In this document: piece after piece, positions 1 to 64,000 of the stretch
Numbering within the stretch: the stretch's first letter is position 1
How the letters are laid out: each line of letters opens with the position of its first letter
Assembly: GCA_050012755.1 (NCBI GenBank)
Contig: JBEKGO010000002.1
Location: forward strand, 32,001 to 96,000
DNA length: 64,000 nucleotides
Reading direction: 5' to 3'
From: Candidatus Bathyarchaeia archaeon
GTDB taxonomy: Archaea; Thermoproteota; Bathyarchaeia; Bathyarchaeales; Bathycorpusculaceae
Notes under the pieces: model-generated
Databases searched by the model: none
The model's input: the letters and a program-made list of their open reading frames with translations, nothing else
Told to the model about the DNA's origin: nothing
Made by a program: the position numbers and the translations under genes

Positions 1-1
1 G

Positions 2-103
2 GTTCCAGAAAAACTCACATCACAACAACGATTAGTTTTGGAGCAATTCGCGAAAGAATTAGGCACAGATGTGCAAACGAAAAGCCACAAATTCCGGCTC
101 TAA
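2..103 (+). CDS. dnaJ: 3' end of probable chaperone DnaJ (partial)
   Basis: Frame from position 2 reads VPEKLTSQQRLVLEQFAKELGTDVQTKSHKFRL*, resembling the DnaJ C-terminal P-x-KL-T-x-x-Q-x-x-x-L-E motif. Confidence 0.65.
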   Translation, partial: VPEKLTSQQRLVLEQFAKELGTDVQTKSHKFRL

Positions 104-138
104 ACATTTCTAAAATCTTTTTATCGCGTCCTGAGCTT

Positions 139-320
139 ACTATCAGAAACCTGAAAGTAGCCTTTTCAAACCTTTTTTGTACTTTTTGGACCTTTTTGGT
201 ACGTTTCAAACCTTTCCTAACCTTTTCCAACCTTTTTGGTACGCAGCCTGCAAAGAATTCAAATCTTGAACTGAAAAAGCAACCCAAAACACAAAGAAAA
301 AAATTTGCCAGAAAAACTGC
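139..320 (+). repeat. Dispersed element copy 1: ~10-bp-period array plus conserved core
   Basis: Units such as ACCTTTTTGG/ACCTTTCCTA with AC every 9-11 nt (170,181,190,201,210,220,230,241), then GCAGCCTGCAAAG...AAAGCAACCCAAAACACAAAGAAAAAAATTTGC. Confidence 0.85.
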
Positions 321-398
321 AAAAAAAGCTTAGATTAACTTGAAGATATTAAATAAAATAAAAAGAAAAAAAGATTTTCTGGGGAAAGCAAGGAAAAG

Positions 399-2360
399 TT
401 ATTTACTGCCTAGTTGTTTGCGCAGTTCGCTGTAGGTTGCTTTTATGTCTTCGATTGAGCCTTCGTCTTCGATTGTTGATGTGTCGCCTAGTGGTGCACC
501 GGTTAAGACTGCTTTGAGGAGTCTGCGCATGATTTTACCGCTTCGTGTTTTTGGCAGCTTGTTAACTATGATGACGGCGTCTGGAGTTGCGATTGGACCA
601 ATGGTTGTTCTAACGTGTTTTATGAGTTCAGCGCGTAATTCGTCGGATGCTATGAAGCCGCTTCTTAGGACTACGAATGCCACTGGAACTTCGCCTTTGA
701 CTGCGTCTTCTTTGCCCATGACTGCTGCTTCTGAGACAGCTGGATGAGAAACCAATGCGCTTTCAAGTTCAACTGTGCCGATTCTGTGTCCTGCTACTTT
801 GAGAACTTCGTCGGATCTGCCGAGAAGCCAGAAGTAACCATCAGGGTCACGCACTGCGTAGTCGCCTGAGAAGTATATTCCGGGCCATCTGCCATAGTAT
901 GTTTGTTTGAAACGGTCTGGGTCTTTCCATATTTGCTGAAGCATGCCTGGCCATGGTGACTTGATTACAAGTACTCCTTTGTTTCCGGGTTGCACTGGCT
1001 GTCCTTTCTCGTCATAGATGTCTGCGTTGACTGAGGGCAGGGGGAGTGTTGCGCTGCCTGGTTTTAGGGGTGTTAGTTCTATGCCTGAGGCTGGAGAAAT
1101 CATGAAGCCGCCTGTTTCTGTTTGCCACCAGGTGTCGATTATCGGTAGTCTTTCTTTGCCTATGACGCGATAATACCATTTCCAAGCTTCTGGGTTTATT
1201 GGTTCACCTACTGAGCCAAGGATACGTAATGAGCTGAGGTCATGTTTGTTCACCAGGTCTTCGCCGAATTTCATGAACATACGCACAGCAGTTGGTGTAC
1301 CGTAAAGGATAGTTATGCCATGGGTTTCAATCATTTGCCACCAGCGGTCTTGGCCTGGGTAGTCAGGTGTGCCTTCGAATAGGAATGCTGTGATTCCGCT
1401 GCTTAATGGTGCATATACGTTGTATGTGTGTCCTGTGATCCAGCCAATGTCTGCAACGCACCAGTAAATGTCTTCGTCAGTTGGGTTAAAAGCCCATTTA
1501 AGTGTCCAGTACGCCCAAACAAGGTATCCGCCTATTCCATGCTGAACACCTTTTGGTTTACCAGTAGTTCCTGAAGTGTAAAGAATGAATAGTGGGTCGG
1601 TTGATTTCATGCTTTCTGGTTCTACATAGACGTTTGCGCCTGCATTTGCAAGTGCATCGTGATACCATATATCTCTGCCTTCTTTCATCTGAACTGGTTG
1701 GCCTGTTCGTTTAACAACTACGATTTTTTCGATGTTTGGCATGAGTGGTGTTGCACGGTCCGCGTTGTCTTTGATTCCTACTGGTTTTCCTCTTCGGAAA
1801 GAGCCGTCTGCTGTAACCAGGATTTTCGCTCCGCAATCGTTTACTCTGTCTGCTAATGCTTCAGCGCTAAATCCTGAAAAGACTACTGTGTGAACTCCAC
1901 CAATTCTTGTTGTGGCAAGCAAAGTTATTGGTAATTCTGGAATAACAGGTAGGAAAACTGCGACGCGGTCGCCTTTTTTGACACCTAAGTCTTTCAGTGC
2001 TTTGGCAAATTTGTTTACTTCTCTATAAAGTTGATAATATGTGTAAGTTTTGACTTCACCCATCTCGCCTTCCCAAATGTAAGCAAGCTTGTTTTTACGG
2101 TTAGTCTTCACATGCCTGTCTAAAGCGTTGTAGCAAATGTTTAGTTCTCCGTCAGGGAACCACTTGTAAAATGGCGGGTTTGAATCGTCCAGCGCTTTGC
2201 TGAATGGCTTGAACCAGTCGATTGCTTTTGCTTTTTCTGCCCAGTATTCTTGTGGATTCTTTAGTGATTTTTCCCATTCTTGTTTGCGTTTTTCTCCGTT
2301 AGAAATTTTTGCTATACTTGGACTATACTTTTCGTTGAAAGGTAAACTAGCTTCTGTCAT
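399..2360 (-). CDS. acs: Acetyl-CoA synthetase (AMP-forming)
   Basis: YTSGTTGKPKG AMP-binding motif, DTWWQTETGG, LPKTRSGKIMRR. Confidence 0.97.
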   Translation of the reverse strand: MTEASLPFNEKYSPSIAKISNGEKRKQEWEKSLKNPQEYWAEKAKAIDWFKPFSKALDDSNPPFYKWFPDGELNICYNALDRHVKTNRKNKLAYIWEGEMGEVKTYTYYQLYREVNKFAKALKDLGVKKGDRVAVFLPVIPELPITLLATTRIGGVHTVVFSGFSAEALADRVNDCGAKILVTADGSFRRGKPVGIKDNADRATPLMPNIEKIVVVKRTGQPVQMKEGRDIWYHDALANAGANVYVEPESMKSTDPLFILYTSGTTGKPKGVQHGIGGYLVWAYWTLKWAFNPTDEDIYWCVADIGWITGHTYNVYAPLSSGITAFLFEGTPDYPGQDRWWQMIETHGITILYGTPTAVRMFMKFGEDLVNKHDLSSLRILGSVGEPINPEAWKWYYRVIGKERLPIIDTWWQTETGGFMISPASGIELTPLKPGSATLPLPSVNADIYDEKGQPVQPGNKGVLVIKSPWPGMLQQIWKDPDRFKQTYYGRWPGIYFSGDYAVRDPDGYFWLLGRSDEVLKVAGHRIGTVELESALVSHPAVSEAAVMGKEDAVKGEVPVAFVVLRSGFIASDELRAELIKHVRTTIGPIATPDAVIIVNKLPKTRSGKIMRRLLKAVLTGAPLGDTSTIEDEGSIEDIKATYSELRKQLGSK

Positions 2361-2452
2361 TTAGATCATCCTAAATTGCTGGGAATGGTAAGATCTTAAG
2401 AATATAAGTTTTTCACTTGGTTATTAGAAAATAAAAAAAGAAATTGTTGTTT

Positions 2453-3067
2453 TTAGCTTGTTGGGTAAATTGGCAAGATAGTTTTATGGTGAGATTCATT
2501 TAAGACTTCAGCTAATCCGAGATATACCGCGCTTAAGCCGCATATGACGCCTTCGATGCCTACGAATGTATTGAACGTTATTGATCCAGACAGTACGGGG
2601 TTGTTAGTTAATTCTCTTATTGCAAGCATAAAGAACAGTACAAATAAGCTACCGAACACGAATTGCAAAGCTCGATTAGCCTTCAAAGTGCCAAAGAACA
2701 TGCCGAAGGTAAAGATTCCCCACATTATGAAGTAAGCTGCCAAAGATGACGAAGACGGTGCAAAACCAGCGAATTCAGGAAACTTCGGTAAAAGCAGAAT
2801 CATAACAAGACTCCACCAGAACAAGCCATAAGAAAGGAAAGCCACAGTACCGAAAGTGTTGCCTTTTCTGAACTCCATTGCGCCAACGATAATTTGTGCT
2901 ATTCCTCCGTAAGCAATGCCCATTGCTAAAACTACAGTATCCAACGGAATAACGCCTGCATTAACCAAGTTAAGAAGCACAGTAGTCATGCCAAAGCCGA
3001 GAAGCCCGAGAGGTGCGGGATTTGCCAATTTTGTTAATAGATTATCGCTCATTTTTTGTTTCTCCAA
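2453..3067 (-). CDS. satP: Acetate uptake channel, GPR1/FUN34/YaaH (SatP) family
   Basis: [15 protein letters not shown] signature, multiple TM helices, adjacent to acs. Confidence 0.93.
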
Positions 3068-3218
3068 ATGCTATCATTTTACCACTTCAATCATCATCTT
3101 TCATTTTAAAGCTTTACGGTGCTTTGACACGTTGATTTAGTGTTTACAAGATAGTTTTAGTAGTAAAGTTTATTGTAACGAACAAATTATATAGAATTCA
3201 CACTTTCTGAAAGGTGAT

Positions 3219-3929
3219 ATGATTTTAATGAAGTTCGAAACACGAATCATTGAAATTATACCTCGAACGTCCGATGTAACTAGCTACAGATTCCCTAGAC
3301 CCATAGAATTTACCTACAAACCAGGCCAAAATTTCATGATAACAATAAAACAAGAAAGCAAAGAGCTGACGCACCATTTCAGCTTTAGCAGCAGCCCAAC
3401 AGAAAAGGAACATTTTGAATTTACCAAAAAGTTAACTGACCATGAGTACTCGTTGACTCTAAAGTCGGCAAAGATTGGCGACTGGGCTTTAATAGATGCA
3501 CCATATGGACAATTCACTTTTGATGGAGAATACCCAAAAATTGCTTTGCTTGCAGGAGGCATAGGAATAACGCCGTTCATCAGCATAATCAAAAATGCAG
3601 CAGACAAACGTTTAGACGCGAAAATAACCCTTCTTTACGGTTGTCGCACTGAAAATGACATCGCATTCAAAAAAGAACTTGAAAACATGCAAAATGAAAA
3701 TAAAAACTTAAAAATGGTTTGCATAGTAAACCAGCCTTCAAACCAATGGACAGGGGAAACTGGCATAATCACGACCGACATGATTAAGAAAGCGTTACCC
3801 GACTACAAAGAAAACATATTTTACACCTGCGGACCACCGCCCATGGTAAAAGCGATGGAAGCAATTATCGAAAGCCTAGGTTTGCCTAAAAACCAGATGA
3901 AACAAGAGTATTTTACAGGTTACCCATAA
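3219..3929 (+). CDS. FAD/NAD(P)-binding oxidoreductase, ferredoxin-NADP reductase-like
   Basis: YKPGQ, FSFSSSP, LAGGIGITPF and YTCGPPPMV motifs. Confidence 0.9.
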   Translation: MILMKFETRIIEIIPRTSDVTSYRFPRPIEFTYKPGQNFMITIKQESKELTHHFSFSSSPTEKEHFEFTKKLTDHEYSLTLKSAKIGDWALIDAPYGQFTFDGEYPKIALLAGGIGITPFISIIKNAADKRLDAKITLLYGCRTENDIAFKKELENMQNENKNLKMVCIVNQPSNQWTGETGIITTDMIKKALPDYKENIFYTCGPPPMVKAMEAIIESLGLPKNQMKQEYFTGYP

Positions 3930-4069
3930 AAACAAAAGGAAAAAGATAATAAAAAAGGTTAATGAACCGAATATTTCCTCTGCAAGAGAAAAGTGTAATC
4001 ATTATTAGAGAAAATCGCCTGTAAAAAAAGGACCTATTCTAAAGGTCATATGTTAAAAGAAAAATTGTG

Positions 4070-5353
4070 TCATGGGTAAAACCTGCGAGTTGTTCTCGGG
4101 AAGGGTATTGCATCGATTATGTTGTCTAGATCAAGCATCCATGTTAAAAGGCGTTCAACCCCCATTCCGAAACCAACATGCGGCACAGTTCCATAGCGTC
4201 TTAGGTCAAGATACCACTCGTATTCTTCAGGTTTCAAACCCTGCGCTTTCATACGCTCGATAAGTAGGTCTTTGTTTTCTTCTCTTGAACCGCCTGTGCT
4301 GATCTCGCCGATTCGTGGAACCATCATGTCCACTGACATTGCAATTTCAGGATGTTCTTTGTAAGTCTTGCAGTAAAACGCTTTAATCGCTGTTGGATAA
4401 TCATAAACGAAGAATGGTTTACCGAAATCTTCAGCTAAAACCTTCTCATCTTCATAGCCTAAATCAGCACCCCAGCTCAAAGTGGGATTTTTCGCTTTAA
4501 GCCTGTCAATTGCTTCAGCGTAAGTTATGCGGGGAAATGGCGGCTGCACTGCTTTGAGCTTGTTTATGTCAGCGCCTAACTCTGCGAAATCCTTTTGGCA
4601 TTTTCCACCGATGGTTTGGCAAACATGGGTCATTAAGCCTTCTTCAAACTTCATTAAATCATCCATTTCAGCAAATGGCCATTCGCCTTCCATGTGCCAA
4701 TACTCAGTTAAATGCCTGATTGTTCTGCTTTTTTCCGCACGGAACGATGGAGCAATGCAGTAAACGTTTTCCAATGAGTAAATGAGAATTTCAAGGTAAA
4801 GCTGAGAGCTCTGTGTTAGGTATAGGTCTTGGTCGAAATATTTTAGACCGAAAAGTGTTGAGCCACCTTCGACTGCCGCTGAAATGAACATTGGTGGCGA
4901 AACCTCAGTGAAATTCTGCTGTTTGAAGTATTGGCGTGATACTTCTAAAACGTCGCCGCGAACTTTCATCATTAAATTCATTTTTCGGCTTCGGAGCCAT
5001 AGGTGACGCATGTCACGGATGAATTCTTCGCTTTTATCTTTTGCGATTGGGAATGTTTCTGCTAAACCGATAATTGTGATGTTTTCTGCGCTGATTTCAT
5101 ATCCGCCTGGAGCGCGTTTGTCTTCTTTTGCGGTACCCTCAAGGGTCAGCGAAGATTCAATTGTTAACCGTTGCGCTTCACTCCAACCGAGGCTGGTTTT
5201 CTTTACTGTACATTGGATTACCCCTGTTGAATCGCGGATTAATAGGAAAATGAGTTCTTTTCCTTCACGTTTGCGGTAAACCCAGCCGCGGACTGTTACT
5301 TTCTGGTCTTGGCAGCATCCTTCTAACACTTCGCTTATTTTTACTATAGCCAT
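4070..5353 (-). CDS. asnS: Asparagine--tRNA ligase
   Basis: N-terminal OB fold, YLTQSSQLYLE, FRAEKSRTIRHLTEY, YGTVPHVGFGMGVER. Confidence 0.93.
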   Translation of the reverse strand: MAIVKISEVLEGCCQDQKVTVRGWVYRKREGKELIFLLIRDSTGVIQCTVKKTSLGWSEAQRLTIESSLTLEGTAKEDKRAPGGYEISAENITIIGLAETFPIAKDKSEEFIRDMRHLWLRSRKMNLMMKVRGDVLEVSRQYFKQQNFTEVSPPMFISAAVEGGSTLFGLKYFDQDLYLTQSSQLYLEILIYSLENVYCIAPSFRAEKSRTIRHLTEYWHMEGEWPFAEMDDLMKFEEGLMTHVCQTIGGKCQKDFAELGADINKLKAVQPPFPRITYAEAIDRLKAKNPTLSWGADLGYEDEKVLAEDFGKPFFVYDYPTAIKAFYCKTYKEHPEIAMSVDMMVPRIGEISTGGSREENKDLLIERMKAQGLKPEEYEWYLDLRRYGTVPHVGFGMGVERLLTWMLDLDNIIDAIPFPRTTRRFYP

Positions 5354-5500
5354 CGAGCATCAACCATTTCCAATTAATACTTATTTTCAAACCTAAATGC
5401 CTATCGTTTCAAGTTATTCTTCACAATTTAGAAAATGATTAATGAAAAAACGGTGAAGTTTGGGTTTTACAGAAAAAAAATATTAAGCATGATTTTTCAG

Positions 5501-5575
5501 CCTGTGGTGTACGTGTGGCTACTATAGGCACTTCTGTGTACTTGCTTGTACTTTGAAGCACCTCTGTTTACGCGG
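5501..5575 (+). repeat. Degenerate 10-bp-period array (TAC/CAC anchors), no adjacent core
   Basis: gtAC gtgtggctAC tataggcAC ttctgtgtAC ttgcttgtAC tttgaagcAC ctctgtttAC gcgg. Confidence 0.6.
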
Positions 5576-5644
5576 TCTCCAAACAAGTCAGCTTAGACTC
5601 AGAAAACCAACTTAAAGCAAGCTGAAAAAAATGCTGTCCAAAAC

Positions 5645-5760
5645 TGACCTTTTTAGACCTTTCCGAACCTTTTTAAACCGCAACCTGCAAAAGATTTAAG
5701 CTTAAAAGCAAAAAAGCAAACCAAAACACAAAGAACAAAATTTGCGCAAAAATCCGTCAA
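5645..5760 (+). repeat. Dispersed element copy 2: 10-bp array plus conserved core
   Basis: ACCTTTTTAG ACCTTTCCGA ACCTTTTTAA ACC then GCAACCTGCAAAAGATTTAAG...AAAGCAAACCAAAACACAAAGAACAAAATTTGC. Confidence 0.85.
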
Positions 5761-5870
5761 TAATAGCGAAAACAACAAGATAATTGAGAAACAAGAAAGC
5801 AACATTTCTGCACATCGATGATTGTTAATTTGCCCCGCAATTCTTAAATCGCCCTTGCTATGAGCATAGT

Positions 5871-7253
5871 TTGATTAAAATAATGCAAGGCTCTCCCGAA
5901 TCAAACTACAAACTTAAAGCATTGAAAATTTCAGCGGTTGCAATCTTTAGCGTTGTTATTGTTGAAGTTTCAGTAGGTTTAACCGTTAACAGTCTAGCTA
6001 TTTTGAGCGACGGTTTACACGCTTTACTTGATGCTGTGTCAACTATTATGTTGTTTTTTGCGGTTCGCGCTTCAATCAAACCCCCTGACGAAGAACACAC
6101 TTACGGACATGAAAAGTTTGAAACGATAGGTGGACTCATCGGTGGCATAGTGTTAATTGCAGTTGCATTCTTAATTTTTTATGAAGCTGCCCTTAGACTA
6201 ATACATATAACGCCTATTGCTCAAAGCGTAGAGTTTGCAGGCTTCATCGCAATCGCTTACGCTCTTTTCATAGCTTCTTTAAGGGTAACGGTTTTCAGGA
6301 AAACAGCACATATTGAGAGCCCTTCAATGAGAGTTGGTCTTTACGACGCCATTTCCGATTTAAGCTCGACCTTGATTGCGCTATTGGGGTTTGGCTTGGC
6401 CACTTTAGGCTTTTTATACGGAGATGCCATAGCTTCAATCTTCCTTGGAGTTATGCTTAGTTATTTGAGCGTTAAACTTGTCAGATTCAGCGTAATGGAA
6501 CTCAGTGACACCGCTTCAAAAGAGCTTGTTCAGAAAACAAGAAAAGTAATTCTTTCACATCAAGAAGTTGTGAAAACCGAGAATCTAAAAGTCCGAAAAG
6601 TAAGCTCTAAAGTTTTCATTGAGGCCTCAGTGCAGGTTTCAAGTCATATGAGCTTGGAAGAAGCACACTCTTTGGCATCCAAAATTGAAGATGACCTAAA
6701 ACAAACATTCGGAAACGTAGATGCAACCACTCATATTGAACCATCTGAAAAAGATGCAACAATGGATCTGTTAGTGCAGAACCTTGCTATGGTAGATGGG
6801 GTAAAAGAGGTACATGAAATCTCCACTATTTACACTGGCGGCAAATTCTACATAACCTTGCATGCTTATGTTAACCCTGAACTGTCCGTCGCAGAAGCAC
6901 ATAAAATCGCTGAGATCATAGAACAAAGAATGCATTCTGAAATTAAACCACTTGAAAATGTGACGGTTCATGTTGAGCCCTCAAACATAGCGGGTCCATC
7001 CATCGTTGTAGATGAAGTTCAACTCAAAAATCTTGTCGACGAAATTACTAAAGGTATAGCGGCTCATATACATATAAGGAAAATAGTAACCTACGCCGCT
7101 GAAGGAAAACGATATATTAACATCGACTGCTGCTTCACCGAGCAAATCCAAATAAAAGAAGCACACAAAATCGCATCACAAATTGAAAAAGAAACCAAAG
7201 AACGCTTTGCAAACGCAGTTGTAACTGTTCATATTGAACCTGAATGCGCGTAA
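5871..7253 (+). CDS. Cation diffusion facilitator transporter with three tandem C-terminal ZT_dimer domains
   Basis: SLAILSDGLHALLD, PPDEEHTYGHEKFE; three EAHxxAxxIE...H(I/V)EP repeats. Confidence 0.9.
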   Translation: MIKIMQGSPESNYKLKALKISAVAIFSVVIVEVSVGLTVNSLAILSDGLHALLDAVSTIMLFFAVRASIKPPDEEHTYGHEKFETIGGLIGGIVLIAVAFLIFYEAALRLIHITPIAQSVEFAGFIAIAYALFIASLRVTVFRKTAHIESPSMRVGLYDAISDLSSTLIALLGFGLATLGFLYGDAIASIFLGVMLSYLSVKLVRFSVMELSDTASKELVQKTRKVILSHQEVVKTENLKVRKVSSKVFIEASVQVSSHMSLEEAHSLASKIEDDLKQTFGNVDATTHIEPSEKDATMDLLVQNLAMVDGVKEVHEISTIYTGGKFYITLHAYVNPELSVAEAHKIAEIIEQRMHSEIKPLENVTVHVEPSNIAGPSIVVDEVQLKNLVDEITKGIAAHIHIRKIVTYAAEGKRYINIDCCFTEQIQIKEAHKIASQIEKETKERFANAVVTVHIEPECA

Positions 7254-7370
7254 ATCTATAATGAAATAATGACAAAAGGAATTGTGAACAAACTTTCTGA
7301 AATAAATGGGGGTAATACTTTAATTATCATGAAATACAGATATTGTAACAGTCTGAAAGTGAAGAGAATT

Positions 7371-9605
7371 ATGCTATCTCGCTCAGCGGTAGTAAAGCTA
7401 AAAGCAATTTTCGTAATTGATCTAATTATTGTTGGCGCTGCAGCTGGAGCCTTCTTTTATCTTCAAAATGAAGGTATGATAGCACATGGGATCAAACCAG
7501 CCAAGTTTACACTGCAAGACCTAACTATCAGCCCTTCGGGAGCAAATGTCGGTGATTCCGTTCAAATTTCAGTTAATGTCACAAATGTTGGCGACTTAGG
7601 AGGCAACGACACAGTTAATTTTGAAATAAATGGCACCATTAAAGATGTTGAAAATCTAACTTTGGCAGCGGGCGACTCTGAAATAGTTTTGTTTAACGAT
7701 GTCGAAACAAAAGAAGGAAGCTACACTGTTGCAGTCGGTGCTCTGACGGGAAACTTTACAATTAACCCAGCACCGCCTGAATCAAGTAAAATCATCATAT
7801 CAAATTTGGTGGCAGATCCATATGAGGTTTGGACCAATGATACAGTTACCTTAGCGGTAAACGCACAAAATCCTAGTACAGAAGACGATAAACTCAGAGT
7901 TACAGTGACAGTTGATGATATAGTTGTGGAAACTTCTACAATTAAATTAGCGGCTGGAGCAGCCCAAAGTATTGCGTTCAATGTTACGGCGACAACTGAA
8001 GGAACACATAAGGTTAAGGTAAACACGTTGTCTGGTTCTTTCAAAGTCGTTGCGACTGGTTACCACACGATTGAAGTTACTAGATCAGGCGGCGGTAGCA
8101 CAGCCTTGCCCTTTACGTTTGACGGACAAGCAGAAACCATGCCATATTTTGCGCTTCTTCCAGTAGGAGAACACTCCATATCTGTTCCATCGCCTTTTAA
8201 CGTTGGGACTGGCGTATTGGCATTTTCAAGTTGGAACGACGGAGTTAATAGCGCTTCAAGAACGATCGATTTGGAAGAATGGACTATATTGGTTGCTACA
8301 TACACTGTAATTAGTGGATATGCATCATGCCCATCGCTATATACTTGGAATGGAACGGGCTACTCTTACGTTACTGATGTGGCAAACTCAGGATGGCTTG
8401 GCTATCTAGGAACGATAAGTAACATAGGCACAATTACATTCACCGGAGGAAATCCGTGGGATTATGTAAAACTTGACAAAAGCCAACTAGCAACAAAAAT
8501 TGTTAATGGAAACAGCTACTTCGACATGGTTCTTTCTCAAGAATGGGATGAACTTTTCTATTTAGACTCAGCAACCTTGGTGGCTGTTGACCACCCAGTA
8601 GGCACAGACGCTTACACAACCATGACCAATTATCTAAACAAAGGTTCAACAGGACAGATTTACACAGTAAACTCAAGTAACCTCTTGTCACCCATTGCAG
8701 CAACCGATGGAAATGGAAAAAACGTTCTTCCCGACATCTTGAAACAAGATGGAGTTTTCATTCCTGCCACATATGGAGACCAAAGTTCAGCGTGGAACAA
8801 CATAACAATGAACCAGCTAACAGTTGATCTTGGTAATCTATCTTCGGCTCAACAAATAAAACTCGTATTTACTGCAATTGTGGATTGGGGACCATATCAA
8901 TCCTATTACAACTGGATAAACCAATTCAAGAATGCAGCTGCTCAGGGACTAGTACCAAACGGCACAGTACTTACACCTGATTCATACATGGAAATAAAAG
9001 CTGCAAATGGCACCTGGGTACGCGTTCCACAAGACAGACAGATACCAATACCTTCAGATTCCAACCCTAGAACTTTTGTCGTAGATTTAACAGGACTTTT
9101 CCCACAAGGCATAAATGACTATCAAATACGAATAAGCAACTTCTGGAACGTAACCTACGACTACATAGGAATAGACACAAGTAATCAACAAAATATTACA
9201 GTCCAAAAAATCAGTCCTATTGCAACTCTCAGCCAATTCTGCAGCACAAATTCCACTTCTTCTGGAAACTTCACAAGGTACGGTGATGTAACAGCGTTAG
9301 TTCAAAATGTAGATGATATGTTTGTAATTGGAAGACAAGGTGACCAAGTTGAGCTTGAATTCCCAACGGGCAACCTTTCGGCGCCTGCACCAGGTATGGT
9401 GAGAGATTATTTCCTATTCATATCCTGTTGGTTTAAAGACCCGCCGGGAGAATGGGGATACGGGTTTAATTTTACAGTTAACCCGATGCCGTTTATGGCT
9501 ATGAGTGGATTTCCGTATCCAGCAAGCGAGAGTTACCCCTATGACGCATCACACTTAGCTTACCTCGAACAATTTAATACAAGGGTAATACCGCCTTCAA
9601 ACTAG
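7371..9605 (+). CDS. Membrane-anchored extracellular protein with CARDB/Ig-like domains and a large C-terminal domain
   Basis: N-terminal TM helix; two CARDB-like repeats (ISVNVTNVGD, LAVNAQNP); SCPSLYTWNG motif; likely start ATG 7371 within ORF 7269..9605. Confidence 0.75.
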   Translation: MLSRSAVVKLKAIFVIDLIIVGAAAGAFFYLQNEGMIAHGIKPAKFTLQDLTISPSGANVGDSVQISVNVTNVGDLGGNDTVNFEINGTIKDVENLTLAAGDSEIVLFNDVETKEGSYTVAVGALTGNFTINPAPPESSKIIISNLVADPYEVWTNDTVTLAVNAQNPSTEDDKLRVTVTVDDIVVETSTIKLAAGAAQSIAFNVTATTEGTHKVKVNTLSGSFKVVATGYHTIEVTRSGGGSTALPFTFDGQAETMPYFALLPVGEHSISVPSPFNVGTGVLAFSSWNDGVNSASRTIDLEEWTILVATYTVISGYASCPSLYTWNGTGYSYVTDVANSGWLGYLGTISNIGTITFTGGNPWDYVKLDKSQLATKIVNGNSYFDMVLSQEWDELFYLDSATLVAVDHPVGTDAYTTMTNYLNKGSTGQIYTVNSSNLLSPIAATDGNGKNVLPDILKQDGVFIPATYGDQSSAWNNITMNQLTVDLGNLSSAQQIKLVFTAIVDWGPYQSYYNWINQFKNAAAQGLVPNGTVLTPDSYMEIKAANGTWVRVPQDRQIPIPSDSNPRTFVVDLTGLFPQGINDYQIRISNFWNVTYDYIGIDTSNQQNITVQKISPIATLSQFCSTNSTSSGNFTRYGDVTALVQNVDDMFVIGRQGDQVELEFPTGNLSAPAPGMVRDYFLFISCWFKDPPGEWGYGFNFTVNPMPFMAMSGFPYPASESYPYDASHLAYLEQFNTRVIPPSN

Positions 9606-9720
9606 CATTTCCCAGAAAAACAGCTCACAACGACAAAAAAGGCAACATGTAAATCATGTCTAAACCTTTAAATGGTTATTTTCTTATTTTGCTTAATAAA
9701 AACTTTGCAAGAGCACAATT

Positions 9721-10419
9721 ATGTCATTAATACCCCAACTCTCTAATCCGTATTTAGGAGCGCTTATTGGCGGTTTGGTGTATGGATTAGCGGTTTGTAC
9801 TGCAACTTGCCTCCCGTATGTAGCAAGCTACATTGCAGGAACCGGCGCTGATTTCCGCAAGGGTGTTATCATAACGGCATTTTTTAATTCAGGAAGAATT
9901 GCAAGTTACGCAATAATTGGAGGATTAGTCGGTTTGTTTAGCGGTCTATTCCGATTATTTGTTTCCAGTTCAGCTATTTCGCCATTTCAAATTTATTCTT
10001 CATTTGCCTTTGGTATAGTAACCATATTAATCGGCAGTTATATTTTGCTCAAGCTAAAATCAGGGTCCACATGCGATTCTCAACATGTTAAAGCAATAGA
10101 TATGAATAAGAAAACAGGCAGATTTGGGTTTGATTTTGGCGCTTTTTCCCTTGGTCTAAGCAGAGGACTAATCATATGTCCACCTTTGATAGCACTTCTA
10201 GTTTATTCGCTGCCATTTTCTAGTCCAGTGGGTAGTGTAGGTTTGGCTGTTTTGTTTGGTTTAGGAACAACGATTTCCCCGATACTCTTTCTCGGGGGAC
10301 TCACGGGCTGGCTTCTTAATAAAGCACCATTACTCAGAAAATGGATTTCCATTGCAGGTGCAGGAATACTAATAGTGCTTGGAATTGTTACGTTAATCAA
10401 TTCAGCAATCCAAATTTAG
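9721..10419 (+). CDS. DsbD_2/TauE-like (cytochrome c biogenesis-type) membrane protein
   Basis: VCTATCLP, GRIASY, ICPPL, FGLGT motifs; polytopic membrane protein. Confidence 0.8.
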   Translation: MSLIPQLSNPYLGALIGGLVYGLAVCTATCLPYVASYIAGTGADFRKGVIITAFFNSGRIASYAIIGGLVGLFSGLFRLFVSSSAISPFQIYSSFAFGIVTILIGSYILLKLKSGSTCDSQHVKAIDMNKKTGRFGFDFGAFSLGLSRGLIICPPLIALLVYSLPFSSPVGSVGLAVLFGLGTTISPILFLGGLTGWLLNKAPLLRKWISIAGAGILIVLGIVTLINSAIQI

Positions 10420-10443
10420 CAATAATTGAAATGAGGAAAAAAA

Positions 10444-11427
10444 TTGAGCTGGGATATCATAGCTAACATGCTAATAATCATAGTGCTTGCAGGACTTGCA
10501 GTAGCCGGTGTAGTTGCCGTTCTGATTTGGAAAAAGAACTTGGCGACAAAAATAACATTCATGCGGCTAGCTATTCAAGCGGTTTCTTTTGGAGCATTAT
10601 TTTACGTTTTTTCCCTTTCAATTCCACTTCTTTACTTAATGATCTTTGTTTTCGGTATCACTATTGTTTTAGGTCGGCTTTACTGCGGTTGGTTCTGTCC
10701 ATTAGGTTTAGTCATGGACCTCGTCATCATGTTAAGAAAAGCTCTCAAAATTCCTTATAGAAACCTTTCTGAAAAACTGAACCTTAGGCTGCATCAATTA
10801 AGATACATAATATTACTTTTCTTTTTGCTAATCCCTATCGCATTATGGTTGATCCAGCCGCCTCCAAATATCGATTTTGCAATGCTTATGGTGAAACTCT
10901 TAGCTGGTCCATTTAGACCGTACAGCATTCTTATTGATCCGATGATACCATTCGTAGTTCCATGGTCAAGCAATACGGTGTCAGTTTTCCAAATTAACTT
11001 CACGTTCCCCTATGCTCAAGAATTTATTACCTATGCAGGACAAAATATTGGACAAGTAGTCGCTATTGTTTTTGTCGGTTTAACGCTTGTGGGTTCATTC
11101 TTTATTAGACGATTTTGGTGCCGCTTCTGTCCGACAGCTGCGTCCATAGCTGTTGTAAATAGGTTTTATGGATTTAAGTGGGCACCTTTGCTGCATCTTG
11201 AAAAAGATGAAGAAAAATGTACAAAATGCGGTGTTTGCAAGAGAGTTTGTCAATCGCAAGTAACAGAAGTTTATGAGCAACGAGGTGGAAAAATCAATAC
11301 ATCCATGTGTATGCTGTGCTTGCGATGTGTGGAAATTTGCCCATACGAGGATACGCTAAAATTGAGGTTTGGTAATAAGACACTATTTAAATCAAGAAAC
11401 TGGCTGGAGCCATCAAAAAGTGTGTGA
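10444..11427 (+). CDS. NapH/MauN-type membrane 4Fe-4S binding protein
   Basis: GRLYCGWFCPLG, RFWCRFCP, two C-terminal CxxCxxCxxxC ferredoxin motifs. Confidence 0.88.
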   Translation: MSWDIIANMLIIIVLAGLAVAGVVAVLIWKKNLATKITFMRLAIQAVSFGALFYVFSLSIPLLYLMIFVFGITIVLGRLYCGWFCPLGLVMDLVIMLRKALKIPYRNLSEKLNLRLHQLRYIILLFFLLIPIALWLIQPPPNIDFAMLMVKLLAGPFRPYSILIDPMIPFVVPWSSNTVSVFQINFTFPYAQEFITYAGQNIGQVVAIVFVGLTLVGSFFIRRFWCRFCPTAASIAVVNRFYGFKWAPLLHLEKDEEKCTKCGVCKRVCQSQVTEVYEQRGGKINTSMCMLCLRCVEICPYEDTLKLRFGNKTLFKSRNWLEPSKSV

Positions 11428-11434
11428 AAGAGAT

Positions 11435-12766
11435 ATGAAGACAGAAAATGTTGAAAAAAAATACATGCCTGAAATCTCGAAAAAAGAAGCCGAAGAAATG
11501 AGAAATTCAATGAAGGCGGCATCTGAGAAAATAATGGCTGATAATATTGAGCGGATGAAGAAAGCCGACCCAAAAAGACCTGAATCCATGAAGTATTTTG
11601 ATGAAATGGCCAATTTGTTCGGCCAACGCCCAAAAGAAATTGTGGCTGAGAAGGAAAAAGGCAAGAAAGTTATTGGTTACACCTGTCTCTTTGCCCCGAC
11701 CGAGATGATTTTGGCTGCAGATGCTATTCCAGTCAGGGTAAATTCTGGATGGTATGATGCTGCTAAACTTGGCGATAGGGTTGTGCCCGTGGAGGTTTGT
11801 CCAGTTATCCGCTCAACCATAGGCGCAAAAATGATTGAATTGTCGCCTTTTCTTGAGTTAAGTGACGTTTTAATTAGTGTTCTAACCTGTGACGGAATGA
11901 CCAAGCTTAGCGAGATTTTAAGTGATAGCAAGACAATTTGGGGTATGAATATTCCCAGAGTTAAAGATGCACCACAATCACTTCATTTTTGGAACCAGGA
12001 AATTAGACACATAAAGACGCAAATCGAAGAATTAACCGGTAATAAAATTACTCGCAAAAATCTTAAGGTAGCCATAGAAGAGACACAGAATGCAACACGA
12101 GCGTTCCGCAGACTGCAGGATCTACGCAAGGGTCCACCCGTGATTATGGGCAGAGACGCCATGCTTGTTAATCAAGCATATCTATGGGATGATAAAAAGC
12201 GTTGGACCGAAAAAGTTGAAGTTCTATGTAATGAACTTGAGCAGAGAGCACAAAGGAAAGAGTGGGTTTGCCCACTTGATACGCCTCGCGTACTAGTTAC
12301 AGGTACGCCGATGTTTTGGCCTGATAACTGGAAACTACCGACACTTATTGAAGAAGGCAACCCTAAGGGCATCATTGTTGCAGATGAACTTTGTTCAGGC
12401 GAAAGGATTCTCAACGACCCAGTTGGAGTAGACGAATGGAACATGGATGACATGCTTAACGCAATAGGAGATAGATACTTGATGGCTTCGACATGCCCAT
12501 GCTTTACGTCTAAGGATGGAAATGAAGATAGGATTAACTGGCTTGTAAACAAGGTTAAGGAATCGAATGTTCAAGGCGTGATTTATCACGTGGTGCGTGG
12601 CTGCATGCTCTATGCCATGGAGTACACCAGAATCAAGAAAGCTCTTGACAAGATAAACATTCCAGTATACTACCTTGACACCGATTATACAAGAGAAGAT
12701 GTTGGACAAATGAAGACGCGCGTTGAAGCTTTCCTTGAAATGCTAACAGCAAGGGTTGAAACCTAA
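11435..12766 (+). CDS. 2-hydroxyacyl-CoA dehydratase family, double-cubane cluster protein (DCCP)-like reductase
   Basis: Seven Cys in motifs GYTC, VCPVIRS, TCDG, ELCSGER, CPCF, GCMLY; C-terminal DVGQMKTRVEAFLEM; probable start ATG 11435. Confidence 0.8.
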   Translation: MKTENVEKKYMPEISKKEAEEMRNSMKAASEKIMADNIERMKKADPKRPESMKYFDEMANLFGQRPKEIVAEKEKGKKVIGYTCLFAPTEMILAADAIPVRVNSGWYDAAKLGDRVVPVEVCPVIRSTIGAKMIELSPFLELSDVLISVLTCDGMTKLSEILSDSKTIWGMNIPRVKDAPQSLHFWNQEIRHIKTQIEELTGNKITRKNLKVAIEETQNATRAFRRLQDLRKGPPVIMGRDAMLVNQAYLWDDKKRWTEKVEVLCNELEQRAQRKEWVCPLDTPRVLVTGTPMFWPDNWKLPTLIEEGNPKGIIVADELCSGERILNDPVGVDEWNMDDMLNAIGDRYLMASTCPCFTSKDGNEDRINWLVNKVKESNVQGVIYHVVRGCMLYAMEYTRIKKALDKINIPVYYLDTDYTREDVGQMKTRVEAFLEMLTARVET

Positions 12767-12778
12767 AAAAGTGATTTA

Positions 12779-13564
12779 ATGATTACTGTCGGAATGGATT
12801 TAGGCACTCAAAGCGTGAAGGCTGTAGTCCTAAAAGACGATTCTGTAGTTTCAAGAAAGCAAGTGTTCTCAGGGTTCGATCCTACAAAAGCCGCTGAAGA
12901 AGCGGTACATGAAGCACTAAAACAAGCAAACATGCAGAAGTCTGGCGTAGCCTATTTCGTCGCAACTGGCTCAGGTATGGAAATGGCTCCCTTTGCTAAC
13001 AGCACGGTAAGCATGATGGGGGCGGATGCTAAAGCAGCAATTTACGTTTTCCCAAAAGCCAGAACAATTATTGATGTTGGTGCCGAAGAAGCTAGAGCCG
13101 TCAAATGTGATGAGAAAGGAATTATGGTTGATTTTGTAGTTAACGAACGCTGCGCCGCTGGTGCAGGAACTTTCATTGAAGCAATGGCGCGGGCTTTGGA
13201 AGTCAAATTGGAAGAGATGGGACCGCTATCTCTTAAAGCAGAACGGGCAAGTCCCATTAATGCTTCATGCGTAATCTTTGGCGAATCTGATGTTGTTTCA
13301 CTTATCCATCGCCAAGAGTCTAAACCTGAAATTGCAAGGGCAGTTTTTGATGCAATGGCAGATCGCATTTCATCTATGGTTCATAGGTTAGGAGTAAACC
13401 CCGAAGTGGTTCTGGTTGGCGGTGTAGCTAAGGATGTTGGATTTATTGCATCGTTAAATCGAAAATTAGGGGTTAACGTGTTGATACCTGAATTTCCCGA
13501 ATATGTCGGGGCACTTGGTGCGGCTCTTGTAGCTACCAACCGAACGAAAGAGGGCCAAAAATGA
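12779..13564 (+). CDS. ATP-dependent activase (ASKHA), benzoyl-CoA reductase BzdP-like subunit
   Basis: GMDLGTQSVK, IDVGAEEARA, NERCAAGAGTF, CVIFGESDV. Confidence 0.8.
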   Translation: MITVGMDLGTQSVKAVVLKDDSVVSRKQVFSGFDPTKAAEEAVHEALKQANMQKSGVAYFVATGSGMEMAPFANSTVSMMGADAKAAIYVFPKARTIIDVGAEEARAVKCDEKGIMVDFVVNERCAAGAGTFIEAMARALEVKLEEMGPLSLKAERASPINASCVIFGESDVVSLIHRQESKPEIARAVFDAMADRISSMVHRLGVNPEVVLVGGVAKDVGFIASLNRKLGVNVLIPEFPEYVGALGAALVATNRTKEGQK

Positions 13565-14472
13565 AAGAACCTAGCACAATTAAAGGTGACATTGAATTTT
13601 GGCGTTGGCAAGAATACCAACGTATTGTGCCGAGCATAAAATGGACAAAAAAGGACATAATAACTGCAGGTGTCGATGTTGGTTCTGTCGGTTCAAAAGC
13701 CGTTATTATGGTTAATGGTCAAGCTTACTCTTGGGGAATTGCCAGAACAGGTTCCAACAGTCCTGAAAGTGCAAAGAAAGTTTTAGACTGGGCACTTATG
13801 GACACTGGTCTTAAGGTAGGTGACCTCAAATACATCGTGGGCACAGGCTATGGCAGAGTTAATGTGCCCATGGCAAACAAAGCTATAACAGAAATTGCTT
13901 GTCATGCAAAAGGAGCTAACTATATTTGGGGGCCAAGCGTTCGAACCGTATTGGACGTTGGAGGACAAGACATTAAAGCCATTCGAATCGACGAAACCGG
14001 TAGAGTAGTCTCTTTTTTAATGAATGATAAATGTGCAGCTGGAACAGGGAGAGGAATGGAAGTTTTCGCCGATTTGCTAAAAATTTCCATTGAAAAAATC
14101 GGAGAAATGTCTCTTCTGGTTGATGAGGAACCGCCGCCAGTAAGTTGCACATGCGTGGCTTTCGCAAAAACTGAAGCCGTGGGACTCTTGCGTAAAGGTT
14201 GGTCTAAAGAAAAGGTTTTAGCTGCCTACACTCGGGCAATGGCAGTTCGTATGGCTAACTTGATTAATAGAGTAGGCCTAGAAAAAGAATTGGTTATTAC
14301 TGGCGGACAATCAAAAAACATTGGAATTGTTAGCAGGATAGAGGTTGTTTTAGGAGAGAAATGTTTGCCGATGCCAAACTGGCGAGAGAACGGTTTGGAC
14401 CCTATGATTGCAGGCGCATTAGGTGCAGCGCTCTTTGGTAAAGCGCTCTACGAGAAAGCACAAAAAACCTAG
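13561..14472 (+). CDS. ATP-dependent activase, benzoyl-CoA reductase BzdQ-like subunit
   Basis: N-terminal EFWRW extension typical of BzdQ; AGVDVGSVGSKA, GTGYGR, MNDKCAAGTGRGME. Confidence 0.82.
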   Translation: MKEPSTIKGDIEFWRWQEYQRIVPSIKWTKKDIITAGVDVGSVGSKAVIMVNGQAYSWGIARTGSNSPESAKKVLDWALMDTGLKVGDLKYIVGTGYGRVNVPMANKAITEIACHAKGANYIWGPSVRTVLDVGGQDIKAIRIDETGRVVSFLMNDKCAAGTGRGMEVFADLLKISIEKIGEMSLLVDEEPPPVSCTCVAFAKTEAVGLLRKGWSKEKVLAAYTRAMAVRMANLINRVGLEKELVITGGQSKNIGIVSRIEVVLGEKCLPMPNWRENGLDPMIAGALGAALFGKALYEKAQKT

Positions 14473-14487
14473 AGGCACTTTAGATTT

Positions 14488-14772
14488 ATGATTACGCATT
14501 ATGGCTACAGCGATGGATCAGGCGAATACTACATTACAATTGATACCGACAGGTGCAATAGCTGCGGCAAATGCGTTAAGCAATGTCCTCAATCAGCACT
14601 TCAGATGGAAACTATGTTAATTGACCTTGAAGACAAGACAGTGGCATCAGTCACAGAGGAGCACCGGAAAAAAATAAAATACACATGTGCTTCTTGCAAA
14701 CCAGAAACTAATAGATCCCCTTGCGTACTAGCTTGCAAGACCAAAGCAATTAGCTGTAGTTGGAAAGTATAA
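14488..14772 (+). CDS. BzdM-like ferredoxin
   Basis: HYGYSDGSGEYYITIDTDRCNSCGKCVKQCP ... KYTCASCKP ... PCVLAC. Confidence 0.8.
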   Translation: MITHYGYSDGSGEYYITIDTDRCNSCGKCVKQCPQSALQMETMLIDLEDKTVASVTEEHRKKIKYTCASCKPETNRSPCVLACKTKAISCSWKV

Positions 14773-14959
14773 TAATGTTTGATTGAAATGAGTAACCTCA
14801 CTATTTTCTGTTCGTCAACAAAAGGTTTCTAAACGCAAACATTATTTGTATCGTGAGTCATCAGATAGTAGAAAGCAGTATTAGAGATATTACTTGAGAA
14901 TTCGCTAGCTTTATTTATGATTTCACACACTCAAACGTTGATAGCGGGGCAAGAAAACA

Positions 14960-15511
14960 TTGGCAAGAAATCCTCAGTCAAAAGATGAAGCATTAGAAGC
15001 CATAGACTTCATCGTAAATGTTTTAAAAGAACACGAGAAAGATTTAGATAAACTGATTAATGAGTTAGCAACTGTCACCGAACAACTTGGAGATACCGGG
15101 CAAATAAACGATAAAGTAGAAAAAGTTGAAGAAAAAATAAATAACCTGCAAAAAGAAGTCACAAATCTGATCACTTACTTATCAAGTGCACCAAGACAAG
15201 CTTCTCCTGCAACGGCTAAGGAGCAGGTAGCTCAAGCAACACCTACCGCTGCGGTTCAGAGTGGGCTCTCTTTGATTTTTAGGTGTAAGCAATGGGAAGA
15301 TTTTCAAACTTTAGCTTTTCAGGCTCAAACTTTGTCTTTTAGCCTAAAAGAAGAAGAGAAGAGTTTTCAAGCTGATGCGTTTAAAGGTAACCAGATCATT
15401 ACTTATAGCGGTCCTGTCCCTAAGTTGTCAGCCGTTTTGAAGGCATGGTTGTCTAGGCAATTGGACGTTCCAGAAAGAAGTATTTTGGAAGGCGTTTTAG
15501 CAATTAACTAA
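14960..15511 (+). CDS. Hypothetical protein with N-terminal coiled coil
   Basis: 183-aa ORF with heptad pattern, upstream AT-rich promoter-like region. Confidence 0.75.
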   Translation: MARNPQSKDEALEAIDFIVNVLKEHEKDLDKLINELATVTEQLGDTGQINDKVEKVEEKINNLQKEVTNLITYLSSAPRQASPATAKEQVAQATPTAAVQSGLSLIFRCKQWEDFQTLAFQAQTLSFSLKEEEKSFQADAFKGNQIITYSGPVPKLSAVLKAWLSRQLDVPERSILEGVLAIN

Positions 15512-15576
15512 GATTAATATGTTCATTCTTTATTTTTGATTCATAAAGCTTATAATATGCTTTATCATATCTTAAG

Positions 15577-15734
15577 TCTTGTTAGTGTATGGAGTATTAG
15601 TTAGGGTTGAAGGCAAAACCACTAAGCCATTTAACTTTTCCGTTTTCGAAGCCTTCTCCTTTCTCCTCGATGACGGATGGCACTGGTAAGCCAACAAACA
15701 ATAACTAGTTCTCCAGCACTACATTACAACAAGA
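15577..15734 (+). ncRNA. Candidate rod-shaped structured ncRNA
   Basis: Nested complementary segments TCTTGTT/AACAAGA, TAGTG/CACTA, TGGAG/CTCCA, TTAGTTA/TAACTAG, GTTG..GGC/GCCAAC, ACCA/TGGT, GCCA/TGGC, TCCGT/ACGGA; TATA-like AAGCTTATAAT ~25-30 nt upstream; T-run downstream. Confidence 0.65.
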
Positions 15735-15803
15735 ATTTTTGAATAAACCAATACACCAAATCTTATATGCACTTAAAGTCCATTATAATTCAGGTTGATT
15801 TGT

Positions 15804-15887
15804 TTGGCTATAGATGTAGAAAGAACAAAGAAGCCGAAACTTCCCACAAAAAAACGGTTGCTAAAGAAAATAAAAAATAGAAGATAA
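15804..15887 (+). CDS. Possible 27-aa basic peptide
   Basis: TTG start, MAIDVERTKKPKLPTKKRLLKKIKNRR*, upstream AGGTTGA and CTTATAT. Confidence 0.4.
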   Translation: MAIDVERTKKPKLPTKKRLLKKIKNRR

Positions 15888-16137
15888 ACCGCTGAAACTA
15901 CGTTGACTTTCGATTATTGATATGATAGCTTAGAAAATGTCTTTTAACTTTCCTTCAATTTTACATCCAATTGTTAATTACCAAATTAACTCCTCTCCTC
16001 GTTTTTATCTGCAAAAACAGCCAACAAGAAGCAAACCAACTCTAGAGAGAAAGAAGAGGCAAAACAAACTGTCTAAAAGAGTGTAAATGCTCGTTAGCAT
16101 TAAACTTGTAAAAGTCGCTTGCCTTTCATCAACTACT

Positions 16138-16644
16138 TTACTTGGGCGTTGTCAAATATTTGAGATGGAACGGCTTTATCATGATTCCAGCCTTTAAATC
16201 TGCATTGAAAGTTTGGCTTTCAACCACCCAATCAGACAGTTCAGAATCATGTGCCCGAATGAACTCAGCGAAGTTTGCGAAGTTTTCATGAAGTGAAATA
16301 CAAGCAGCATCCCAGCCCATTCCTCTTCCATCTAAAACCAGAATCACGTTGGGTTGCTTCATGTACCAATCTTTCATTTCTTGCAGTGCCTTTGTTTTTT
16401 CCTCGCCCGTTGTAAATTTCAGTTTACTCTTTACAAAAGTGAATGCAGCTATTTCAAACCCAATTTGCCCAAACTTCGGGATTACGGTATATCCTTCTAT
16501 GAAGTTTTCTTCAAGCATGGCTCTTCTTCGGGTGACTGTAGGTTGAGAAACGCCGAGTGATTTTGCCAGTTGCCTATCGCTTCTGTGCGAATCCTTCATT
16601 AATTCAAAAAGTATTTTGTAGTCGATCGGTTTAAGTTCTTTCAT
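16138..16644 (-). CDS. Lrp/AsnC family transcriptional regulator
   Basis: IDYKILFELMKDSHRSDRQLAKSLGVSQPTVTRRR HTH; probable start MKELKP at 16644. Confidence 0.9.
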   Translation of the reverse strand: MKELKPIDYKILFELMKDSHRSDRQLAKSLGVSQPTVTRRRAMLEENFIEGYTVIPKFGQIGFEIAAFTFVKSKLKFTTGEEKTKALQEMKDWYMKQPNVILVLDGRGMGWDAACISLHENFANFAEFIRAHDSELSDWVVESQTFNADLKAGIMIKPFHLKYLTTPK

Positions 16645-16786
16645 CGTAATCAACTTTTGCCATTCACTAGCGTTTTTGACATCATATATAAACATCGTTG
16701 TTGAATAAACGGAAAATCGTTCCAGTATTACAGGGCAACAATAACCCTAAGTCGATACTTTTAAGAGAAAAAACCCCTTAACACAT

Positions 16787-18163
16787 GTGGGAGCCACGAA
16801 AGTAATGTCGCCTCAAATTCTTACGGATGTAAAACAGGAAATAACCAATTTACTCAGCGATTTAATACGTTTAGACACAACTAACCCTCCAGGCAACGAA
16901 ACACAAGCAGCAACATATGTTGCAGAATACTTTGGCAAGGAGGGGTTCAAAACAGAAATTATTGAGTCAGCGCCTGGAAGAGGCAGCGCAATTACAAGGC
17001 TTAAAGGAACAGGCGAAAAACCCAACTTACTTTTGTTGTCTCATTTGGACGTTGTTGCGGCTAATCCAAACGAGTGGACCGTTGACCCTTTCGCTGGTAC
17101 AGTCAAGAATGGTTATGTCTATGGCAGAGGAGCTTATGACATGAAATGCATGACGGCCATCGAAATGGTTGTCCTAAAGTATTTGAAGAAAAACAATGTG
17201 CATCTGAAAGGCGACGTTGTTTTGGCAGCTACGGCTGATGAAGAAAGCGGTGGCGAAGAAGGAGCAGGTTACCTTCTAAGGAAACATAAAGAAAAAATTT
17301 GGTGCCCATACGTTATCAATGAAGGGGGTGGCTTAGCTTTCCCATCAAAAAAAGGCTATGTGTTTCCTATTCAGACAGCGGAAAAAGGAATTCTTTGGCT
17401 TAGAGTAAAGGCAAAAGGAACCCCCGGGCACGGATCCACGCCTAATACGGCTGATAATGCAGTCATGCGTATGAACAAGGTTGTCGACATATTGGGAAAT
17501 TACAAAGCCAAAACCATGTATGTGCCCACTCTCAGAAAGTTTCTCGATGAAATGGGAAAACATGACCCTGAAATCAGCGAGATATTTTCACGTTTGCTTG
17601 CCAATCCTATGCGAAGCGAACAGATACTCGATGAGTTGGCAAAAAAAGACAAGGCTTTAGCTGAAGAAATTAGGCCAAGAACCAAAATGACCATTGCCCC
17701 AACCATGATCCATGGTGGAGTTAAAGAGAACATAATACCTTCAGACTGTGAAGCAGTATTTGACTGTAGAATACTTCCAGGGCAAGATGCGAATGCGACA
17801 TTTGATTTAATAAAGAACTTACTGAAAGATGTAGGATTAGAAAAGTTAAGTTTTGAGTTTATTCAAAAACATGATGGATCTGAGTCTACTACGAAAACTC
17901 CACTTTACGAAACAATCACAAGTGTTCTTAAAGAGTTTGGACCAAACTGCGGAATCACACCAACACTAACTACAGGAGGAACCGACTCACGTTTCTTCAG
18001 AGAAGCGGGCAGCATATGCTATGGCTATCAACCTATGATTCCTGATGAGCCAAACGATCAATTGGAGAAACGCATGCATGGTATTGATGAACGAATAACG
18101 ATTGAAAACCTTGTTTATGGAACTAGCATACTTTATGAGACTGTGAAAAGATTCATGAGCTAA
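16787..18163 (+). CDS. M20/M25/M40 family metallopeptidase
   Basis: SHLDVV, GRGAYDMK, ADEE, GGTDSR, HGIDERI. Confidence 0.93.
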   Translation: MGATKVMSPQILTDVKQEITNLLSDLIRLDTTNPPGNETQAATYVAEYFGKEGFKTEIIESAPGRGSAITRLKGTGEKPNLLLLSHLDVVAANPNEWTVDPFAGTVKNGYVYGRGAYDMKCMTAIEMVVLKYLKKNNVHLKGDVVLAATADEESGGEEGAGYLLRKHKEKIWCPYVINEGGGLAFPSKKGYVFPIQTAEKGILWLRVKAKGTPGHGSTPNTADNAVMRMNKVVDILGNYKAKTMYVPTLRKFLDEMGKHDPEISEIFSRLLANPMRSEQILDELAKKDKALAEEIRPRTKMTIAPTMIHGGVKENIIPSDCEAVFDCRILPGQDANATFDLIKNLLKDVGLEKLSFEFIQKHDGSESTTKTPLYETITSVLKEFGPNCGITPTLTTGGTDSRFFREAGSICYGYQPMIPDEPNDQLEKRMHGIDERITIENLVYGTSILYETVKRFMS

Positions 18164-18235
18164 AAAACACCAGGCTAACTCTCGCTCATGACTTATTTCC
18201 CTAATTTTTTGGTGAATGGCATTTGTTTTTGCGCA

Positions 18236-18335
18236 CAACCTACCGCTAAACTCTATTAGATGCGTCCAACAAGAGCGCTAATAAGAAAAAACATAGCACC
18301 CAAAACACAAAGGACAAAAACTGCAAAATTTAAAT
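18236..18335 (+). repeat. Dispersed element copy 3: degenerate core, no array
   Basis: CAACCTAC ... AGCACCCAAAACACAAAGGACAAAAACTGC with longer internal spacing than other copies. Confidence 0.6.
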
Positions 18336-18479
18336 CCGCATCTTCAACTATCATCGCATTCAAGAGGAACATTTATCGAAGCAAGATTAATGTAAACTGA
18401 TGAACACAAAATATAAATTTTTATAGTAACAGCGCCAATTTAACAAGCAAGATGCGCCTATCTTGGTGTCAACTTCATT

Positions 18480-19022
18480 ATGACAAGCGAGTTAACGTCA
18501 ATTAATCAGGAGCTAAAGAATTATGAAGCCGGCAAAATTGTCGGTTTAATCTCTGATACGCATGTTCCAAAAAGGGCATTGAGTATTCCAAAAAAAGTTT
18601 TTGAAGCGTTTGCAAACGTTGATTTTGTCATTCATGCAGGCGACCTTGTGGAGTTAGCAGTCATTGATGAGTTGGAGCAGGCTGCCCCTGTTTTGGCAGT
18701 TCATGGAAACATGGATAGCTTTGAAGTTAGCAATTCTTTGCCTAAGATTAATTCTCTTAAGCTTTTTGATTGGAAAATAGGTGTCATTCATGATGCAGAC
18801 AGCTTTAATGAGCGGGGAAAAATGCAGGATATTGCTAAAGAAAACGGTTTTAACGTTTTGGTCTACGGGCACACGCATGTTTCAAAAATAAAATGGGAAG
18901 GCAAAACTCTCTACATTAACCCCGGAAGCCCAACTGACCCAGCATCAATCCTCAATAAACCATCTGTTGCGTTGCTGAGAGTAACCAAGGAAGTCATTAC
19001 TCCCCAAATAATAAACATCTAA
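18480..19022 (+). CDS. YfcE/MJ0936 family metallophosphoesterase
   Basis: ISDTH, HAGD, GNMD, YGHTH, INPGS. Confidence 0.92.
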   Translation: MTSELTSINQELKNYEAGKIVGLISDTHVPKRALSIPKKVFEAFANVDFVIHAGDLVELAVIDELEQAAPVLAVHGNMDSFEVSNSLPKINSLKLFDWKIGVIHDADSFNERGKMQDIAKENGFNVLVYGHTHVSKIKWEGKTLYINPGSPTDPASILNKPSVALLRVTKEVITPQIINI

Positions 19023-19463
19023 CCGAAAAGTAGAATAGAAGATAGAATATAGCAATATTCCAAAAAAGAGTGAAACAAGCCAAGTAATCATTGTGGCAAG
19101 CACAAGCTTTTTCCTGTTAAAGCAACCCTTCAAGCCTTGACAGCGCCAAGAAATTACAAACCAGACACCAAACGAGACAACTGTTATGCCAAGGGGAACA
19201 TGAATCAAAGTAATAATTGATACCATGCCGTAGGAGTGTCGAACGATGTATTCCGGAATCAATGCTAAAACTAACGAAGGAATCATAATCGCAAAAATGA
19301 CTATAAGATGCAAAACCACAACCTAAGCCATTATTTTTCCATGCTGCTGAAATATCAGCCTCTGGAAGAGCAAACAACCGTAAATCAGCAAGGCTAAGAC
19401 AATTATTTGAATTAACAAAGCGATTGCGGAAATTAAGAAGTAAGGATTCGTTAAAAAAGACAT
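18945..19463 (-). pseudogene. Membrane protein (DUF420-like) interrupted by an in-frame TAG
   Basis: ATG at 19463 gives MSFLTNPYFLISAIALLIQIIVLALLIYGCLLFQRLIFQQHGKIMA, TAG at 19325-19323, then in-frame VVVLHLIVIFAIMIPS...IHVPLG. Confidence 0.7.
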
Positions 19464-19600
19464 GCCTCAACAAACTTACCACTTGAAGTCTAAACGTACA
19501 AAGTTTCACTTTCACTCACCCCTCCTCTGCTCCGAATTGCAGTTAATCCAACCAACTTAAAAGCAGTAAAACACCAAAATGTCATTCTAAGGTAAAAAAA

Positions 19601-19732
19601 ATGGAGCATTGTAAAAACCCCTTGAAGGACAATTGTAAAAACGAAAACATAAAACTGTATATCCAGAAAAACGGCGAGAATTTGCCGATTTGCCAGCAAT
19701 GCTGGATTAAAATAGCCGAACAAGAGTGGTGA
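19601..19732 (+). CDS. Small Cys-rich (Zn-finger-like) protein, 43 aa
   Basis: MEHCKNPLKDNCKNENIKLYIQKNGENLPICQQCWIKIAEQEW*; ends 6 nt before the next ORF. Confidence 0.7.
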   Translation: MEHCKNPLKDNCKNENIKLYIQKNGENLPICQQCWIKIAEQEW

Positions 19733-19738
19733 AAAAGA

Positions 19739-19987
19739 ATGGAGAATTTCAGTTCTAACAGCGCTAAATCGTACATTGGAAAAAACGTTAATCTTCACCT
19801 TAAAGATGGAGCCGTAATAATAAACGTGGAATTAACCCGCATTCGCAAGGGCGCAGGAAAAAACAGCTTAATCGAATACACTGCAGCCAGAAACCGCAGG
19901 GCTATTCGCATACCGTTAAGAAATGTTGCTTGGGCTGAAATGTTAAACCGAAATATAATGCAAATTAGCCGCCCGAAATGTTCTTGA
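19739..19987 (+). CDS. Small hypothetical protein, possibly Sm/SH3-like fold
   Basis: YIGKNVNLHLKDGAVIINV resembles the Sm1 motif. Confidence 0.7.
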   Translation: MENFSSNSAKSYIGKNVNLHLKDGAVIINVELTRIRKGAGKNSLIEYTAARNRRAIRIPLRNVAWAEMLNRNIMQISRPKCS

Positions 19988-20031
19988 TAGGAAGATAAAA
20001 GCAGAAATACAAGCCACACATTACAAAGCTT

Positions 20032-20418
20032 ATGCGTTGCTCAAACTGCGGAATTTGTTGTACAGAAACGGAAATGTTGCTTGCGGTAAGAGACATAAAA
20101 CGCCTAGAAAAGAAAGGCTTTAGCAAGAACTACTTTGTGGAAATTGACAAGCAAGGTTATGCCGTGCTTAAGAATCGAGATGGCTATTGTGTTTTCTACG
20201 ATTTGAAAGGTCACCAATGCAGTGTTTATGCTGATCGGCCGTCTGGTTGTAGAGTTTATCCTGTAATTTTGGATGAGGAAAAAGGGATAGTTTTTGATGA
20301 AATCTGTAATTCTTGTAGCAGCATAACTGTGAAAGAAAGAAAAGTTAATGGAAAAAAAGTAACTAAGCTTCTAGAAAGAATCGATGTTGAAGCCGAAAAT
20401 AGGCGTTCTCAAGTCTAA
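20032..20418 (+). CDS. YkgJ family cysteine cluster protein
   Basis: CSNCGICC, CVFY, CSVYADRPSGCRVYP. Confidence 0.9.
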   Translation: MRCSNCGICCTETEMLLAVRDIKRLEKKGFSKNYFVEIDKQGYAVLKNRDGYCVFYDLKGHQCSVYADRPSGCRVYPVILDEEKGIVFDEICNSCSSITVKERKVNGKKVTKLLERIDVEAENRRSQV

Positions 20419-20430
20419 TAAAGACGGAAA

Positions 20431-20604
20431 TTACTTCTTTTTGTTTTGAACATCTTTACATTGGCAGCAAATTACTTTTGTGTTCTTCTGAGTTTCCAAT
20501 TCTTCCCTTTTAATTAGACCAGTCTTTACCTGTTTACCACAATTATCGCAAAGAAATTGTACTTCGGCAACTCTGTGATTGGATTGAAGAACTTGGAGAG
20601 GCAA
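20431..20604 (-). CDS. Small C4 zinc-finger protein, 57 aa
   Basis: TTG start, MPLQVLQSNHRVAEVQFLCDNCGKQVKTGLIKREELETQKNTKVICCQCKDVQNKKK*. Confidence 0.65.
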   Translation of the reverse strand: MPLQVLQSNHRVAEVQFLCDNCGKQVKTGLIKREELETQKNTKVICCQCKDVQNKKK

Positions 20605-20613
20605 TTATTTTCC

Positions 20614-20751
20614 TTACTTACCAACTTTATCTTTGGAAAGTAAGTATTCAACGTATTCTCTTATGGTGCGGTTTGTTTCCTTGGCTCTTTTTTTGATGTC
20701 TTCATGAACCTTGTCGCTTACTGTTATGCACTTGTATCCTCTTCTGGGCAA
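20614..20751 (-). CDS. Ribbon-helix-helix protein, 45 aa
   Basis: TTG start, MPRRGYKCITVSDKVHEDIKKRAKETNRTIREYVEYLLSKDKVGK*. Confidence 0.75.
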   Translation of the reverse strand: MPRRGYKCITVSDKVHEDIKKRAKETNRTIREYVEYLLSKDKVGK

Positions 20752-20900
20752 AATGTCCAATCTCCATTCCGTATTTTACAGTACTCTAGTTATATATAAT
20801 TGACGGTGTTGTATGCTGCCTACTTCAACCGTGCGTCCTCCAATTGTGAAACCTTATATAAATGTACGTCCGCTAACTAAGAATCAGAGGGAAACAACAA

Positions 20901-21095
20901 ACGCCCAAAAAAGGCTACAAAAGCATCACTGTCAAGGCTGAGGTCTATGACTACTTCTTTAGAGAATGGCTCAGAGTCAAAGAGGAATACGCCATAAAAA
21001 AAGGCATTCACAGCTTCTCAGCATACGTTACCTACCAGCTATCTCAACTGATAAATGAAGACAAGAAACTCAACGATAAACGTAAAATGCCCTGA
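20901..21095 (+). CDS. Ribbon-helix-helix-like protein, 64 aa, apparent ACG start
   Basis: ACG-PKKGYKSITVKAEVYDYFFREWLRVKEEYAIKKGIHSFSAYVTYQLSQL...; upstream GAGGG and CCTTATATAAA. Confidence 0.65.
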   Translation, partial: TPKKGYKSITVKAEVYDYFFREWLRVKEEYAIKKGIHSFSAYVTYQLSQLINEDKKLNDKRKMP

Positions 21096-21147
21096 AGCCC
21101 TACATATTTAAATAATTCTTGAAGTGACTTGTCAACGGTGAATTACT

Positions 21148-22149
21148 ATGCCTTGCACTGTAATCGTCGGTGCCTTCTGGGGAGACGAAGGCAAAGGAAA
21201 AATAATCTCCTATTTAGCCCTAAAAGATAACATTGATTTTTGTGTAAGAACTGGTTCGGTAAATGCAGCTCACACCGTCTGGTTTGAAGACAAAAAATAT
21301 GCTCTGCACATGGTTCCTGCTGCATTCTTAAATCCAAAAACGCGCCTGCTTATTGCGGCAGGAGCAAACGTTGAGGTTAAAACGTTTCTTGATGAAGTTG
21401 AATTAACTAAGGTTAAAGACAGAATTGCCATAGACCAGAACGCTTCGATAATTGAAGAAAAACATAGTGCTCAGGACAAGGCAAGTGCTGTCAATAAAGG
21501 AATCGGAACCACAGGGCGAGGAGTAGGACCTGCCTTGGAAGAACGGGTTAGACGTACAGCAAAGCTTGCCAAAGATATCCCCGAATTGAAACTTTATCTT
21601 ACTGATCAAGTGCAAGAAGTCAACGACGGCTTGGATGTCGGCAAAAAAGTAATACTGGAAGGCACACAGGGCTTCATGTTATCGCTGTTTTTGGGGGGCG
21701 GTTACCCTTATGTGACTGGAAGAGATACTGGCGCATCAGCTATCGCATCGGAGGCTGGAGTGGGACCCACAAGAGTAGACGATGTGCTAATAGTTTACAA
21801 ATCATTCATTACAAGAGTTGGAGCTGGCCCGTTGCCTGGAGAAATAACAAAAGAGGAAGCGCAGAAACGCGGATGGTTTGAAGTTGCCGCTGGGACGGGC
21901 AGAGATCGACGTTCAGCGCCATTTGATTTTGAATTAGCTAGGAAGACTGCAAAGATAAACGGTGCCACACAGGCGGCGATGACGAAGTTGGACTGCATTT
22001 TCCCGAATTGTAGAAACGCCAGAAATTACAGCGATTTGCCCAAAGAAGCAAAAGATTTCATTAAGGATGTCGAGGACAAAACAGAAGTCCCTATCGTTTT
22101 AATAGGCACTGGACCTGAAGCAATGGATATAGTAGATCGCAGAAAATAG
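21148..22149 (+). CDS. purA: Adenylosuccinate synthetase (short archaeal form)
   Basis: GAFWGDEGKGK, GTTGRGVGPA, LEGTQG, TRVGAGP. Confidence 0.96.
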   Translation: MPCTVIVGAFWGDEGKGKIISYLALKDNIDFCVRTGSVNAAHTVWFEDKKYALHMVPAAFLNPKTRLLIAAGANVEVKTFLDEVELTKVKDRIAIDQNASIIEEKHSAQDKASAVNKGIGTTGRGVGPALEERVRRTAKLAKDIPELKLYLTDQVQEVNDGLDVGKKVILEGTQGFMLSLFLGGGYPYVTGRDTGASAIASEAGVGPTRVDDVLIVYKSFITRVGAGPLPGEITKEEAQKRGWFEVAAGTGRDRRSAPFDFELARKTAKINGATQAAMTKLDCIFPNCRNARNYSDLPKEAKDFIKDVEDKTEVPIVLIGTGPEAMDIVDRRK

Positions 22150-22173
22150 GAACTTTTATTTCCTGACAATCAA

Positions 22174-23337
22174 ATGCTCTTTCGAGGGCGAGACGCTAAG
22201 ATGACAGCTAACGAATCTATCAGAATTTCAACAGCCTTGCTAATACTTCTATTTACTGCAGGGCTTTTTATTGGCGGAATCGGAATTTACTTCTTAAGTT
22301 ACAGGGAAGTAAATTCTCTCAACGGTCAAGTTTCGAATCTGCAAAGCCAAGTTTCCAATCTCAGGGGCTTCCAAAACGTCACTTATCAAAACATCAATAT
22401 TCAGCAAAATGGCACATCACTGACTGACATTTATCAAGGGGTGCGAAACTCCGTTGTTTTAATACAAGGTGAAACGAGCAGCGGTACGGTGCAAGCATCT
22501 GGTTTTGTTTACAATTTTGCAGGCTCAATTGTTGTTTTAACTAATTATCATGTTGTTCAAGGTACAACCAGTTTGAGCGTCACGTTCTCCGATGGAAATG
22601 GCTATTCAGCCAGAGTTTTGGGGACTGATCCTTATTCAGATTTAGCGGTTGTTTCAGTTAATAATGCTCCCGTCACTGAATATAAACCGGTTACAATTGT
22701 AAGTTCATCTACGCTCAATGTCGGTGAATCAGTTATTGCCATTGGGAACCCCTATGGATTGGTTGGTTCATTAACAACAGGCGCTGTAAGTGCTTTGGGA
22801 AGAACAATAACCGAAGATACGGCTCAAGGCTTTGCGATTGCCAATATTATCCAAACAAGTACGCCTATTAACCCAGGAAACTCAGGAGGACCCCTTCTAA
22901 ATGCTGTCGGAAACGTCGTTGGCATCACGACAGCGATAGTTTCTAACTCTCAGGGATTAGGTTTTGCTATTCCATCAAACACAATTTTAAGAGAAATCTC
23001 GGCGTTGATAACAACAGGTTCTTACCATGGACACTCTTATCTTGGCGTTACAGGACAAGACATGGATTATGCAACAGCCCAGCAAACTGGAGACAGCATT
23101 ACTTACGGCTGGAAAATTGCCACAATAGTTAGTGGAGGACCTTCAGACGGCAAGCTAAGTGTTGGTGACATTATAATTGCGCTCAATAATCAAACAATTA
23201 GAAACAATGATGACTTAGCAAGCTACCTAGAAGAACATACTTTGCCAGGCAACAGTTTAACTATAACTGTTGTAAGAGGAAGCGCACAACTAAATGTAAT
23301 TGTTGTCCTCGGAGAAAGGCCAGCGGCTACATCATAA
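22174..23337 (+). CDS. HtrA/DegP-like membrane-anchored serine protease with PDZ domain
   Basis: TNYHVV, DLAV, INPGNSGGPL, C-terminal PDZ. Confidence 0.93.
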   Translation: MLFRGRDAKMTANESIRISTALLILLFTAGLFIGGIGIYFLSYREVNSLNGQVSNLQSQVSNLRGFQNVTYQNINIQQNGTSLTDIYQGVRNSVVLIQGETSSGTVQASGFVYNFAGSIVVLTNYHVVQGTTSLSVTFSDGNGYSARVLGTDPYSDLAVVSVNNAPVTEYKPVTIVSSSTLNVGESVIAIGNPYGLVGSLTTGAVSALGRTITEDTAQGFAIANIIQTSTPINPGNSGGPLLNAVGNVVGITTAIVSNSQGLGFAIPSNTILREISALITTGSYHGHSYLGVTGQDMDYATAQQTGDSITYGWKIATIVSGGPSDGKLSVGDIIIALNNQTIRNNDDLASYLEEHTLPGNSLTITVVRGSAQLNVIVVLGERPAATS

Positions 23338-23513
23338 AAATCTCTCAAATTTCCTATAATAATTCTGTTTGACAGTATTTTCTTAAAAAATAATTCACTT
23401 TCTTTCGTGAAACAAATTAGCAGGCGACTGATTGCCGTGCTTTTTGTTTCCCTTTTAAATTAAGGGATAAATACTGGAAGTGCAATTTCGTTACCTTAAA
23501 GGAGAAATAAAAG

Positions 23514-23936
23514 TTGTCTGTAGCGCAAAGAAAATATTTCACTGAAATCGCAGCGTTGGCAGATAAAACTGTGTCTGTTGTAACAACTACAGGAAAAACA
23601 TTTACTGGCACATTAATCGGCATTAACCCTGACAATATGAGCCTAAGCATAAGTGATGCTAAAGATGAATCTGGAAAATTAGTTCACAGAATATTCCTAA
23701 ACGGATCTGTCGTGGCTCAAATATCAAGCGCAGAAAAACCCTTCGACCTTAAAGGCTTAGCTTCCAGACTTGAAAAAGTTTTTCCAACTATGGTTAAACT
23801 ATATGAAGACCAAGGGTTCATTTGGGTAATGGACAAAGTGAAACTTACCGAAAAAGGCGTAACTGAAGGTTCAGGTCCAGCTGCTGATCGAGTGCAAAGA
23901 GTTTACGAAGCGTTCATGAGTGAAGTAAAAACCTAA
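23514..23936 (+). CDS. Lsm family RNA-binding protein (SmAP3-like, with C-terminal domain)
   Basis: Sm fold (VVTTTGKTFTGTLIGIN, IFLNGSVV) plus FDLKGLASRLEKVFP extension. Confidence 0.88.
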   Translation: MSVAQRKYFTEIAALADKTVSVVTTTGKTFTGTLIGINPDNMSLSISDAKDESGKLVHRIFLNGSVVAQISSAEKPFDLKGLASRLEKVFPTMVKLYEDQGFIWVMDKVKLTEKGVTEGSGPAADRVQRVYEAFMSEVKT

Positions 23937-24715
23937 ATAAACCAGCGCAGTTGTTGATCCTCTTTCTTCTTTTCTTCTGTTATGCTTCTGATAATTCCAA
24001 ATGATTCTAAGGTCTTTTTAATTTCGACCCCGCTTTCTTCTAACTTGGATTGGTCAACATTAAGGTTCAAGTATTTGTCGAGCAAATTCAAGGCGTATCT
24101 TGCAGCGTTTACGTCAGGATTCATTCCGAGAGTATCTACAAGAAGCGAGAAACCTTTCATATCCCTGATTCTTGCCAGCCCAATAGATAAGCCAGCGATG
24201 CCGAAAACATGTCCAACCATCACCTTGGTTCCCAGATCCAGAGCTTCTTGCATTGTATCCAAATCAGTGGCAGTGCTGTAAATTGCAGGTACAGGCTGTG
24301 CCTCGTCTTTTTTGAAGCCACCGATAGAAATTACGAAGCGGGAGCCAAACTGTTGTGCTAAATCAAGAACTTTACCAACCAATTCATATTGCCCCACAGT
24401 TGTCAACGCTTGTGTGTTTCCGAACCAAATAATTAAGTCGCGTGCGCTATCTCTTCGCTTAACATAATATAGTTCATTTATAGGTGTAAGTGCTCCCCCA
24501 TCTCCTGTTGTGACGGCAAAATCTTGGAATGACGAAGAAAAAATCTGCACAAATTTTTTGGCTTTAAGCTCTTTTATCAAATGCAGTGTCGCGATGTTAG
24601 CTACAAATCCTATGCCTGGCAACCCTTCAATGAGGATTGGGTCGTTCAGTTTTGGTTTTTCAATTATATCAATAGAGCAAACCATTGTTGCGCATCTCTC
24701 TTCGTTATTAGACAA
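23933..24715 (-). CDS. PAC2 family proteasome assembly chaperone
   Basis: LIEGLPGIGFVANIA, ISIGGF, GIAGL. Confidence 0.9.
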   Translation of the reverse strand: MSNNEERCATMVCSIDIIEKPKLNDPILIEGLPGIGFVANIATLHLIKELKAKKFVQIFSSSFQDFAVTTGDGGALTPINELYYVKRRDSARDLIIWFGNTQALTTVGQYELVGKVLDLAQQFGSRFVISIGGFKKDEAQPVPAIYSTATDLDTMQEALDLGTKVMVGHVFGIAGLSIGLARIRDMKGFSLLVDTLGMNPDVNAARYALNLLDKYLNLNVDQSKLEESGVEIKKTLESFGIIRSITEEKKKEDQQLRWFI

Positions 24716-24946
24716 ACTATGGTGATATAAGCATGCCTAATCTAATTGGGACTTATGTTTAGGCTGTCGCCTGCTTAAGATTTTATAGAGTAAGCATCAA
24801 GCGAACAGCATTATCAATCAAGAGGCTTTTTCGGGGGTAGAATCCCGAGTGACTTAGCCAAAAATAAATCCTGTGCTTGCTCTGGTTGTCTATCTTTTTT
24901 TAAACTTTTTTATAATCGAGCAGCCCATCATGTTTAGGTTTCAGCG

Positions 24947-26572
24947 TTGAGTTTCGAAATCAAAGAAAAGGACTTACTTGGCAGAATAGGCAAACTAAAA
25001 ACTAAAAGCGGAACAGTGGAAACTCCCCTTTTATACCCTGTAATTAACCCCAGTATCCAGCTAGTTAACCCAAGAAAGCTTAAGGAAAACTTCGGTTTTG
25101 AAGCAATAATAACGAACGCTTACATACTCAATAAACGCTATGGCGACAAAGTGGTCAACGAAGGTTTGCATAAATTTTTGGATTTCGATGGAGCTGTAAT
25201 GACTGATTCAGGAGCTTACCAAATCCTTGTTTATGGCGAAGTAGAAGTCAGCCAAAAAGAAATCGTTGCTTACCAAGAAGCCATCGGCAGTGACATTGCC
25301 ACAATGCTAGACATTCCAACAGGGTGGAAAGTAACTAAAGAACAAGCCCAAGAAACCGTGGCTGAAACATTAAAACGAGCTAAGGCTTTCTTCAAAATCA
25401 AAACACGCGATGATATTTTATGGGTTGGACCAGTACAAGGCGGAAGACACCTAGACCTCGTTGCCAGTTCAGCTCTCGAAATGGGAAAATTGCCTTTCCA
25501 AATCCACGCGCTCGGAAGCCCAACTGAAGTTATGGAAAGCTACCGCTATGACGTGTTAGCCGACATGATATTAACCGCTAAAAAAGGCTTGCCTATTGAG
25601 CGCCCACTGCATTTGTTTGGCGCTGGGCACCCAGCCATGTTTTCGCTTGCAGTGGCTTTGGGCTGTGACCTTTTTGACTCAGCAGCTTATGTTTTGTATG
25701 CTCGAGAAAACCGTTACATGACTGAAAACGGCACATGGCGACTACACGAGCTAGATCATTTTCCATGTTCGTGCCCTAGATGCTCATCTGAAACGCCAAG
25801 AGGGCTTGAACAGAAACCAAAAAAGGAACAAGAGATTTTCTTAGCTGAACATAATCTTTATGTTTGCGTTGCGGAGATGCGACGAGTTAAGCAGGCTATA
25901 AAGGACGGCAGATTGTGGGAGCACACAGAAATGCGAGTTCACGGGCATCCAGCGTTGCTCTCTGCGCTCAAAAAACTTCGAAATCATGTTGATTTTCTTG
26001 AAAAGCACAGTCCAATAGTAAAGAGTAGTGGTTTCTTCTACTTTGGTTCTGAAGGACTTGCACGCCCCGAAATCACACATTACCGCAAACGTTTAACTGA
26101 ACGGTATGACCCGCCCAGCAACGCGAAAGTTCTGTTTCTTGTACCTCAGACACGAAATAAGCCGTTTCATAAAGCACCTGAATTCAAAAAGATTCGCCAG
26201 CTTTTCCGCAGTTTAGGCGAAAACTTTGCGTCAAAAATCCATGTCTGCGTTTACTGTGCCCCATTTGGCGTGATTCCATTGGAACTTGATGAGACTTATC
26301 CGTTGAGCCAGCATGAAGCCGCTTTGCCAATCGACTTAGAAACTGTGGATTATGTTGCAAATCAAACTCAAGAATATATTGTACGTTCGGCTTACGTGAG
26401 TGTTGTCTTGCTTAATGATGCTAAACTTTGGCAAGACACAGTTGAAAAGGCCTGCAAATCAGCGTGTAGGGCGAAGGGTTTAGCGTTTGACTGCGTTGGT
26501 GTCGATGTGAAAGAAAGCAAAGAGATTTTAGCTCGTTTAGAGAAGATTTTTCGGAAACATCTGAGTGAATAA
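24947..26572 (+). CDS. tgtA: Archaeosine tRNA-guanine(15) transglycosylase
   Basis: MTDSGAYQ, HLFGAGHP, GCDLFDSAAY, CSCPRC. Confidence 0.95.
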   Translation: MSFEIKEKDLLGRIGKLKTKSGTVETPLLYPVINPSIQLVNPRKLKENFGFEAIITNAYILNKRYGDKVVNEGLHKFLDFDGAVMTDSGAYQILVYGEVEVSQKEIVAYQEAIGSDIATMLDIPTGWKVTKEQAQETVAETLKRAKAFFKIKTRDDILWVGPVQGGRHLDLVASSALEMGKLPFQIHALGSPTEVMESYRYDVLADMILTAKKGLPIERPLHLFGAGHPAMFSLAVALGCDLFDSAAYVLYARENRYMTENGTWRLHELDHFPCSCPRCSSETPRGLEQKPKKEQEIFLAEHNLYVCVAEMRRVKQAIKDGRLWEHTEMRVHGHPALLSALKKLRNHVDFLEKHSPIVKSSGFFYFGSEGLARPEITHYRKRLTERYDPPSNAKVLFLVPQTRNKPFHKAPEFKKIRQLFRSLGENFASKIHVCVYCAPFGVIPLELDETYPLSQHEAALPIDLETVDYVANQTQEYIVRSAYVSVVLLNDAKLWQDTVEKACKSACRAKGLAFDCVGVDVKESKEILARLEKIFRKHLSE

Positions 26573-26574
26573 CG

Positions 26575-27168
26575 TTGATTCAGGCAGACCTTCATATTCA
26601 CACAGTTTACTCTTCTGACTCGCTTATCCAACCTAAAAGTTTGGTTGACATGCTTGTAGCGCACAGTTTCATTAAGGTTGCAGCCGTAACTGATCATGAC
26701 AACGTCCGCGGTTGCAGAGCAACGGTTGAGTTGGCTGCTGCTTACCCTGATGTCCTGATTATCCCAGGCGTAGAAATCAGCACGACAGAGGGGGACATAT
26801 TGATTTTGGGGGCTGAGGAGTTGCCGCCTAAGCCTTGGACAGCAGAGACAGTGGTTGATTACGCAAAAAACATAGACGCCGTCACCATTGTGGCTCATCC
26901 TTTCCGCGAATATGGCATGGGAGAGTCAGCAAGAAAATATAATGTCGACGCGATTGAGGTCCTCAACGGCAACTCATCAACAGCAGCCAATAATGAAGCG
27001 AAAGCGCTTGCCAAAAGCATGGGTTTGCCCGGCACAGCCGGCAGCGACGCGCACCAAGTTTCAGAGCTGTTTAGCGTCAACGCAAAAATCGAAGCAAATT
27101 TGAATGTTGAATCGGTGTTAAAGGCAATTAAGAAGGGTTCCATATCTACGCAAGTAACAAAAGGATAA
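26575..27168 (+). CDS. PHP domain metal-dependent phosphoesterase
   Basis: DLHIHT, VTDHD, GVEIST, AHPF, GSDAH. Confidence 0.92.
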   Translation: MIQADLHIHTVYSSDSLIQPKSLVDMLVAHSFIKVAAVTDHDNVRGCRATVELAAAYPDVLIIPGVEISTTEGDILILGAEELPPKPWTAETVVDYAKNIDAVTIVAHPFREYGMGESARKYNVDAIEVLNGNSSTAANNEAKALAKSMGLPGTAGSDAHQVSELFSVNAKIEANLNVESVLKAIKKGSISTQVTKG

Positions 27169-27232
27169 ATATCTTTTTAAAACACCTGCGTTAATTTTTA
27201 ATCGTCAAAGGTTAACATTAGGATTGGTCTGA

Positions 27233-28489
27233 TTGCAGGTTGGATTTTTAGGCGGAGCTAGAGAAGTTGGCAGAATTGGCATAACTGTTAAGTCTCAAAA
27301 AAGTAAAGTTGTGCTAGATTACGGAGTCATGCTTGATCATGAACCTGGTTTCCCAATGCATGTTCCACCCAAAGAGTTAGATGCGGTTATTCTAACTCAC
27401 AGCCACCTTGACCATTCAGGAGCCATCCCAATCTTTTACATAAACGACAAAAAACCATTAATCACAAACAAACTAAATTTGGAATTAACTCAGGTTCTAA
27501 TTCAAGATTTTATTCATTTATCAAGTTACTATTTGCCTTTTGAGTATCTTGAACTTAACACAATGATGCATAACAGTAGACACATAGATTTTGGTGTAGA
27601 AGAAACCGTCGGCGATATGAAAATTAAACTGTTTGATGCAGGACATACCCCTGGAAGCGCTCAGGTGCAAGTTGAAGCAGATGGCAAAAAAATTCTCTTC
27701 ACTGGCGACTACAACATGGAAGATAGTAAAATGTTAAAAGGCGCCACAATGGATTACGGCGATTTCGACGCTGTTATTACAGAGAGCACTTATGCAAGTG
27801 AAGATCATACCTTGCGACCTGAACTCGAAAAAAGTTTTGTTGAAGCAGCAACCGAGGTAGTTGAGCGTGGTGGAACTGTTCTGGTTCCAGCGTTTGGTGT
27901 GGGGCGGGCGCAGGAGATTGCTTGCGTTTTGTCGGCAAACCATTTTGAATACCCAGTGGTTTTGGATGGTATGGCTCGGGAAGCTAGCCGAATAATGATG
28001 AATTACAAAGAGTTCCTGAGAGACCCCAAGCTCTTCATGAATGCCATGCACTCATTGGATTGGGTTGATGGCTGGAGAGATCGACGCAGAGCAGCTAGGG
28101 ATCCAGGCGTTGTTATTTCACCCGCAGGCATGTTGAAAGGTGGTCCATCACAATTTTATGTTTCAAAAATAGCCAAGAAGGCAACTAACGCAATTTTCCT
28201 GGTTAGTTATCAGATTCCTGGTACACCCGGCAAACAATTAATGGACACGGGTGTTACCCTGGTTGATGGAAAAGTGCGTAAGGTCAAGTCGCAGTATCGA
28301 CATTTCGATTTCTCCTCTCATTGTGGAGCAAGCCAACTCAAAGAAGGCTTACGACGCCTCGGAGGGAAACCAAAAGTATTCTGCGTTCACGGTGCAGAAG
28401 GCAACTGTGAATTGTTTGCGAATTGGGCAAAAACCGAGCTTGGATTAGATGCGGTAGCTCCTAGAACTGGTGAAACTTTCGAAATTTAG
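27233..28489 (+). CDS. Beta-CASP MBL-fold ribonuclease (aCPSF2-like)
   Basis: THSHLDHSG, AGHTPGS, ESTY, PAFGVGRAQE, FSSH, VHG; no KH domains. Confidence 0.9.
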   Translation: MQVGFLGGAREVGRIGITVKSQKSKVVLDYGVMLDHEPGFPMHVPPKELDAVILTHSHLDHSGAIPIFYINDKKPLITNKLNLELTQVLIQDFIHLSSYYLPFEYLELNTMMHNSRHIDFGVEETVGDMKIKLFDAGHTPGSAQVQVEADGKKILFTGDYNMEDSKMLKGATMDYGDFDAVITESTYASEDHTLRPELEKSFVEAATEVVERGGTVLVPAFGVGRAQEIACVLSANHFEYPVVLDGMAREASRIMMNYKEFLRDPKLFMNAMHSLDWVDGWRDRRRAARDPGVVISPAGMLKGGPSQFYVSKIAKKATNAIFLVSYQIPGTPGKQLMDTGVTLVDGKVRKVKSQYRHFDFSSHCGASQLKEGLRRLGGKPKVFCVHGAEGNCELFANWAKTELGLDAVAPRTGETFEI

Positions 28490-28498
28490 GCTATTTGC

Positions 28499-29050
28499 AT
28501 GAAAATAGGTATTTTGTCTGTCGGCCAATTAGCTCCTGACGCGTTGGTTAACCTTAAGCAAGAGTTAGTTAAAATTCTTCCTGACACCGACTGCACAACG
28601 ATTAAAGATTCTTTTCCTGTTCCAAAGCAAGCTTTTGACAAGAAACGTAGCCAATATAATTCAAGCATTATACTTGACGATCTGAGAGTTTTCATAGTTA
28701 AAAAACCCCAGTATCATCGTGTTTTGGGTGTAATTGATGCTGACATCTTTGCTTCTGGCTTGAATTATGTGTTTGGTGAAGCTTATGTTTCTGGAAGGGC
28801 TGCTTTGATTTCGCTCTGGAGACTTAAACCCCAGTTCTATCGTGAAAACGTCAACATAACTGTCTTTGTCTCAAGGATGGTGAAGGAAGCTGTGCATGAG
28901 TTGGGGCACACTTTGGGTCTTCAACATTGCTCGCGGAGTTTCTGTGTTATGCATTTTTCAAATTCTATTTTTGATACAGATAAAAAGCAAAGCTTATTGT
29001 GTGACCAATGTTATTTGCAAACGGCTTTAGCTATTAGCAATTTAGGGTAA
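28499..29050 (+). CDS. amzA: Archaemetzincin Zn metalloprotease
   Basis: HELGHTLGLQHC...CVMHFSNS...LCDQC. Confidence 0.93.
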   Translation: MKIGILSVGQLAPDALVNLKQELVKILPDTDCTTIKDSFPVPKQAFDKKRSQYNSSIILDDLRVFIVKKPQYHRVLGVIDADIFASGLNYVFGEAYVSGRAALISLWRLKPQFYRENVNITVFVSRMVKEAVHELGHTLGLQHCSRSFCVMHFSNSIFDTDKKQSLLCDQCYLQTALAISNLG

Positions 29051-29056
29051 GCAACC

Positions 29057-29914
29057 TTGACCGAGCAAAAGAAAGAGGATAAATTCAAATTTCAAATTGT
29101 TTATTTGATTCCGATACTAGCAAGCTTAGTTTTTGGTTTAGGCTGCGCTTACTTGCTAGTGCCGCAGTCGAGTACAAGTATTCCAGTCACACCTATTCCC
29201 GACAACACTCCTGCAGGACCTTTCGGCAACGCTTTGTACTTTGTAGTTCTTGTAGCTGTAAGTGCAACGTTGTTCTATGTCCTTCTGAAGCGGAAAAGCA
29301 AAAAAATCATCAAAACACTAATTGTGGTTGCAATGACCGTTGCTGCTTTGCTTTTGTCTCTGGTTTATTTGTCAACTGTATTCTCTTTTTTCCCAAATTG
29401 GAGCATCCTTCTAATTCCCTTGTCGATAGTAATTGCGGTGCTGTTTGATCTTGCAATTTTCCGTTTCGGTAACATTTCCAGAAACGTGGCGGTAGTTTGT
29501 GTTGGAGGGGCTTTGGGTGTTTTCTTTGGTAAATTTATTCCATTGTACAGTGCAGTCGTGATTTTGGCATTCCTTGCAATCTATGATGTATTTGCGGTTT
29601 ATCGAGGTCCAGTCGGAAAAATTGCTCAATCATCAGGGCTTGACGAACTTCAAGGTTTAAGCTTCTCTTTCAAAGACATTCAGATGGGACTTGGCGACTT
29701 AGTTTTCTATTCAATGCTGACTGGCGCCATATTCTTCTATTTCAGCATGAGTATTCTGCCAACAATAGTTGCGATCATTGGCATCTTAGCAGGCTCAATC
29801 ATAACCTTTTTCATGCTTGAACGAAAAGGCATCTTCCCAGGCTTACCCTTTCCCATCATGTTGGGTTTAGCAGGCGGCTTAATTACCGGGTTTTTGATAC
29901 TTCCCCTTTTGTAG
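29057..29914 (+). CDS. Presenilin-family intramembrane aspartyl protease
   Basis: IYDVFAV, MGLGDLVFYS, PGLP (PAL-like) motifs; about 9 TM helices. Confidence 0.9.
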   Translation: MTEQKKEDKFKFQIVYLIPILASLVFGLGCAYLLVPQSSTSIPVTPIPDNTPAGPFGNALYFVVLVAVSATLFYVLLKRKSKKIIKTLIVVAMTVAALLLSLVYLSTVFSFFPNWSILLIPLSIVIAVLFDLAIFRFGNISRNVAVVCVGGALGVFFGKFIPLYSAVVILAFLAIYDVFAVYRGPVGKIAQSSGLDELQGLSFSFKDIQMGLGDLVFYSMLTGAIFFYFSMSILPTIVAIIGILAGSIITFFMLERKGIFPGLPFPIMLGLAGGLITGFLILPLL

Positions 29915-29937
29915 TTACATCATATCTAGGATTAATG

Positions 29938-30120
29938 AGCAGTTTTGTGCAAATTTTGTTCTTTGTGCTTTGGGTTGCTTTCTTTAAGCAAAGCTTAAAT
30001 TGTTTGTAGGTTGCGTCTAGATTCGTCCCGTTTCGTCCCAATTCGTCCCGTTTCGTCTTGATTCGTCCCAAAAAGTCCCAAAATGTCCCGAAAACTCCCA
30101 GAAAGTCTTACAAAAATCTA
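29938..30120 (-). repeat. Dispersed element copy 4 (minus strand): 10-bp array plus conserved core
   Basis: Minus strand: GGGACATTTT GGGACTTTTT GGGACGAATC AAGACGAAAC GGGACGAATT GGGACGAAAC GGGACGAATC TAGAC then GCAACCTACAAACAATTTAAG...GAAAGCAACCCAAAGCACAAAGAACAAAATTTGC. Confidence 0.87.
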
Positions 30121-30216
30121 TTTAGATGAATGAATTCAAATCAGAAAAAGTCTAATATGGACTTGCAACGAGGAAAAAATTTAAGACTGATTGAGTTTAT
30201 AGAAGCGGTGTCGTAA

Positions 30217-31050
30217 ACGGAAAAATCAACAGTTGCAATCGTCAAAGGCGAAAGAGGGCACGAACCCGTTTTCAAAGCGCTCGACTTAATCGATTACAAA
30301 TCTTGCCTATCTGGTTACAAGAAAGCGCTCATAAAAGTCAATTTCATAACAACTAAAACATGGGACACCGGAGCAACAACCGACCCCATCGTTGTTGAAG
30401 CTATAATAAGAAAACTCAAGGATTTGTCCATTGAAATCTTCGTTGCAGAATCAGACGCTACCATGACTAACGCAGACAAAGCCTCCGAAGTCACCGGAAT
30501 GAAAGAGATGTGCGAACAAAACGGCGTAGAATTCTTAAACTTGCGATATCAAAAAGAAAAAGTCAAAATTCCTATTCCGGGCTGCGAAACCCTAGGCAGC
30601 ATCACCGTTCCCAAAATAGTTATGGAATCAGCCGTAATTAGTGCCGCAAAACTCAAAACCCACACCGCAACGAAAGTCACGTTAGGAATGAAGAACATGT
30701 TTGGTCTTATGCCCGACAAGTTTAAGGGAAAATATCATGTTCGAGGCATAAGCAGCGTGATAGTTGATATAAACACTGTAATAAAACCTGCATTAACAGT
30801 GATAGATGGCTTCGTGGCTATGGAAGGCAAAGGCCCAACCGATGGCACACCAGTCAAGATGGATTTGATAATTGCAGGAAAAGATGTTGTCGCCACAGAC
30901 GCAACCGCCGCGAGAGTCATGGGATTTGAGCCTAAAGAAATCAGCCATATCAGAAGAGCAGGCGAGAAAGGCTTAGGAAACATTGATAACATAGAAATCG
31001 TAGGTTCAAAAATAGAAGACGTAACAAAAGTGTTTAAGCGAAGCAGGTAA
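30217..31050 (+). CDS. DUF362 domain protein, apparent ACG start
   Basis: Frame of ORF 30424..31050 stays open upstream to ACG at 30217, directly after an in-frame TAA, adding STVAIVK, LIKVN and GATTDP; KLKTH, TLGMKN, IDG, EGKGP, DVVATD motifs. Confidence 0.85.
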   Translation, partial: TEKSTVAIVKGERGHEPVFKALDLIDYKSCLSGYKKALIKVNFITTKTWDTGATTDPIVVEAIIRKLKDLSIEIFVAESDATMTNADKASEVTGMKEMCEQNGVEFLNLRYQKEKVKIPIPGCETLGSITVPKIVMESAVISAAKLKTHTATKVTLGMKNMFGLMPDKFKGKYHVRGISSVIVDINTVIKPALTVIDGFVAMEGKGPTDGTPVKMDLIIAGKDVVATDATAARVMGFEPKEISHIRRAGEKGLGNIDNIEIVGSKIEDVTKVFKRSR

Positions 31051-31126
31051 CCGCTCAGTGAAAGATCTCTCTTGTCGATACGCTGATTAGCGAAAAAAGA
31101 GAAAGAAGATTCTCTGTTCGTTTTTT

Positions 31127-31528
31127 CTATGCGGCTGCTGTTAAGAAAACGATGTTTTTCCTGGTTTTTGTCGATGGAACAAAAGTTGCGCCATATTTTG
31201 ATACTTGTCTACTTGTTTCTCCATGGCTTTTGTGGCACTGCACACCCATTGTTTTTTTGTCTTGCGAGACCCAAACTACACAGCCAATGGTTCTGCATTC
31301 AGGACACATTCTGTGGTCACCGACATTAACTACCGGTTTAATTTGTTTATTTTCTTTCTGAGACGACGCTCCGCTCTTAATGTACAAATTTTTTTGCCCC
31401 TTGATTTTTTCCTTGAAAAGAATCAGTGACTCAACAGGGTCAGCCAAGAGAACAAAAGAAGCTCTTCGCTTACATGAAAGGCGCCCGCGCTTATAAACCA
31501 AGTAAAGATGATGGTAACTCGATGACAT
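31127..31528 (-). CDS. Hypothetical Zn-binding protein
   Basis: CPEC...CHKSH; start uncertain. Confidence 0.55.
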   Translation of the reverse strand: MSSSYHHLYLVYKRGRLSCKRRASFVLLADPVESLILFKEKIKGQKNLYIKSGASSQKENKQIKPVVNVGDHRMCPECRTIGCVVWVSQDKKTMGVQCHKSHGETSRQVSKYGATFVPSTKTRKNIVFLTAAA

Positions 31529-31649
31529 AACATTTTGGCTTTGGTGCTTAGACGCTTACCAATTAATATAAAGAAACTTCAGCCTTCAAGAGCGTATTGT
31601 TGCTGGAAAGGTTTATTTTGTTGCGTCGCTGTATGATGTGAAATTGCAG

Positions 31650-31695
31650 GCGGACAACATGTCCGTTGGGATGTGGTCCCCTCGGGGACTGAACC
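31650..31695 (+). promoter_or_regulatory. Structured 5' leader of rpl15e (two hairpins)
   Basis: CGGACA-aca-TGTCCG and GTCCCC-tc-GGGGAC followed by TGA; GC-rich in an AT-rich intergenic region. Confidence 0.55.
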
Positions 31696-31731
31696 GTAAG
31701 CAAAAATACATTGAGGAGGAAAAACGAAAAA

Positions 31732-32325
31732 ATGGCATATAAGTACATAGCGGAAGAATGGTCTGCCCCAGAAAAATCCTTCGTTGAAGAACTCATGCGC
31801 GAAAGATTAGTGCAATGGCGAAAACAGCCATCGACAATGCGTCTTGAACATCCAACAAGGCTTGACAGGGCAAGAAAACTAGGCTACAAAGCCAAACAAG
31901 GCTTCGTAATGGCCAGAACAAAAGTCCGAAGAGGCAACCTAAGAAAACTACGTCCACGATCAGGCAGACGCCCAAAACGAATGGGAGTCGCCAAATTCAA
32001 ACCAGGCAAAAGCCTAAAACTTATTGCTGAAGAACGTACAGCAAGGCATTTCCCAAACATGGAAGTTTTGAACAGTTACTGGGTAGGCGAAGACGGAAAA
32101 CACAAATGGTTTGAAGTCATACTGGTCGATCCAAAGGCGCCAGGCATAAAAACAGACAAAGACATCAATTGGATAGCTGAGAGACAACATACCAGCAGAG
32201 TCTTTAGAAGCATGACGAGCGCAGGTAAAAACGTCAGAGGCTTACATCATCGCGGAAGAGGCTCGGAAAAAGCAAGACCAAGCCATCAAAGAGGAGCAAG
32301 ACATCCAGACAAACAGAGATGGTAA
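31732..32325 (+). CDS. rpl15e: 50S ribosomal protein L15e
   Basis: [48 protein letters not shown]. Confidence 0.97.
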
Positions 32326-32600
32326 ATATGCATCACATGAAAGCAGTAATAACAAAGCAAAACGGCAAACAAAGCATCGGAAGAGGATTCAGCTTGTCCG
32401 AACTTGAAAAAGCAGGCTTAAATAAACAAGATGCAAAAAAAATCGGCATACCGCTCGACATAAAACGCAAATCGTTGCATGATGAAAACGTCGCGACATT
32501 AAAAAAACATGCAGAAAAAGCCAAAGCAGAAGCAGCAGCAAAACCAAAACCAGAAAAACCCGCTGCCGAAACAAAGCCAAAGAAAAAAGCTAAAAGCTAG
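32319..32600 (+). CDS. rpl13e: 50S ribosomal protein L13e (short archaeal form)
   Basis: [14 protein letters not shown]...[11 protein letters not shown]...ENV. Confidence 0.9.
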
Positions 32601-32625
32601 AAGCCCAAAGACAAAACGGTAACCA

Positions 32626-33072
32626 ATGTCTTCTAAACCGCCAATAGGATACATAGACATTCGAGTCTTCGCACACGCAACTGAAGACACCGAAAAAGTC
32701 GAAACCGCCGTCAGAAACCTGCTGCCAACCGAACTGGCAGAAACCCTCATTTTCCAAAAAACAAGTTTAACGGGGCATCATGGGAACCCTATTATTCTTT
32801 TTACAGCTCAATTAACAGATAAGAAAACGCTTCCAGCTATACTCCAAAAAATTGGTTCAGCTCTAAATTCGCTTGACAAGGAAGAATTATGCCGCAACTT
32901 GAAACTGCATTTGGAAAAGCGAAACTTGTATCTAAGATTCGACAAACAAGCTGCTTCTTTGGGAGACATAAAGTTTACGCAAAACGACCCTATCCACCTC
33001 AAAATCCATTTTAAAAATAAGACAGCTGAAGAAATAGCTGAAATTTGTACAAGTACTGGGTTGATGCTATGA
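32626..33072 (+). CDS. RNA-binding protein (COG1325 type)
   Basis: FAHATEDTEKV, GHHGNPI, LYLRFDKQ. Confidence 0.88.
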   Translation: MSSKPPIGYIDIRVFAHATEDTEKVETAVRNLLPTELAETLIFQKTSLTGHHGNPIILFTAQLTDKKTLPAILQKIGSALNSLDKEELCRNLKLHLEKRNLYLRFDKQAASLGDIKFTQNDPIHLKIHFKNKTAEEIAEICTSTGLML

Positions 33073-33800
33073 CACGAGTTTTCGCTGATTTGCATTTACG
33101 CGTTAACCCCAAAGACGAACAGGCAACACAGCAACTGATCACTCGTGCTGCACGTTTCGGCTACAGCCTAATTTCCATTCCATCCACTTCCGCCCTACGC
33201 GAAGAAGAACTATCCAAACTCAAAGCAACCTGCAACCGATTAGGCATGGATTTTGTTTCACGCGTGGATTTTCATCCTAGAACAGAGAACGATTTAATCC
33301 ATTTCCTACGCAAATTCAGACGCCGATTTGAGGTAATTAGCATCACATGCGACACCAAGGAAGTGGCAAGACAAGCGGCAAAAGACAGACGAGTTGACCT
33401 TCTAAATTTTCCAAGTTTAGACTATCATAAACGGTTTTTTGACCGCGCAGAAGCTGAATTGGCAAGTGGCAGTTTATCCTCCTTAGAAGTAGATGTTAAA
33501 CCGCTCTTGGTTTTGGAGGGCCCATCGCGGGTTAGAATGCTGATGAGTTTGCGCCGTGAAGTTGCATTTGCAAAGGAGTTTAGGGTGCCTCTAGTGATTT
33601 CCAGCGGCGTTGCCGAGGAAAAATTTATGCGGTTCCCACGAGATATGGCAAGTCTGGCTTTCACACTTGGGTTGGATGAAGCTTCAGGTCTTGAAGCTGT
33701 TTCAGCTAATCCAGTGGCAATTGTCTTGCGTAACCGCGAAAAACTTAGCAGTCGATTTGTGGCTCCGGGCATAAGTATAGTTAAGGAGGGCAAAACGTGA
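33069..33800 (+). CDS. rnp3: RNase P protein subunit Rpp30
   Basis: ARQAAKDRRVDLL, LVISSG...PRD; context with Pop5 and rpl15e. Confidence 0.9.
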   Translation: MTRVFADLHLRVNPKDEQATQQLITRAARFGYSLISIPSTSALREEELSKLKATCNRLGMDFVSRVDFHPRTENDLIHFLRKFRRRFEVISITCDTKEVARQAAKDRRVDLLNFPSLDYHKRFFDRAEAELASGSLSSLEVDVKPLLVLEGPSRVRMLMSLRREVAFAKEFRVPLVISSGVAEEKFMRFPRDMASLAFTLGLDEASGLEAVSANPVAIVLRNREKLSSRFVAPGISIVKEGKT

Positions 33801-34111
33801 AGCGGGTTAAACGGCGTTATTTAGCCCTTCTAGTTGAATGCGAATCCTTGCCGTCTGAACGCGAGTTTATCGACGCTGTTTGGGCTGCGGTTACCAAGTT
33901 TTACGGTGAGGTTGGGGCAAGCACTACTGGTTTGAGCTTGATTAATTTTGATATGGAACGGAAAATTGCGGTTATTCGAATTTCGCTGGCTGCTTTGAGC
34001 ATCGTAAAGGCTTCCGTGGCTGCAATCATCAGCATATCGGGCAAGGAGGGAGCGGTTCATGTGTTGGCTGTTTCAGGTACCCTTAAGGCGCTTTATGCTA
34101 ACGTAAAATAG
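33797..34111 (+). CDS. rnp2: RNase P protein subunit Pop5/Rpp14
   Basis: KRRYL, YGEVG, VSGTLK. Confidence 0.9.
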   Translation: MKRVKRRYLALLVECESLPSEREFIDAVWAAVTKFYGEVGASTTGLSLINFDMERKIAVIRISLAALSIVKASVAAIISISGKEGAVHVLAVSGTLKALYANVK

Positions 34112-34255
34112 CTTTTGCTATATTTATGTGTAAAGTTTTTGCTTTATTTTGACAATAAATTTTGAAGCTTTGTAACATTCATTCATGGACAAACTTGCAG
34201 AAGTAGTGGAGAAACGTTTATCAACCTCATGCAAGCGTAATTTATCATTACATAA

Positions 34256-35521
34256 GTGCTCAGACAGAGCATAAAAAATTACACAGAGACAAGAAAAATG
34301 GACTTACAGGATTTCTTTTTCAAATTACCAAAATTAAAAACTGAACCCATAATAGATGACACCACACTCCGCGACGGCATCCAAATGCCAGGGCTAGCAA
34401 CGGGACCAAAAGACTCAGCAAAAATAGCCCAATTTCTCGCCGAAGTTGGAATTGAACGAATAGAGCTCTTTCACTACCAAGAGCCCGACAAAAAAGCTGC
34501 AAAACTTATTAAAGATCTAAATCTTGACCTCCGCGTTGCAGGCTGGTGCAGAGCCTTAAAAGAAGACATAGACAGCGCAGTAGCATGCGGGTTCAAAGAA
34601 GTTGGCATATCTCATCCAGTTTCAGATCTCCATTTCAAAGCCAAATGGCCCGAAAAAACCACAGAACAAATCTTAGCTAACATGATTGACGTAGTAGAGT
34701 ACTCAGCTAAAACCTGCGGATTAAGAACGTTTGTTCATGGCGAAGACAGCACACGAGCAAACTGGGATTTCGAGAAAAACTTTATCAACGCTGCAGCCGA
34801 CGCAGGAGCCGAATGCTACCGCATCTGTGACACAGTCGGCATCGGATTATCTGACCCAACCGCTCCACTACCTAACGGCATTCCCGCAAAAGTCGTAGCT
34901 ATCAAAAAAGAAACAAAAATGGGCGCTATAGAAATCCATGCACACGACGACTTCGGAAATGCAGTTGAAAATACAATGGCAGCAATCAAGGCAGCTTCAG
35001 GAGTATGGGACAAAGTTTACGCCAGCACAACATACCTGGGCATTGGCGAACGTGCGGGCAACGCAGAAACGGAAAAAGTGCTCCTAAACCTGTACTTGCA
35101 TTACGGTGTCAGAAAGTATGAGGGCAAAACTCAGCTGCTGAAGGCAACGGCGGATTACATTGGAAAGGCAACAGGCTATGTTGTTCCGCCTAACAAAGCA
35201 ATTGTTGGCGACTATGGTTTCGCACATGAGTCAGGAATTCACACACACGACGTATTGAGTGATCCATGGACATATGAGCCATACCCGCCAGAACTTGTCG
35301 GAAACGAGCGACGTTTAACAATTGGGAAACAATCAGGCAAAGGCATAATTAAACATAAAATAACAGAGCTATCAGGCAACGAACCTGATGATCAAACCGT
35401 GGCTGGTGTTGTTGACAGAGTCAAAGAAATCTATGCGAATGGCAGAAGGGCATCACTTAAAGAGGAAGAATTCAAAAAAATCCTTCGCATACTAAAAATT
35501 CTACCAGAAAACAATCACTAA
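34256..35521 (+). CDS. DRE-TIM acyl-CoA condensing enzyme (homocitrate/Re-citrate synthase-like)
   Basis: DTTLRDG, HAHDDFG, GIGERAGN, HESGIH; CDTVGIG...APLP insertion; no LeuA regulatory domain. Confidence 0.85.
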   Translation: MLRQSIKNYTETRKMDLQDFFFKLPKLKTEPIIDDTTLRDGIQMPGLATGPKDSAKIAQFLAEVGIERIELFHYQEPDKKAAKLIKDLNLDLRVAGWCRALKEDIDSAVACGFKEVGISHPVSDLHFKAKWPEKTTEQILANMIDVVEYSAKTCGLRTFVHGEDSTRANWDFEKNFINAAADAGAECYRICDTVGIGLSDPTAPLPNGIPAKVVAIKKETKMGAIEIHAHDDFGNAVENTMAAIKAASGVWDKVYASTTYLGIGERAGNAETEKVLLNLYLHYGVRKYEGKTQLLKATADYIGKATGYVVPPNKAIVGDYGFAHESGIHTHDVLSDPWTYEPYPPELVGNERRLTIGKQSGKGIIKHKITELSGNEPDDQTVAGVVDRVKEIYANGRRASLKEEEFKKILRILKILPENNH

Positions 35522-35558
35522 TTTTTTTTCTAACCAAAGTAAATAAAAGAAAATAATT

Positions 35559-36521
35559 CTAGGCTTGCTCACATTTTTGGAGAAGCCGTTGCCAGTTTTT
35601 GTCGGTTAATGCTTGAATCTTGTCAATTACATGCTGGTTTTGCGGAGTGAACAAGTGTCTAAATCTACCTTGCCCAACTAAGTAATCTTTAACTGGCTTT
35701 TTCTTTTGCGGTGCCAAAGAAATCAGTTTACTCGGTGTTGAAAGCTGCCGGTTGCCGTTTACCGCTTCCCAAATTGGGAAAACACATGATTCTACTGATA
35801 GCTTTGAATACTCCATGGTTTTGCCTGGTTCAGTTCGCCAACCTCTTGGGCAAGGAGCAAAGATGTGCAGGAACGCTGGGCCTTCTACTTCTAAGCCTTT
35901 GCGGACTTTGGTCAGCATGTCTTTCCAGTAGTATGGTGTTGCAGTTGCTACATATTTCATGTCGTGTGCTAGCATGATTTCTGTGATTGGTTTTTTCATT
36001 TCAAGTTTGCCTGGATTTACTGAGCCGGCTGGAGTGGTTGTTGTTGCGGCTCCAATTGGTGTTGAGCTGCTTCTTTGGATTCCAGTGTTCATGTAACCCT
36101 CGTTATCATAGAGTATAAAGAGGAAGTCGTGTCCACGTTCAACAGCGCCGGATAAAGCTTGTAATCCAATATCGTAGGTTCCGCCGTCGCCAGCAATTGC
36201 GATAATGTCAATGTGTTCTTTGACTTTTCCTTTCTTTTGCAGTGCTTTTAGTGCTGCGTCAATGCCTGAAGCGTTTGCAGCGGCGTTTTCAAAAGCTGTA
36301 TGTAGCCATGGCAGCGCCCATGAAGTGTATGGGTAGCTTGATCCCACTATTTCCATGCAGCCAGTTGCTTGAGTTACAATTGTTGGTCCACGGGTTGCTT
36401 TCATTATCAGCCGCAATACTGCTGCTGGTCCGCAGCCTGCACATGCTCGGTGTCCTGAAAGGAAAAGGTCTGGTTTGGATGCAATATCTTTTGCTGTGAA
36501 TTTCCATTCTTGAGTTGTCAA
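35559..36521 (-). CDS. porB: Pyruvate/2-oxoacid:ferredoxin oxidoreductase beta subunit
   Basis: ACAGCG, GDGGTYDIG, YMNTGIQRS, PCPRGW. Confidence 0.94.
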   Translation of the reverse strand: MTTQEWKFTAKDIASKPDLFLSGHRACAGCGPAAVLRLIMKATRGPTIVTQATGCMEIVGSSYPYTSWALPWLHTAFENAAANASGIDAALKALQKKGKVKEHIDIIAIAGDGGTYDIGLQALSGAVERGHDFLFILYDNEGYMNTGIQRSSSTPIGAATTTTPAGSVNPGKLEMKKPITEIMLAHDMKYVATATPYYWKDMLTKVRKGLEVEGPAFLHIFAPCPRGWRTEPGKTMEYSKLSVESCVFPIWEAVNGNRQLSTPSKLISLAPQKKKPVKDYLVGQGRFRHLFTPQNQHVIDKIQALTDKNWQRLLQKCEQA

Positions 36522-36534
36522 CTTTGTGTCCTCC

Positions 36535-37767
36535 TTACTCCCTTAATCCAAAATAGTGGACTTCTTTTTCTACGTGTCCAGTTTTAACAATTCGTGTTAA
36601 CTCATCGAAGATTTTTCGCAGGTCATGTGGGCTTGTGTCTCTGCCGCCTAAACCGAAAATAAAGCTCACGATATTTGGATGATCTTTTGCATCGTATAGT
36701 GCATTTCGAACTTCACTAAAGACCGCGCCACCTAAGCCGCCGGGAGTCATGCTTTTGTCCATAACTGCTATCGCTTTAACATTTCTTAATGCGTTTCGAA
36801 GTTCTTCAACGGGCAACGGCCTAAACGTACGTAACCGTAGAACTCCGACTTTAGCCCCTTCTTGTCTTAGCTGGTCAACTATTACTTTTAGTGTTCCAGC
36901 CGTCGAACCGACAACGACAATTGCAACTTCAGCGTCTTCAAGCTGGTAAGTATCAATGAGTCCGTTGCCATAGCTTCTGCCGCTGATTTTAGTGTATTCA
37001 CTGTTAACGTCTTGTATCTTCTTTAGGGCGTTTTTCATACCTTCTTCCTGTTGTCGCTTAAACTCGAAATAATAGTTCTGTAACGCGAATGGTCCCATGG
37101 TCATAGGGTTCTGTGGGTCAAGTTTGAATGGCACGATTTTCCCCTCGTGAGTAAGCACCATTGGAAATTGGCGTTCCCCAATGAACTGTCTGATTGCATC
37201 GTCGGGAAGAGTATCTACTCTTTCAAGGGTGTGGCTGATTGTGAAGCCGTCTAAAGCAACAATTATTGGTAACGAGACGCCAACGTCTTCAGCTATTTTG
37301 AACGCTTGAATAATTGAGTCATAAGCTTCTTGGGCGTTTTCAACGTAAATTTGAATCCATCCGCTGTCTCGTTCAGCCATACTGTCTGATTGGTCGCCAT
37401 GAATGTTTAGCGGCGAAGACAGGGCTCGGTTAGCAACAGCCATGACAACTGGCGCTCGAGAGCCCGAAGTGACAAAAAGCATTTCATGCATTAACGCTAA
37501 GCCTGCTGAGGCGCTAGCCGTGAAAGTTCGTGCTCCTGTAAGTGAGGCTGCAAGGCATGCGGTCATAGCGCTGTGTTCTGATTCTGTGCATACGAATTCT
37601 GTTTGAACTTCCCCGTTTGCGACGTACTCGCTGAATTTTTCAACTATGATTGTTTGGGGAGTGATTGGGTAAGCAGCAACCACGTCAACATCACACTGTT
37701 TGGCTGCTAGAGCAACTGCTTCGTCGCCGTTTAGTGCGCAGGTTTCCTGTTTAACTTGTGCCTTCAT
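36535..37767 (-). CDS. porA: Pyruvate/2-oxoacid:ferredoxin oxidoreductase alpha subunit
   Basis: AAYPITPQT, ESEHSA, RTFRPLP, GLGGRD. Confidence 0.94.
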   Translation of the reverse strand: MKAQVKQETCALNGDEAVALAAKQCDVDVVAAYPITPQTIIVEKFSEYVANGEVQTEFVCTESEHSAMTACLAASLTGARTFTASASAGLALMHEMLFVTSGSRAPVVMAVANRALSSPLNIHGDQSDSMAERDSGWIQIYVENAQEAYDSIIQAFKIAEDVGVSLPIIVALDGFTISHTLERVDTLPDDAIRQFIGERQFPMVLTHEGKIVPFKLDPQNPMTMGPFALQNYYFEFKRQQEEGMKNALKKIQDVNSEYTKISGRSYGNGLIDTYQLEDAEVAIVVVGSTAGTLKVIVDQLRQEGAKVGVLRLRTFRPLPVEELRNALRNVKAIAVMDKSMTPGGLGGAVFSEVRNALYDAKDHPNIVSFIFGLGGRDTSPHDLRKIFDELTRIVKTGHVEKEVHYFGLRE

Positions 37768-37768
37768 T

Positions 37769-38059
37769 TTATTGTTCGTCCTCTGGTAATTTCATAGTTA
37801 TTGCTTTAGTTGGACATTCATTTGCGCATATTCCGCAGCCTTTGCAGAAGCTGAAGTCAAATTCGATTTTACCGATTTCTGGACGCCACTTTATCGCTCC
37901 CTCAGGGCAAAACATCACACATGTTAAACATGTTGTACACTTTTCCAGGTCCCTTACCGGCATGTAAGTTTTCCAGTCGCCGGTCATGAATCCAACGCTT
38001 GATTTTGTACATATTCCAGCTATGGAGACTTCTTTCCAAGTTTTTTCTTTGCTGCTCAT
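37769..38059 (-). CDS. porD: POR delta subunit (2x4Fe-4S)
   Basis: TGDWK, CTTCLTCVMFCP, CKGCGICANECP. Confidence 0.94.
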   Translation of the reverse strand: MSSKEKTWKEVSIAGICTKSSVGFMTGDWKTYMPVRDLEKCTTCLTCVMFCPEGAIKWRPEIGKIEFDFSFCKGCGICANECPTKAITMKLPEDEQ

Positions 38060-38619
38060 TCACTTTTTGCCTCCACGTAAGCTTCCTTGATTACGGCAAA
38101 GTTCTTTTCTGCTAAGTCTGGTCTGAAACGTCCCTTCAACGTTTTTTGAATACCTTCAAGGGTGACCATGTTTGTTGCTTTAGCAACGCAGCCTAGCAAC
38201 GCTGTATTTGTTATTGGAGCACCCAAAATTCTTAGTGCAATTTCAGTAGCTGGAACCGTCCAAACTTTGCCTTTTGTTACCCTGAGATTTTCTTTCACGA
38301 CAGCCGGTTCCTCAGTTGAATTAATAATTAACACAGTTTCATCACGGTTTAATCCAGAGGTTACTGGAACAGATTTCAACAGAGTATTATCTAAAACGAC
38401 AACGACGTCAGGTTCATAAATTGCACAGTGCAACCTTATTGGTTCAGTGCTTATTCTTGTGAAGGCAGTAACGGGCGCGCCCATTCTTTCAGGCCCAAAT
38501 TCGGGGAATGATTGAATGTATTTGCCTTCATCAAGAGCTGTTCTTGCCACCAGTTCGCTGGCTGTCCAAGCTCCTTGACCACCTCTACCGTGCCATCTAA
38601 ACTCTACCATGCTTTTCAA
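38056..38619 (-). CDS. porG: POR gamma subunit
   Basis: HGRGGQG, FPEFGPERMGAPV. Confidence 0.94.
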   Translation of the reverse strand: MKSMVEFRWHGRGGQGAWTASELVARTALDEGKYIQSFPEFGPERMGAPVTAFTRISTEPIRLHCAIYEPDVVVVLDNTLLKSVPVTSGLNRDETVLIINSTEEPAVVKENLRVTKGKVWTVPATEIALRILGAPITNTALLGCVAKATNMVTLEGIQKTLKGRFRPDLAEKNFAVIKEAYVEAKSE

Positions 38620-38894
38620 ATAATCCTCTTCTCCGATGGGTTTTCTGATTAAAATAGTAAATTACCTTCATATACATTTTTCTAGTAAAATGGAAAAATC
38701 ATCGGTGTTACTGTAAAAAATGTTGGTTTTTAAGTTGACAAAAGGTATTGCCTGAGTATTATTAAATTGATTGTAGCCAAATCGAAAAATTTCAAATAAC
38801 ACATTTGGCAAGTTAGCAATAAAGATATATTTGCTTTCCCCCGTCAACATCTCCCGCACACAATTCCCTTTTTCTTTTCTCAGTAACCAATTAT

Positions 38895-39923
38895 TTGGAG
38901 TGTACTTCTTTGATTGAAATTGAAAAACCTGACTTAGTGGCTAGATTCCTTAAAAGAGCCGTTCACAAAGAATCAACCAGAAGAATCTACGCTAACGGTC
39001 TCAAAGCATTCGAAGCCTTCTATCAAAAACAAGGTACAGTTAACGATTTCATGGACAGATTAGACGCTGATCTGATGCTGCCTTATCCTTTGCGAAAGGG
39101 AGTAGCAAGAGACGTACTGAGTGACTTCATAGCAGACTTGAAAGAAAAAAAATACAGTCCAAAAACAATCAGCACCTATGTTAACGCTTTACGTGCCTTA
39201 GTCAGTGACAAATACGATGATGAATATTCAATGTCCATTCGAAATAGCGGTCTTCCTGATTCTGAGGCAGAAAGCGATAAACAAGAATGGAACCTGGAAC
39301 TAATCAGCGAATTCTTTCTATCCTTTGACAATCCACTTTACCAAACTATTTTAGCCGTTATCTTCCAGTCAGGTCTCGGAATCGGAGACGTCTTAGCACT
39401 CACATACTCAGACATTCAAGAAGAGTTTGAGGCTGGCATAGTTCCAATCCTACTAACTTTGAAACGTCACAAAACAGACGTTGAATTTACAACTTTTCTG
39501 GGCAAGGTCACAGTTGACCAAATTCGAGCCTACTTTAAACTTGTTGGCACTCCAAGCCCAGAAAGCAAAATATTCCAAATAACTAAGGGTAGCGTAGAAC
39601 GGTTTTTCGCTAGAAAAGCAAGAAAGATCATTCGCAAAGAGCTAAAGAAAAAGACAGACAAGGAATCTATCGAATTGTTGAAAGCAGAAAACCCTTGGAA
39701 ACACTTTTGCCCAATGCGACCCCACAGTTTGCGAGCTGCTTTTCAAAAACTGCTTGTCCTAGCTGGATGCCCAGAGATACTTAGCGAATTCTGGATGGGA
39801 CATGAAACAGAGAAACAAAAAGGCTGCTATATCTTGAAAGGCATGGGTCCAAAAGAGCACCGAGAACAGTATGTCAAGTTCTACGATAAAGCCTTAGCAT
39901 TCAAAACAGAAAGGAGCGATTAA
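38895..39923 (+). CDS. Tyrosine recombinase/integrase
   Basis: QSGLGIGD (canonical Arg position appears as G), RHKT, RPHSLR, MGH...Y. Confidence 0.88.
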   Translation: MECTSLIEIEKPDLVARFLKRAVHKESTRRIYANGLKAFEAFYQKQGTVNDFMDRLDADLMLPYPLRKGVARDVLSDFIADLKEKKYSPKTISTYVNALRALVSDKYDDEYSMSIRNSGLPDSEAESDKQEWNLELISEFFLSFDNPLYQTILAVIFQSGLGIGDVLALTYSDIQEEFEAGIVPILLTLKRHKTDVEFTTFLGKVTVDQIRAYFKLVGTPSPESKIFQITKGSVERFFARKARKIIRKELKKKTDKESIELLKAENPWKHFCPMRPHSLRAAFQKLLVLAGCPEILSEFWMGHETEKQKGCYILKGMGPKEHREQYVKFYDKALAFKTERSD

Positions 39924-39925
39924 AT

Positions 39926-41233
39926 TTGAGTGAGAATGATAAGAACGAAAAAAATAATGAACCCCTTGAAACTAAGAATAAAAAAGTTAAGGTGGTGACT
40001 GTTCGACTGACCCCAGAAGAACTTGCTGCTATCGACAAGACTTGCCCCGTTGGTGAAAGAAACCAACTAATCAAGCACATGCTAAAAGAAGGAATTGAGA
40101 AATCAGGTGGCCAGATTCAAGCTCCCGTAGTTACCTACGAGAAACTTGAGGCTGAAACTGACCAATGCAGAAGGAAAATGGACCGTATTATCCGAGCAAT
40201 GAAGAATTTCCAAAGAGTATATGACAACTTTGTAACACAGCCTTTGACACCTGAGAATATTCCAGCTCTTATTGAGGAACTACGAGAATTCAATGATGAA
40301 TCAACAGCACAAAACACTCTTGGAAATGGGTTTAGTCAAGGTGACGTCTACGATTTCATTGTGTACCTGAAAACAAAGCAGAAGCATGACGAACTTTGCA
40401 AACAGATGCGAGTCAAGGAAAAAGCAGAACTTGGAAAGAGTGAGACTCCAACCGAAAACAAGGATGCAAAGGTTAGCACTGAGCCCGAAACTCTTAATCT
40501 TTTGAGACTGAAGCATGTACCGAAAAATAGGCTATGCGGTTGTGGAAGACATGAGCTCAAAGAAGACCATAACAGACGTTGCATGTATATAATGGACACT
40601 CAACATGCATGTGGGCTTCGCATGACTAACCAAAACTTAAACACACCTGAGAAACTATTGAAAATGATTAACAGTACTGTGTGGGAGTTCGTAACAAGTG
40701 CTGAAGAAAAGAATTGGATCATTGACTACCTCAAGAAGCAAGGAACTACCTCTCAGAAGGTAACAGTTAACACATACTTCTATTTTCGGCTGTTTCCTAT
40801 TCCTTTTCCAGAATGCGATACCTACCTTTTCGGGAAACTTGTCACTGAAGACCTAACATGTGAAAAGACAAGAGCTGTTCTTCTAGATCCTGAAGACAGA
40901 GATTTGTGCATTACACAACAAAGCCTTAACAGAATAAACCCTGACGAAGACCCAGAACGCATGATACGCATGATAACTGGTAGCAAATGGGGCTGGATGT
41001 ACATAGGCAAAGCGCAAAAAGAAATATTGGTAGCCTACCTGAAAGAGCACAAACTTCCATTTCCAAGATACAAAGGCAAGCATGTGAAGTTAGAGTTTGC
41101 AATCTTTAACGATAATGGTAGCTATCATATCCCTGAAGCAGCACAGCGTTTTCTGGATGAACAAGACAAAACCCAAACAGAAGACAGCGAACCGAATTTC
41201 TTTGATAGCACAGAAGAAAACACAGAAGACTAA
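39926..41233 (+). CDS. Hypothetical protein with N-terminal RHH/CopG domain and an internally duplicated module
   Basis: KVVTVRLTPEELAAID...RNQLIKHML; similar segments PEKLLKMINSTVW...IIDYLK and PERMIRMITGSKW...LVAYLK. Confidence 0.7.
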   Translation: MSENDKNEKNNEPLETKNKKVKVVTVRLTPEELAAIDKTCPVGERNQLIKHMLKEGIEKSGGQIQAPVVTYEKLEAETDQCRRKMDRIIRAMKNFQRVYDNFVTQPLTPENIPALIEELREFNDESTAQNTLGNGFSQGDVYDFIVYLKTKQKHDELCKQMRVKEKAELGKSETPTENKDAKVSTEPETLNLLRLKHVPKNRLCGCGRHELKEDHNRRCMYIMDTQHACGLRMTNQNLNTPEKLLKMINSTVWEFVTSAEEKNWIIDYLKKQGTTSQKVTVNTYFYFRLFPIPFPECDTYLFGKLVTEDLTCEKTRAVLLDPEDRDLCITQQSLNRINPDEDPERMIRMITGSKWGWMYIGKAQKEILVAYLKEHKLPFPRYKGKHVKLEFAIFNDNGSYHIPEAAQRFLDEQDKTQTEDSEPNFFDSTEENTED

Positions 41234-41264
41234 GCTAATAACAGTGTTATATTAATTGTCTGCC

Positions 41265-41555
41265 AAAAAGCATGGGGAAAAGCATGGAAAACCCCGTGCT
41301 TTCATGTTATCTTTACACGTTTTTTCTCCTGAAAGTGATATCAGAAAGCCCATGCTGCTTATAAGTGCTATCACCCTGTTTTTTCATGCTATCACCCCAT
41401 TGAAATACATCAAAACTCTACTAACAGTCTATTTTCTGATTTTTTCCCATGCTCGTGCTGTCACGACCAGCCCTTTCGACCTGAAACATATGGAAAATAT
41501 AGCCTATTAACTCTAAATTAATAGGCAACGTCTCGATGATAGCGATAGCACTCAA
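41265..41555. repeat. Cluster of short direct and inverted repeats (AAAGCATGG, TGCTATCACCC, GATAGC)
   Basis: AAAAGCATGG x2, TGCTATCACCC x2, inverted AAAGCATGGGG/CCCCGTGCTTT, GATAGCGATAGCAC. Confidence 0.55.
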
Positions 41556-41890
41556 ATTTTTAAAACTTTGAAAAAAATCTCTAAGAACAAATCTGAATGG
41601 ACTCAGCAACATTACTGAAAGCCCAAAGCTAAATCATTATTCTTCTCAGAAGGGAAAGGTATTGTTTGGCTTTACTCTTTGAGCAGCCAAGAACCTGCAT
41701 GCTGTCTTCAGCTTGTAGCTCTCCAGCGATATTGGCCTTAGAGACTTCAAATTCCCTCAAAGGAAAAAGAACAAATTATTATAATTAACTCAGCAATATT
41801 TGCGTAAGTCTAATATAGATTGTCTGTTCACAACAGCTAATACTTAAGAAGGAGTATGACAACATATGCTGATAGAAGCGAGCGTTATAG

Positions 41891-42808
41891 GTGAACGCAT
41901 TGGCTCTTGATACTTCTTGTAGTTTGTCCGAATACCCACAGAACAGTTTGCGTTTTGGATTAATTGACTTAAAACCCATAGAATTTACTGAGAAAATAAA
42001 GTTAGGGAATGTGAAGTTTAGAGCAACAAGACTAAAGCTAGAGCCGACCAAACCGATCAGTTCTTTTCAGGATTTGGTAACTTTAGAAAATGATTTCATC
42101 GTCAACTCAATTAAAATTCCTAGCAGGTTTAATGCTCAAGAACTTTCGAGTTTCTTTTCTAAGATAAGTATAGATTATTTTGAGAAAGATACTGAGCTAA
42201 AGCAAGAAATTGAAAACATGAAAAGAAGAGATAGGAGAAGACCTTTTTTCACATTCGTTCAATTTATGAAAGAGAGGTTTGAATCCGACAGAGACGATAA
42301 TTTAGAAGCAGAAGCAAGGAGATTCTTAACGTCAAATTTTCCGCTTTCATTCTATAACAAGTTCACTGTATTTGACAATACATATTATGATTTTCTCAAA
42401 GTAATACAGGAGATAGTCAGGGCTCATGAATTTCTTGCTGTTTATTCGAGAAACTCTCAAATGTACGCAAAGAGAATTTCAGCAATGCAACATGATTTGG
42501 GGCCATTAATCGATAAATTTGATGGATGCTATTTGGCTTGTGCCACGCTTAAGAAATATGTAACAATTTGGAACTCGAAATCGATTGAGGATTTGGGCTG
42601 CCCTGAGTTTCTTGATTTCAAGAAGACAGACATTACCGATTTTGATCGTCTAAACAGTAACTTTAATCTTAAGTTGAGAGAACTAAGAGTTGCTCTTCTT
42701 GATCGCGATTCAAACATTTTGCGCAAATCTGTTGATCTTAAAGATCCAACTACTAAAATGTTCAGTAAACTTCTAGTTATGCCTTCCAGTTCTTTGAGCT
42801 TGGGGTAG
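41891..42808 (+). CDS. Hypothetical protein upstream of a PIN gene
   Basis: 305-aa ORF, 5 nt from the PIN gene. Confidence 0.7.
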   Translation: MNALALDTSCSLSEYPQNSLRFGLIDLKPIEFTEKIKLGNVKFRATRLKLEPTKPISSFQDLVTLENDFIVNSIKIPSRFNAQELSSFFSKISIDYFEKDTELKQEIENMKRRDRRRPFFTFVQFMKERFESDRDDNLEAEARRFLTSNFPLSFYNKFTVFDNTYYDFLKVIQEIVRAHEFLAVYSRNSQMYAKRISAMQHDLGPLIDKFDGCYLACATLKKYVTIWNSKSIEDLGCPEFLDFKKTDITDFDRLNSNFNLKLRELRVALLDRDSNILRKSVDLKDPTTKMFSKLLVMPSSSLSLG

Positions 42809-42813
42809 CATGC

Positions 42814-43578
42814 TTGAGTACTCCGACTGTGCCGCGCTGTTTTTTCTTGGATACAAACATCGTGATTTCAGATATTTTGAACGAAAACAACCTTCGTATA
42901 GGAAAAATGAAGGAAGATGCTCGTCTTAATAATATCCCATGTTACATTTCTGACTCCATAAAAACAGAAGTATATGGAAAAGTCACTAATACATGTAATT
43001 TCTTAGGAAACGCAGTAAGAGATACCGTGAAGGATGCCTTGGAAAATGCAAGGGCAAAGAGGGGTACTCCTGCAAATGCACCTATTGATAATGCCGATAT
43101 TAAGGCTTTGGAAGACTTATTTTGTATTTGTCATAGTCCTGCTAGAACGCAGAATCTGCCTTTAATTGGACCAGTGTTAGAAATCGAGCAATGGGCTGTA
43201 AAATTTATTGGGGATAAACTGAATGAGGGTGCCAAAATAACCATTGACGATTTTCTGGTTGAGATGTCTAAGAAATTACTTGCGACCACGAGTTTAATTG
43301 AAGATGTATATGATAACTTGGTCGAATTTGAAATGGGGTATATAAAGACCAAGACAATTCCTGTTACTCGACCCCTGGCAGACTTGATTTTCGACGTGGG
43401 GGTTCATAGTCCAGACAATGTTCATATCGCAGTTGCATTCACCTATCAGGTTTCAAACAATGAAAAAGTAGTATTTGTGACTCAAGATTATGGGATATTG
43501 GGTAAGAAAGACGACCTTTGGAATCATAGTATAAGAATAGAATTAAGCGATCCCTTGTATGCCTTTTATCATTTCTAG
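42814..43578 (+). CDS. PIN domain nuclease-like protein
   Basis: FFLDTNIV, E in SIKTEV, PDNVHIAVA, FVTQD acidic residues; long central insertion. Confidence 0.8.
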   Translation: MSTPTVPRCFFLDTNIVISDILNENNLRIGKMKEDARLNNIPCYISDSIKTEVYGKVTNTCNFLGNAVRDTVKDALENARAKRGTPANAPIDNADIKALEDLFCICHSPARTQNLPLIGPVLEIEQWAVKFIGDKLNEGAKITIDDFLVEMSKKLLATTSLIEDVYDNLVEFEMGYIKTKTIPVTRPLADLIFDVGVHSPDNVHIAVAFTYQVSNNEKVVFVTQDYGILGKKDDLWNHSIRIELSDPLYAFYHF

Positions 43579-43734
43579 GCTATTAGAATTCTTAGTTATG
43601 ATAGGGCTTTCTTCTCAATAATTATCTGTTTCCTTCGGCCCACATTTCGAGAGCATCACCTGGAAAGAGTTTATTTCTTCTATCTGGATCGTCGATTAGA
43701 TTCTTGGCCCAGCTCAAACAGTCTCACTTTGATA

Positions 43735-44076
43735 CTATTTTTTCTTTTCTTTTTTGGTTGTCTTTGGTTTACGCCAGGGCTTTCCGCTTGAAAGGAAATC
43801 GTCATCAAATAAGTCTTGAAGAGTGTCGTTTGGACGCCCTCTCGGAATTTCTTTACCCAAAGTTCTCACCTGAACACGTTCAACTATTGCCTTCTTCAAA
43901 GCTGCTAGGGTTTCAGTGTCCTCTTGATAAAACAAAGTACGACTTGTTTTGTCTCCTCTTTCGCCTTTGAGAAAGACAAAGTTTTCAAGAACCTGCCCTA
44001 GCCTCCAATCAGGAAACGCTTCCCAAATAGTTTTCAAAGCCTCAAGAACTTCAGAAATACGTTTAGGGTCTCTCAT
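43735..44076 (-). CDS. Phage-associated DUF1040/YihD-like protein
   Basis: MRDPKRISEVLEALKTIWEAFPDWRLGQVL. Confidence 0.7.
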   Translation of the reverse strand: MRDPKRISEVLEALKTIWEAFPDWRLGQVLENFVFLKGERGDKTSRTLFYQEDTETLAALKKAIVERVQVRTLGKEIPRGRPNDTLQDLFDDDFLSSGKPWRKPKTTKKEKKK

Positions 44077-44088
44077 AACAATTCATCC

Positions 44089-44250
44089 CTATTTCTTCTT
44101 CTCAAGAATAACGTGGCTGTTGTCAGACCACATTGAAACTGTGTCACCTTTCTTTAACTCAAGGTGTCTGGATAGTTCTTTCGGAATTGTGATCTTCAGA
44201 CTGTTACCAACTTGAACGACTTTGATTTCAAACTTCACTGGCATACTCAT
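44089..44250 (-). CDS. AbrB/MazE/SpoVT DNA-binding protein, 53 aa
   Basis: MSMPVKFEIKVVQVGNSLKITIPKELSRHLELKKGDTVSMWSDNSHVILEKKK*. Confidence 0.85.
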   Translation of the reverse strand: MSMPVKFEIKVVQVGNSLKITIPKELSRHLELKKGDTVSMWSDNSHVILEKKK

Positions 44251-44267
44251 GACCTTTTCACCTTCTT

Positions 44268-44338
44268 GGATATTCTTAGGATATACTTAAATATAAGGAT
44301 ATCCAACAGATATAAATGCGGATATCCATAATATATCC
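44268..44338. promoter_or_regulatory. Array of GGATATCC-like palindromic operators between divergent genes
   Basis: GGATATTC 44268, GGATATAC 44279, GGATATCC 44297 and 44320, ATATATCC 44331, interleaved with TATA-like boxes. Confidence 0.65.
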
Positions 44339-44356
44339 TTTAAGGAGAAAACTAAA

Positions 44357-44623
44357 ATGTCTAAAGAACAGAACGATTTTAAAACCGATATTGAGAAGCT
44401 CCATGAATCGCTAAGCTGCCAACATTGCAGACACAACGAAAAAGGTCAAGAACCCTTTGATGAAATGAAACAGATAAAGCTAACACCACTTGCAGACAAA
44501 GCGCTCCAACAGACAGCAAAACAATTCTGTGTAGAACCTGATTGCGTACTCTGTCTTTCAGTCCAGAGTTTTCTTAAATTGCCTTGGAACAAACAGCTAG
44601 ACCTTCTCAAAGGAAAGAACTAA
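44357..44623 (+). CDS. Small hypothetical protein with CxxC motifs
   Basis: AAGGAG SD; CQHC, CVLC. Confidence 0.7.
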   Translation: MSKEQNDFKTDIEKLHESLSCQHCRHNEKGQEPFDEMKQIKLTPLADKALQQTAKQFCVEPDCVLCLSVQSFLKLPWNKQLDLLKGKN

Positions 44624-44639
44624 CCTGGAGACAAAAACA

Positions 44640-44882
44640 ATGTCAAAACAATTACTAAAAGACAAAGAAAAATTCATGTTAGAAGGCGCGCTAGGATATG
44701 CCCGAAGAATCTGTGACAAGATAGAGGATAAAACAACCGTGGAAGAAATTAACCAAATGGTTCAAAATGATGTAGGAGCAATAAGTGGCGCTCTATCAAG
44801 TCACTGCAAACAAGGCTTAATGTTTGCTGGAATGGAATGCGGTCTTTTCGAAGATCACTTACCACAATCAGATAAAAGCTAA
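44640..44882 (+). CDS. Small hypothetical protein
   Basis: GGAG SD, co-oriented with upstream ORF. Confidence 0.65.
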   Translation: MSKQLLKDKEKFMLEGALGYARRICDKIEDKTTVEEINQMVQNDVGAISGALSSHCKQGLMFAGMECGLFEDHLPQSDKS

Positions 44883-44914
44883 GTATTGCATGCAATACTT
44901 CCCATTTTCTTTTT

Positions 44915-45103
44915 TTATTCTGGATAAACCAATTTACTGCCACACATCGGGCAGTCTAAAGGCAGCTTGTTTTGAATGTTCATTAGTTCATATGAGCATA
45001 GAAAACAGAAGTAGATTTGGCATTTTGGACAATGCTTAGAAGCCCCACCAATCATTCTTCCGCAAGCGTCACAAGATCTTTCCAAATTAACCATAACTCT
45101 CAA
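44915..45103 (-). CDS. C4C4 RING-like zinc finger protein
   Basis: CDAC-x10-CPKC-x4-CFLC-x14-CPMC. Confidence 0.7.
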   Translation of the reverse strand: MRVMVNLERSCDACGRMIGGASKHCPKCQIYFCFLCSYELMNIQNKLPLDCPMCGSKLVYPE

Positions 45104-45227
45104 TCAAAATAATGGATAGATAAAGCGGAGGGTGAAACTAACTTTCTGAACAGAGGAGACCTAAGCAAAAGTGAATATTGGCTTGGTAATAAGTCTTAAA
45201 TTTGAATAGCGTTGAAATAGACTGAAC

Positions 45228-45770
45228 ATGGTTAGGTCAGAAGAAGTTAAGGCTTCCATGTTGCAATGTTTTCCTAAATGTCCAATTTGTTACCAAACCA
45301 AAGGTTACGATGTTCTTGGTGCGAACAAAGATTATGTCTCATGTAAAAAATGCTGTGCAACTTGGCAATCAGATGATTTTAGTAAAAATGAAAAGCTGAG
45401 CACGCTGAGACTTACTCAACCTTCAAAAGAAGGAGTTGGGCGTCTTCTTTTAGGCAAAACATTTTCAGTTGATTATTGGCAAAATTGGCGAGAGGAGTTG
45501 AAAGCCAAATTAGCCCCTCAGGAACACGCTAGGGCTAATTCTTTGCTTCAATGCGATAATGCAATATTGACAAATAATGAGTTTCTTTATCGTTCAAATG
45601 ATGAGATATTCGAGACTTCTTGGCATTTTCGATTTGACGGTTTAAACGTGGGCTTAAAGCTAACCCTTGCACTATGTACAAATCATGATTATAGCTCGAG
45701 GTTCCCCAAGAACAATTGCTTTCAGTGCCTACTGAATCTAAATCGAGAAAATGGTTCGTTTTTCCGTTAA
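45228..45770 (+). CDS. Hypothetical protein with N-terminal Zn ribbon
   Basis: CPIC...CKKC; C-terminus may be degenerate. Confidence 0.6.
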   Translation: MVRSEEVKASMLQCFPKCPICYQTKGYDVLGANKDYVSCKKCCATWQSDDFSKNEKLSTLRLTQPSKEGVGRLLLGKTFSVDYWQNWREELKAKLAPQEHARANSLLQCDNAILTNNEFLYRSNDEIFETSWHFRFDGLNVGLKLTLALCTNHDYSSRFPKNNCFQCLLNLNRENGSFFR

Positions 45771-45943
45771 ATTTTGACCGAGAAGCGTTGATAGAGTAGA
45801 ATTATCAGAAAGCGTTTCTGGTGAGTCATCTGCAGTAAGTGCTTTAAATTGGACGGCATTGCCAGAATAACGCCATAGAAAGTTTTTTAAAGAAAGCCAT
45901 CAGAAATAAGAGAACATAAATTCAAAAGGAGAGAAAAATTGAA

Positions 45944-46786
45944 TTGAAAAGAACAGTATTTTTGGCAGTTCTGACGCTTATGTTATGTCTTTTGGCTCCT
46001 TTAGCTGCAGTAGGGATTGTACAGGCTCAAGCATCTGGTGGCACACACGTTGACTACGAGACTTCAAATGCGCCAACGATAGATGGAAAATGGACCTCAG
46101 GTACAGAGTGGACAGATGGCAAAAGAGAAAACATAGGATCCAGCGCTATATTCTATGACATGTGGACATATGGCACAACTGTTAATGAAAACATCATCAT
46201 AGAAACATTGGATAATACCAACGACGCAGGGGACTACGTTCAAATATGCTTTGATGGCGCAAACAACTTGGGCTCAAGTCCACAGACAGATGATTTCTTA
46301 GTAAACGTCACTGGTCATTCAACATGTACTTGGTACGAAGGAACAGGCTCAACTTGGTCAGCAATTGCGACGCCTGATTCGTCAATATTTTCATTTGCTC
46401 AAACCCTCGGCACATCCCCAGTCTACGGCACAACTCAACACTATATGACAGAATTCTCATTCAACAAGCAGGGCGTTGTAAATGGGCAGTCATTTCTCGC
46501 CATACAATTCAACATGAGAATTGCAGTTTATGATGCACATTCAGGAGGCCTCGGAGCTGCAGCATTTCCAGCAAGCAGCACCGCTAATAATCCATCTGGC
46601 TGGGAGTACATAGACTACAGCTCGAACACTAATTCGCCCACAGATCCACTTCCAATACCTGAAAGCTTGAGCGTTGGCGTCATAATGGTGTTATCTGTCG
46701 TAGCGGTCGTGGCTGGCGCGATGATTTTAAGCAAACGGTCCAAAATAGCAGAACTTGCGGGTAAACAAAAATCAGTTATTGCATAA
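45944..46786 (+). CDS. Secreted surface protein with DOMON/CBM9-like domain and PE-type C-terminal membrane anchor
   Basis: Signal peptide, PTIDGKW..EWTD motif, PIPE + TM + basic tail. Confidence 0.75.
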   Translation: MKRTVFLAVLTLMLCLLAPLAAVGIVQAQASGGTHVDYETSNAPTIDGKWTSGTEWTDGKRENIGSSAIFYDMWTYGTTVNENIIIETLDNTNDAGDYVQICFDGANNLGSSPQTDDFLVNVTGHSTCTWYEGTGSTWSAIATPDSSIFSFAQTLGTSPVYGTTQHYMTEFSFNKQGVVNGQSFLAIQFNMRIAVYDAHSGGLGAAAFPASSTANNPSGWEYIDYSSNTNSPTDPLPIPESLSVGVIMVLSVVAVVAGAMILSKRSKIAELAGKQKSVIA

Positions 46787-46876
46787 GAAATTCGAGTTTC
46801 CCTCTTTTCTTTTTTGGAAATATTCTGAGGGTAATTGACAAAAAATAAAAGTACAAAGCGCACATTATTCAATTAA

Positions 46877-47587
46877 ATGTCTGTTAACGGCAAAAGATTT
46901 ATAGAGTTACTTAAAAAGCGTGAGAAACTTGAAGGCCTAAGGATTGCTAATATGCAACGAAACCTAGCAGTTTCATTGTATGCTGTGAGAAAAAATCTTG
47001 AAGATTTAACATTTCTAATAAACAAATATGAGAGTAATTTGGAACTGTGGAGCGTTGAAAACAGAGACAAATATGAGGAAGGCCTTTGGGAACTTCATAG
47101 GTTACTTCAGAATTACCTTTCAAGCATCTATTCTCTTATACAGCATACTGTGAAATTCTGCAGGGATTTAAATTGTGCTGAGCTTGACAGTGCCTATCGA
47201 AAAAAGAAAGACGAATTATTAAATTGGGACTGCGCAAAATTCGTCAGGGATTTGAGAACTTTTTCGGAACATATCGGGTTGCCTCTGTTAAAAGGAGTCA
47301 TTAACATTTCAAAAACAGAGTTTAAACAGTCAATATTGTTACAGAAGGACGAATTACTTAAGTGGCAAAATTGGAGCAATTCTTCCAAGAGGTACATAGC
47401 TTCAAAAAAAGAAATTGATTTAATGACTATCCTAAAAGAATATCAAGGGTTGATAGCGGACTTCTATCTGTGGTTTTATAAGAAAACCTGTCAAATTTAT
47501 GAAAAGCAACTTGCAGAGTTATCAATAATTGAAATTGAACTGAGTCGATGTGGTCCTCAATCTGGCACTCCAAGAAATACCGTGTAA
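46877..47587 (+). CDS. Putative HEPN-domain protein
   Basis: Helical protein with RxxxxH motif (LRTFSEH) and upstream ELHRLLQNYLSSIYSLIQH. Confidence 0.6.
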   Translation: MSVNGKRFIELLKKREKLEGLRIANMQRNLAVSLYAVRKNLEDLTFLINKYESNLELWSVENRDKYEEGLWELHRLLQNYLSSIYSLIQHTVKFCRDLNCAELDSAYRKKKDELLNWDCAKFVRDLRTFSEHIGLPLLKGVINISKTEFKQSILLQKDELLKWQNWSNSSKRYIASKKEIDLMTILKEYQGLIADFYLWFYKKTCQIYEKQLAELSIIEIELSRCGPQSGTPRNTV

Positions 47588-47690
47588 AAACTCTTTTTAG
47601 AACACTATCCATATCGGAAGACCTATTTCTAACTCAATATACCCACTCTAACAGCCACAAAAATGTGAGAGCTGGAAAAAAAGAAAAGAG

Positions 47691-47915
47691 TTATGTTGGC
47701 CTAAATGTTGGTTCTTCTTGAATCTTAACCAGAAAACTATTTTCACCTTTTATTATGAAATAGAGACTGGTGTCTTTTTCAAATTGGAAATACTGAACTA
47801 ACTCTTCTGGAAGTTCAACAAAGAGTTTGCCCTGTTTGCCTTTGATTTCTTCTATTCTTTTGAATCTCTCTTTATCCTCAGTCGAAGTCAAATTTTTTAC
47901 CAAGTTATTCACCAC
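47691..47915 (-). CDS. AbrB-like small DNA-binding protein
   Basis: GKLFVELPEELVQYFQFEKDTSLYF. Confidence 0.6.
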   Translation of the reverse strand: MVNNLVKNLTSTEDKERFKRIEEIKGKQGKLFVELPEELVQYFQFEKDTSLYFIIKGENSFLVKIQEEPTFRPT

Positions 47916-48002
47916 CTTGAAATCGCATCACATCTAACAGAAAAAAGGGAAAAAAGAAAGCAGTTAGTAACTTATTTCTAAATTGTTTCAAGTTTTTCAC
48001 CG

Positions 48003-48116
48003 TTATTTTGCCTTCCTTCTTCTATGCTTTTTGCTTCCGAAAAACAACGCATACCACACGGTAAGACCGATGCCAATCACCGAAATTAGAATCAACCAAG
48101 CTGCGAGATTAACCAA
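48003..48116 (-). CDS. 37-aa single-pass membrane peptide with basic tail
   Basis: TTG start after GGAG; MVNLAAWLILISVIGIGLTVWYALFFGSKKHRRRKAK*. Confidence 0.6.
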   Translation of the reverse strand: MVNLAAWLILISVIGIGLTVWYALFFGSKKHRRRKAK

Positions 48117-48129
48117 TTTTTGCCATCTC

Positions 48130-48879
48130 CTAAAGGGGAACTATAGTGTAACCGTTCATTTCCAAGTCACTCTTGAGACTCTCAATGTAGTCTGAAACTG
48201 CAGGATTGTTAACGGTTTGCATCAATTCTCTTTGCGCTTTTCGCAAATAGCCACCTTCTCGTAGCTCGGTTAGTTCTGGGGTTGTTTCTCCTAAGGCTTG
48301 GTCCGGAACTCGGGCTTGATCTTCCATGAACATTTGAACCGCTAGATCCTTGATTTCTTGGGCTGTTGGCATTGACGGTTTTATTGGCCTTCCATATTCG
48401 TCTGTTTTGATCTCTTCAGTCTTCGATCCCGTTTTGATTTCAGCCTCTAAGTCTTTAGCAGCTTCTTTTTCGACTTTCTCAAGTTCCTTCGCATCATTCT
48501 TGACGATTCTATAACGTTTGGTTGCTTTCTTTTGGTTAGGCTCTTTCAATTCAACGTTAACTTTGCGTCTGGAAGCAGCTTTAGCAATTACCAAAGATTG
48601 CAGTTTTCGATTCTTCTCGTTCAAATTGAGCTTTTGGTCGACTTGAGGCGCATCAAAACATTGAGGTGCTGACAGCCAAACTTCAAGATTAGGCGCTAAC
48701 GGTGCTTCTTTTGCTAAATCTGCTCGTTGGCTCTGTTCGCTTCTGCTTTCAAAAGCAATTTTCGCTAACCGCTTATCTCTAGCGCTGAAACCTGAACGCT
48801 TACCACCACCACCAAAACTCGATTTAGAACGGCGCTGATTGCCGTAATTTGAACCTTTAGACCTGTTTGGATAACTCAA
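48130..48879 (-). CDS. Hypothetical protein with R/S/G-rich basic N-terminus
   Basis: 249-aa ORF. Confidence 0.7.
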   Translation of the reverse strand: MSYPNRSKGSNYGNQRRSKSSFGGGGKRSGFSARDKRLAKIAFESRSEQSQRADLAKEAPLAPNLEVWLSAPQCFDAPQVDQKLNLNEKNRKLQSLVIAKAASRRKVNVELKEPNQKKATKRYRIVKNDAKELEKVEKEAAKDLEAEIKTGSKTEEIKTDEYGRPIKPSMPTAQEIKDLAVQMFMEDQARVPDQALGETTPELTELREGGYLRKAQRELMQTVNNPAVSDYIESLKSDLEMNGYTIVPL

Positions 48880-49135
48880 ATCAAAACAACTCCATTAGTT
48901 TTAGACAGAAAAAAGGTACTGAAAACCGATGAAAATTGAAAGTTAAAGCCCTTTTTTTCTTTTGCTCGGTCTTCAGTACCCAAACGGAGAGTACGGAGAT
49001 CACAGAACTTCTAAGCATGGCTGAGAGTACCAGATTTCTCACAAGAAACTGATTCCATCCCTCGAAGATTCTCTGCAACACATCCGATACTCTCAAAGTC
49101 TTGAGGTTTATTATCACTTTTAAGTTATTTGAAAG

Positions 49136-50077
49136 TCATTTCGACTGAGTTGTCATAGTTTCTATTTTTCCCTTAAGAAAATTACCCCATTCCAGTGTTG
49201 CTTGAGCAGCTTGAAACACATAATCAACATAAGAAGACAAGTATTTGTTCAAATCAGGTTCTTCTCTAATAACCTGCAGCCAGGTATCCAAAGCCAAATC
49301 TGGACTAAAATTAGGGTCATAATCAATTCCATATTGTTTAAAAAACTGTTTCAAGTCTTCTGGATCATCTTTTGACCAATTGTATTCATCTCGGACATAC
49401 GAAATATATTCAATAAGCCAATTTACCGTAAACTCTCTGAATTCCTCAGTGTCTAATTCTTTTTCTGCACTACCCAAATGAGCAATAAGAACAAGGAAAT
49501 TATCAGCAACACCTTTACCAAATTTTTGCTCAAGATATTTCCACTTACCAAACAAGGCTGGGTCAATATTACCCCAAATTTCAGCTATTTTGCCGATTTC
49601 TTCCCTGTCTTTCGGTTCCAACGGGCAATAATATAGTTGCAGTACTGATAAACAGAGCCCTGAACGAGTGAGGCTATACTCTAACATAGGATTGCCAAAA
49701 TACTTCCTTTTTTCTTTACCCGTAAGCATTCCCCCTTTCTCTAAGTCTGAGATTGCTCCATATACAGTGCCATGCCCAATAGTTACTTTTTTCTTGATTC
49801 CTTTTTTGTTTTCTGCTCCTTTGGGAAATGTCTCATGAAGCCATTTGTTTATGGCTCGTTCAATCTGGAGTTTAGTCTGTTTTTCTCTAGTCAATGCTAT
49901 CTGTCTCAAAACTACCCTTTGGCTGCCCATTATTTCAGATGTTTTGTAGAATTTGTCACCAAATATTCCATATAGAAAAGTGTTTCTTTCTATCAGTTGA
50001 CGTTTTTCGAGGAAATCCACACTGGCTCGCCTCATTTTATATGTCAGTTTTTTGTGTATGTCATTGACAAATGACAT
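49136..50077 (-). CDS. Winged-HTH protein, probable element repressor
   Basis: GHGTVYGAISDLEKGGML...YSLTRSGL; divergent from the replication operon. Confidence 0.7.
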   Translation of the reverse strand: MSFVNDIHKKLTYKMRRASVDFLEKRQLIERNTFLYGIFGDKFYKTSEIMGSQRVVLRQIALTREKQTKLQIERAINKWLHETFPKGAENKKGIKKKVTIGHGTVYGAISDLEKGGMLTGKEKRKYFGNPMLEYSLTRSGLCLSVLQLYYCPLEPKDREEIGKIAEIWGNIDPALFGKWKYLEQKFGKGVADNFLVLIAHLGSAEKELDTEEFREFTVNWLIEYISYVRDEYNWSKDDPEDLKQFFKQYGIDYDPNFSPDLALDTWLQVIREEPDLNKYLSSYVDYVFQAAQATLEWGNFLKGKIETMTTQSK

Positions 50078-50106
50078 ATATAAAAGTATGTACGCAGTAC
50101 TGACAA
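50042..50106. promoter_or_regulatory. Inverted-repeat operator at divergent promoter
   Basis: TATGTCATT-gaca-AATGACATA (50057-50078) abutting TATATAAAAG; outer pair TGTCAGT/ACTGACA. Confidence 0.65.
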
Positions 50107-50122
50107 GGAAGCATAAGAGAAC

Positions 50123-50368
50123 GTGCCAATAATCAGAAAATTAATCCCATGTGGTCACAGCCAAAGCGTAACCTTGCCTAAAACATGGCTGCAAATGGCT
50201 GAAGAAAAAGAAGGCAAAAAGATTGTGGCTGTTGCTATGGAAGTGAACGGCTGTCTAACCATAAATCCAATTTTTGATAAAGAAAAAAAGGCTGAAGAGT
50301 CTCCAGACAAGGCAGCTTCAGCCTTAGACCACAACTCACACCAAGAAGATGCGATTGCTATTGAGTAA
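50123..50368 (+). CDS. AbrB-like DNA-binding protein
   Basis: IIRKLIPCGHSQSVTLPKTWL. Confidence 0.75.
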   Translation: MPIIRKLIPCGHSQSVTLPKTWLQMAEEKEGKKIVAVAMEVNGCLTINPIFDKEKKAEESPDKAASALDHNSHQEDAIAIE

Positions 50369-50534
50369 ACCCTCAAATTCCCTTTTAAATAATTTGGCAC
50401 TTAAGACGAAACCTAAGATCGCTTGCTTATGGTTGATACATGAACCTGGACCCCATGTAGACTGTCCATATGAGAAGGATGGATTTTGCACTAACAAAAA
50501 GTATTGTAACCAAAAGGGGGTTTGGCCTCGTTGA
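50349..50534 (+). CDS. Small Cys/His-rich protein
   Basis: Overlapping-gene chain; CPY...FC...YC. Confidence 0.5.
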   Translation: MRLLLSKPSNSLLNNLALKTKPKIACLWLIHEPGPHVDCPYEKDGFCTNKKYCNQKGVWPR

Positions 50535-50809
50535 GTAGTGTAAAAGGAATCATTGAATCATACTCAAACGACGCTTCGAGAGAAAAACTTGTTACCCTTG
50601 ATGTTCTGCTGAAGGCTGTCGATGCACGTGGCAAACAACCAATAGTCTTTTCCAAGTTCTCAAACAAAGCCTCCCTGAATGGTAAACATTTCTGTGTTGA
50701 TTGTGGTAAGCGTCTAAAAACTCACAGTGCAAAAAGGTGCGCCTCTTGTAATATGAGGCTAGTCGGCAAAAACCATGTGATAACGCGGAAACTAAAGGGG
50801 AAGGCCTAG
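50522..50809 (+). CDS. Small Zn-finger protein
   Basis: CVDCGK...RCASC. Confidence 0.6.
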   Translation: MASLSSVKGIIESYSNDASREKLVTLDVLLKAVDARGKQPIVFSKFSNKASLNGKHFCVDCGKRLKTHSAKRCASCNMRLVGKNHVITRKLKGKA

Positions 50810-50811
50810 CA

Positions 50812-50928
50812 TTGAAGACGAAATTAACCTGTAACAAGTGCGCTACGCTTCAATGTTTTGTTAGAGAAAGCAAAGATGGTTGCCGAGATGACGAACTTGA
50901 AAAGCAGACGGAGATCAGCAAACATTGA
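50812..50928 (+). CDS. 38-aa Cys-rich protein
   Basis: MKTKLTCNKCATLQCFVRESKDGC...; TGA overlaps the TTG start of the helicase. Confidence 0.5.
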   Translation: MKTKLTCNKCATLQCFVRESKDGCRDDELEKQTEISKH

Positions 50929-52826
50929 CCGAGCAACCAAAACTCTATTGCCCTATCTGTAAAAAACCAACAAAAAAACTAGGTTCACCTGACAGTATAG
51001 GTCAACAATTTTACAAGTGCGAAAATGGGCATCAAACAACAAAAGAACCACTAACAGAACAAGGAATGAAAGTTGTTCTTGCTTTTGAGATTCAAGCCGA
51101 GCAAAACGGAGAAAAACATTACATTGACCCGTTAAACCCAATGGCTGCCTTTTGCAACGGAAAAGGAGTTTTCAAAACTGCCTTAGTTGCTCAGTACCTA
51201 AATTATAATTACCACTTCAAGATTGACCGATTAACCGAGATATTCTACTATGGAGACGAAACAACAAAAGTATGGAAAACAAAAGCTGAAATTTACGTCC
51301 AAGAAATCTTAAGCAAACTCTTGGGTGAAGAAAACACAAAAAGCCACTACACAAACATTCTACATGACCTCAAAGGATTAAGCTATGATGATGTTGTTTT
51401 TAGCAAAAAGGTAGCTGTAGAAAATGGGCTATTAGATGTTGAAACAGGGAAATTGACAGAACCAACGCTTGAGGAAATGGCTTATTATTCAATCCCTGTA
51501 AGATACGACCCAACAGCTAAGAAAACTGAGAATTGGCTAGAGTTTCTTAAACAAGTAACTAATCCTGAAGATGTACCATTACTGCAAGAATGGTTTGGTT
51601 TCTGTCTGCTACCTGATTACAAATTTCATAAGGTATTGTGGATTCACGGTGACGGACGAAACGGTAAAGGAGTTTTTGACCGAACAATCCAAGGTATAAT
51701 CGGAAAAAACAATGTTTCGGCTATTGGTCTAGAAGAATTAGACGGATCACATAGGTTTTCTTTATGCCATTTTTACGGTAAACTCTATAACACTTGCAGC
51801 GAACCAACCACAAACAAGATTTTCAGAACCGAAATATTCCAAAAGCTAACTGGAAGCGACACAATCAAAGCAGAACTCAAAGTTGCAAATAACCGAATAG
51901 AGTTTGTCAACTGTGCCAAACTGACCATAATAGGAAACAAATTCCCAAAAATCGACAACCCAACAGTGGCCTTCAAAGACAGAATGATGTTTGTCAAATT
52001 TCCAAACTTCTTCAGCGATAAAGACAGAATCGCAAATTTAGAAAATGTCTGGTTGAACGACCCCGAGCAAAAAAGCGCTATTTTGAATTGGGCTCTGGAA
52101 GGATTACATAGACTAAATACTCAAAATAGCTTTACCCAAACAAAGACTCAAAAAGAAACAGAAATCGAATTCAATAGAGTCAGCAATCCTCCAGGCGCCT
52201 TTATCATGGAAATGGGGATTCTCTGCAAAACCTTGGTCACAACACGAGCAGCAAATTTGACAACTTATCAAGAATACTGTGAGGATATCGGTGTCTTAGC
52301 CGATGCAAAAGCGCTCACTCAAGCAATGAACAGGCTATCGCCAAAAGTAAAAGAAGGCTGGATATACAAACCGAAAAAAGAAAGAGCATGGCTCGGTTTC
52401 GGATTAAGGAATATTGAACAACAAAACATAGAACAGATGGAACAGTTAGAACAGCAAAAAACCCTTAACGAAATTAACCAAACTGAAAAATCATATAATA
52501 GACAGGAAGAAACAGGTGTTCCAAGTGTACCAAGTGTTCCAATTTCAAACCCTTCAGAGCATCAATTAATAGTAGAGCAAGAGCCTTCAGGTCTAAAACG
52601 GTTAGAAACTACCAAACCGAGATTTTACGTTAAAGAGATTCCAATCGGACCTAAGTGTGATTGTGGAAAACTGGCCGTAACCTTTGAGATTGTAACACCT
52701 GGGCATGATGTTTTGAAACGTTGCACTGATTGTTTGGAGAAACTGAAACAACAATTCCCTGGAGCTATTTTCTGTGCAGCTTATCCAGAAATGCCAAGTT
52801 TTGATGATAGCGAAGGAGGCGCCTAA
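50925..52826 (+). CDS. D5/P4-like SF3 helicase with N- and C-terminal Zn fingers
   Basis: VENGLLDVETG (D5_N-like), Walker A GDGRNGKG, KLTGSDTIKAE, GNKFP, DRMM. Confidence 0.9.
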   Translation: MTEQPKLYCPICKKPTKKLGSPDSIGQQFYKCENGHQTTKEPLTEQGMKVVLAFEIQAEQNGEKHYIDPLNPMAAFCNGKGVFKTALVAQYLNYNYHFKIDRLTEIFYYGDETTKVWKTKAEIYVQEILSKLLGEENTKSHYTNILHDLKGLSYDDVVFSKKVAVENGLLDVETGKLTEPTLEEMAYYSIPVRYDPTAKKTENWLEFLKQVTNPEDVPLLQEWFGFCLLPDYKFHKVLWIHGDGRNGKGVFDRTIQGIIGKNNVSAIGLEELDGSHRFSLCHFYGKLYNTCSEPTTNKIFRTEIFQKLTGSDTIKAELKVANNRIEFVNCAKLTIIGNKFPKIDNPTVAFKDRMMFVKFPNFFSDKDRIANLENVWLNDPEQKSAILNWALEGLHRLNTQNSFTQTKTQKETEIEFNRVSNPPGAFIMEMGILCKTLVTTRAANLTTYQEYCEDIGVLADAKALTQAMNRLSPKVKEGWIYKPKKERAWLGFGLRNIEQQNIEQMEQLEQQKTLNEINQTEKSYNRQEETGVPSVPSVPISNPSEHQLIVEQEPSGLKRLETTKPRFYVKEIPIGPKCDCGKLAVTFEIVTPGHDVLKRCTDCLEKLKQQFPGAIFCAAYPEMPSFDDSEGGA

Positions 52827-52827
52827 G

Positions 52828-52956
52828 TTGTGCGATTTGTTTTTTGCTCAACAAATTAGGGTAGAACGAACCCTCAAGGAGATTAAGACTTTCAATATTG
52901 AGGCGATTTTACTCTCTGAAGAATTGAAACGTTGCGAGGTCCAGCTCCATGATTAG
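52828..52956 (+). CDS. Small hypothetical protein
   Basis: TTG immediately after the helicase stop; overlaps the next gene start. Confidence 0.45.
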   Translation: MCDLFFAQQIRVERTLKEIKTFNIEAILLSEELKRCEVQLHD

Positions 52957-53137
52957 AACCGTCAAAAATTACCCCTGTAAATTTGTAACCGAGTGTAGGT
53001 CTAAGGGTAAGTTTGACCCTGAAAAATTCAGTTGCAATCATGGTGGTGGAGTTTCATGTGTGACTTGGTGCCGTCTTACAGACCGAGAAATTACTTCTAA
53101 TCCAAAATTGCTTGAGAAGGTAGGCAATTATGAGTGA
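52949..53137 (+). CDS. Small Cys-rich protein
   Basis: Five Cys; overlaps the integrase start. Confidence 0.55.
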   Translation: MIRTVKNYPCKFVTECRSKGKFDPEKFSCNHGGGVSCVTWCRLTDREITSNPKLLEKVGNYE

Positions 53138-54308
53138 AGCCCAAACAAAAACAATCGTAAAATGCCCTGAATGTGGCAGCCAAAAAGCCTTCAAAGACGG
53201 AATAAGGAAACTTTCAAACAAGCAAGAAAAGCAGCGTTATGTTTGCCGTGACTGTGGGTATCGCTATACAAAGCATACTAGCTTAAATGTCAATGACAAC
53301 AATAACGGAACTAACCAAATAAGCGCAATATACCTAGGTAAGGCGAAAAATTTGGTTTCCGCACAGAAATTAAACATTTGTGCGAGAGATGAAAGACTAC
53401 CAGCAGAAGCAAAAGGCTTAGTGGCTCAGTTCTTGGCATACTTGGAAAAAGAAGGCTTTTGTAAAGAAACAGAATATCCGAATTTGATAAGGCGACTTGC
53501 AAAACTTGGAGCTAATCTACTAGAACCCGAAACAGTCAAAGAAGCTATAGGCAGAATGACGGTTAAAAACGGAATGAAACTTCAATATGTATGTGCATAC
53601 AGCGCTTTTGCAACCATGCTTAAGATTCAATGGGAACCACCAAAATATCAACAGGAAGAAATAATACCCTTCATACCTGACGAATCAGAACTTGATGCCT
53701 TAATCAGTGCAGCTAGAACCAAAAAAATGGCAGGATACCTACAAGCACTCAAAGAAACTTATGGCGATCCATCTGAAGTACTTAGAATCGAATGGATAGA
53801 TATTTCAGAAAAAGAGCAAACAATCAAAATCAATCACCCAGTAAAACACCATAATCCGAGAACCCTTCAAGTATCTAGCCGACTTCTTTCAATGCTTAGT
53901 TGTTTGCCACATGATAAACCAAGAGTATTTAGCGGAACTTATGACAGCATAAGCATAGCTTACTGTAGATTGAGAAAAAGACTAGCTGAAACACAACAAA
54001 ACCCCAGGTTACTTGCAATAGAATTTAGAACCTTTAGACACTGGGGAGGAACAATGATCGCCTTCCACACAAACGGAAACGTGCTAATCGTCAAGAAACT
54101 ACTCGGCCACAAAAGCGTCAACAACAGCATGAAGTACATCGGAATGATTAACTTCAAAGACGATCAGTTTGAAACCGCACACGCAACAACTCTAGAGGAA
54201 ATCGAGAAACTAAGGCAAGCAGGTTGGCTAAAATACGATGAAATAACAATCAACGGAATGCAAATACATTGTTACAGCAAACCTAAGAGGTTTTCAAGCT
54301 ATGTCTAA
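53130..54308 (+). CDS. Tyrosine recombinase/integrase with N-terminal Zn ribbon
   Basis: CPECGS...QRYVCRDCGYRY; TYGDPSE, FRTFRHW, LLGHK, SMKY. Confidence 0.88.
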   Translation: MSEAQTKTIVKCPECGSQKAFKDGIRKLSNKQEKQRYVCRDCGYRYTKHTSLNVNDNNNGTNQISAIYLGKAKNLVSAQKLNICARDERLPAEAKGLVAQFLAYLEKEGFCKETEYPNLIRRLAKLGANLLEPETVKEAIGRMTVKNGMKLQYVCAYSAFATMLKIQWEPPKYQQEEIIPFIPDESELDALISAARTKKMAGYLQALKETYGDPSEVLRIEWIDISEKEQTIKINHPVKHHNPRTLQVSSRLLSMLSCLPHDKPRVFSGTYDSISIAYCRLRKRLAETQQNPRLLAIEFRTFRHWGGTMIAFHTNGNVLIVKKLLGHKSVNNSMKYIGMINFKDDQFETAHATTLEEIEKLRQAGWLKYDEITINGMQIHCYSKPKRFSSYV

Positions 54309-54423
54309 GCTGAAAAAAAGTGTTGGCAATACGAAAAATCATGGTACGATAAAGATATATCTCCCTCGGACGTTCTATGAACAATACCTTTAGTGCTATA
54401 AGACGAATATGTGGTGAAGGGTT

Positions 54424-55884
54424 ATGGCAGAAGTCGTCTTGACTGCTGATAGAACTTTAATGAGTAATTATCATAATAACGAATTCCTCGGGTTTGGTAC
54501 ATGTGCCCCTCCCAATTTTATTCCAGAATGGCTTTACAGCTATCTATTCTTTCCCCCATTAAGAACAAATAGTGGCCATCCCTATCAAGCACCCTATGGG
54601 TTAAGGAAAATTGAAGCTCAACTCCTGAAAGAAGGCTTCCACGTTGAAACGGTAAGCCCAAACCATTTAGGCAGACATCTCGCTAACGCAAAAGTTCTCG
54701 GCATACACACCATGGATCCATTTGGATTAGGTCCGGCTTCTACAACTCTTGCCTCCCTGTTCAAAAAAGAGCCCTACCTTGCGAAGCACTTTCACAGTCT
54801 ATTGAAAAGCTCAGCAATTAAAAAAGCGAAACAAAATGGCTTAAAAGTTATTGTTGGAGGACCTGGCGCATGGCAATTCCATTACAGAGAAAAAGCCGCC
54901 AAGGATTTGGGAATTGACTGCGTAGTTGAAGGAGAAGCAGAAAACATAATTGGGAAAGTATTCAAAGGTGCAATAGAAGGAGAGCCGATTTCAAGCCATT
55001 ATGAAGTTACAGTTGGGGAAACTCCCACCTTAGAAGAGATTCCCGATATTGTTCAGCCTTCGGTTAACGGTTTAGTCGAACTTGGCAGAGGCTGCTGCCG
55101 AGGCTGCCAATTTTGCAACGTTACACTAAGGCCTCTACGTTGGTACCCACTTGAAAAAATTAATCGCGAATTAAGCGTTAATATTGATTCAGGCAACACT
55201 GGCACATGTTTACATGCAGAAGACGTTATGCTATATGGTTCCAACAATACGATACCAAATGAAGAGAAACTTGTACAACTACATGAATTAGTAACAAAAA
55301 AGGTTACAGGACTAAGTTGGAGTCACTGTTCCGTTGCAGCTGTTGCGTCAAAGCCCAAGTTGCTATCGAAATTGTCAGAGCTTATCTTGCAGAATCAAAC
55401 GTGGTGGGGAGCAGAAGTCGGAATTGAAACTGGTTCTTCAGAGATAGCGAAGAAGATCATGCCTGCGAAGGCTCATCCATTCAGCGCCGATAATTGGCAC
55501 GATGTAGTCGTTGACGGCATGGGTGTAATGCACGATAACATGCTCGCTCCAGCTTGCACTTTGATTGTGGGATTACCTGAAGAACAGGAATCAGATATTA
55601 TGAAAACTATGGAGTTAGTTGATGATCTTAAAGACATGCGTAGCCTTATTGTGCCATTGTTTTTTGTTCCACTGGGCAAATTGAAAAATGAAGACTGGTT
55701 TAACGATACCCAACTTAGCGAAGTCCATAAACAACTTTTGTTTGCCTGCGCCGAACACGATTTCCACTGGGTCGACAATCTGCTTGACTTGTCTTTCTCA
55801 GGCAAATGGTACCAGCACATATCCAAAGAGTTCTACAAAGGCTTCTCAGCAATCGCAAAGCGCAAAGTACGTCAGATAGAATAG
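54424..55884 (+). CDS. Radical SAM protein (B12-binding-domain type)
   Basis: IVGGPG, VEGEAE, RGCCRGCQFC, GIETGS. Confidence 0.9.
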   Translation: MAEVVLTADRTLMSNYHNNEFLGFGTCAPPNFIPEWLYSYLFFPPLRTNSGHPYQAPYGLRKIEAQLLKEGFHVETVSPNHLGRHLANAKVLGIHTMDPFGLGPASTTLASLFKKEPYLAKHFHSLLKSSAIKKAKQNGLKVIVGGPGAWQFHYREKAAKDLGIDCVVEGEAENIIGKVFKGAIEGEPISSHYEVTVGETPTLEEIPDIVQPSVNGLVELGRGCCRGCQFCNVTLRPLRWYPLEKINRELSVNIDSGNTGTCLHAEDVMLYGSNNTIPNEEKLVQLHELVTKKVTGLSWSHCSVAAVASKPKLLSKLSELILQNQTWWGAEVGIETGSSEIAKKIMPAKAHPFSADNWHDVVVDGMGVMHDNMLAPACTLIVGLPEEQESDIMKTMELVDDLKDMRSLIVPLFFVPLGKLKNEDWFNDTQLSEVHKQLLFACAEHDFHWVDNLLDLSFSGKWYQHISKEFYKGFSAIAKRKVRQIE

Positions 55885-55952
55885 TTTTGTTTTAGAAGAC
55901 TAAACTTAAATACTATATTGGAACTGAAAAGGTGAAGTAAGCATTGTGATGT

Positions 55953-56029
55953 GCCGTCGTGGCTCAGCCCGGTAGAGCGGCTGGCTGTTAACCAGTCGGT
56001 CAAAGGTCCGAATCCTTTCGACGGCGCCA
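55953..56029 (+). tRNA. tRNA-Asn(GTT), intronless, CCA encoded
   Basis: Acceptor stem GCCGTCG/CGACGGC, anticodon arm GCTGG-CTGTTAA-CCAGT, T arm AAAGG-TCCGAAT-CCTTT. Confidence 0.95.
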
Positions 56030-56088
56030 CTTCTTCTCTTATTTAAGCGTTGAAATGGCCCTTATTCGAAATAGTTTCTCGTTGTTTT

Positions 56089-56787
56089 TTATAAGCCAGT
56101 TAAGAGTACGGCTACGATGCCGCTCAAAAACACGCCATCAAACGTGCCTGCTCCACCTATGCTGGCAACTGGTGCACCTAGCTTGGGTATCTTCCGAAGG
56201 TTGAGCAGGTCTGCTCCCAATAGAGTACCGAGGGTGCCTGCTACGTAGGCGATTGTTTTTGGTTGGGCTGGAAAGAGGATTAGTGCGGACACGGCGGCGG
56301 CTATTGGCGGGATAAATGCTGGAGTGGCTATTCCAACACCTTTGACTGGTCTAGCTACTGCGTGCGTTACTATTGCTACGGCTAAGACGCCGATGAAGCT
56401 TAGCATAATTGTTGAAACTGACGACCGACTAAGCAGGTAAATGCTAACAGCCGTTGGTATTAATGCGCCACCGACATTAACCGCAAGTAACGTTACAGTC
56501 TCGCTGTACTCCGCTTGCGGAATGCGATAGGTAAGACCAAACCAATTAACGTAATTATCCCGGATAACTGGTATTTTGGTTCTTAGCTTAAGCAGTGGAA
56601 CGTTTATGAAACTGCCAATTAAAGTGCTGATCAAGATTAAAAAAACCGTAAAAGGAGTAAAACCAACATTTTCGAAAGCTATGCTCACTGCGCCAATAAA
56701 GACCAATGCAACTACTGCAAACGCTAAGACAAGCAACAACGCGAAAAAAAGAAAACTATGCTGAAAGTAAATTGTTTTCCTACTCAT
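56089..56787 (-). CDS. DUF1614 family membrane protein
   Basis: GSFINVP, AVNVGGALIP, GADLLNL, SIGGAGTFDGVFL. Confidence 0.9.
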   Translation of the reverse strand: MSRKTIYFQHSFLFFALLLVLAFAVVALVFIGAVSIAFENVGFTPFTVFLILISTLIGSFINVPLLKLRTKIPVIRDNYVNWFGLTYRIPQAEYSETVTLLAVNVGGALIPTAVSIYLLSRSSVSTIMLSFIGVLAVAIVTHAVARPVKGVGIATPAFIPPIAAAVSALILFPAQPKTIAYVAGTLGTLLGADLLNLRKIPKLGAPVASIGGAGTFDGVFLSGIVAVLLTGL

Positions 56788-56936
56788 ATTTTCACTCTTG
56801 TACCTGATTTTTCAAAAGTTAATACTAAGAAGGTTGACTTATTTGGATACCGCAAACAAAAAACATAATCCCTAATAAGAAAAACATCTTTTCAATACTA
56901 AAAAAATATTTAATATAATCTTTTTGGTTCAGCTGA

Positions 56937-58268
56937 CTAATGTTTTTTGAACTTTAGAAGCATAGCCACAACTGCAACAACAGTTAAGACGACTGCTGTA
57001 CAAGAGAAAACGTAAATTTCAAGCATTGTAAGGTTTTTTTGAGAGCCAGTTGCAGTTGCCGGTGCAGAAGTTATCGGAGTATCAATAAGTCTTGGATCAT
57101 TCCAATAGAAAATATTTTTGTACCCTAGTGATTCAACTGGGTAGGTTCCATTTGGGTAAACGATATCCAAGTTATAGCTGTATTCTTGCATGAGTGTTGA
57201 AACATTTCTACAAATAGAGTCGGTTAATGAATCCGGATCCCATAATCCCCAGATTCTATCGTTAGGACCACGGAACCCGTATGCATAATCGGCAGGAAGA
57301 ACGTATGCTGTTCTATCGCTTACGGGGCTGATGGTTTGAGGGTTGGCTTTAACATACTGCCAAAACTCTTTCATAGCATCAAGTTGCCCAGGGTATCCTG
57401 GTTGCCCTGGAGAGATGTGGAGAAGAACATTTTGAGTCCAGTTTTGGTCTCCATCAAACACAATGATATATTTTGCCCCGTTGTCGTAAGCCAATTTCAT
57501 GTCACTCAAAAGATCTGAACCTGACTCCATATATGGGGACGTATTGTACTTCCAAGTTATCATAACACCCCAATCCTTATTCTGAGAAGCAGCTGCACCT
57601 CTAACAAGATCAAGATTAAGCTGTTGACTGTAACTCATAGTAAACTCCGCAAAAACCGTATCATATCCTGCCGCATAATCATACCAATAAAGCGAATAGT
57701 CCGAGGTGAACAATTGAAATTCGTTCGGGTAGGCAAAATTTCGACTAATCCCATAAGTTTCATTACGCAGAAAGAAATTTAGTATCTGAACATACTTGGT
57801 TGCAGCATCATTAAAAGTGGCTCCAGACTGGGGAAGCGTCGCGTTTGTAACAAAAGGATAACTTGACTGGTCAAGTTGTTTTCCACCCACTTCATCCAAA
57901 TAATAAATTCCAAGAAATCTGTCGCCATAAGTGCTTTTGGCATCTGCAAGCCATTGACTTGATGGAAATCTTGGACTATCGGTGTAAACAATGAAACTTA
58001 AACCTTTATCGTAAACATATTGGCTGATAACGCTAAGTCTTGTTAGATTGTAGTTTCCATAACATCCAATTACGAAAAGATTGGTGTAAGAACTAACGTC
58101 ATCAATTAATTGTTCGGTTGCAGGAACGCTTTCAAAGGAAACATCAACTCCCAAGAATATGTTCGGCGAAGTACTTGCAGACCCCGCTTTGGCAATTGTG
58201 CCGTAATTTAAGAAAAAAGGTAAAATCAGCAAGAAAATGAGTAAAACTGTGAATAACTTGAACTTCAT
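56937..58268 (-). CDS. Secreted, C-terminally anchored hypothetical protein (possible glycoside-hydrolase-like barrel)
   Basis: Signal peptide, YYLDEVGGKQLD, TSDYSLYWYDY, C-terminal TM. Confidence 0.75.
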   Translation of the reverse strand: MKFKLFTVLLIFLLILPFFLNYGTIAKAGSASTSPNIFLGVDVSFESVPATEQLIDDVSSYTNLFVIGCYGNYNLTRLSVISQYVYDKGLSFIVYTDSPRFPSSQWLADAKSTYGDRFLGIYYLDEVGGKQLDQSSYPFVTNATLPQSGATFNDAATKYVQILNFFLRNETYGISRNFAYPNEFQLFTSDYSLYWYDYAAGYDTVFAEFTMSYSQQLNLDLVRGAAASQNKDWGVMITWKYNTSPYMESGSDLLSDMKLAYDNGAKYIIVFDGDQNWTQNVLLHISPGQPGYPGQLDAMKEFWQYVKANPQTISPVSDRTAYVLPADYAYGFRGPNDRIWGLWDPDSLTDSICRNVSTLMQEYSYNLDIVYPNGTYPVESLGYKNIFYWNDPRLIDTPITSAPATATGSQKNLTMLEIYVFSCTAVVLTVVAVVAMLLKFKKH

Positions 58269-58464
58269 TTGATTTAATCACAATTCTATAACCCTAATAA
58301 GACTTTTCCAAAATCATTGCAAACGGACAAAACCTAGCCAGCATGACAAAGTAGAGGTTCACGACCAATTGTTTACCAGTTGGTTACCTTTCGATAAATA
58401 GTCAGCTACCCAATAAGCGTTGAAATAAAATCATTCTCCGAGATAATTTCTAAGTTTGAAAAAA

Positions 58465-59745
58465 CTAGGTTTTTCTTTCACTTATTTCACAATGTTGTTT
58501 TAAAAGCGCCACGGAATTAGCGGGTAAATCTCGCTCAACCATAAAGTTTGGTCCCACCCAACTATTGACACCTACCTTAACGCCAGGCAAAAACAACGAC
58601 TTAATCCCCGTTTTCACGTTATCACCTAACACTGCGCCAAGTTTTCTTCTACCTGTGTTAACCAACTGGTCTTTCACCACCATTTTGATTGATCCGGCGT
58701 CTAAACGGTAATTAGCCATAACTGTCCCTGCGCCTAAATTGCAGTGCTCACCAAGAATGCTGTCGCCAACATAAGATAAGTGTCCAACATGAGTCCTCTC
58801 CATAATTATGCTATTTTTGACTTCACAAGCGTTGCCGACACGAACATTTTTCCCTAAACTTGTTCCTGGACGAATGTAACAGTTTGGTCCTATGTCACAT
58901 TCTTCATCGATAAAGCAGGGTCCTTCAATATATGCGCCTGAACGAACACGCGCTGATTCTGCAACTGAGACTGGACCGATTAGGTGAGCACCTTGTTCAA
59001 TTGTCCCTAAAACTTGGAAATCCATGCGTCTGAGCGCCCAATTGTTAGCGTCAAGCAAATCCCAAGGTCTGCCTACGTCAAACCAGTCGTCTTTTGAGAG
59101 TTCGGCAGCTAAAACTGTTTTGTCCTCGCTTGCAAGCATTGTCAATGCGTCAGTGAGCTCCGTTTCACCACGGATTGAGTTTTTTGTTTGTTTTATTTGG
59201 CTAAAAATCTCTTGAGAGAGAATGTAGACTCCAGCGTTAGCTAAGTTTGAGGGCGCTTTTCCCGCGGCAGGTTTCTCAACTATGCGCTTAACCTTTTTCT
59301 TGTCGTTAAATTCAATTATGCCGTAGTTTTCAGGTTTATCGACAGGCACAACACCTACGACCGCAGAGGTTTTCCCCGGCTCATAGGACTGCAAAACTTT
59401 GTTAACAGTATCTGAACCAAACAATAAGTCACCATAGATGAGAACAAAATCGCCATCCACATAAGATTCGGATACTGCTGTGGCGTTCCCCGTACCCAGA
59501 ATCTTTTCCTGTTCAGCATAACTGATTTGTAAGCCAAGTGTTTCACCATCCCCGAAGCACTGGCGAATTGCATCACCCATGTAATGAGTAACAATTAATA
59601 CTTCTGTTAATCCAGCTTTCTTCACGGCTTCCAAGCAAAACTGCAAAATTGGTTTTCCACCGACCTTGATCAAATGTTTAGGCCGCGTTGCTGTTATCGG
59701 CAAGAGCCTGACGCCTTCGCCAGCCGCAAGTAAAACTGCTTTCAT
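58465..59745 (-). CDS. glmU: Bifunctional sugar-1-phosphate nucleotidylyltransferase/acetyltransferase
   Basis: LAAGEGVRL, RPKHL, hexapeptide repeats, HLSYVGDS. Confidence 0.9.
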   Translation of the reverse strand: MKAVLLAAGEGVRLLPITATRPKHLIKVGGKPILQFCLEAVKKAGLTEVLIVTHYMGDAIRQCFGDGETLGLQISYAEQEKILGTGNATAVSESYVDGDFVLIYGDLLFGSDTVNKVLQSYEPGKTSAVVGVVPVDKPENYGIIEFNDKKKVKRIVEKPAAGKAPSNLANAGVYILSQEIFSQIKQTKNSIRGETELTDALTMLASEDKTVLAAELSKDDWFDVGRPWDLLDANNWALRRMDFQVLGTIEQGAHLIGPVSVAESARVRSGAYIEGPCFIDEECDIGPNCYIRPGTSLGKNVRVGNACEVKNSIIMERTHVGHLSYVGDSILGEHCNLGAGTVMANYRLDAGSIKMVVKDQLVNTGRRKLGAVLGDNVKTGIKSLFLPGVKVGVNSWVGPNFMVERDLPANSVALLKQHCEISERKT

Positions 59746-61118
59746 TTCGTTTCAGCCTCAACTTGTTTCTTTATTACTGCATTGACCTTTTGAGTTATAT
59801 CATTTGCCACTGCTAACGTTTCTCCCTCAACAGTTAAACGGATTAAAGGTTCAGTTCCAGAAGCACGAATAAGCAACCAACCCTCCCTTAACGCCAATCT
59901 AATGCCATCAACTGTTGAGAAGTCAAGGTAACTCGGAAAAGCAGTTTTTACCGCGCTGCCAACCTTTTCAACGATTTTATATTTTGATTCATTTTTGCAA
60001 ACGATGTTTTCGCGTTGTGTAACGTACTCTGGAACCTCAGAAATAAATTGACTCAAGTTCTTGTTTTCTTTTTCGAGCGCCATCAACATAAGTGCCGCAG
60101 AAAGGGGTCCGTCTGGGCAAAAGTGATGTTTTGGATGCACCCATGCGCCACATGGTTCGCCTCCGAAAACTGCGCTCGATTCTTTTACAGCTTCCGATAC
60201 ATAAATGTCGCCGACCTTAGTACGGATAACCCTGCCACCTTGCGCTTGTGCCATAGTTTCAACACACATCGATGCTTCAACATTTGTTACGACAGTCCCG
60301 CCGTTATTTCCCTTCAGTGCATAGGCAGAATAAGCAGCTAACGAACGGTCAAAGTTAACAAAAACACCTTTCTCATCAACAAATGCCACTCGGTCACCGT
60401 CTCCGTCAAAAGCAATGCCCAAGTCAGCACCAAGCACCTTGACAACGTTTGCCAAGTCTTGAAGAGATTCAACGGTCGGCTCAGATTTTCGCGCTGGGAA
60501 ATAGCCATCTGGTTGAGCGTTTAAAGTAGTGACCTTGGAGCCCAATGCTTTGAGCATAGCTGGGGCAACGCTGTAAGTAGCCCCGCATCCTGGGTCGACC
60601 ACCACTCGCCACTGCTTTTTGAGTGAGACAGCTTTCATGGCCATATCCAAATAAATTTGTGCAGCGTCAACTGGAGTGCTTTTGCCGAGACTACGCCAAT
60701 TAGCCAATTTAAAAGTCTCTTTTGCAACGATTTTTTCTATGGCATCTTGGTCTTCGTCAGTGTAGGATAAGGTGTCGCTTCTGAACACTTTTATTCCGTT
60801 GTATTGCGGAGGATTATGTGAAGCTGTAAGCATGAAACCAACATCAGCGCCAAAAGCTTTCACGGCATAAGCCAAAGTTGGAGTGGGAACAATTCCTGTT
60901 AAAAGAACGTTTGCGCCAGTCGACAGCAAAGCGGAAACCAAAGCATCTTGAAGCATAGGTCCTGAAACTCTTGTATCAGATGCTACAAGTGCCAATTTGG
61001 CGTTTGCATGCGTAGCCACTGCTAAACCAACTTTGCAGGCAAGTTGCGGTGTTAAGTCAACATTTGCTAAGCCTCTTACGCCTGAGCTTCCAAATAGTTT
61101 AGCCATCTCAGTCACCAA
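59742..61118 (-). CDS. glmM: Phosphoglucosamine mutase / phosphohexomutase
   Basis: LFGSSGVRG, TASHNP, FDGDGDR, RASGTEP. Confidence 0.9.
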   Translation of the reverse strand: MVTEMAKLFGSSGVRGLANVDLTPQLACKVGLAVATHANAKLALVASDTRVSGPMLQDALVSALLSTGANVLLTGIVPTPTLAYAVKAFGADVGFMLTASHNPPQYNGIKVFRSDTLSYTDEDQDAIEKIVAKETFKLANWRSLGKSTPVDAAQIYLDMAMKAVSLKKQWRVVVDPGCGATYSVAPAMLKALGSKVTTLNAQPDGYFPARKSEPTVESLQDLANVVKVLGADLGIAFDGDGDRVAFVDEKGVFVNFDRSLAAYSAYALKGNNGGTVVTNVEASMCVETMAQAQGGRVIRTKVGDIYVSEAVKESSAVFGGEPCGAWVHPKHHFCPDGPLSAALMLMALEKENKNLSQFISEVPEYVTQRENIVCKNESKYKIVEKVGSAVKTAFPSYLDFSTVDGIRLALREGWLLIRASGTEPLIRLTVEGETLAVANDITQKVNAVIKKQVEAETK

Positions 61119-61204
61119 TTAAGTATAATCGTTACTGCATGATAATGAAGGTGCTTAAAATAATTTAGTAGCTTTAATTTAGATGCAGGTCAATATTGAA
61201 ATAT

Positions 61205-61392
61205 GTCGATACTTATCGACTAATTTTGACTTTATTTGACTTTTCTCGACTTATTTCGACTTTTTTTGACTTATTTTAACTTATTTTGACTTTTCTTGAC
61301 TTTTTTTGACTCAACCTGCAAAAGATTCAAACTCTAAAACAAGAAAGCAACCTAAAACACAAAGAACAGAAAACTGCACAAAAATCTGTCAA
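61205..61392 (+). repeat. Dispersed element copy 5: ten 10-bp units plus conserved core
   Basis: ACTTATCGAC TAATTTTGAC TTTATTTGAC TTTTCTCGAC TTATTTCGAC TTTTTTTGAC TTATTTTAAC TTATTTTGAC TTTTCTTGAC TTTTTTTGAC then TCAACCTGCAAAAGATTCAAA...GAAAGCAACCTAAAACACAAAGAACAG. Confidence 0.88.
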
Positions 61393-61408
61393 TAGTTATT
61401 TCATTTCT

Positions 61409-62515
61409 CTAATTACTCAGGCAGCGTTTTTTAATAAATGTGGAGAGTTTGGTCCAATTTGGATGTTTACCTTCGGGGTCGGAGAGGTAGCATGCAGAAA
61501 CAGCGTTTGCAAACATTAAACGGCACTCATCAGACAAGCCATTTCTGTCGCCTAAGATGTTTCCTGCATCCCAAGCATCACCTGCTCCAGTTGCCCGCAA
61601 AACTTTAACCTTGAAAGAAGGCACCATAACCTCTGTTTTACTTCTTAAGCTGGCAGAAAAAGCTGTCGTGTGCAAATCAATTCGGGCCGTCAGATTTCTC
61701 GCTAAAATTCGGGCAGCTTCCATTGCAAATTCGGCAAACTCCAGACCCATTTTTTTATCATTAAGGCTACTGTCAATTAACGAAGCGTAAACTATTGCTT
61801 CATTCTCGTTTAGGCTTAAAATATCCACTTTGTTGGATTTCAAGACAGTTTCCATCAACTCTGCGACTTTGCCGATGTTAGGCGTAGGGTCTGCTGTATC
61901 ATAGTAAGTTTTACCTTTGCCTTTCGTCTTAGCTCTGTCGAAAACCGTTTGCGCCAAAGCTGTTCCAAAATTTAAGGTTCCCGCCCAGTTAAAAACGCAG
62001 GTGTAATCGGCAGAACCAATCAATGCATAATCAGAGTCATCAAGATCGTTAGGTCCAAAACTCTTTAAGGAGCCTACATCGCGGAGCATGACGTTGCTTT
62101 TTTCATTTCTGTTTTTGAACTCTAAAGCAGTGGTTATTGAAGCTTTTTCGCGAATTTTAATGTGCGAAGTATCTATGGGAACTTCTTTGAAGTAGCATTT
62201 TAGTTGTTGCAGTCCAGATTGGCTCGTGCAGACAATCGGAGTAACCTTCGCACCTAAATTGGCGAGAGCTGATGCTACATTAATCGCGTTTCCTCCCCTC
62301 AGATCAGTTTGGGGGATGCTGTCGATGCTGCCGCCTTTGCGTTTAGCTACGTCCCTGATTAAGTGTGAAAACTCTGTAAAGTTCCAGTTCAAGTTTATGA
62401 GGCGATCAAGAAAGAAATCAGGTAAAACAACGACTTTGCAGTCTTTAGGATTATTAAGTAAAAAATCTTTGAGTTCTTTTTTCCATGCCACAGTGTTTAA
62501 CAGAAGAACCCCCAA
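61409..62515 (-). CDS. PfkB family carbohydrate kinase
   Basis: GGNAINVA, NENEA, ATGAGDAW. Confidence 0.9.
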   Translation of the reverse strand: MGVLLLNTVAWKKELKDFLLNNPKDCKVVVLPDFFLDRLINLNWNFTEFSHLIRDVAKRKGGSIDSIPQTDLRGGNAINVASALANLGAKVTPIVCTSQSGLQQLKCYFKEVPIDTSHIKIREKASITTALEFKNRNEKSNVMLRDVGSLKSFGPNDLDDSDYALIGSADYTCVFNWAGTLNFGTALAQTVFDRAKTKGKGKTYYDTADPTPNIGKVAELMETVLKSNKVDILSLNENEAIVYASLIDSSLNDKKMGLEFAEFAMEAARILARNLTARIDLHTTAFSASLRSKTEVMVPSFKVKVLRATGAGDAWDAGNILGDRNGLSDECRLMFANAVSACYLSDPEGKHPNWTKLSTFIKKRCLSN

Positions 62516-62594
62516 GGCTTTATTTCCGCAAAGCTAAAATAACCTTTTGATTTTAAGTGGGTAAAGGGACACGGATCGGGGAGTAAGGGAGAGA

Positions 62595-62813
62595 ATGAAC
62601 TTTAAGGCAGAAGTTTGTCAATTAGCATTTGCAATTACGTTGTTTATGGTGAGCGCTTTCTTCTTTTCATATCAAAGTGGCAATGCAAGTTATCTAACCT
62701 TGGCTTCCTACCCATATCGAGGGTACGCGCTTGCATTTGTCGGTTTTGGCTCACTTCTTATGGTAACTGCGTCGCTTTCTTATACAAAACGCAGCAAAAC
62801 GTCCTTTAGATAA
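62595..62813 (+). CDS. Small two-TM membrane protein
   Basis: GGGAG SD, two hydrophobic segments. Confidence 0.6.
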   Translation: MNFKAEVCQLAFAITLFMVSAFFFSYQSGNASYLTLASYPYRGYALAFVGFGSLLMVTASLSYTKRSKTSFR

Positions 62814-63083
62814 TTTTGTTTCTCGTAACTATTTAGCTGTCTTCTCTCTTACTGAAGATCTGGTTTTGGATTGGGCTTCATTATTCGCGTTGTACATTTT
62901 AGTGTACCCAATGTTGCAAGTGGCACCTTTTACCTGTTTTTTCAATGTTTTCAACATATGTCAACATAGTTTCGGTTGCCGGGGTTACTACCATAGTCTA
63001 AACTAAGTGAGATACAAACCTGCTCTCAATCAAAACCTATTTTCAACTCAAAAACATTCAAGTGCTAAACATGCACAAATTTT

Positions 63084-63899
63084 TTACCTGACGATAGCTC
63101 TGACAAGCAACCAGACCACGTCGCCAAATAGTAAAGCAACAATTAAGCCTAAAGTTATGAATATTAACATGGGCAAACCAGGTGTTGCCCAAACAAAATT
63201 ATCGATTTTTCCCGCCTTCACAACGTTTGATAATCGTTCGACAATTTCATCCCTTCCCTCATCACGTGGAACAACGACCAACTTTCTTTCCAACCCATTC
63301 TCGCTGTCTTTGACATCTTCCATAGGGAAGACATGCCATTTTGCTTGAAGCTTAGCAACTGTGACTTTGTATCCAGTTATCACAACAAGTGTTTTCTTCC
63401 AGACTGATTCATCTGCAAGTGTTCCAGTAAACATTTTTTTGCAATTTTTTTTATGCCAAACAACATTGTGCAAGATCATGTAGACGCCGCTAGCTGCCGC
63501 AAATAAGACACCGTTGCTAAAAATGGTAAATGGAAATATAACGTGGGAGATCGGCGATAAGCCACCATTTAAGAGAGGCAGGGACAGGATTACTGGAGCA
63601 AAGGGCAAGGCAACGGCAATGCACATTAACGCTTTAGAATCAGCACCGCCAAATCCGCCAGAATAAAACAATAAAAATGCAAGCCCGACGGTTACGCCTA
63701 CGCTAACCCCGAAAAGAGGCAACTTCGAGGAATCAAAAAGCAGTAATTCTGAGAGCGAAAGTGCAAGTGCAATAGGTGCATAAATTACCCATACCTTATT
63801 GCTTACTTCGCGGACTTCACAGTCACGCCATGACGAATAGACCAAAAAAGCTAAGGTCACTGCCACACTTGCCGCGACAAAGATTACTTCAAACGTCAA
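63084..63899 (-). CDS. A24 prepilin/preflagellin peptidase (FlaK/PibD-like)
   Basis: SWRD, GGADSKAL, VWATPGLP. Confidence 0.9.
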   Translation of the reverse strand: MTFEVIFVAASVAVTLAFLVYSSWRDCEVREVSNKVWVIYAPIALALSLSELLLFDSSKLPLFGVSVGVTVGLAFLLFYSGGFGGADSKALMCIAVALPFAPVILSLPLLNGGLSPISHVIFPFTIFSNGVLFAAASGVYMILHNVVWHKKNCKKMFTGTLADESVWKKTLVVITGYKVTVAKLQAKWHVFPMEDVKDSENGLERKLVVVPRDEGRDEIVERLSNVVKAGKIDNFVWATPGLPMLIFITLGLIVALLFGDVVWLLVRAIVR

Positions 63900-64000
63900 T
63901 ATTTAATCCCTGAACACTTCTATTTTCCTTTTCATGTTAAAACAATTTGCTTTTAATATTTATCACATATGGATGATAAATACTTATCAAAAATAAATAC

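Follow-up and report, generated by a model that had tools for sequence, protein, structure and literature searches.

The window analyzed here, a 64,000-nucleotide stretch of a Bathyarchaeia genome, raises the question of what its dispersed intergenic units are, each consisting of a tandem array of decamers that runs directly into a conserved core. The initial annotation had placed such a core after a 10-nt-periodic array at four loci, and alignment and Tandem Repeats Finder confirmed all four at those places. A fifth, degenerate core without an array was recovered as a weak nhmmer match only, and a profile search likewise found the mobile island (38.9–55.9 kb) free of copies. The copies in the window, all of them best read, by analogy, as orphan operator–core modules, are the following.

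164–243, + strand: array of unit 1, an orphan copy of the ACCTTTTTGG/TACG type; Tandem Repeats Finder periods 10, 20 and 40, strong lag-10 periodicity.
240–340, + strand: core of unit 1, TACGCAGCCTGCAAAG...AAAAAGCAACCCAAAACACAAAGAA...; nhmmer C2:32241-32322, E=3.4e-17, and alignment.
5505–5645, + strand: degenerate unit in tandem upstream of unit 2, a GTACTTnnTT array with a decayed core.
5645–5679, + strand: short array of unit 2, GACCTTTTTA type; Tandem Repeats Finder 5647–5679, period 10.
5678–5765, + strand: core of unit 2; nhmmer E=3.6e-18.
18295–18328, + strand: residual second core box with no adjoining array; nhmmer E=0.13 at C2:50295-50328, and alignment.
29935–30020, − strand: core of unit 3; nhmmer E=3.7e-18.
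30020–30125, − strand: array of unit 3, GGGACGAAnn proximally and GACTTTTTGG distally; Tandem Repeats Finder 30020–30107, periods 10 and 20.
61216–61311, + strand: array of unit 4, GACTTnTTTT type, about 9 decamers; Tandem Repeats Finder periods 10 and 30, score 129.
61309–61395, + strand: core of unit 4; nhmmer E=1e-15.

At the four loci the core reads NAC-N-CAACCTGCAAAC, followed by about 21 variable bases and then AAAAAGCAACCYAAAACACAAAGAAC. The degenerate unit at 5505–5645 scored E=0.18 with the profile of the four cores and 3.4e-07 with a 112-copy profile, and its core aligns with the single unit of the relative G043.

The source genome (2.41 Mb) carries 112–133 units in which a 10-nt-periodic array is joined to a ~75-nt A/C-rich core. 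The nhmmer profile of the four window cores retrieved 112 copies at E≤1e-3, and a second profile built from those copies retrieved 133. The association between core and array holds genome-wide: over the 70 nt preceding the core, mean lag-10 self-identity is 0.61, compared with 0.26 in random genome windows, and 108 of the 112 units exceed the 99th percentile of the controls. Conversely, a core adjoins 69 of the 83 strongly 10-periodic stretches of the genome, and a weak core adjoins most of the remaining 14. The units are intergenic and occur singly or in mixed tandem clusters. With 156 of 336 self-BLAST pieces they lead the repeats of this genome, and they are found also at contig ends.

Arrays contain 3–13 decamers (median 7) and centre on a length of ~70 bp, with autocorrelation peaks at lags 10, 20 and 30 only. 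Each decamer has 3–6 conserved and 4–7 variable positions, and each array holds a specific word of 3–6 nt (ACACA or GTGACGT, for example) while adjacent positions vary. The decamer had been described as locus-specific; it is instead specific to a subfamily, with some 10–15 conserved array subfamilies recurring at many loci and in other species. Between paralogous copies and across species, arrays are kept base for base, including the 'variable' positions, whereas the number of decamers differs between paralogous copies of one subfamily. The core is strand-asymmetric in composition, with 49% A and 24% C.

In 56 of 57 cases that could be assessed, from ~28 species and metagenome contigs, a gene for an uncharacterized protein of ~91 aa adjoins the distal array end; linkage was scored where a unit lay on the other strand and its core began 20–260 nt upstream of the gene. 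The source genome contributes 6/6 cases, the metagenome loci 24/24 and the other species 26/27; two of the eight family genes in the source genome lie at contig ends and fall outside this count. An independent count gave 27 of 28 genes, with lag-10 identity of at least 0.5 in 23 of the 28. The linkage is to the end of the array and not to the core. In its complete form the element runs gene, array, core, with the start codon ~35–50 nt past the distal array end and the gene read away from the unit. Read along the gene strand, the core comes first, followed by the array, a ribosome-binding site and the gene; the array then has the form (N7-GTN)n, with a short box at every helical turn. In further families of the same order, too, the gene is preceded by a short decamer array, in one case with a diverged core.

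Across the genus, 28 of the 29 genomes with the exact core pattern encode the protein, compared with 42 of the 91 without it; for BLAST-detected cores the figures are 12/14 genomes with a core and 2/10 without. Family members are annotated almost exclusively as hypothetical and form at least 862 clusters. The identity of two proteins correlates with that of their arrays (Mantel r=0.20, reached by 23 of 3000 permutations) but not with that of their cores (r=0.02). Arrays are 77% identical where the proteins share at least 85% identity, compared with a background of ~39%; the correlation between protein and array may stem largely from shared descent alone, because gene and array are neighbours. 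The three columns of the alignment with the strongest tie to box type, 16, 10 and 18, flank an N17-R18 loop, which we equate with the MraZ loop that holds Lys13 and Arg15.

Structural comparison places the protein in a known fold class. Its AlphaFold model (pLDDT 90.1) is that of a single-chain swapped-hairpin (cradle-loop) barrel, similar to PhS018 and belonging to the AbrB/MazE/MraZ class. The family profile matches PDB 2GLW (PhS018) at E=0.0056, and 2GLW is also the top Foldseek match (E=2.4e-4, TM 0.72); VIA-align gives Z=12.3 and rmsd 2.0 over 84 of 92 residues, far above the remaining rows. The MraZ entries 9SZ7, 9R4J, 9QLG and 1N0E follow in Foldseek with probabilities of 0.85–0.96. PhS018, from Pyrococcus horikoshii, shares with the ~91-aa protein an archaeal origin and about the same length, and is its best match in both structure and sequence. 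It is described in PMC4333400 only as an uncharacterized protein predicted to bind DNA, with no target site given there, while the characterized members of this fold class named in that account all bind DNA. A Pfam scan of eight family members gave no match below E=0.09, and the weak hits included neither MraZ nor AbrB. Membership of the MraZ family itself was rejected on the same scan, which returned no match to the family model, and the likeness is at the level of the fold only.

MraZ provides a precedent for the arrangement. As described in PMC12957436, it binds GTG(G/T) boxes at 10-bp spacing, with one subunit per box on one face of the DNA. The layout of an MraZ-type operator, 10-bp direct-repeat boxes directly upstream of a gene for a predicted single-chain AbrB-fold protein, was found at 56 of the 57 genes. 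Together with the MraZ precedent, this supports the earlier suggestion of selection on the decamers for a phasing of one helical turn, which would make them a repeated protein-binding platform. We therefore consider it somewhat probable that the unit acts as the control region upstream of the genes of a multi-paralog family, in which the arrays serve as one-turn-phased operator boxes that have also been copied without the gene. By analogy with MraZ, one protein barrel would dock into the major groove at each box, and adjacent barrels would align along one DNA face over 5–10 turns. Such a row could control a promoter in or beside the array and so provide autoregulation, with each paralog presumably specific for its own array. 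The core, common to all paralogs, may be a shared promoter, leader or nucleation element.

Array–core modules would then multiply without the gene, spread and recombine through intergenic DNA, and act as extra binding platforms or as regulated promoters for neighbouring genes. The source genome holds ~125 orphan array–core modules against 8 genes. Among its 131 arrays, only 18 match the gene-linked arrays of the same genome at 65% identity or more in register, so that most orphans are without an obvious cognate protein in this assembly; 77 of the 131 are similar to a gene-linked array from one genome or another. The 'gene position' next to orphan clusters is taken by a host gene at 37 clusters and not at 27, a slight excess only. 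Neither strand of the unit has a canonical TATA box of the host type at a constant position. The MraZ analogy does not account for the core, which is better conserved than any other part of the unit.

The principal alternative is that gene, array and core together form a small selfish mobile cassette, of which the orphans are non-autonomous derivatives; we regard this as unlikely. In such a cassette the arrays would provide subterminal sites for binding, and the core would mark an end or serve for recombination; the small protein would use them together with a further recombinase or with host recombination, and any regulation of host genes would be incidental. Turnover at fixed positions speaks for such a cassette: close relatives gain, lose and swap units at the same spacers. 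The spacer that holds unit 3 in the source genome lacks this unit altogether in the four closest relatives that were examined. In the L31e-eIF6, PGM-PfkB and AspRS-CDF spacers, unit subfamily, number and orientation differ between species, and the same spacers are short (70–140 bp) in unit-free species. The genus distribution is patchy, with the exact pattern in 29 of 120 genomes and the highest number, 34 matches, in the source genome. The leading-repeat status of the units and their positions at contig ends count in the same direction, as does their enrichment near toxin-antitoxin genes (7 of 26 PIN genes within 1 kb of a unit, compared with 199 of 2329 ORFs; Fisher p=0.0055). Arrays upstream and downstream of a core are unlinked, which suggests recombination inside the core and again favours a cassette.

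Other observations count against a cassette. The ends of the four window units have no consistent terminal inverted repeats, with A/T-rich low-complexity matches only, and the units carry no hairpin signal. A comparison of the two flanks for target-site duplications gave a longest shared word of 5.69 in 39 solitary units, close to the 5.61 of shuffled pairings, the unit ends being fuzzy. Neither reverse transcriptase nor TnpB was found in the source genome, which also counts against a cassette. Its sole Y1 transposase family shows no association with the units (13 of 29 unit genomes, 29 of 91 others), and its 10 tyrosine-recombinase hits are all more than ~10 kb away from the nearest unit. No enzyme gene recurs among the 400 ORFs flanking 160 units at 120 metagenome loci, and none of 15 pattern matches in viral contigs is a unit.

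It is improbable, in our assessment, that the arrays act as RNA, with a gene-strand transcript running from the core through the array as a repetitive leader or a stand-alone non-coding RNA that titrates or is bound by a protein. The gene-strand order and the strong strand asymmetry of the core are compatible with this, as are the Mycoplasma MraZ boxes, which lie at and after the transcription start according to PMC12957436. However, the units show no fold signal (mean z=+0.2 on both strands, with 1/40 and 0/40 units below −2), a canonical TATA box does not occur at a fixed place, and the characterized members of the fold class named in PMC4333400 all bind DNA. A match of the core to a known RNA family had been named as grounds for abandoning the initial annotation, and Rfam gave none: at the gathering score the window yields only a tRNA and the eL15 leader, and in three tandem clusters no unit matches at E≤0.1.

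A purely structural role, in which the arrays form phased bends or position histones or other chromatin proteins and the A-rich core is a protein-free gap, appears quite improbable. An A3 or T3 run occurs in 61% of decamers, the median period-10 power of A/T versus G/C is 0.65 compared with 0.19 in intergenic controls, and the source genome has two histone genes and arrays of ~70 bp. However, only 54 of 131 arrays exceed the 95th percentile of controls in this periodicity, and some types (GAGACGCAGG) have no A-tracts. Selection for shape alone does not predict specific words amid varying positions, and it leaves the adjacent ~91-aa gene without explanation. The histone phasing offered in the initial annotation is therefore not needed.

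Recent local slippage, or the output of a repeat-adding enzyme at the core edge, along the lines of the initial annotation, is very improbable and largely refuted: the first three bases of the core match the conserved triplet of the array in 61% of adjacent units and in 0–2% at units 10–12, and unit number differs between paralogous copies of a subfamily, but whole arrays are conserved between paralogs and species with their variable positions, only the first 3–4 bases are shared with the core start, and positions 5–9 match the core decamer in 9–28% of units 1–4 with no decay gradient.

The operator reading ties together a repeat family, a large family of hypothetical proteins and the PhS018 fold, solved in 2006, and it offers a likely role for that fold and for a new kind of archaeal repeat. 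In soil and peat Bathyarchaeia the units make up a leading repeat family of the genomes, and they also break the assemblies. If binding occurs as proposed, Archaea too would use the MraZ mode, in which successive short boxes each take one barrel at every helical turn, and would have evolved many specificities from it. Operator modules would, on the same condition, be able to proliferate in the manner of mobile repeats and to alter the control of genes. A more speculative and rather doubtful possibility is decamer-coded DNA addressing in Bathyarchaeia, in which paralogs would each read their own box and polymerise on 5–10 boxes, and more than 100 mobile landing pads per genome would form a programmable filament network that switches or insulates genes. 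This would constitute a new archaeal regulatory and chromatin layer spread by repeat proliferation.

Comparison with known repeat systems agrees with the initial annotation, which had not recognized the units as CRISPR, MITE or REP. Like a CRISPR leader and array, the units are polar, with a conserved A/T-rich block abutting a periodic array of constant and variable positions. However, CRISPR arrays combine repeats of ~23–50 bp with unique spacers at a period of ~60–70 nt, whereas the period here is 10 nt with 3–6 conserved positions, there are no spacers of informative length, and arrays are copied whole between loci; no cas families occur among the gene neighbours scanned. A MITE was rejected because the four window units share no consistent inverted repeat at their ends. 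REPs are palindromic hairpins linked to RAYT (Y1) transposases, and their clusters, the enterobacterial BIMEs, resemble the units in being high-copy, intergenic, tandem with mixed subtypes and often located just after genes. The folding scores and the Y1_Tnp distribution given above exclude this class, and several unit-rich genomes have no Y1_Tnp. Integron attC sites were rejected on the missing hairpin signal, the tyrosine-recombinase distances and the mixed orientation of genes between units.

Cyanobacterial STRR heptamers and TAACTGA repeats share with the arrays a short-period intergenic direct repeat with a conserved word and free positions. Their period is 7–8 nt, without a conserved core or linked gene, and they are reported to change fast, in contrast to the conserved, gene-tied 10-nt arrays here, and autocorrelation peaks confined to 10, 20 and 30 reject such a repeat. 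Plasmid iterons and ParR-type centromeres are helically phased direct repeats beside the autoregulated gene of a small cooperative binder, and this row of phased repeats next to a small-protein gene is paralleled in the units. They occur once per replicon with partition or replication genes, whereas here there are more than 100 chromosomal copies, and no such partner genes were found among the unit neighbours examined.

A close parallel is MraZ of the bacterial dcw operon, described as a single-chain AbrB-type barrel whose gene directly follows GTG(G/T)-N6 boxes, an order similar to that of gene and array here. MraZ is longer, at ~140–150 aa compared with 91 aa, and uses 3–4 boxes compared with 3–13. 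Unlike MraZ, the system described here has many paralogs with different boxes, an additional conserved 75-nt core, hundreds of gene-less copies and an archaeal host.

Each of the four loci described in the initial annotation carries, as stated there, a row of decamers joined to a conserved A/C-rich core of about 75 nt. The four units are placed in the window as follows:

~164-340, plus strand: unit 1
~5645-5765, plus strand: unit 2
~29935-30125, minus strand: unit 3
~61216-61395, plus strand: unit 4

The core consensus consists of GACGCAACCTGCAAAC, about 21 variable bases and AAAAAGCAACCTAAAACACAAAGAACAAAA, frequently running on to ...CCGTCAATAACT. In the host genome (G000; 2.41 Mb, 65 contigs, 41.6% G+C), a profile from the four window cores finds 112 core copies at E ≤ 1e-3, and a profile built from these finds 133. 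Over the 70 nt that precede a core, mean self-identity at lag 10 is 0.61, compared with 0.26 for 5000 random windows; individual values lie above the 99th percentile of this control in 108 of the 112 units. The predicted association of core and array holds genome-wide, with 69 of 83 strongly 10-periodic stretches adjoining a core and most of the remaining 14 adjoining weak cores. Arrays comprise 3-13 decamers (median 7). Only 2 of the 133 cores overlap an ORF of at least 150 aa, although such ORFs make up 72% of the genome. Units are solitary (39) or form head-to-tail clusters of 2-5, spaced 128-195 bp apart.

These units supply 156 of the 336 self-BLAST pieces at ≥85% identity in the host genome, and several lie at contig ends. 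The window sequence occurs in peat and wetland metagenome runs; none of the runs listed for it is of RNA. Over window positions 1-20000, the contigs of four DNA runs are fragments, with extra depth and loose ends at cores, and yield no usable signal of variation in array length or in unit presence. A core variant with an intact second box and no 10-nt array is found at seven loci in other Bathyarchaeia MAGs (L025, L034, L041, L043, L045, L049 and L078), with GAAAGTCGCA-like words on both sides and G+C-richer sequence; it is possibly a separate branch of the repeat family. No account of the element was found in the literature on Bathyarchaeia or archaeal intergenic, decanucleotide or MITE-like repeats, a search that covered journals outside subscription.

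The initial annotation proposed looking for genes that co-occur with the motif, and one such family emerges. Among 120 metagenome loci sampled with the two-box pattern, 118 hold units (160 in total). Clustering of the 400 ORFs flanking these units revealed no recurring enzyme family and a recurring family of ~90-aa proteins, whose gene lies a median of 55 nt from the unit, always on the opposite strand and at the array end. The order gene-array-core, with the core starting 20-260 nt upstream, is seen at 56 of 57 assessable genes: 24/24 at metagenome loci, 26/27 in other species of the genus and 6/6 in the host genome, which has eight paralogs, among them genes at C14:16124-16393, C17:24260-24535, C2:15854-16126 and C53:6754-7026. 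The family has no Pfam match and spans at least 862 clusters in a large protein collection, where nearly all named members are hypothetical.

Of 120 genomes from the genus, 29 contain the exact core pattern, with the host genome having the most matches (34), and none contains a reversed control pattern. Cross-tabulation places the small protein in 28 of the 29 genomes with the pattern versus 42 of the 91 without it, an odds ratio of ~33 among genomes that are related and so not independent. A one-core BLAST search detects matches in 14 of the 24 further genomes examined from the genus, and none in 16 genomes from the order's other families. In those families too, a short decamer array lies upstream of the gene, and in one of their genomes (G030) a diverged core also follows this array. 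The relative G012, which is without a BLAST-detectable core, has three small protein genes in a row (G012:C1:7626-10973), an arrangement that could show the state of the family without a high-copy repeat.

The known element classes examined do not appear to account for the units. A DNA transposon was considered through the enzymes encoded by the host genome, which has one Y1 transposase family, one DDE transposase and ten tyrosine-recombinase matches. Y1 does not track the repeat across the 120 genus genomes (13/29 with the core pattern versus 29/91 without), the search for DDE transposases linked none to units, and none of the ten recombinase matches is near a unit. Reverse transcriptase and TnpB are both absent from the host genome. 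The four window units share no terminal inverted repeats, and the flanks of 39 solitary units, whose ends are fuzzy, show no clear sign of target duplication. For a structured RNA, the units match no Rfam family, and their folding signal is a mean z of +0.2 on both strands, falling below -2 in 1/40 and 0/40 units. As for a coding element, none of 112 units has a conserved ORF starting in or after the core; ATG-led ORFs of at least 40 aa lie near 28 of the 112 and form no family. A viral origin is rejected, since all 15 pattern matches on viral contigs fail the unit profile.

All copies in the window are orphan modules, with no small protein family gene within it; the nearest lies at positions 15854-16126 of the same contig, ~16 kb before the window start. 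A host gene (AspRS, DUF362 or phosphoglucomutase) fills the family-gene position at three of the four units, whose neighbours also include acetyl-CoA synthetase, a cation-efflux protein, a presenilin-like protease and a PfkB kinase. The mobile island is free of repeat units, in agreement with the initial annotation, and resembles an integrated virus or plasmid. Its features, together with glycan-related genes beside units in the window and elsewhere, are:

38895-55884: block of genes without Pfam matches, next to a tRNA (55953-56026)
50925-52823: D5-type primase-helicase, within the block
38895-39920 and 53130-54305: two weak tyrosine-recombinase-like ORFs, within the block
58465-61115 (window), C13:53009-56534 and C54:7884-9179 (other host contigs), and metagenome loci L258, L287 and L289: sugar-nucleotide/glycosyltransferase genes beside units

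Separately, an Rfam eL15-Euryarchaeota leader is matched at 31651-31700, upstream of the eL15 gene (42.6 bits, threshold 33.7), although the host lineage is Bathyarchaeia and not Euryarchaeota.

Genome-wide, the genes flanking clusters follow no strong orientation rule (12 convergent, 21 divergent and 26 tandem, the last 14 and 12 by direction). Unit-dense contigs hold toxin-antitoxin pairs, small winged-helix regulators, ribosomal-protein operons and sugar-nucleotide genes. Around units, within 1 kb, there is a modest excess of PIN genes (7/26 versus 199/2329 ORFs, p = 0.0055). Toxin-antitoxin pairs (PIN with AbrB-type antitoxin, MazF, HEPN with nucleotidyltransferase) lie amid units on C33, C54, C60, C61, C43 and C13, and the toxin-antitoxin island of C41 has no unit. 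Genes for RmlD, GDP-mannose dehydratase, NTP transferases and GT4 repeatedly stand beside units, and variable surface-glycan regions may be favoured sites. Targeting of tRNA genes is unremarkable: 5 of 35 have a unit within 1.5 kb, where chance predicts 8.7%. At C4:10647-11858, divergent tRNA genes (Thr, Leu) enclose a cluster of five units, and a four-unit cluster follows tRNA-Ile on C34.

The arrays fall into subfamilies. The initial annotation had regarded array type as a property of the locus; the same array, free positions included, is found at several loci, and the proposed local amplification is rejected. A CACACA-type array is shared by C4:11418, C33:25153, C46:157 and C60:10299, a GTGACGT-type array occurs at six host loci, and host array types are also present in other species. 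Clustering of 131 host and 66 other-genome arrays yields 15 multi-member clusters, 10 with host members, 8 of which also include other genomes. The three bases that open the core are identical to the array's conserved triplet in 61% of the units next to it, in 26% at unit 7 and in 0-2% at units 10-12. Together with the lack of resemblance to the core at array unit positions 5-9, this match gives the rule (XYC-N7)n then XYC-N-CAACCTGCAA. Only 18 of the 131 host arrays resemble the host's own gene-linked arrays, a number that rises to 77 when gene-linked arrays from any genome are counted; many orphans may therefore be without a cognate protein in the host, or the cognate gene may be unassembled.

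Units turn over between species. The four closest relatives examined lack unit 3 in the corresponding presenilin-DUF362 spacer, where the alignment gap is clean and ~190 bp long; an exact 20-mer from the flank of unit 3, used to seek a strain-level empty site, has no match in metagenome contigs. The L31e-eIF6 spacer measures 70-140 bp in unit-free species and holds one or two units, of differing subfamilies and both orientations, in the host genome and its relatives G020, G055, G009, G044 and G063. Similar turnover is seen in the PGM-PfkB and AspRS-CDF spacers. A conserved ~400-bp insert in the L31e-eIF6 spacer of G055 (L148, ~3400-3800) and G009 (L149, ~3430-3830), starting near GGGGCAGAAGAA...GAGTTAGGCGGATTTAGCC, is distinct from the repeat units; it may represent a non-coding RNA or other small element. 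Within units, the upstream array is linked only with the first ~20 nt of the core and the downstream array only with its 3′ part, while the two arrays are unlinked across one core (rho 0.00, 51 units). Cores thus appear to be places of recombination, and the data fit a spread of orphans by insertion beside existing copies and recombination within cores.

The more alike two proteins are, the more alike their arrays tend to be (Mantel r = 0.20, reached by 23 of 3000 permutations); their cores show no such trend (r = 0.02). In the protein alignment, columns 16, 10 and 18 have the strongest association with box type, and they flank a conserved N17-R18 loop. Co-occurrence, the Mantel correlation and these columns fit a direct relation between protein and array, and physical linkage could lie behind part of the co-variation. 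Our preferred guess is that the core serves, on the gene's strand, as a shared promoter or leader. This guess has no canonical TATA box behind it: the host's own TATA word is most frequent between -47 and -38 relative to the start codon and has no fixed place in units.

The fold of the small protein connects it with known DNA-binding proteins. The family profile matches PhS018 of Pyrococcus horikoshii (PDB 2GLW, E = 0.0056). With a confident AlphaFold model (pLDDT 90.1), Foldseek ranks 2GLW first (E = 2.4e-4, TM 0.72) and places several MraZ structures in the top ten. In VIA-align, 2GLW scores Z = 12.3 (rmsd 2.0 over 84 residues), the next chain 9.7 and unrelated barrels at most 7.5. PMC4333400 describes PhS018 as an uncharacterised archaeal protein, related to the swapped-hairpin DNA-binding fold of AbrB, MazE and MraZ, for which DNA binding is predicted.

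The initial proposal of a phased protein platform is thereby supported in a specific form, that of MraZ-like putative operators of the PhS018-like family. MraZ binds GTG(G/T) boxes spaced 10 bp apart. In the cryo-EM study, each box has the "cradle" of one subunit seated in its major groove; the first box contains the transcription start, and the gene comes after (PMC12957436). The small protein shares the fold class of MraZ as a single-chain barrel, and its N17-R18 loop is the likely counterpart of the MraZ loop carrying Lys13 and Arg15. On the gene's strand the arrays read (N7-GTN)n and are then followed by the gene; CACAC-type arrays read GTGTG on this strand. By analogy, the small protein probably binds the arrays, and an MraZ-like protein would explain the 10-nt period, as MraZ places one subunit on each box.
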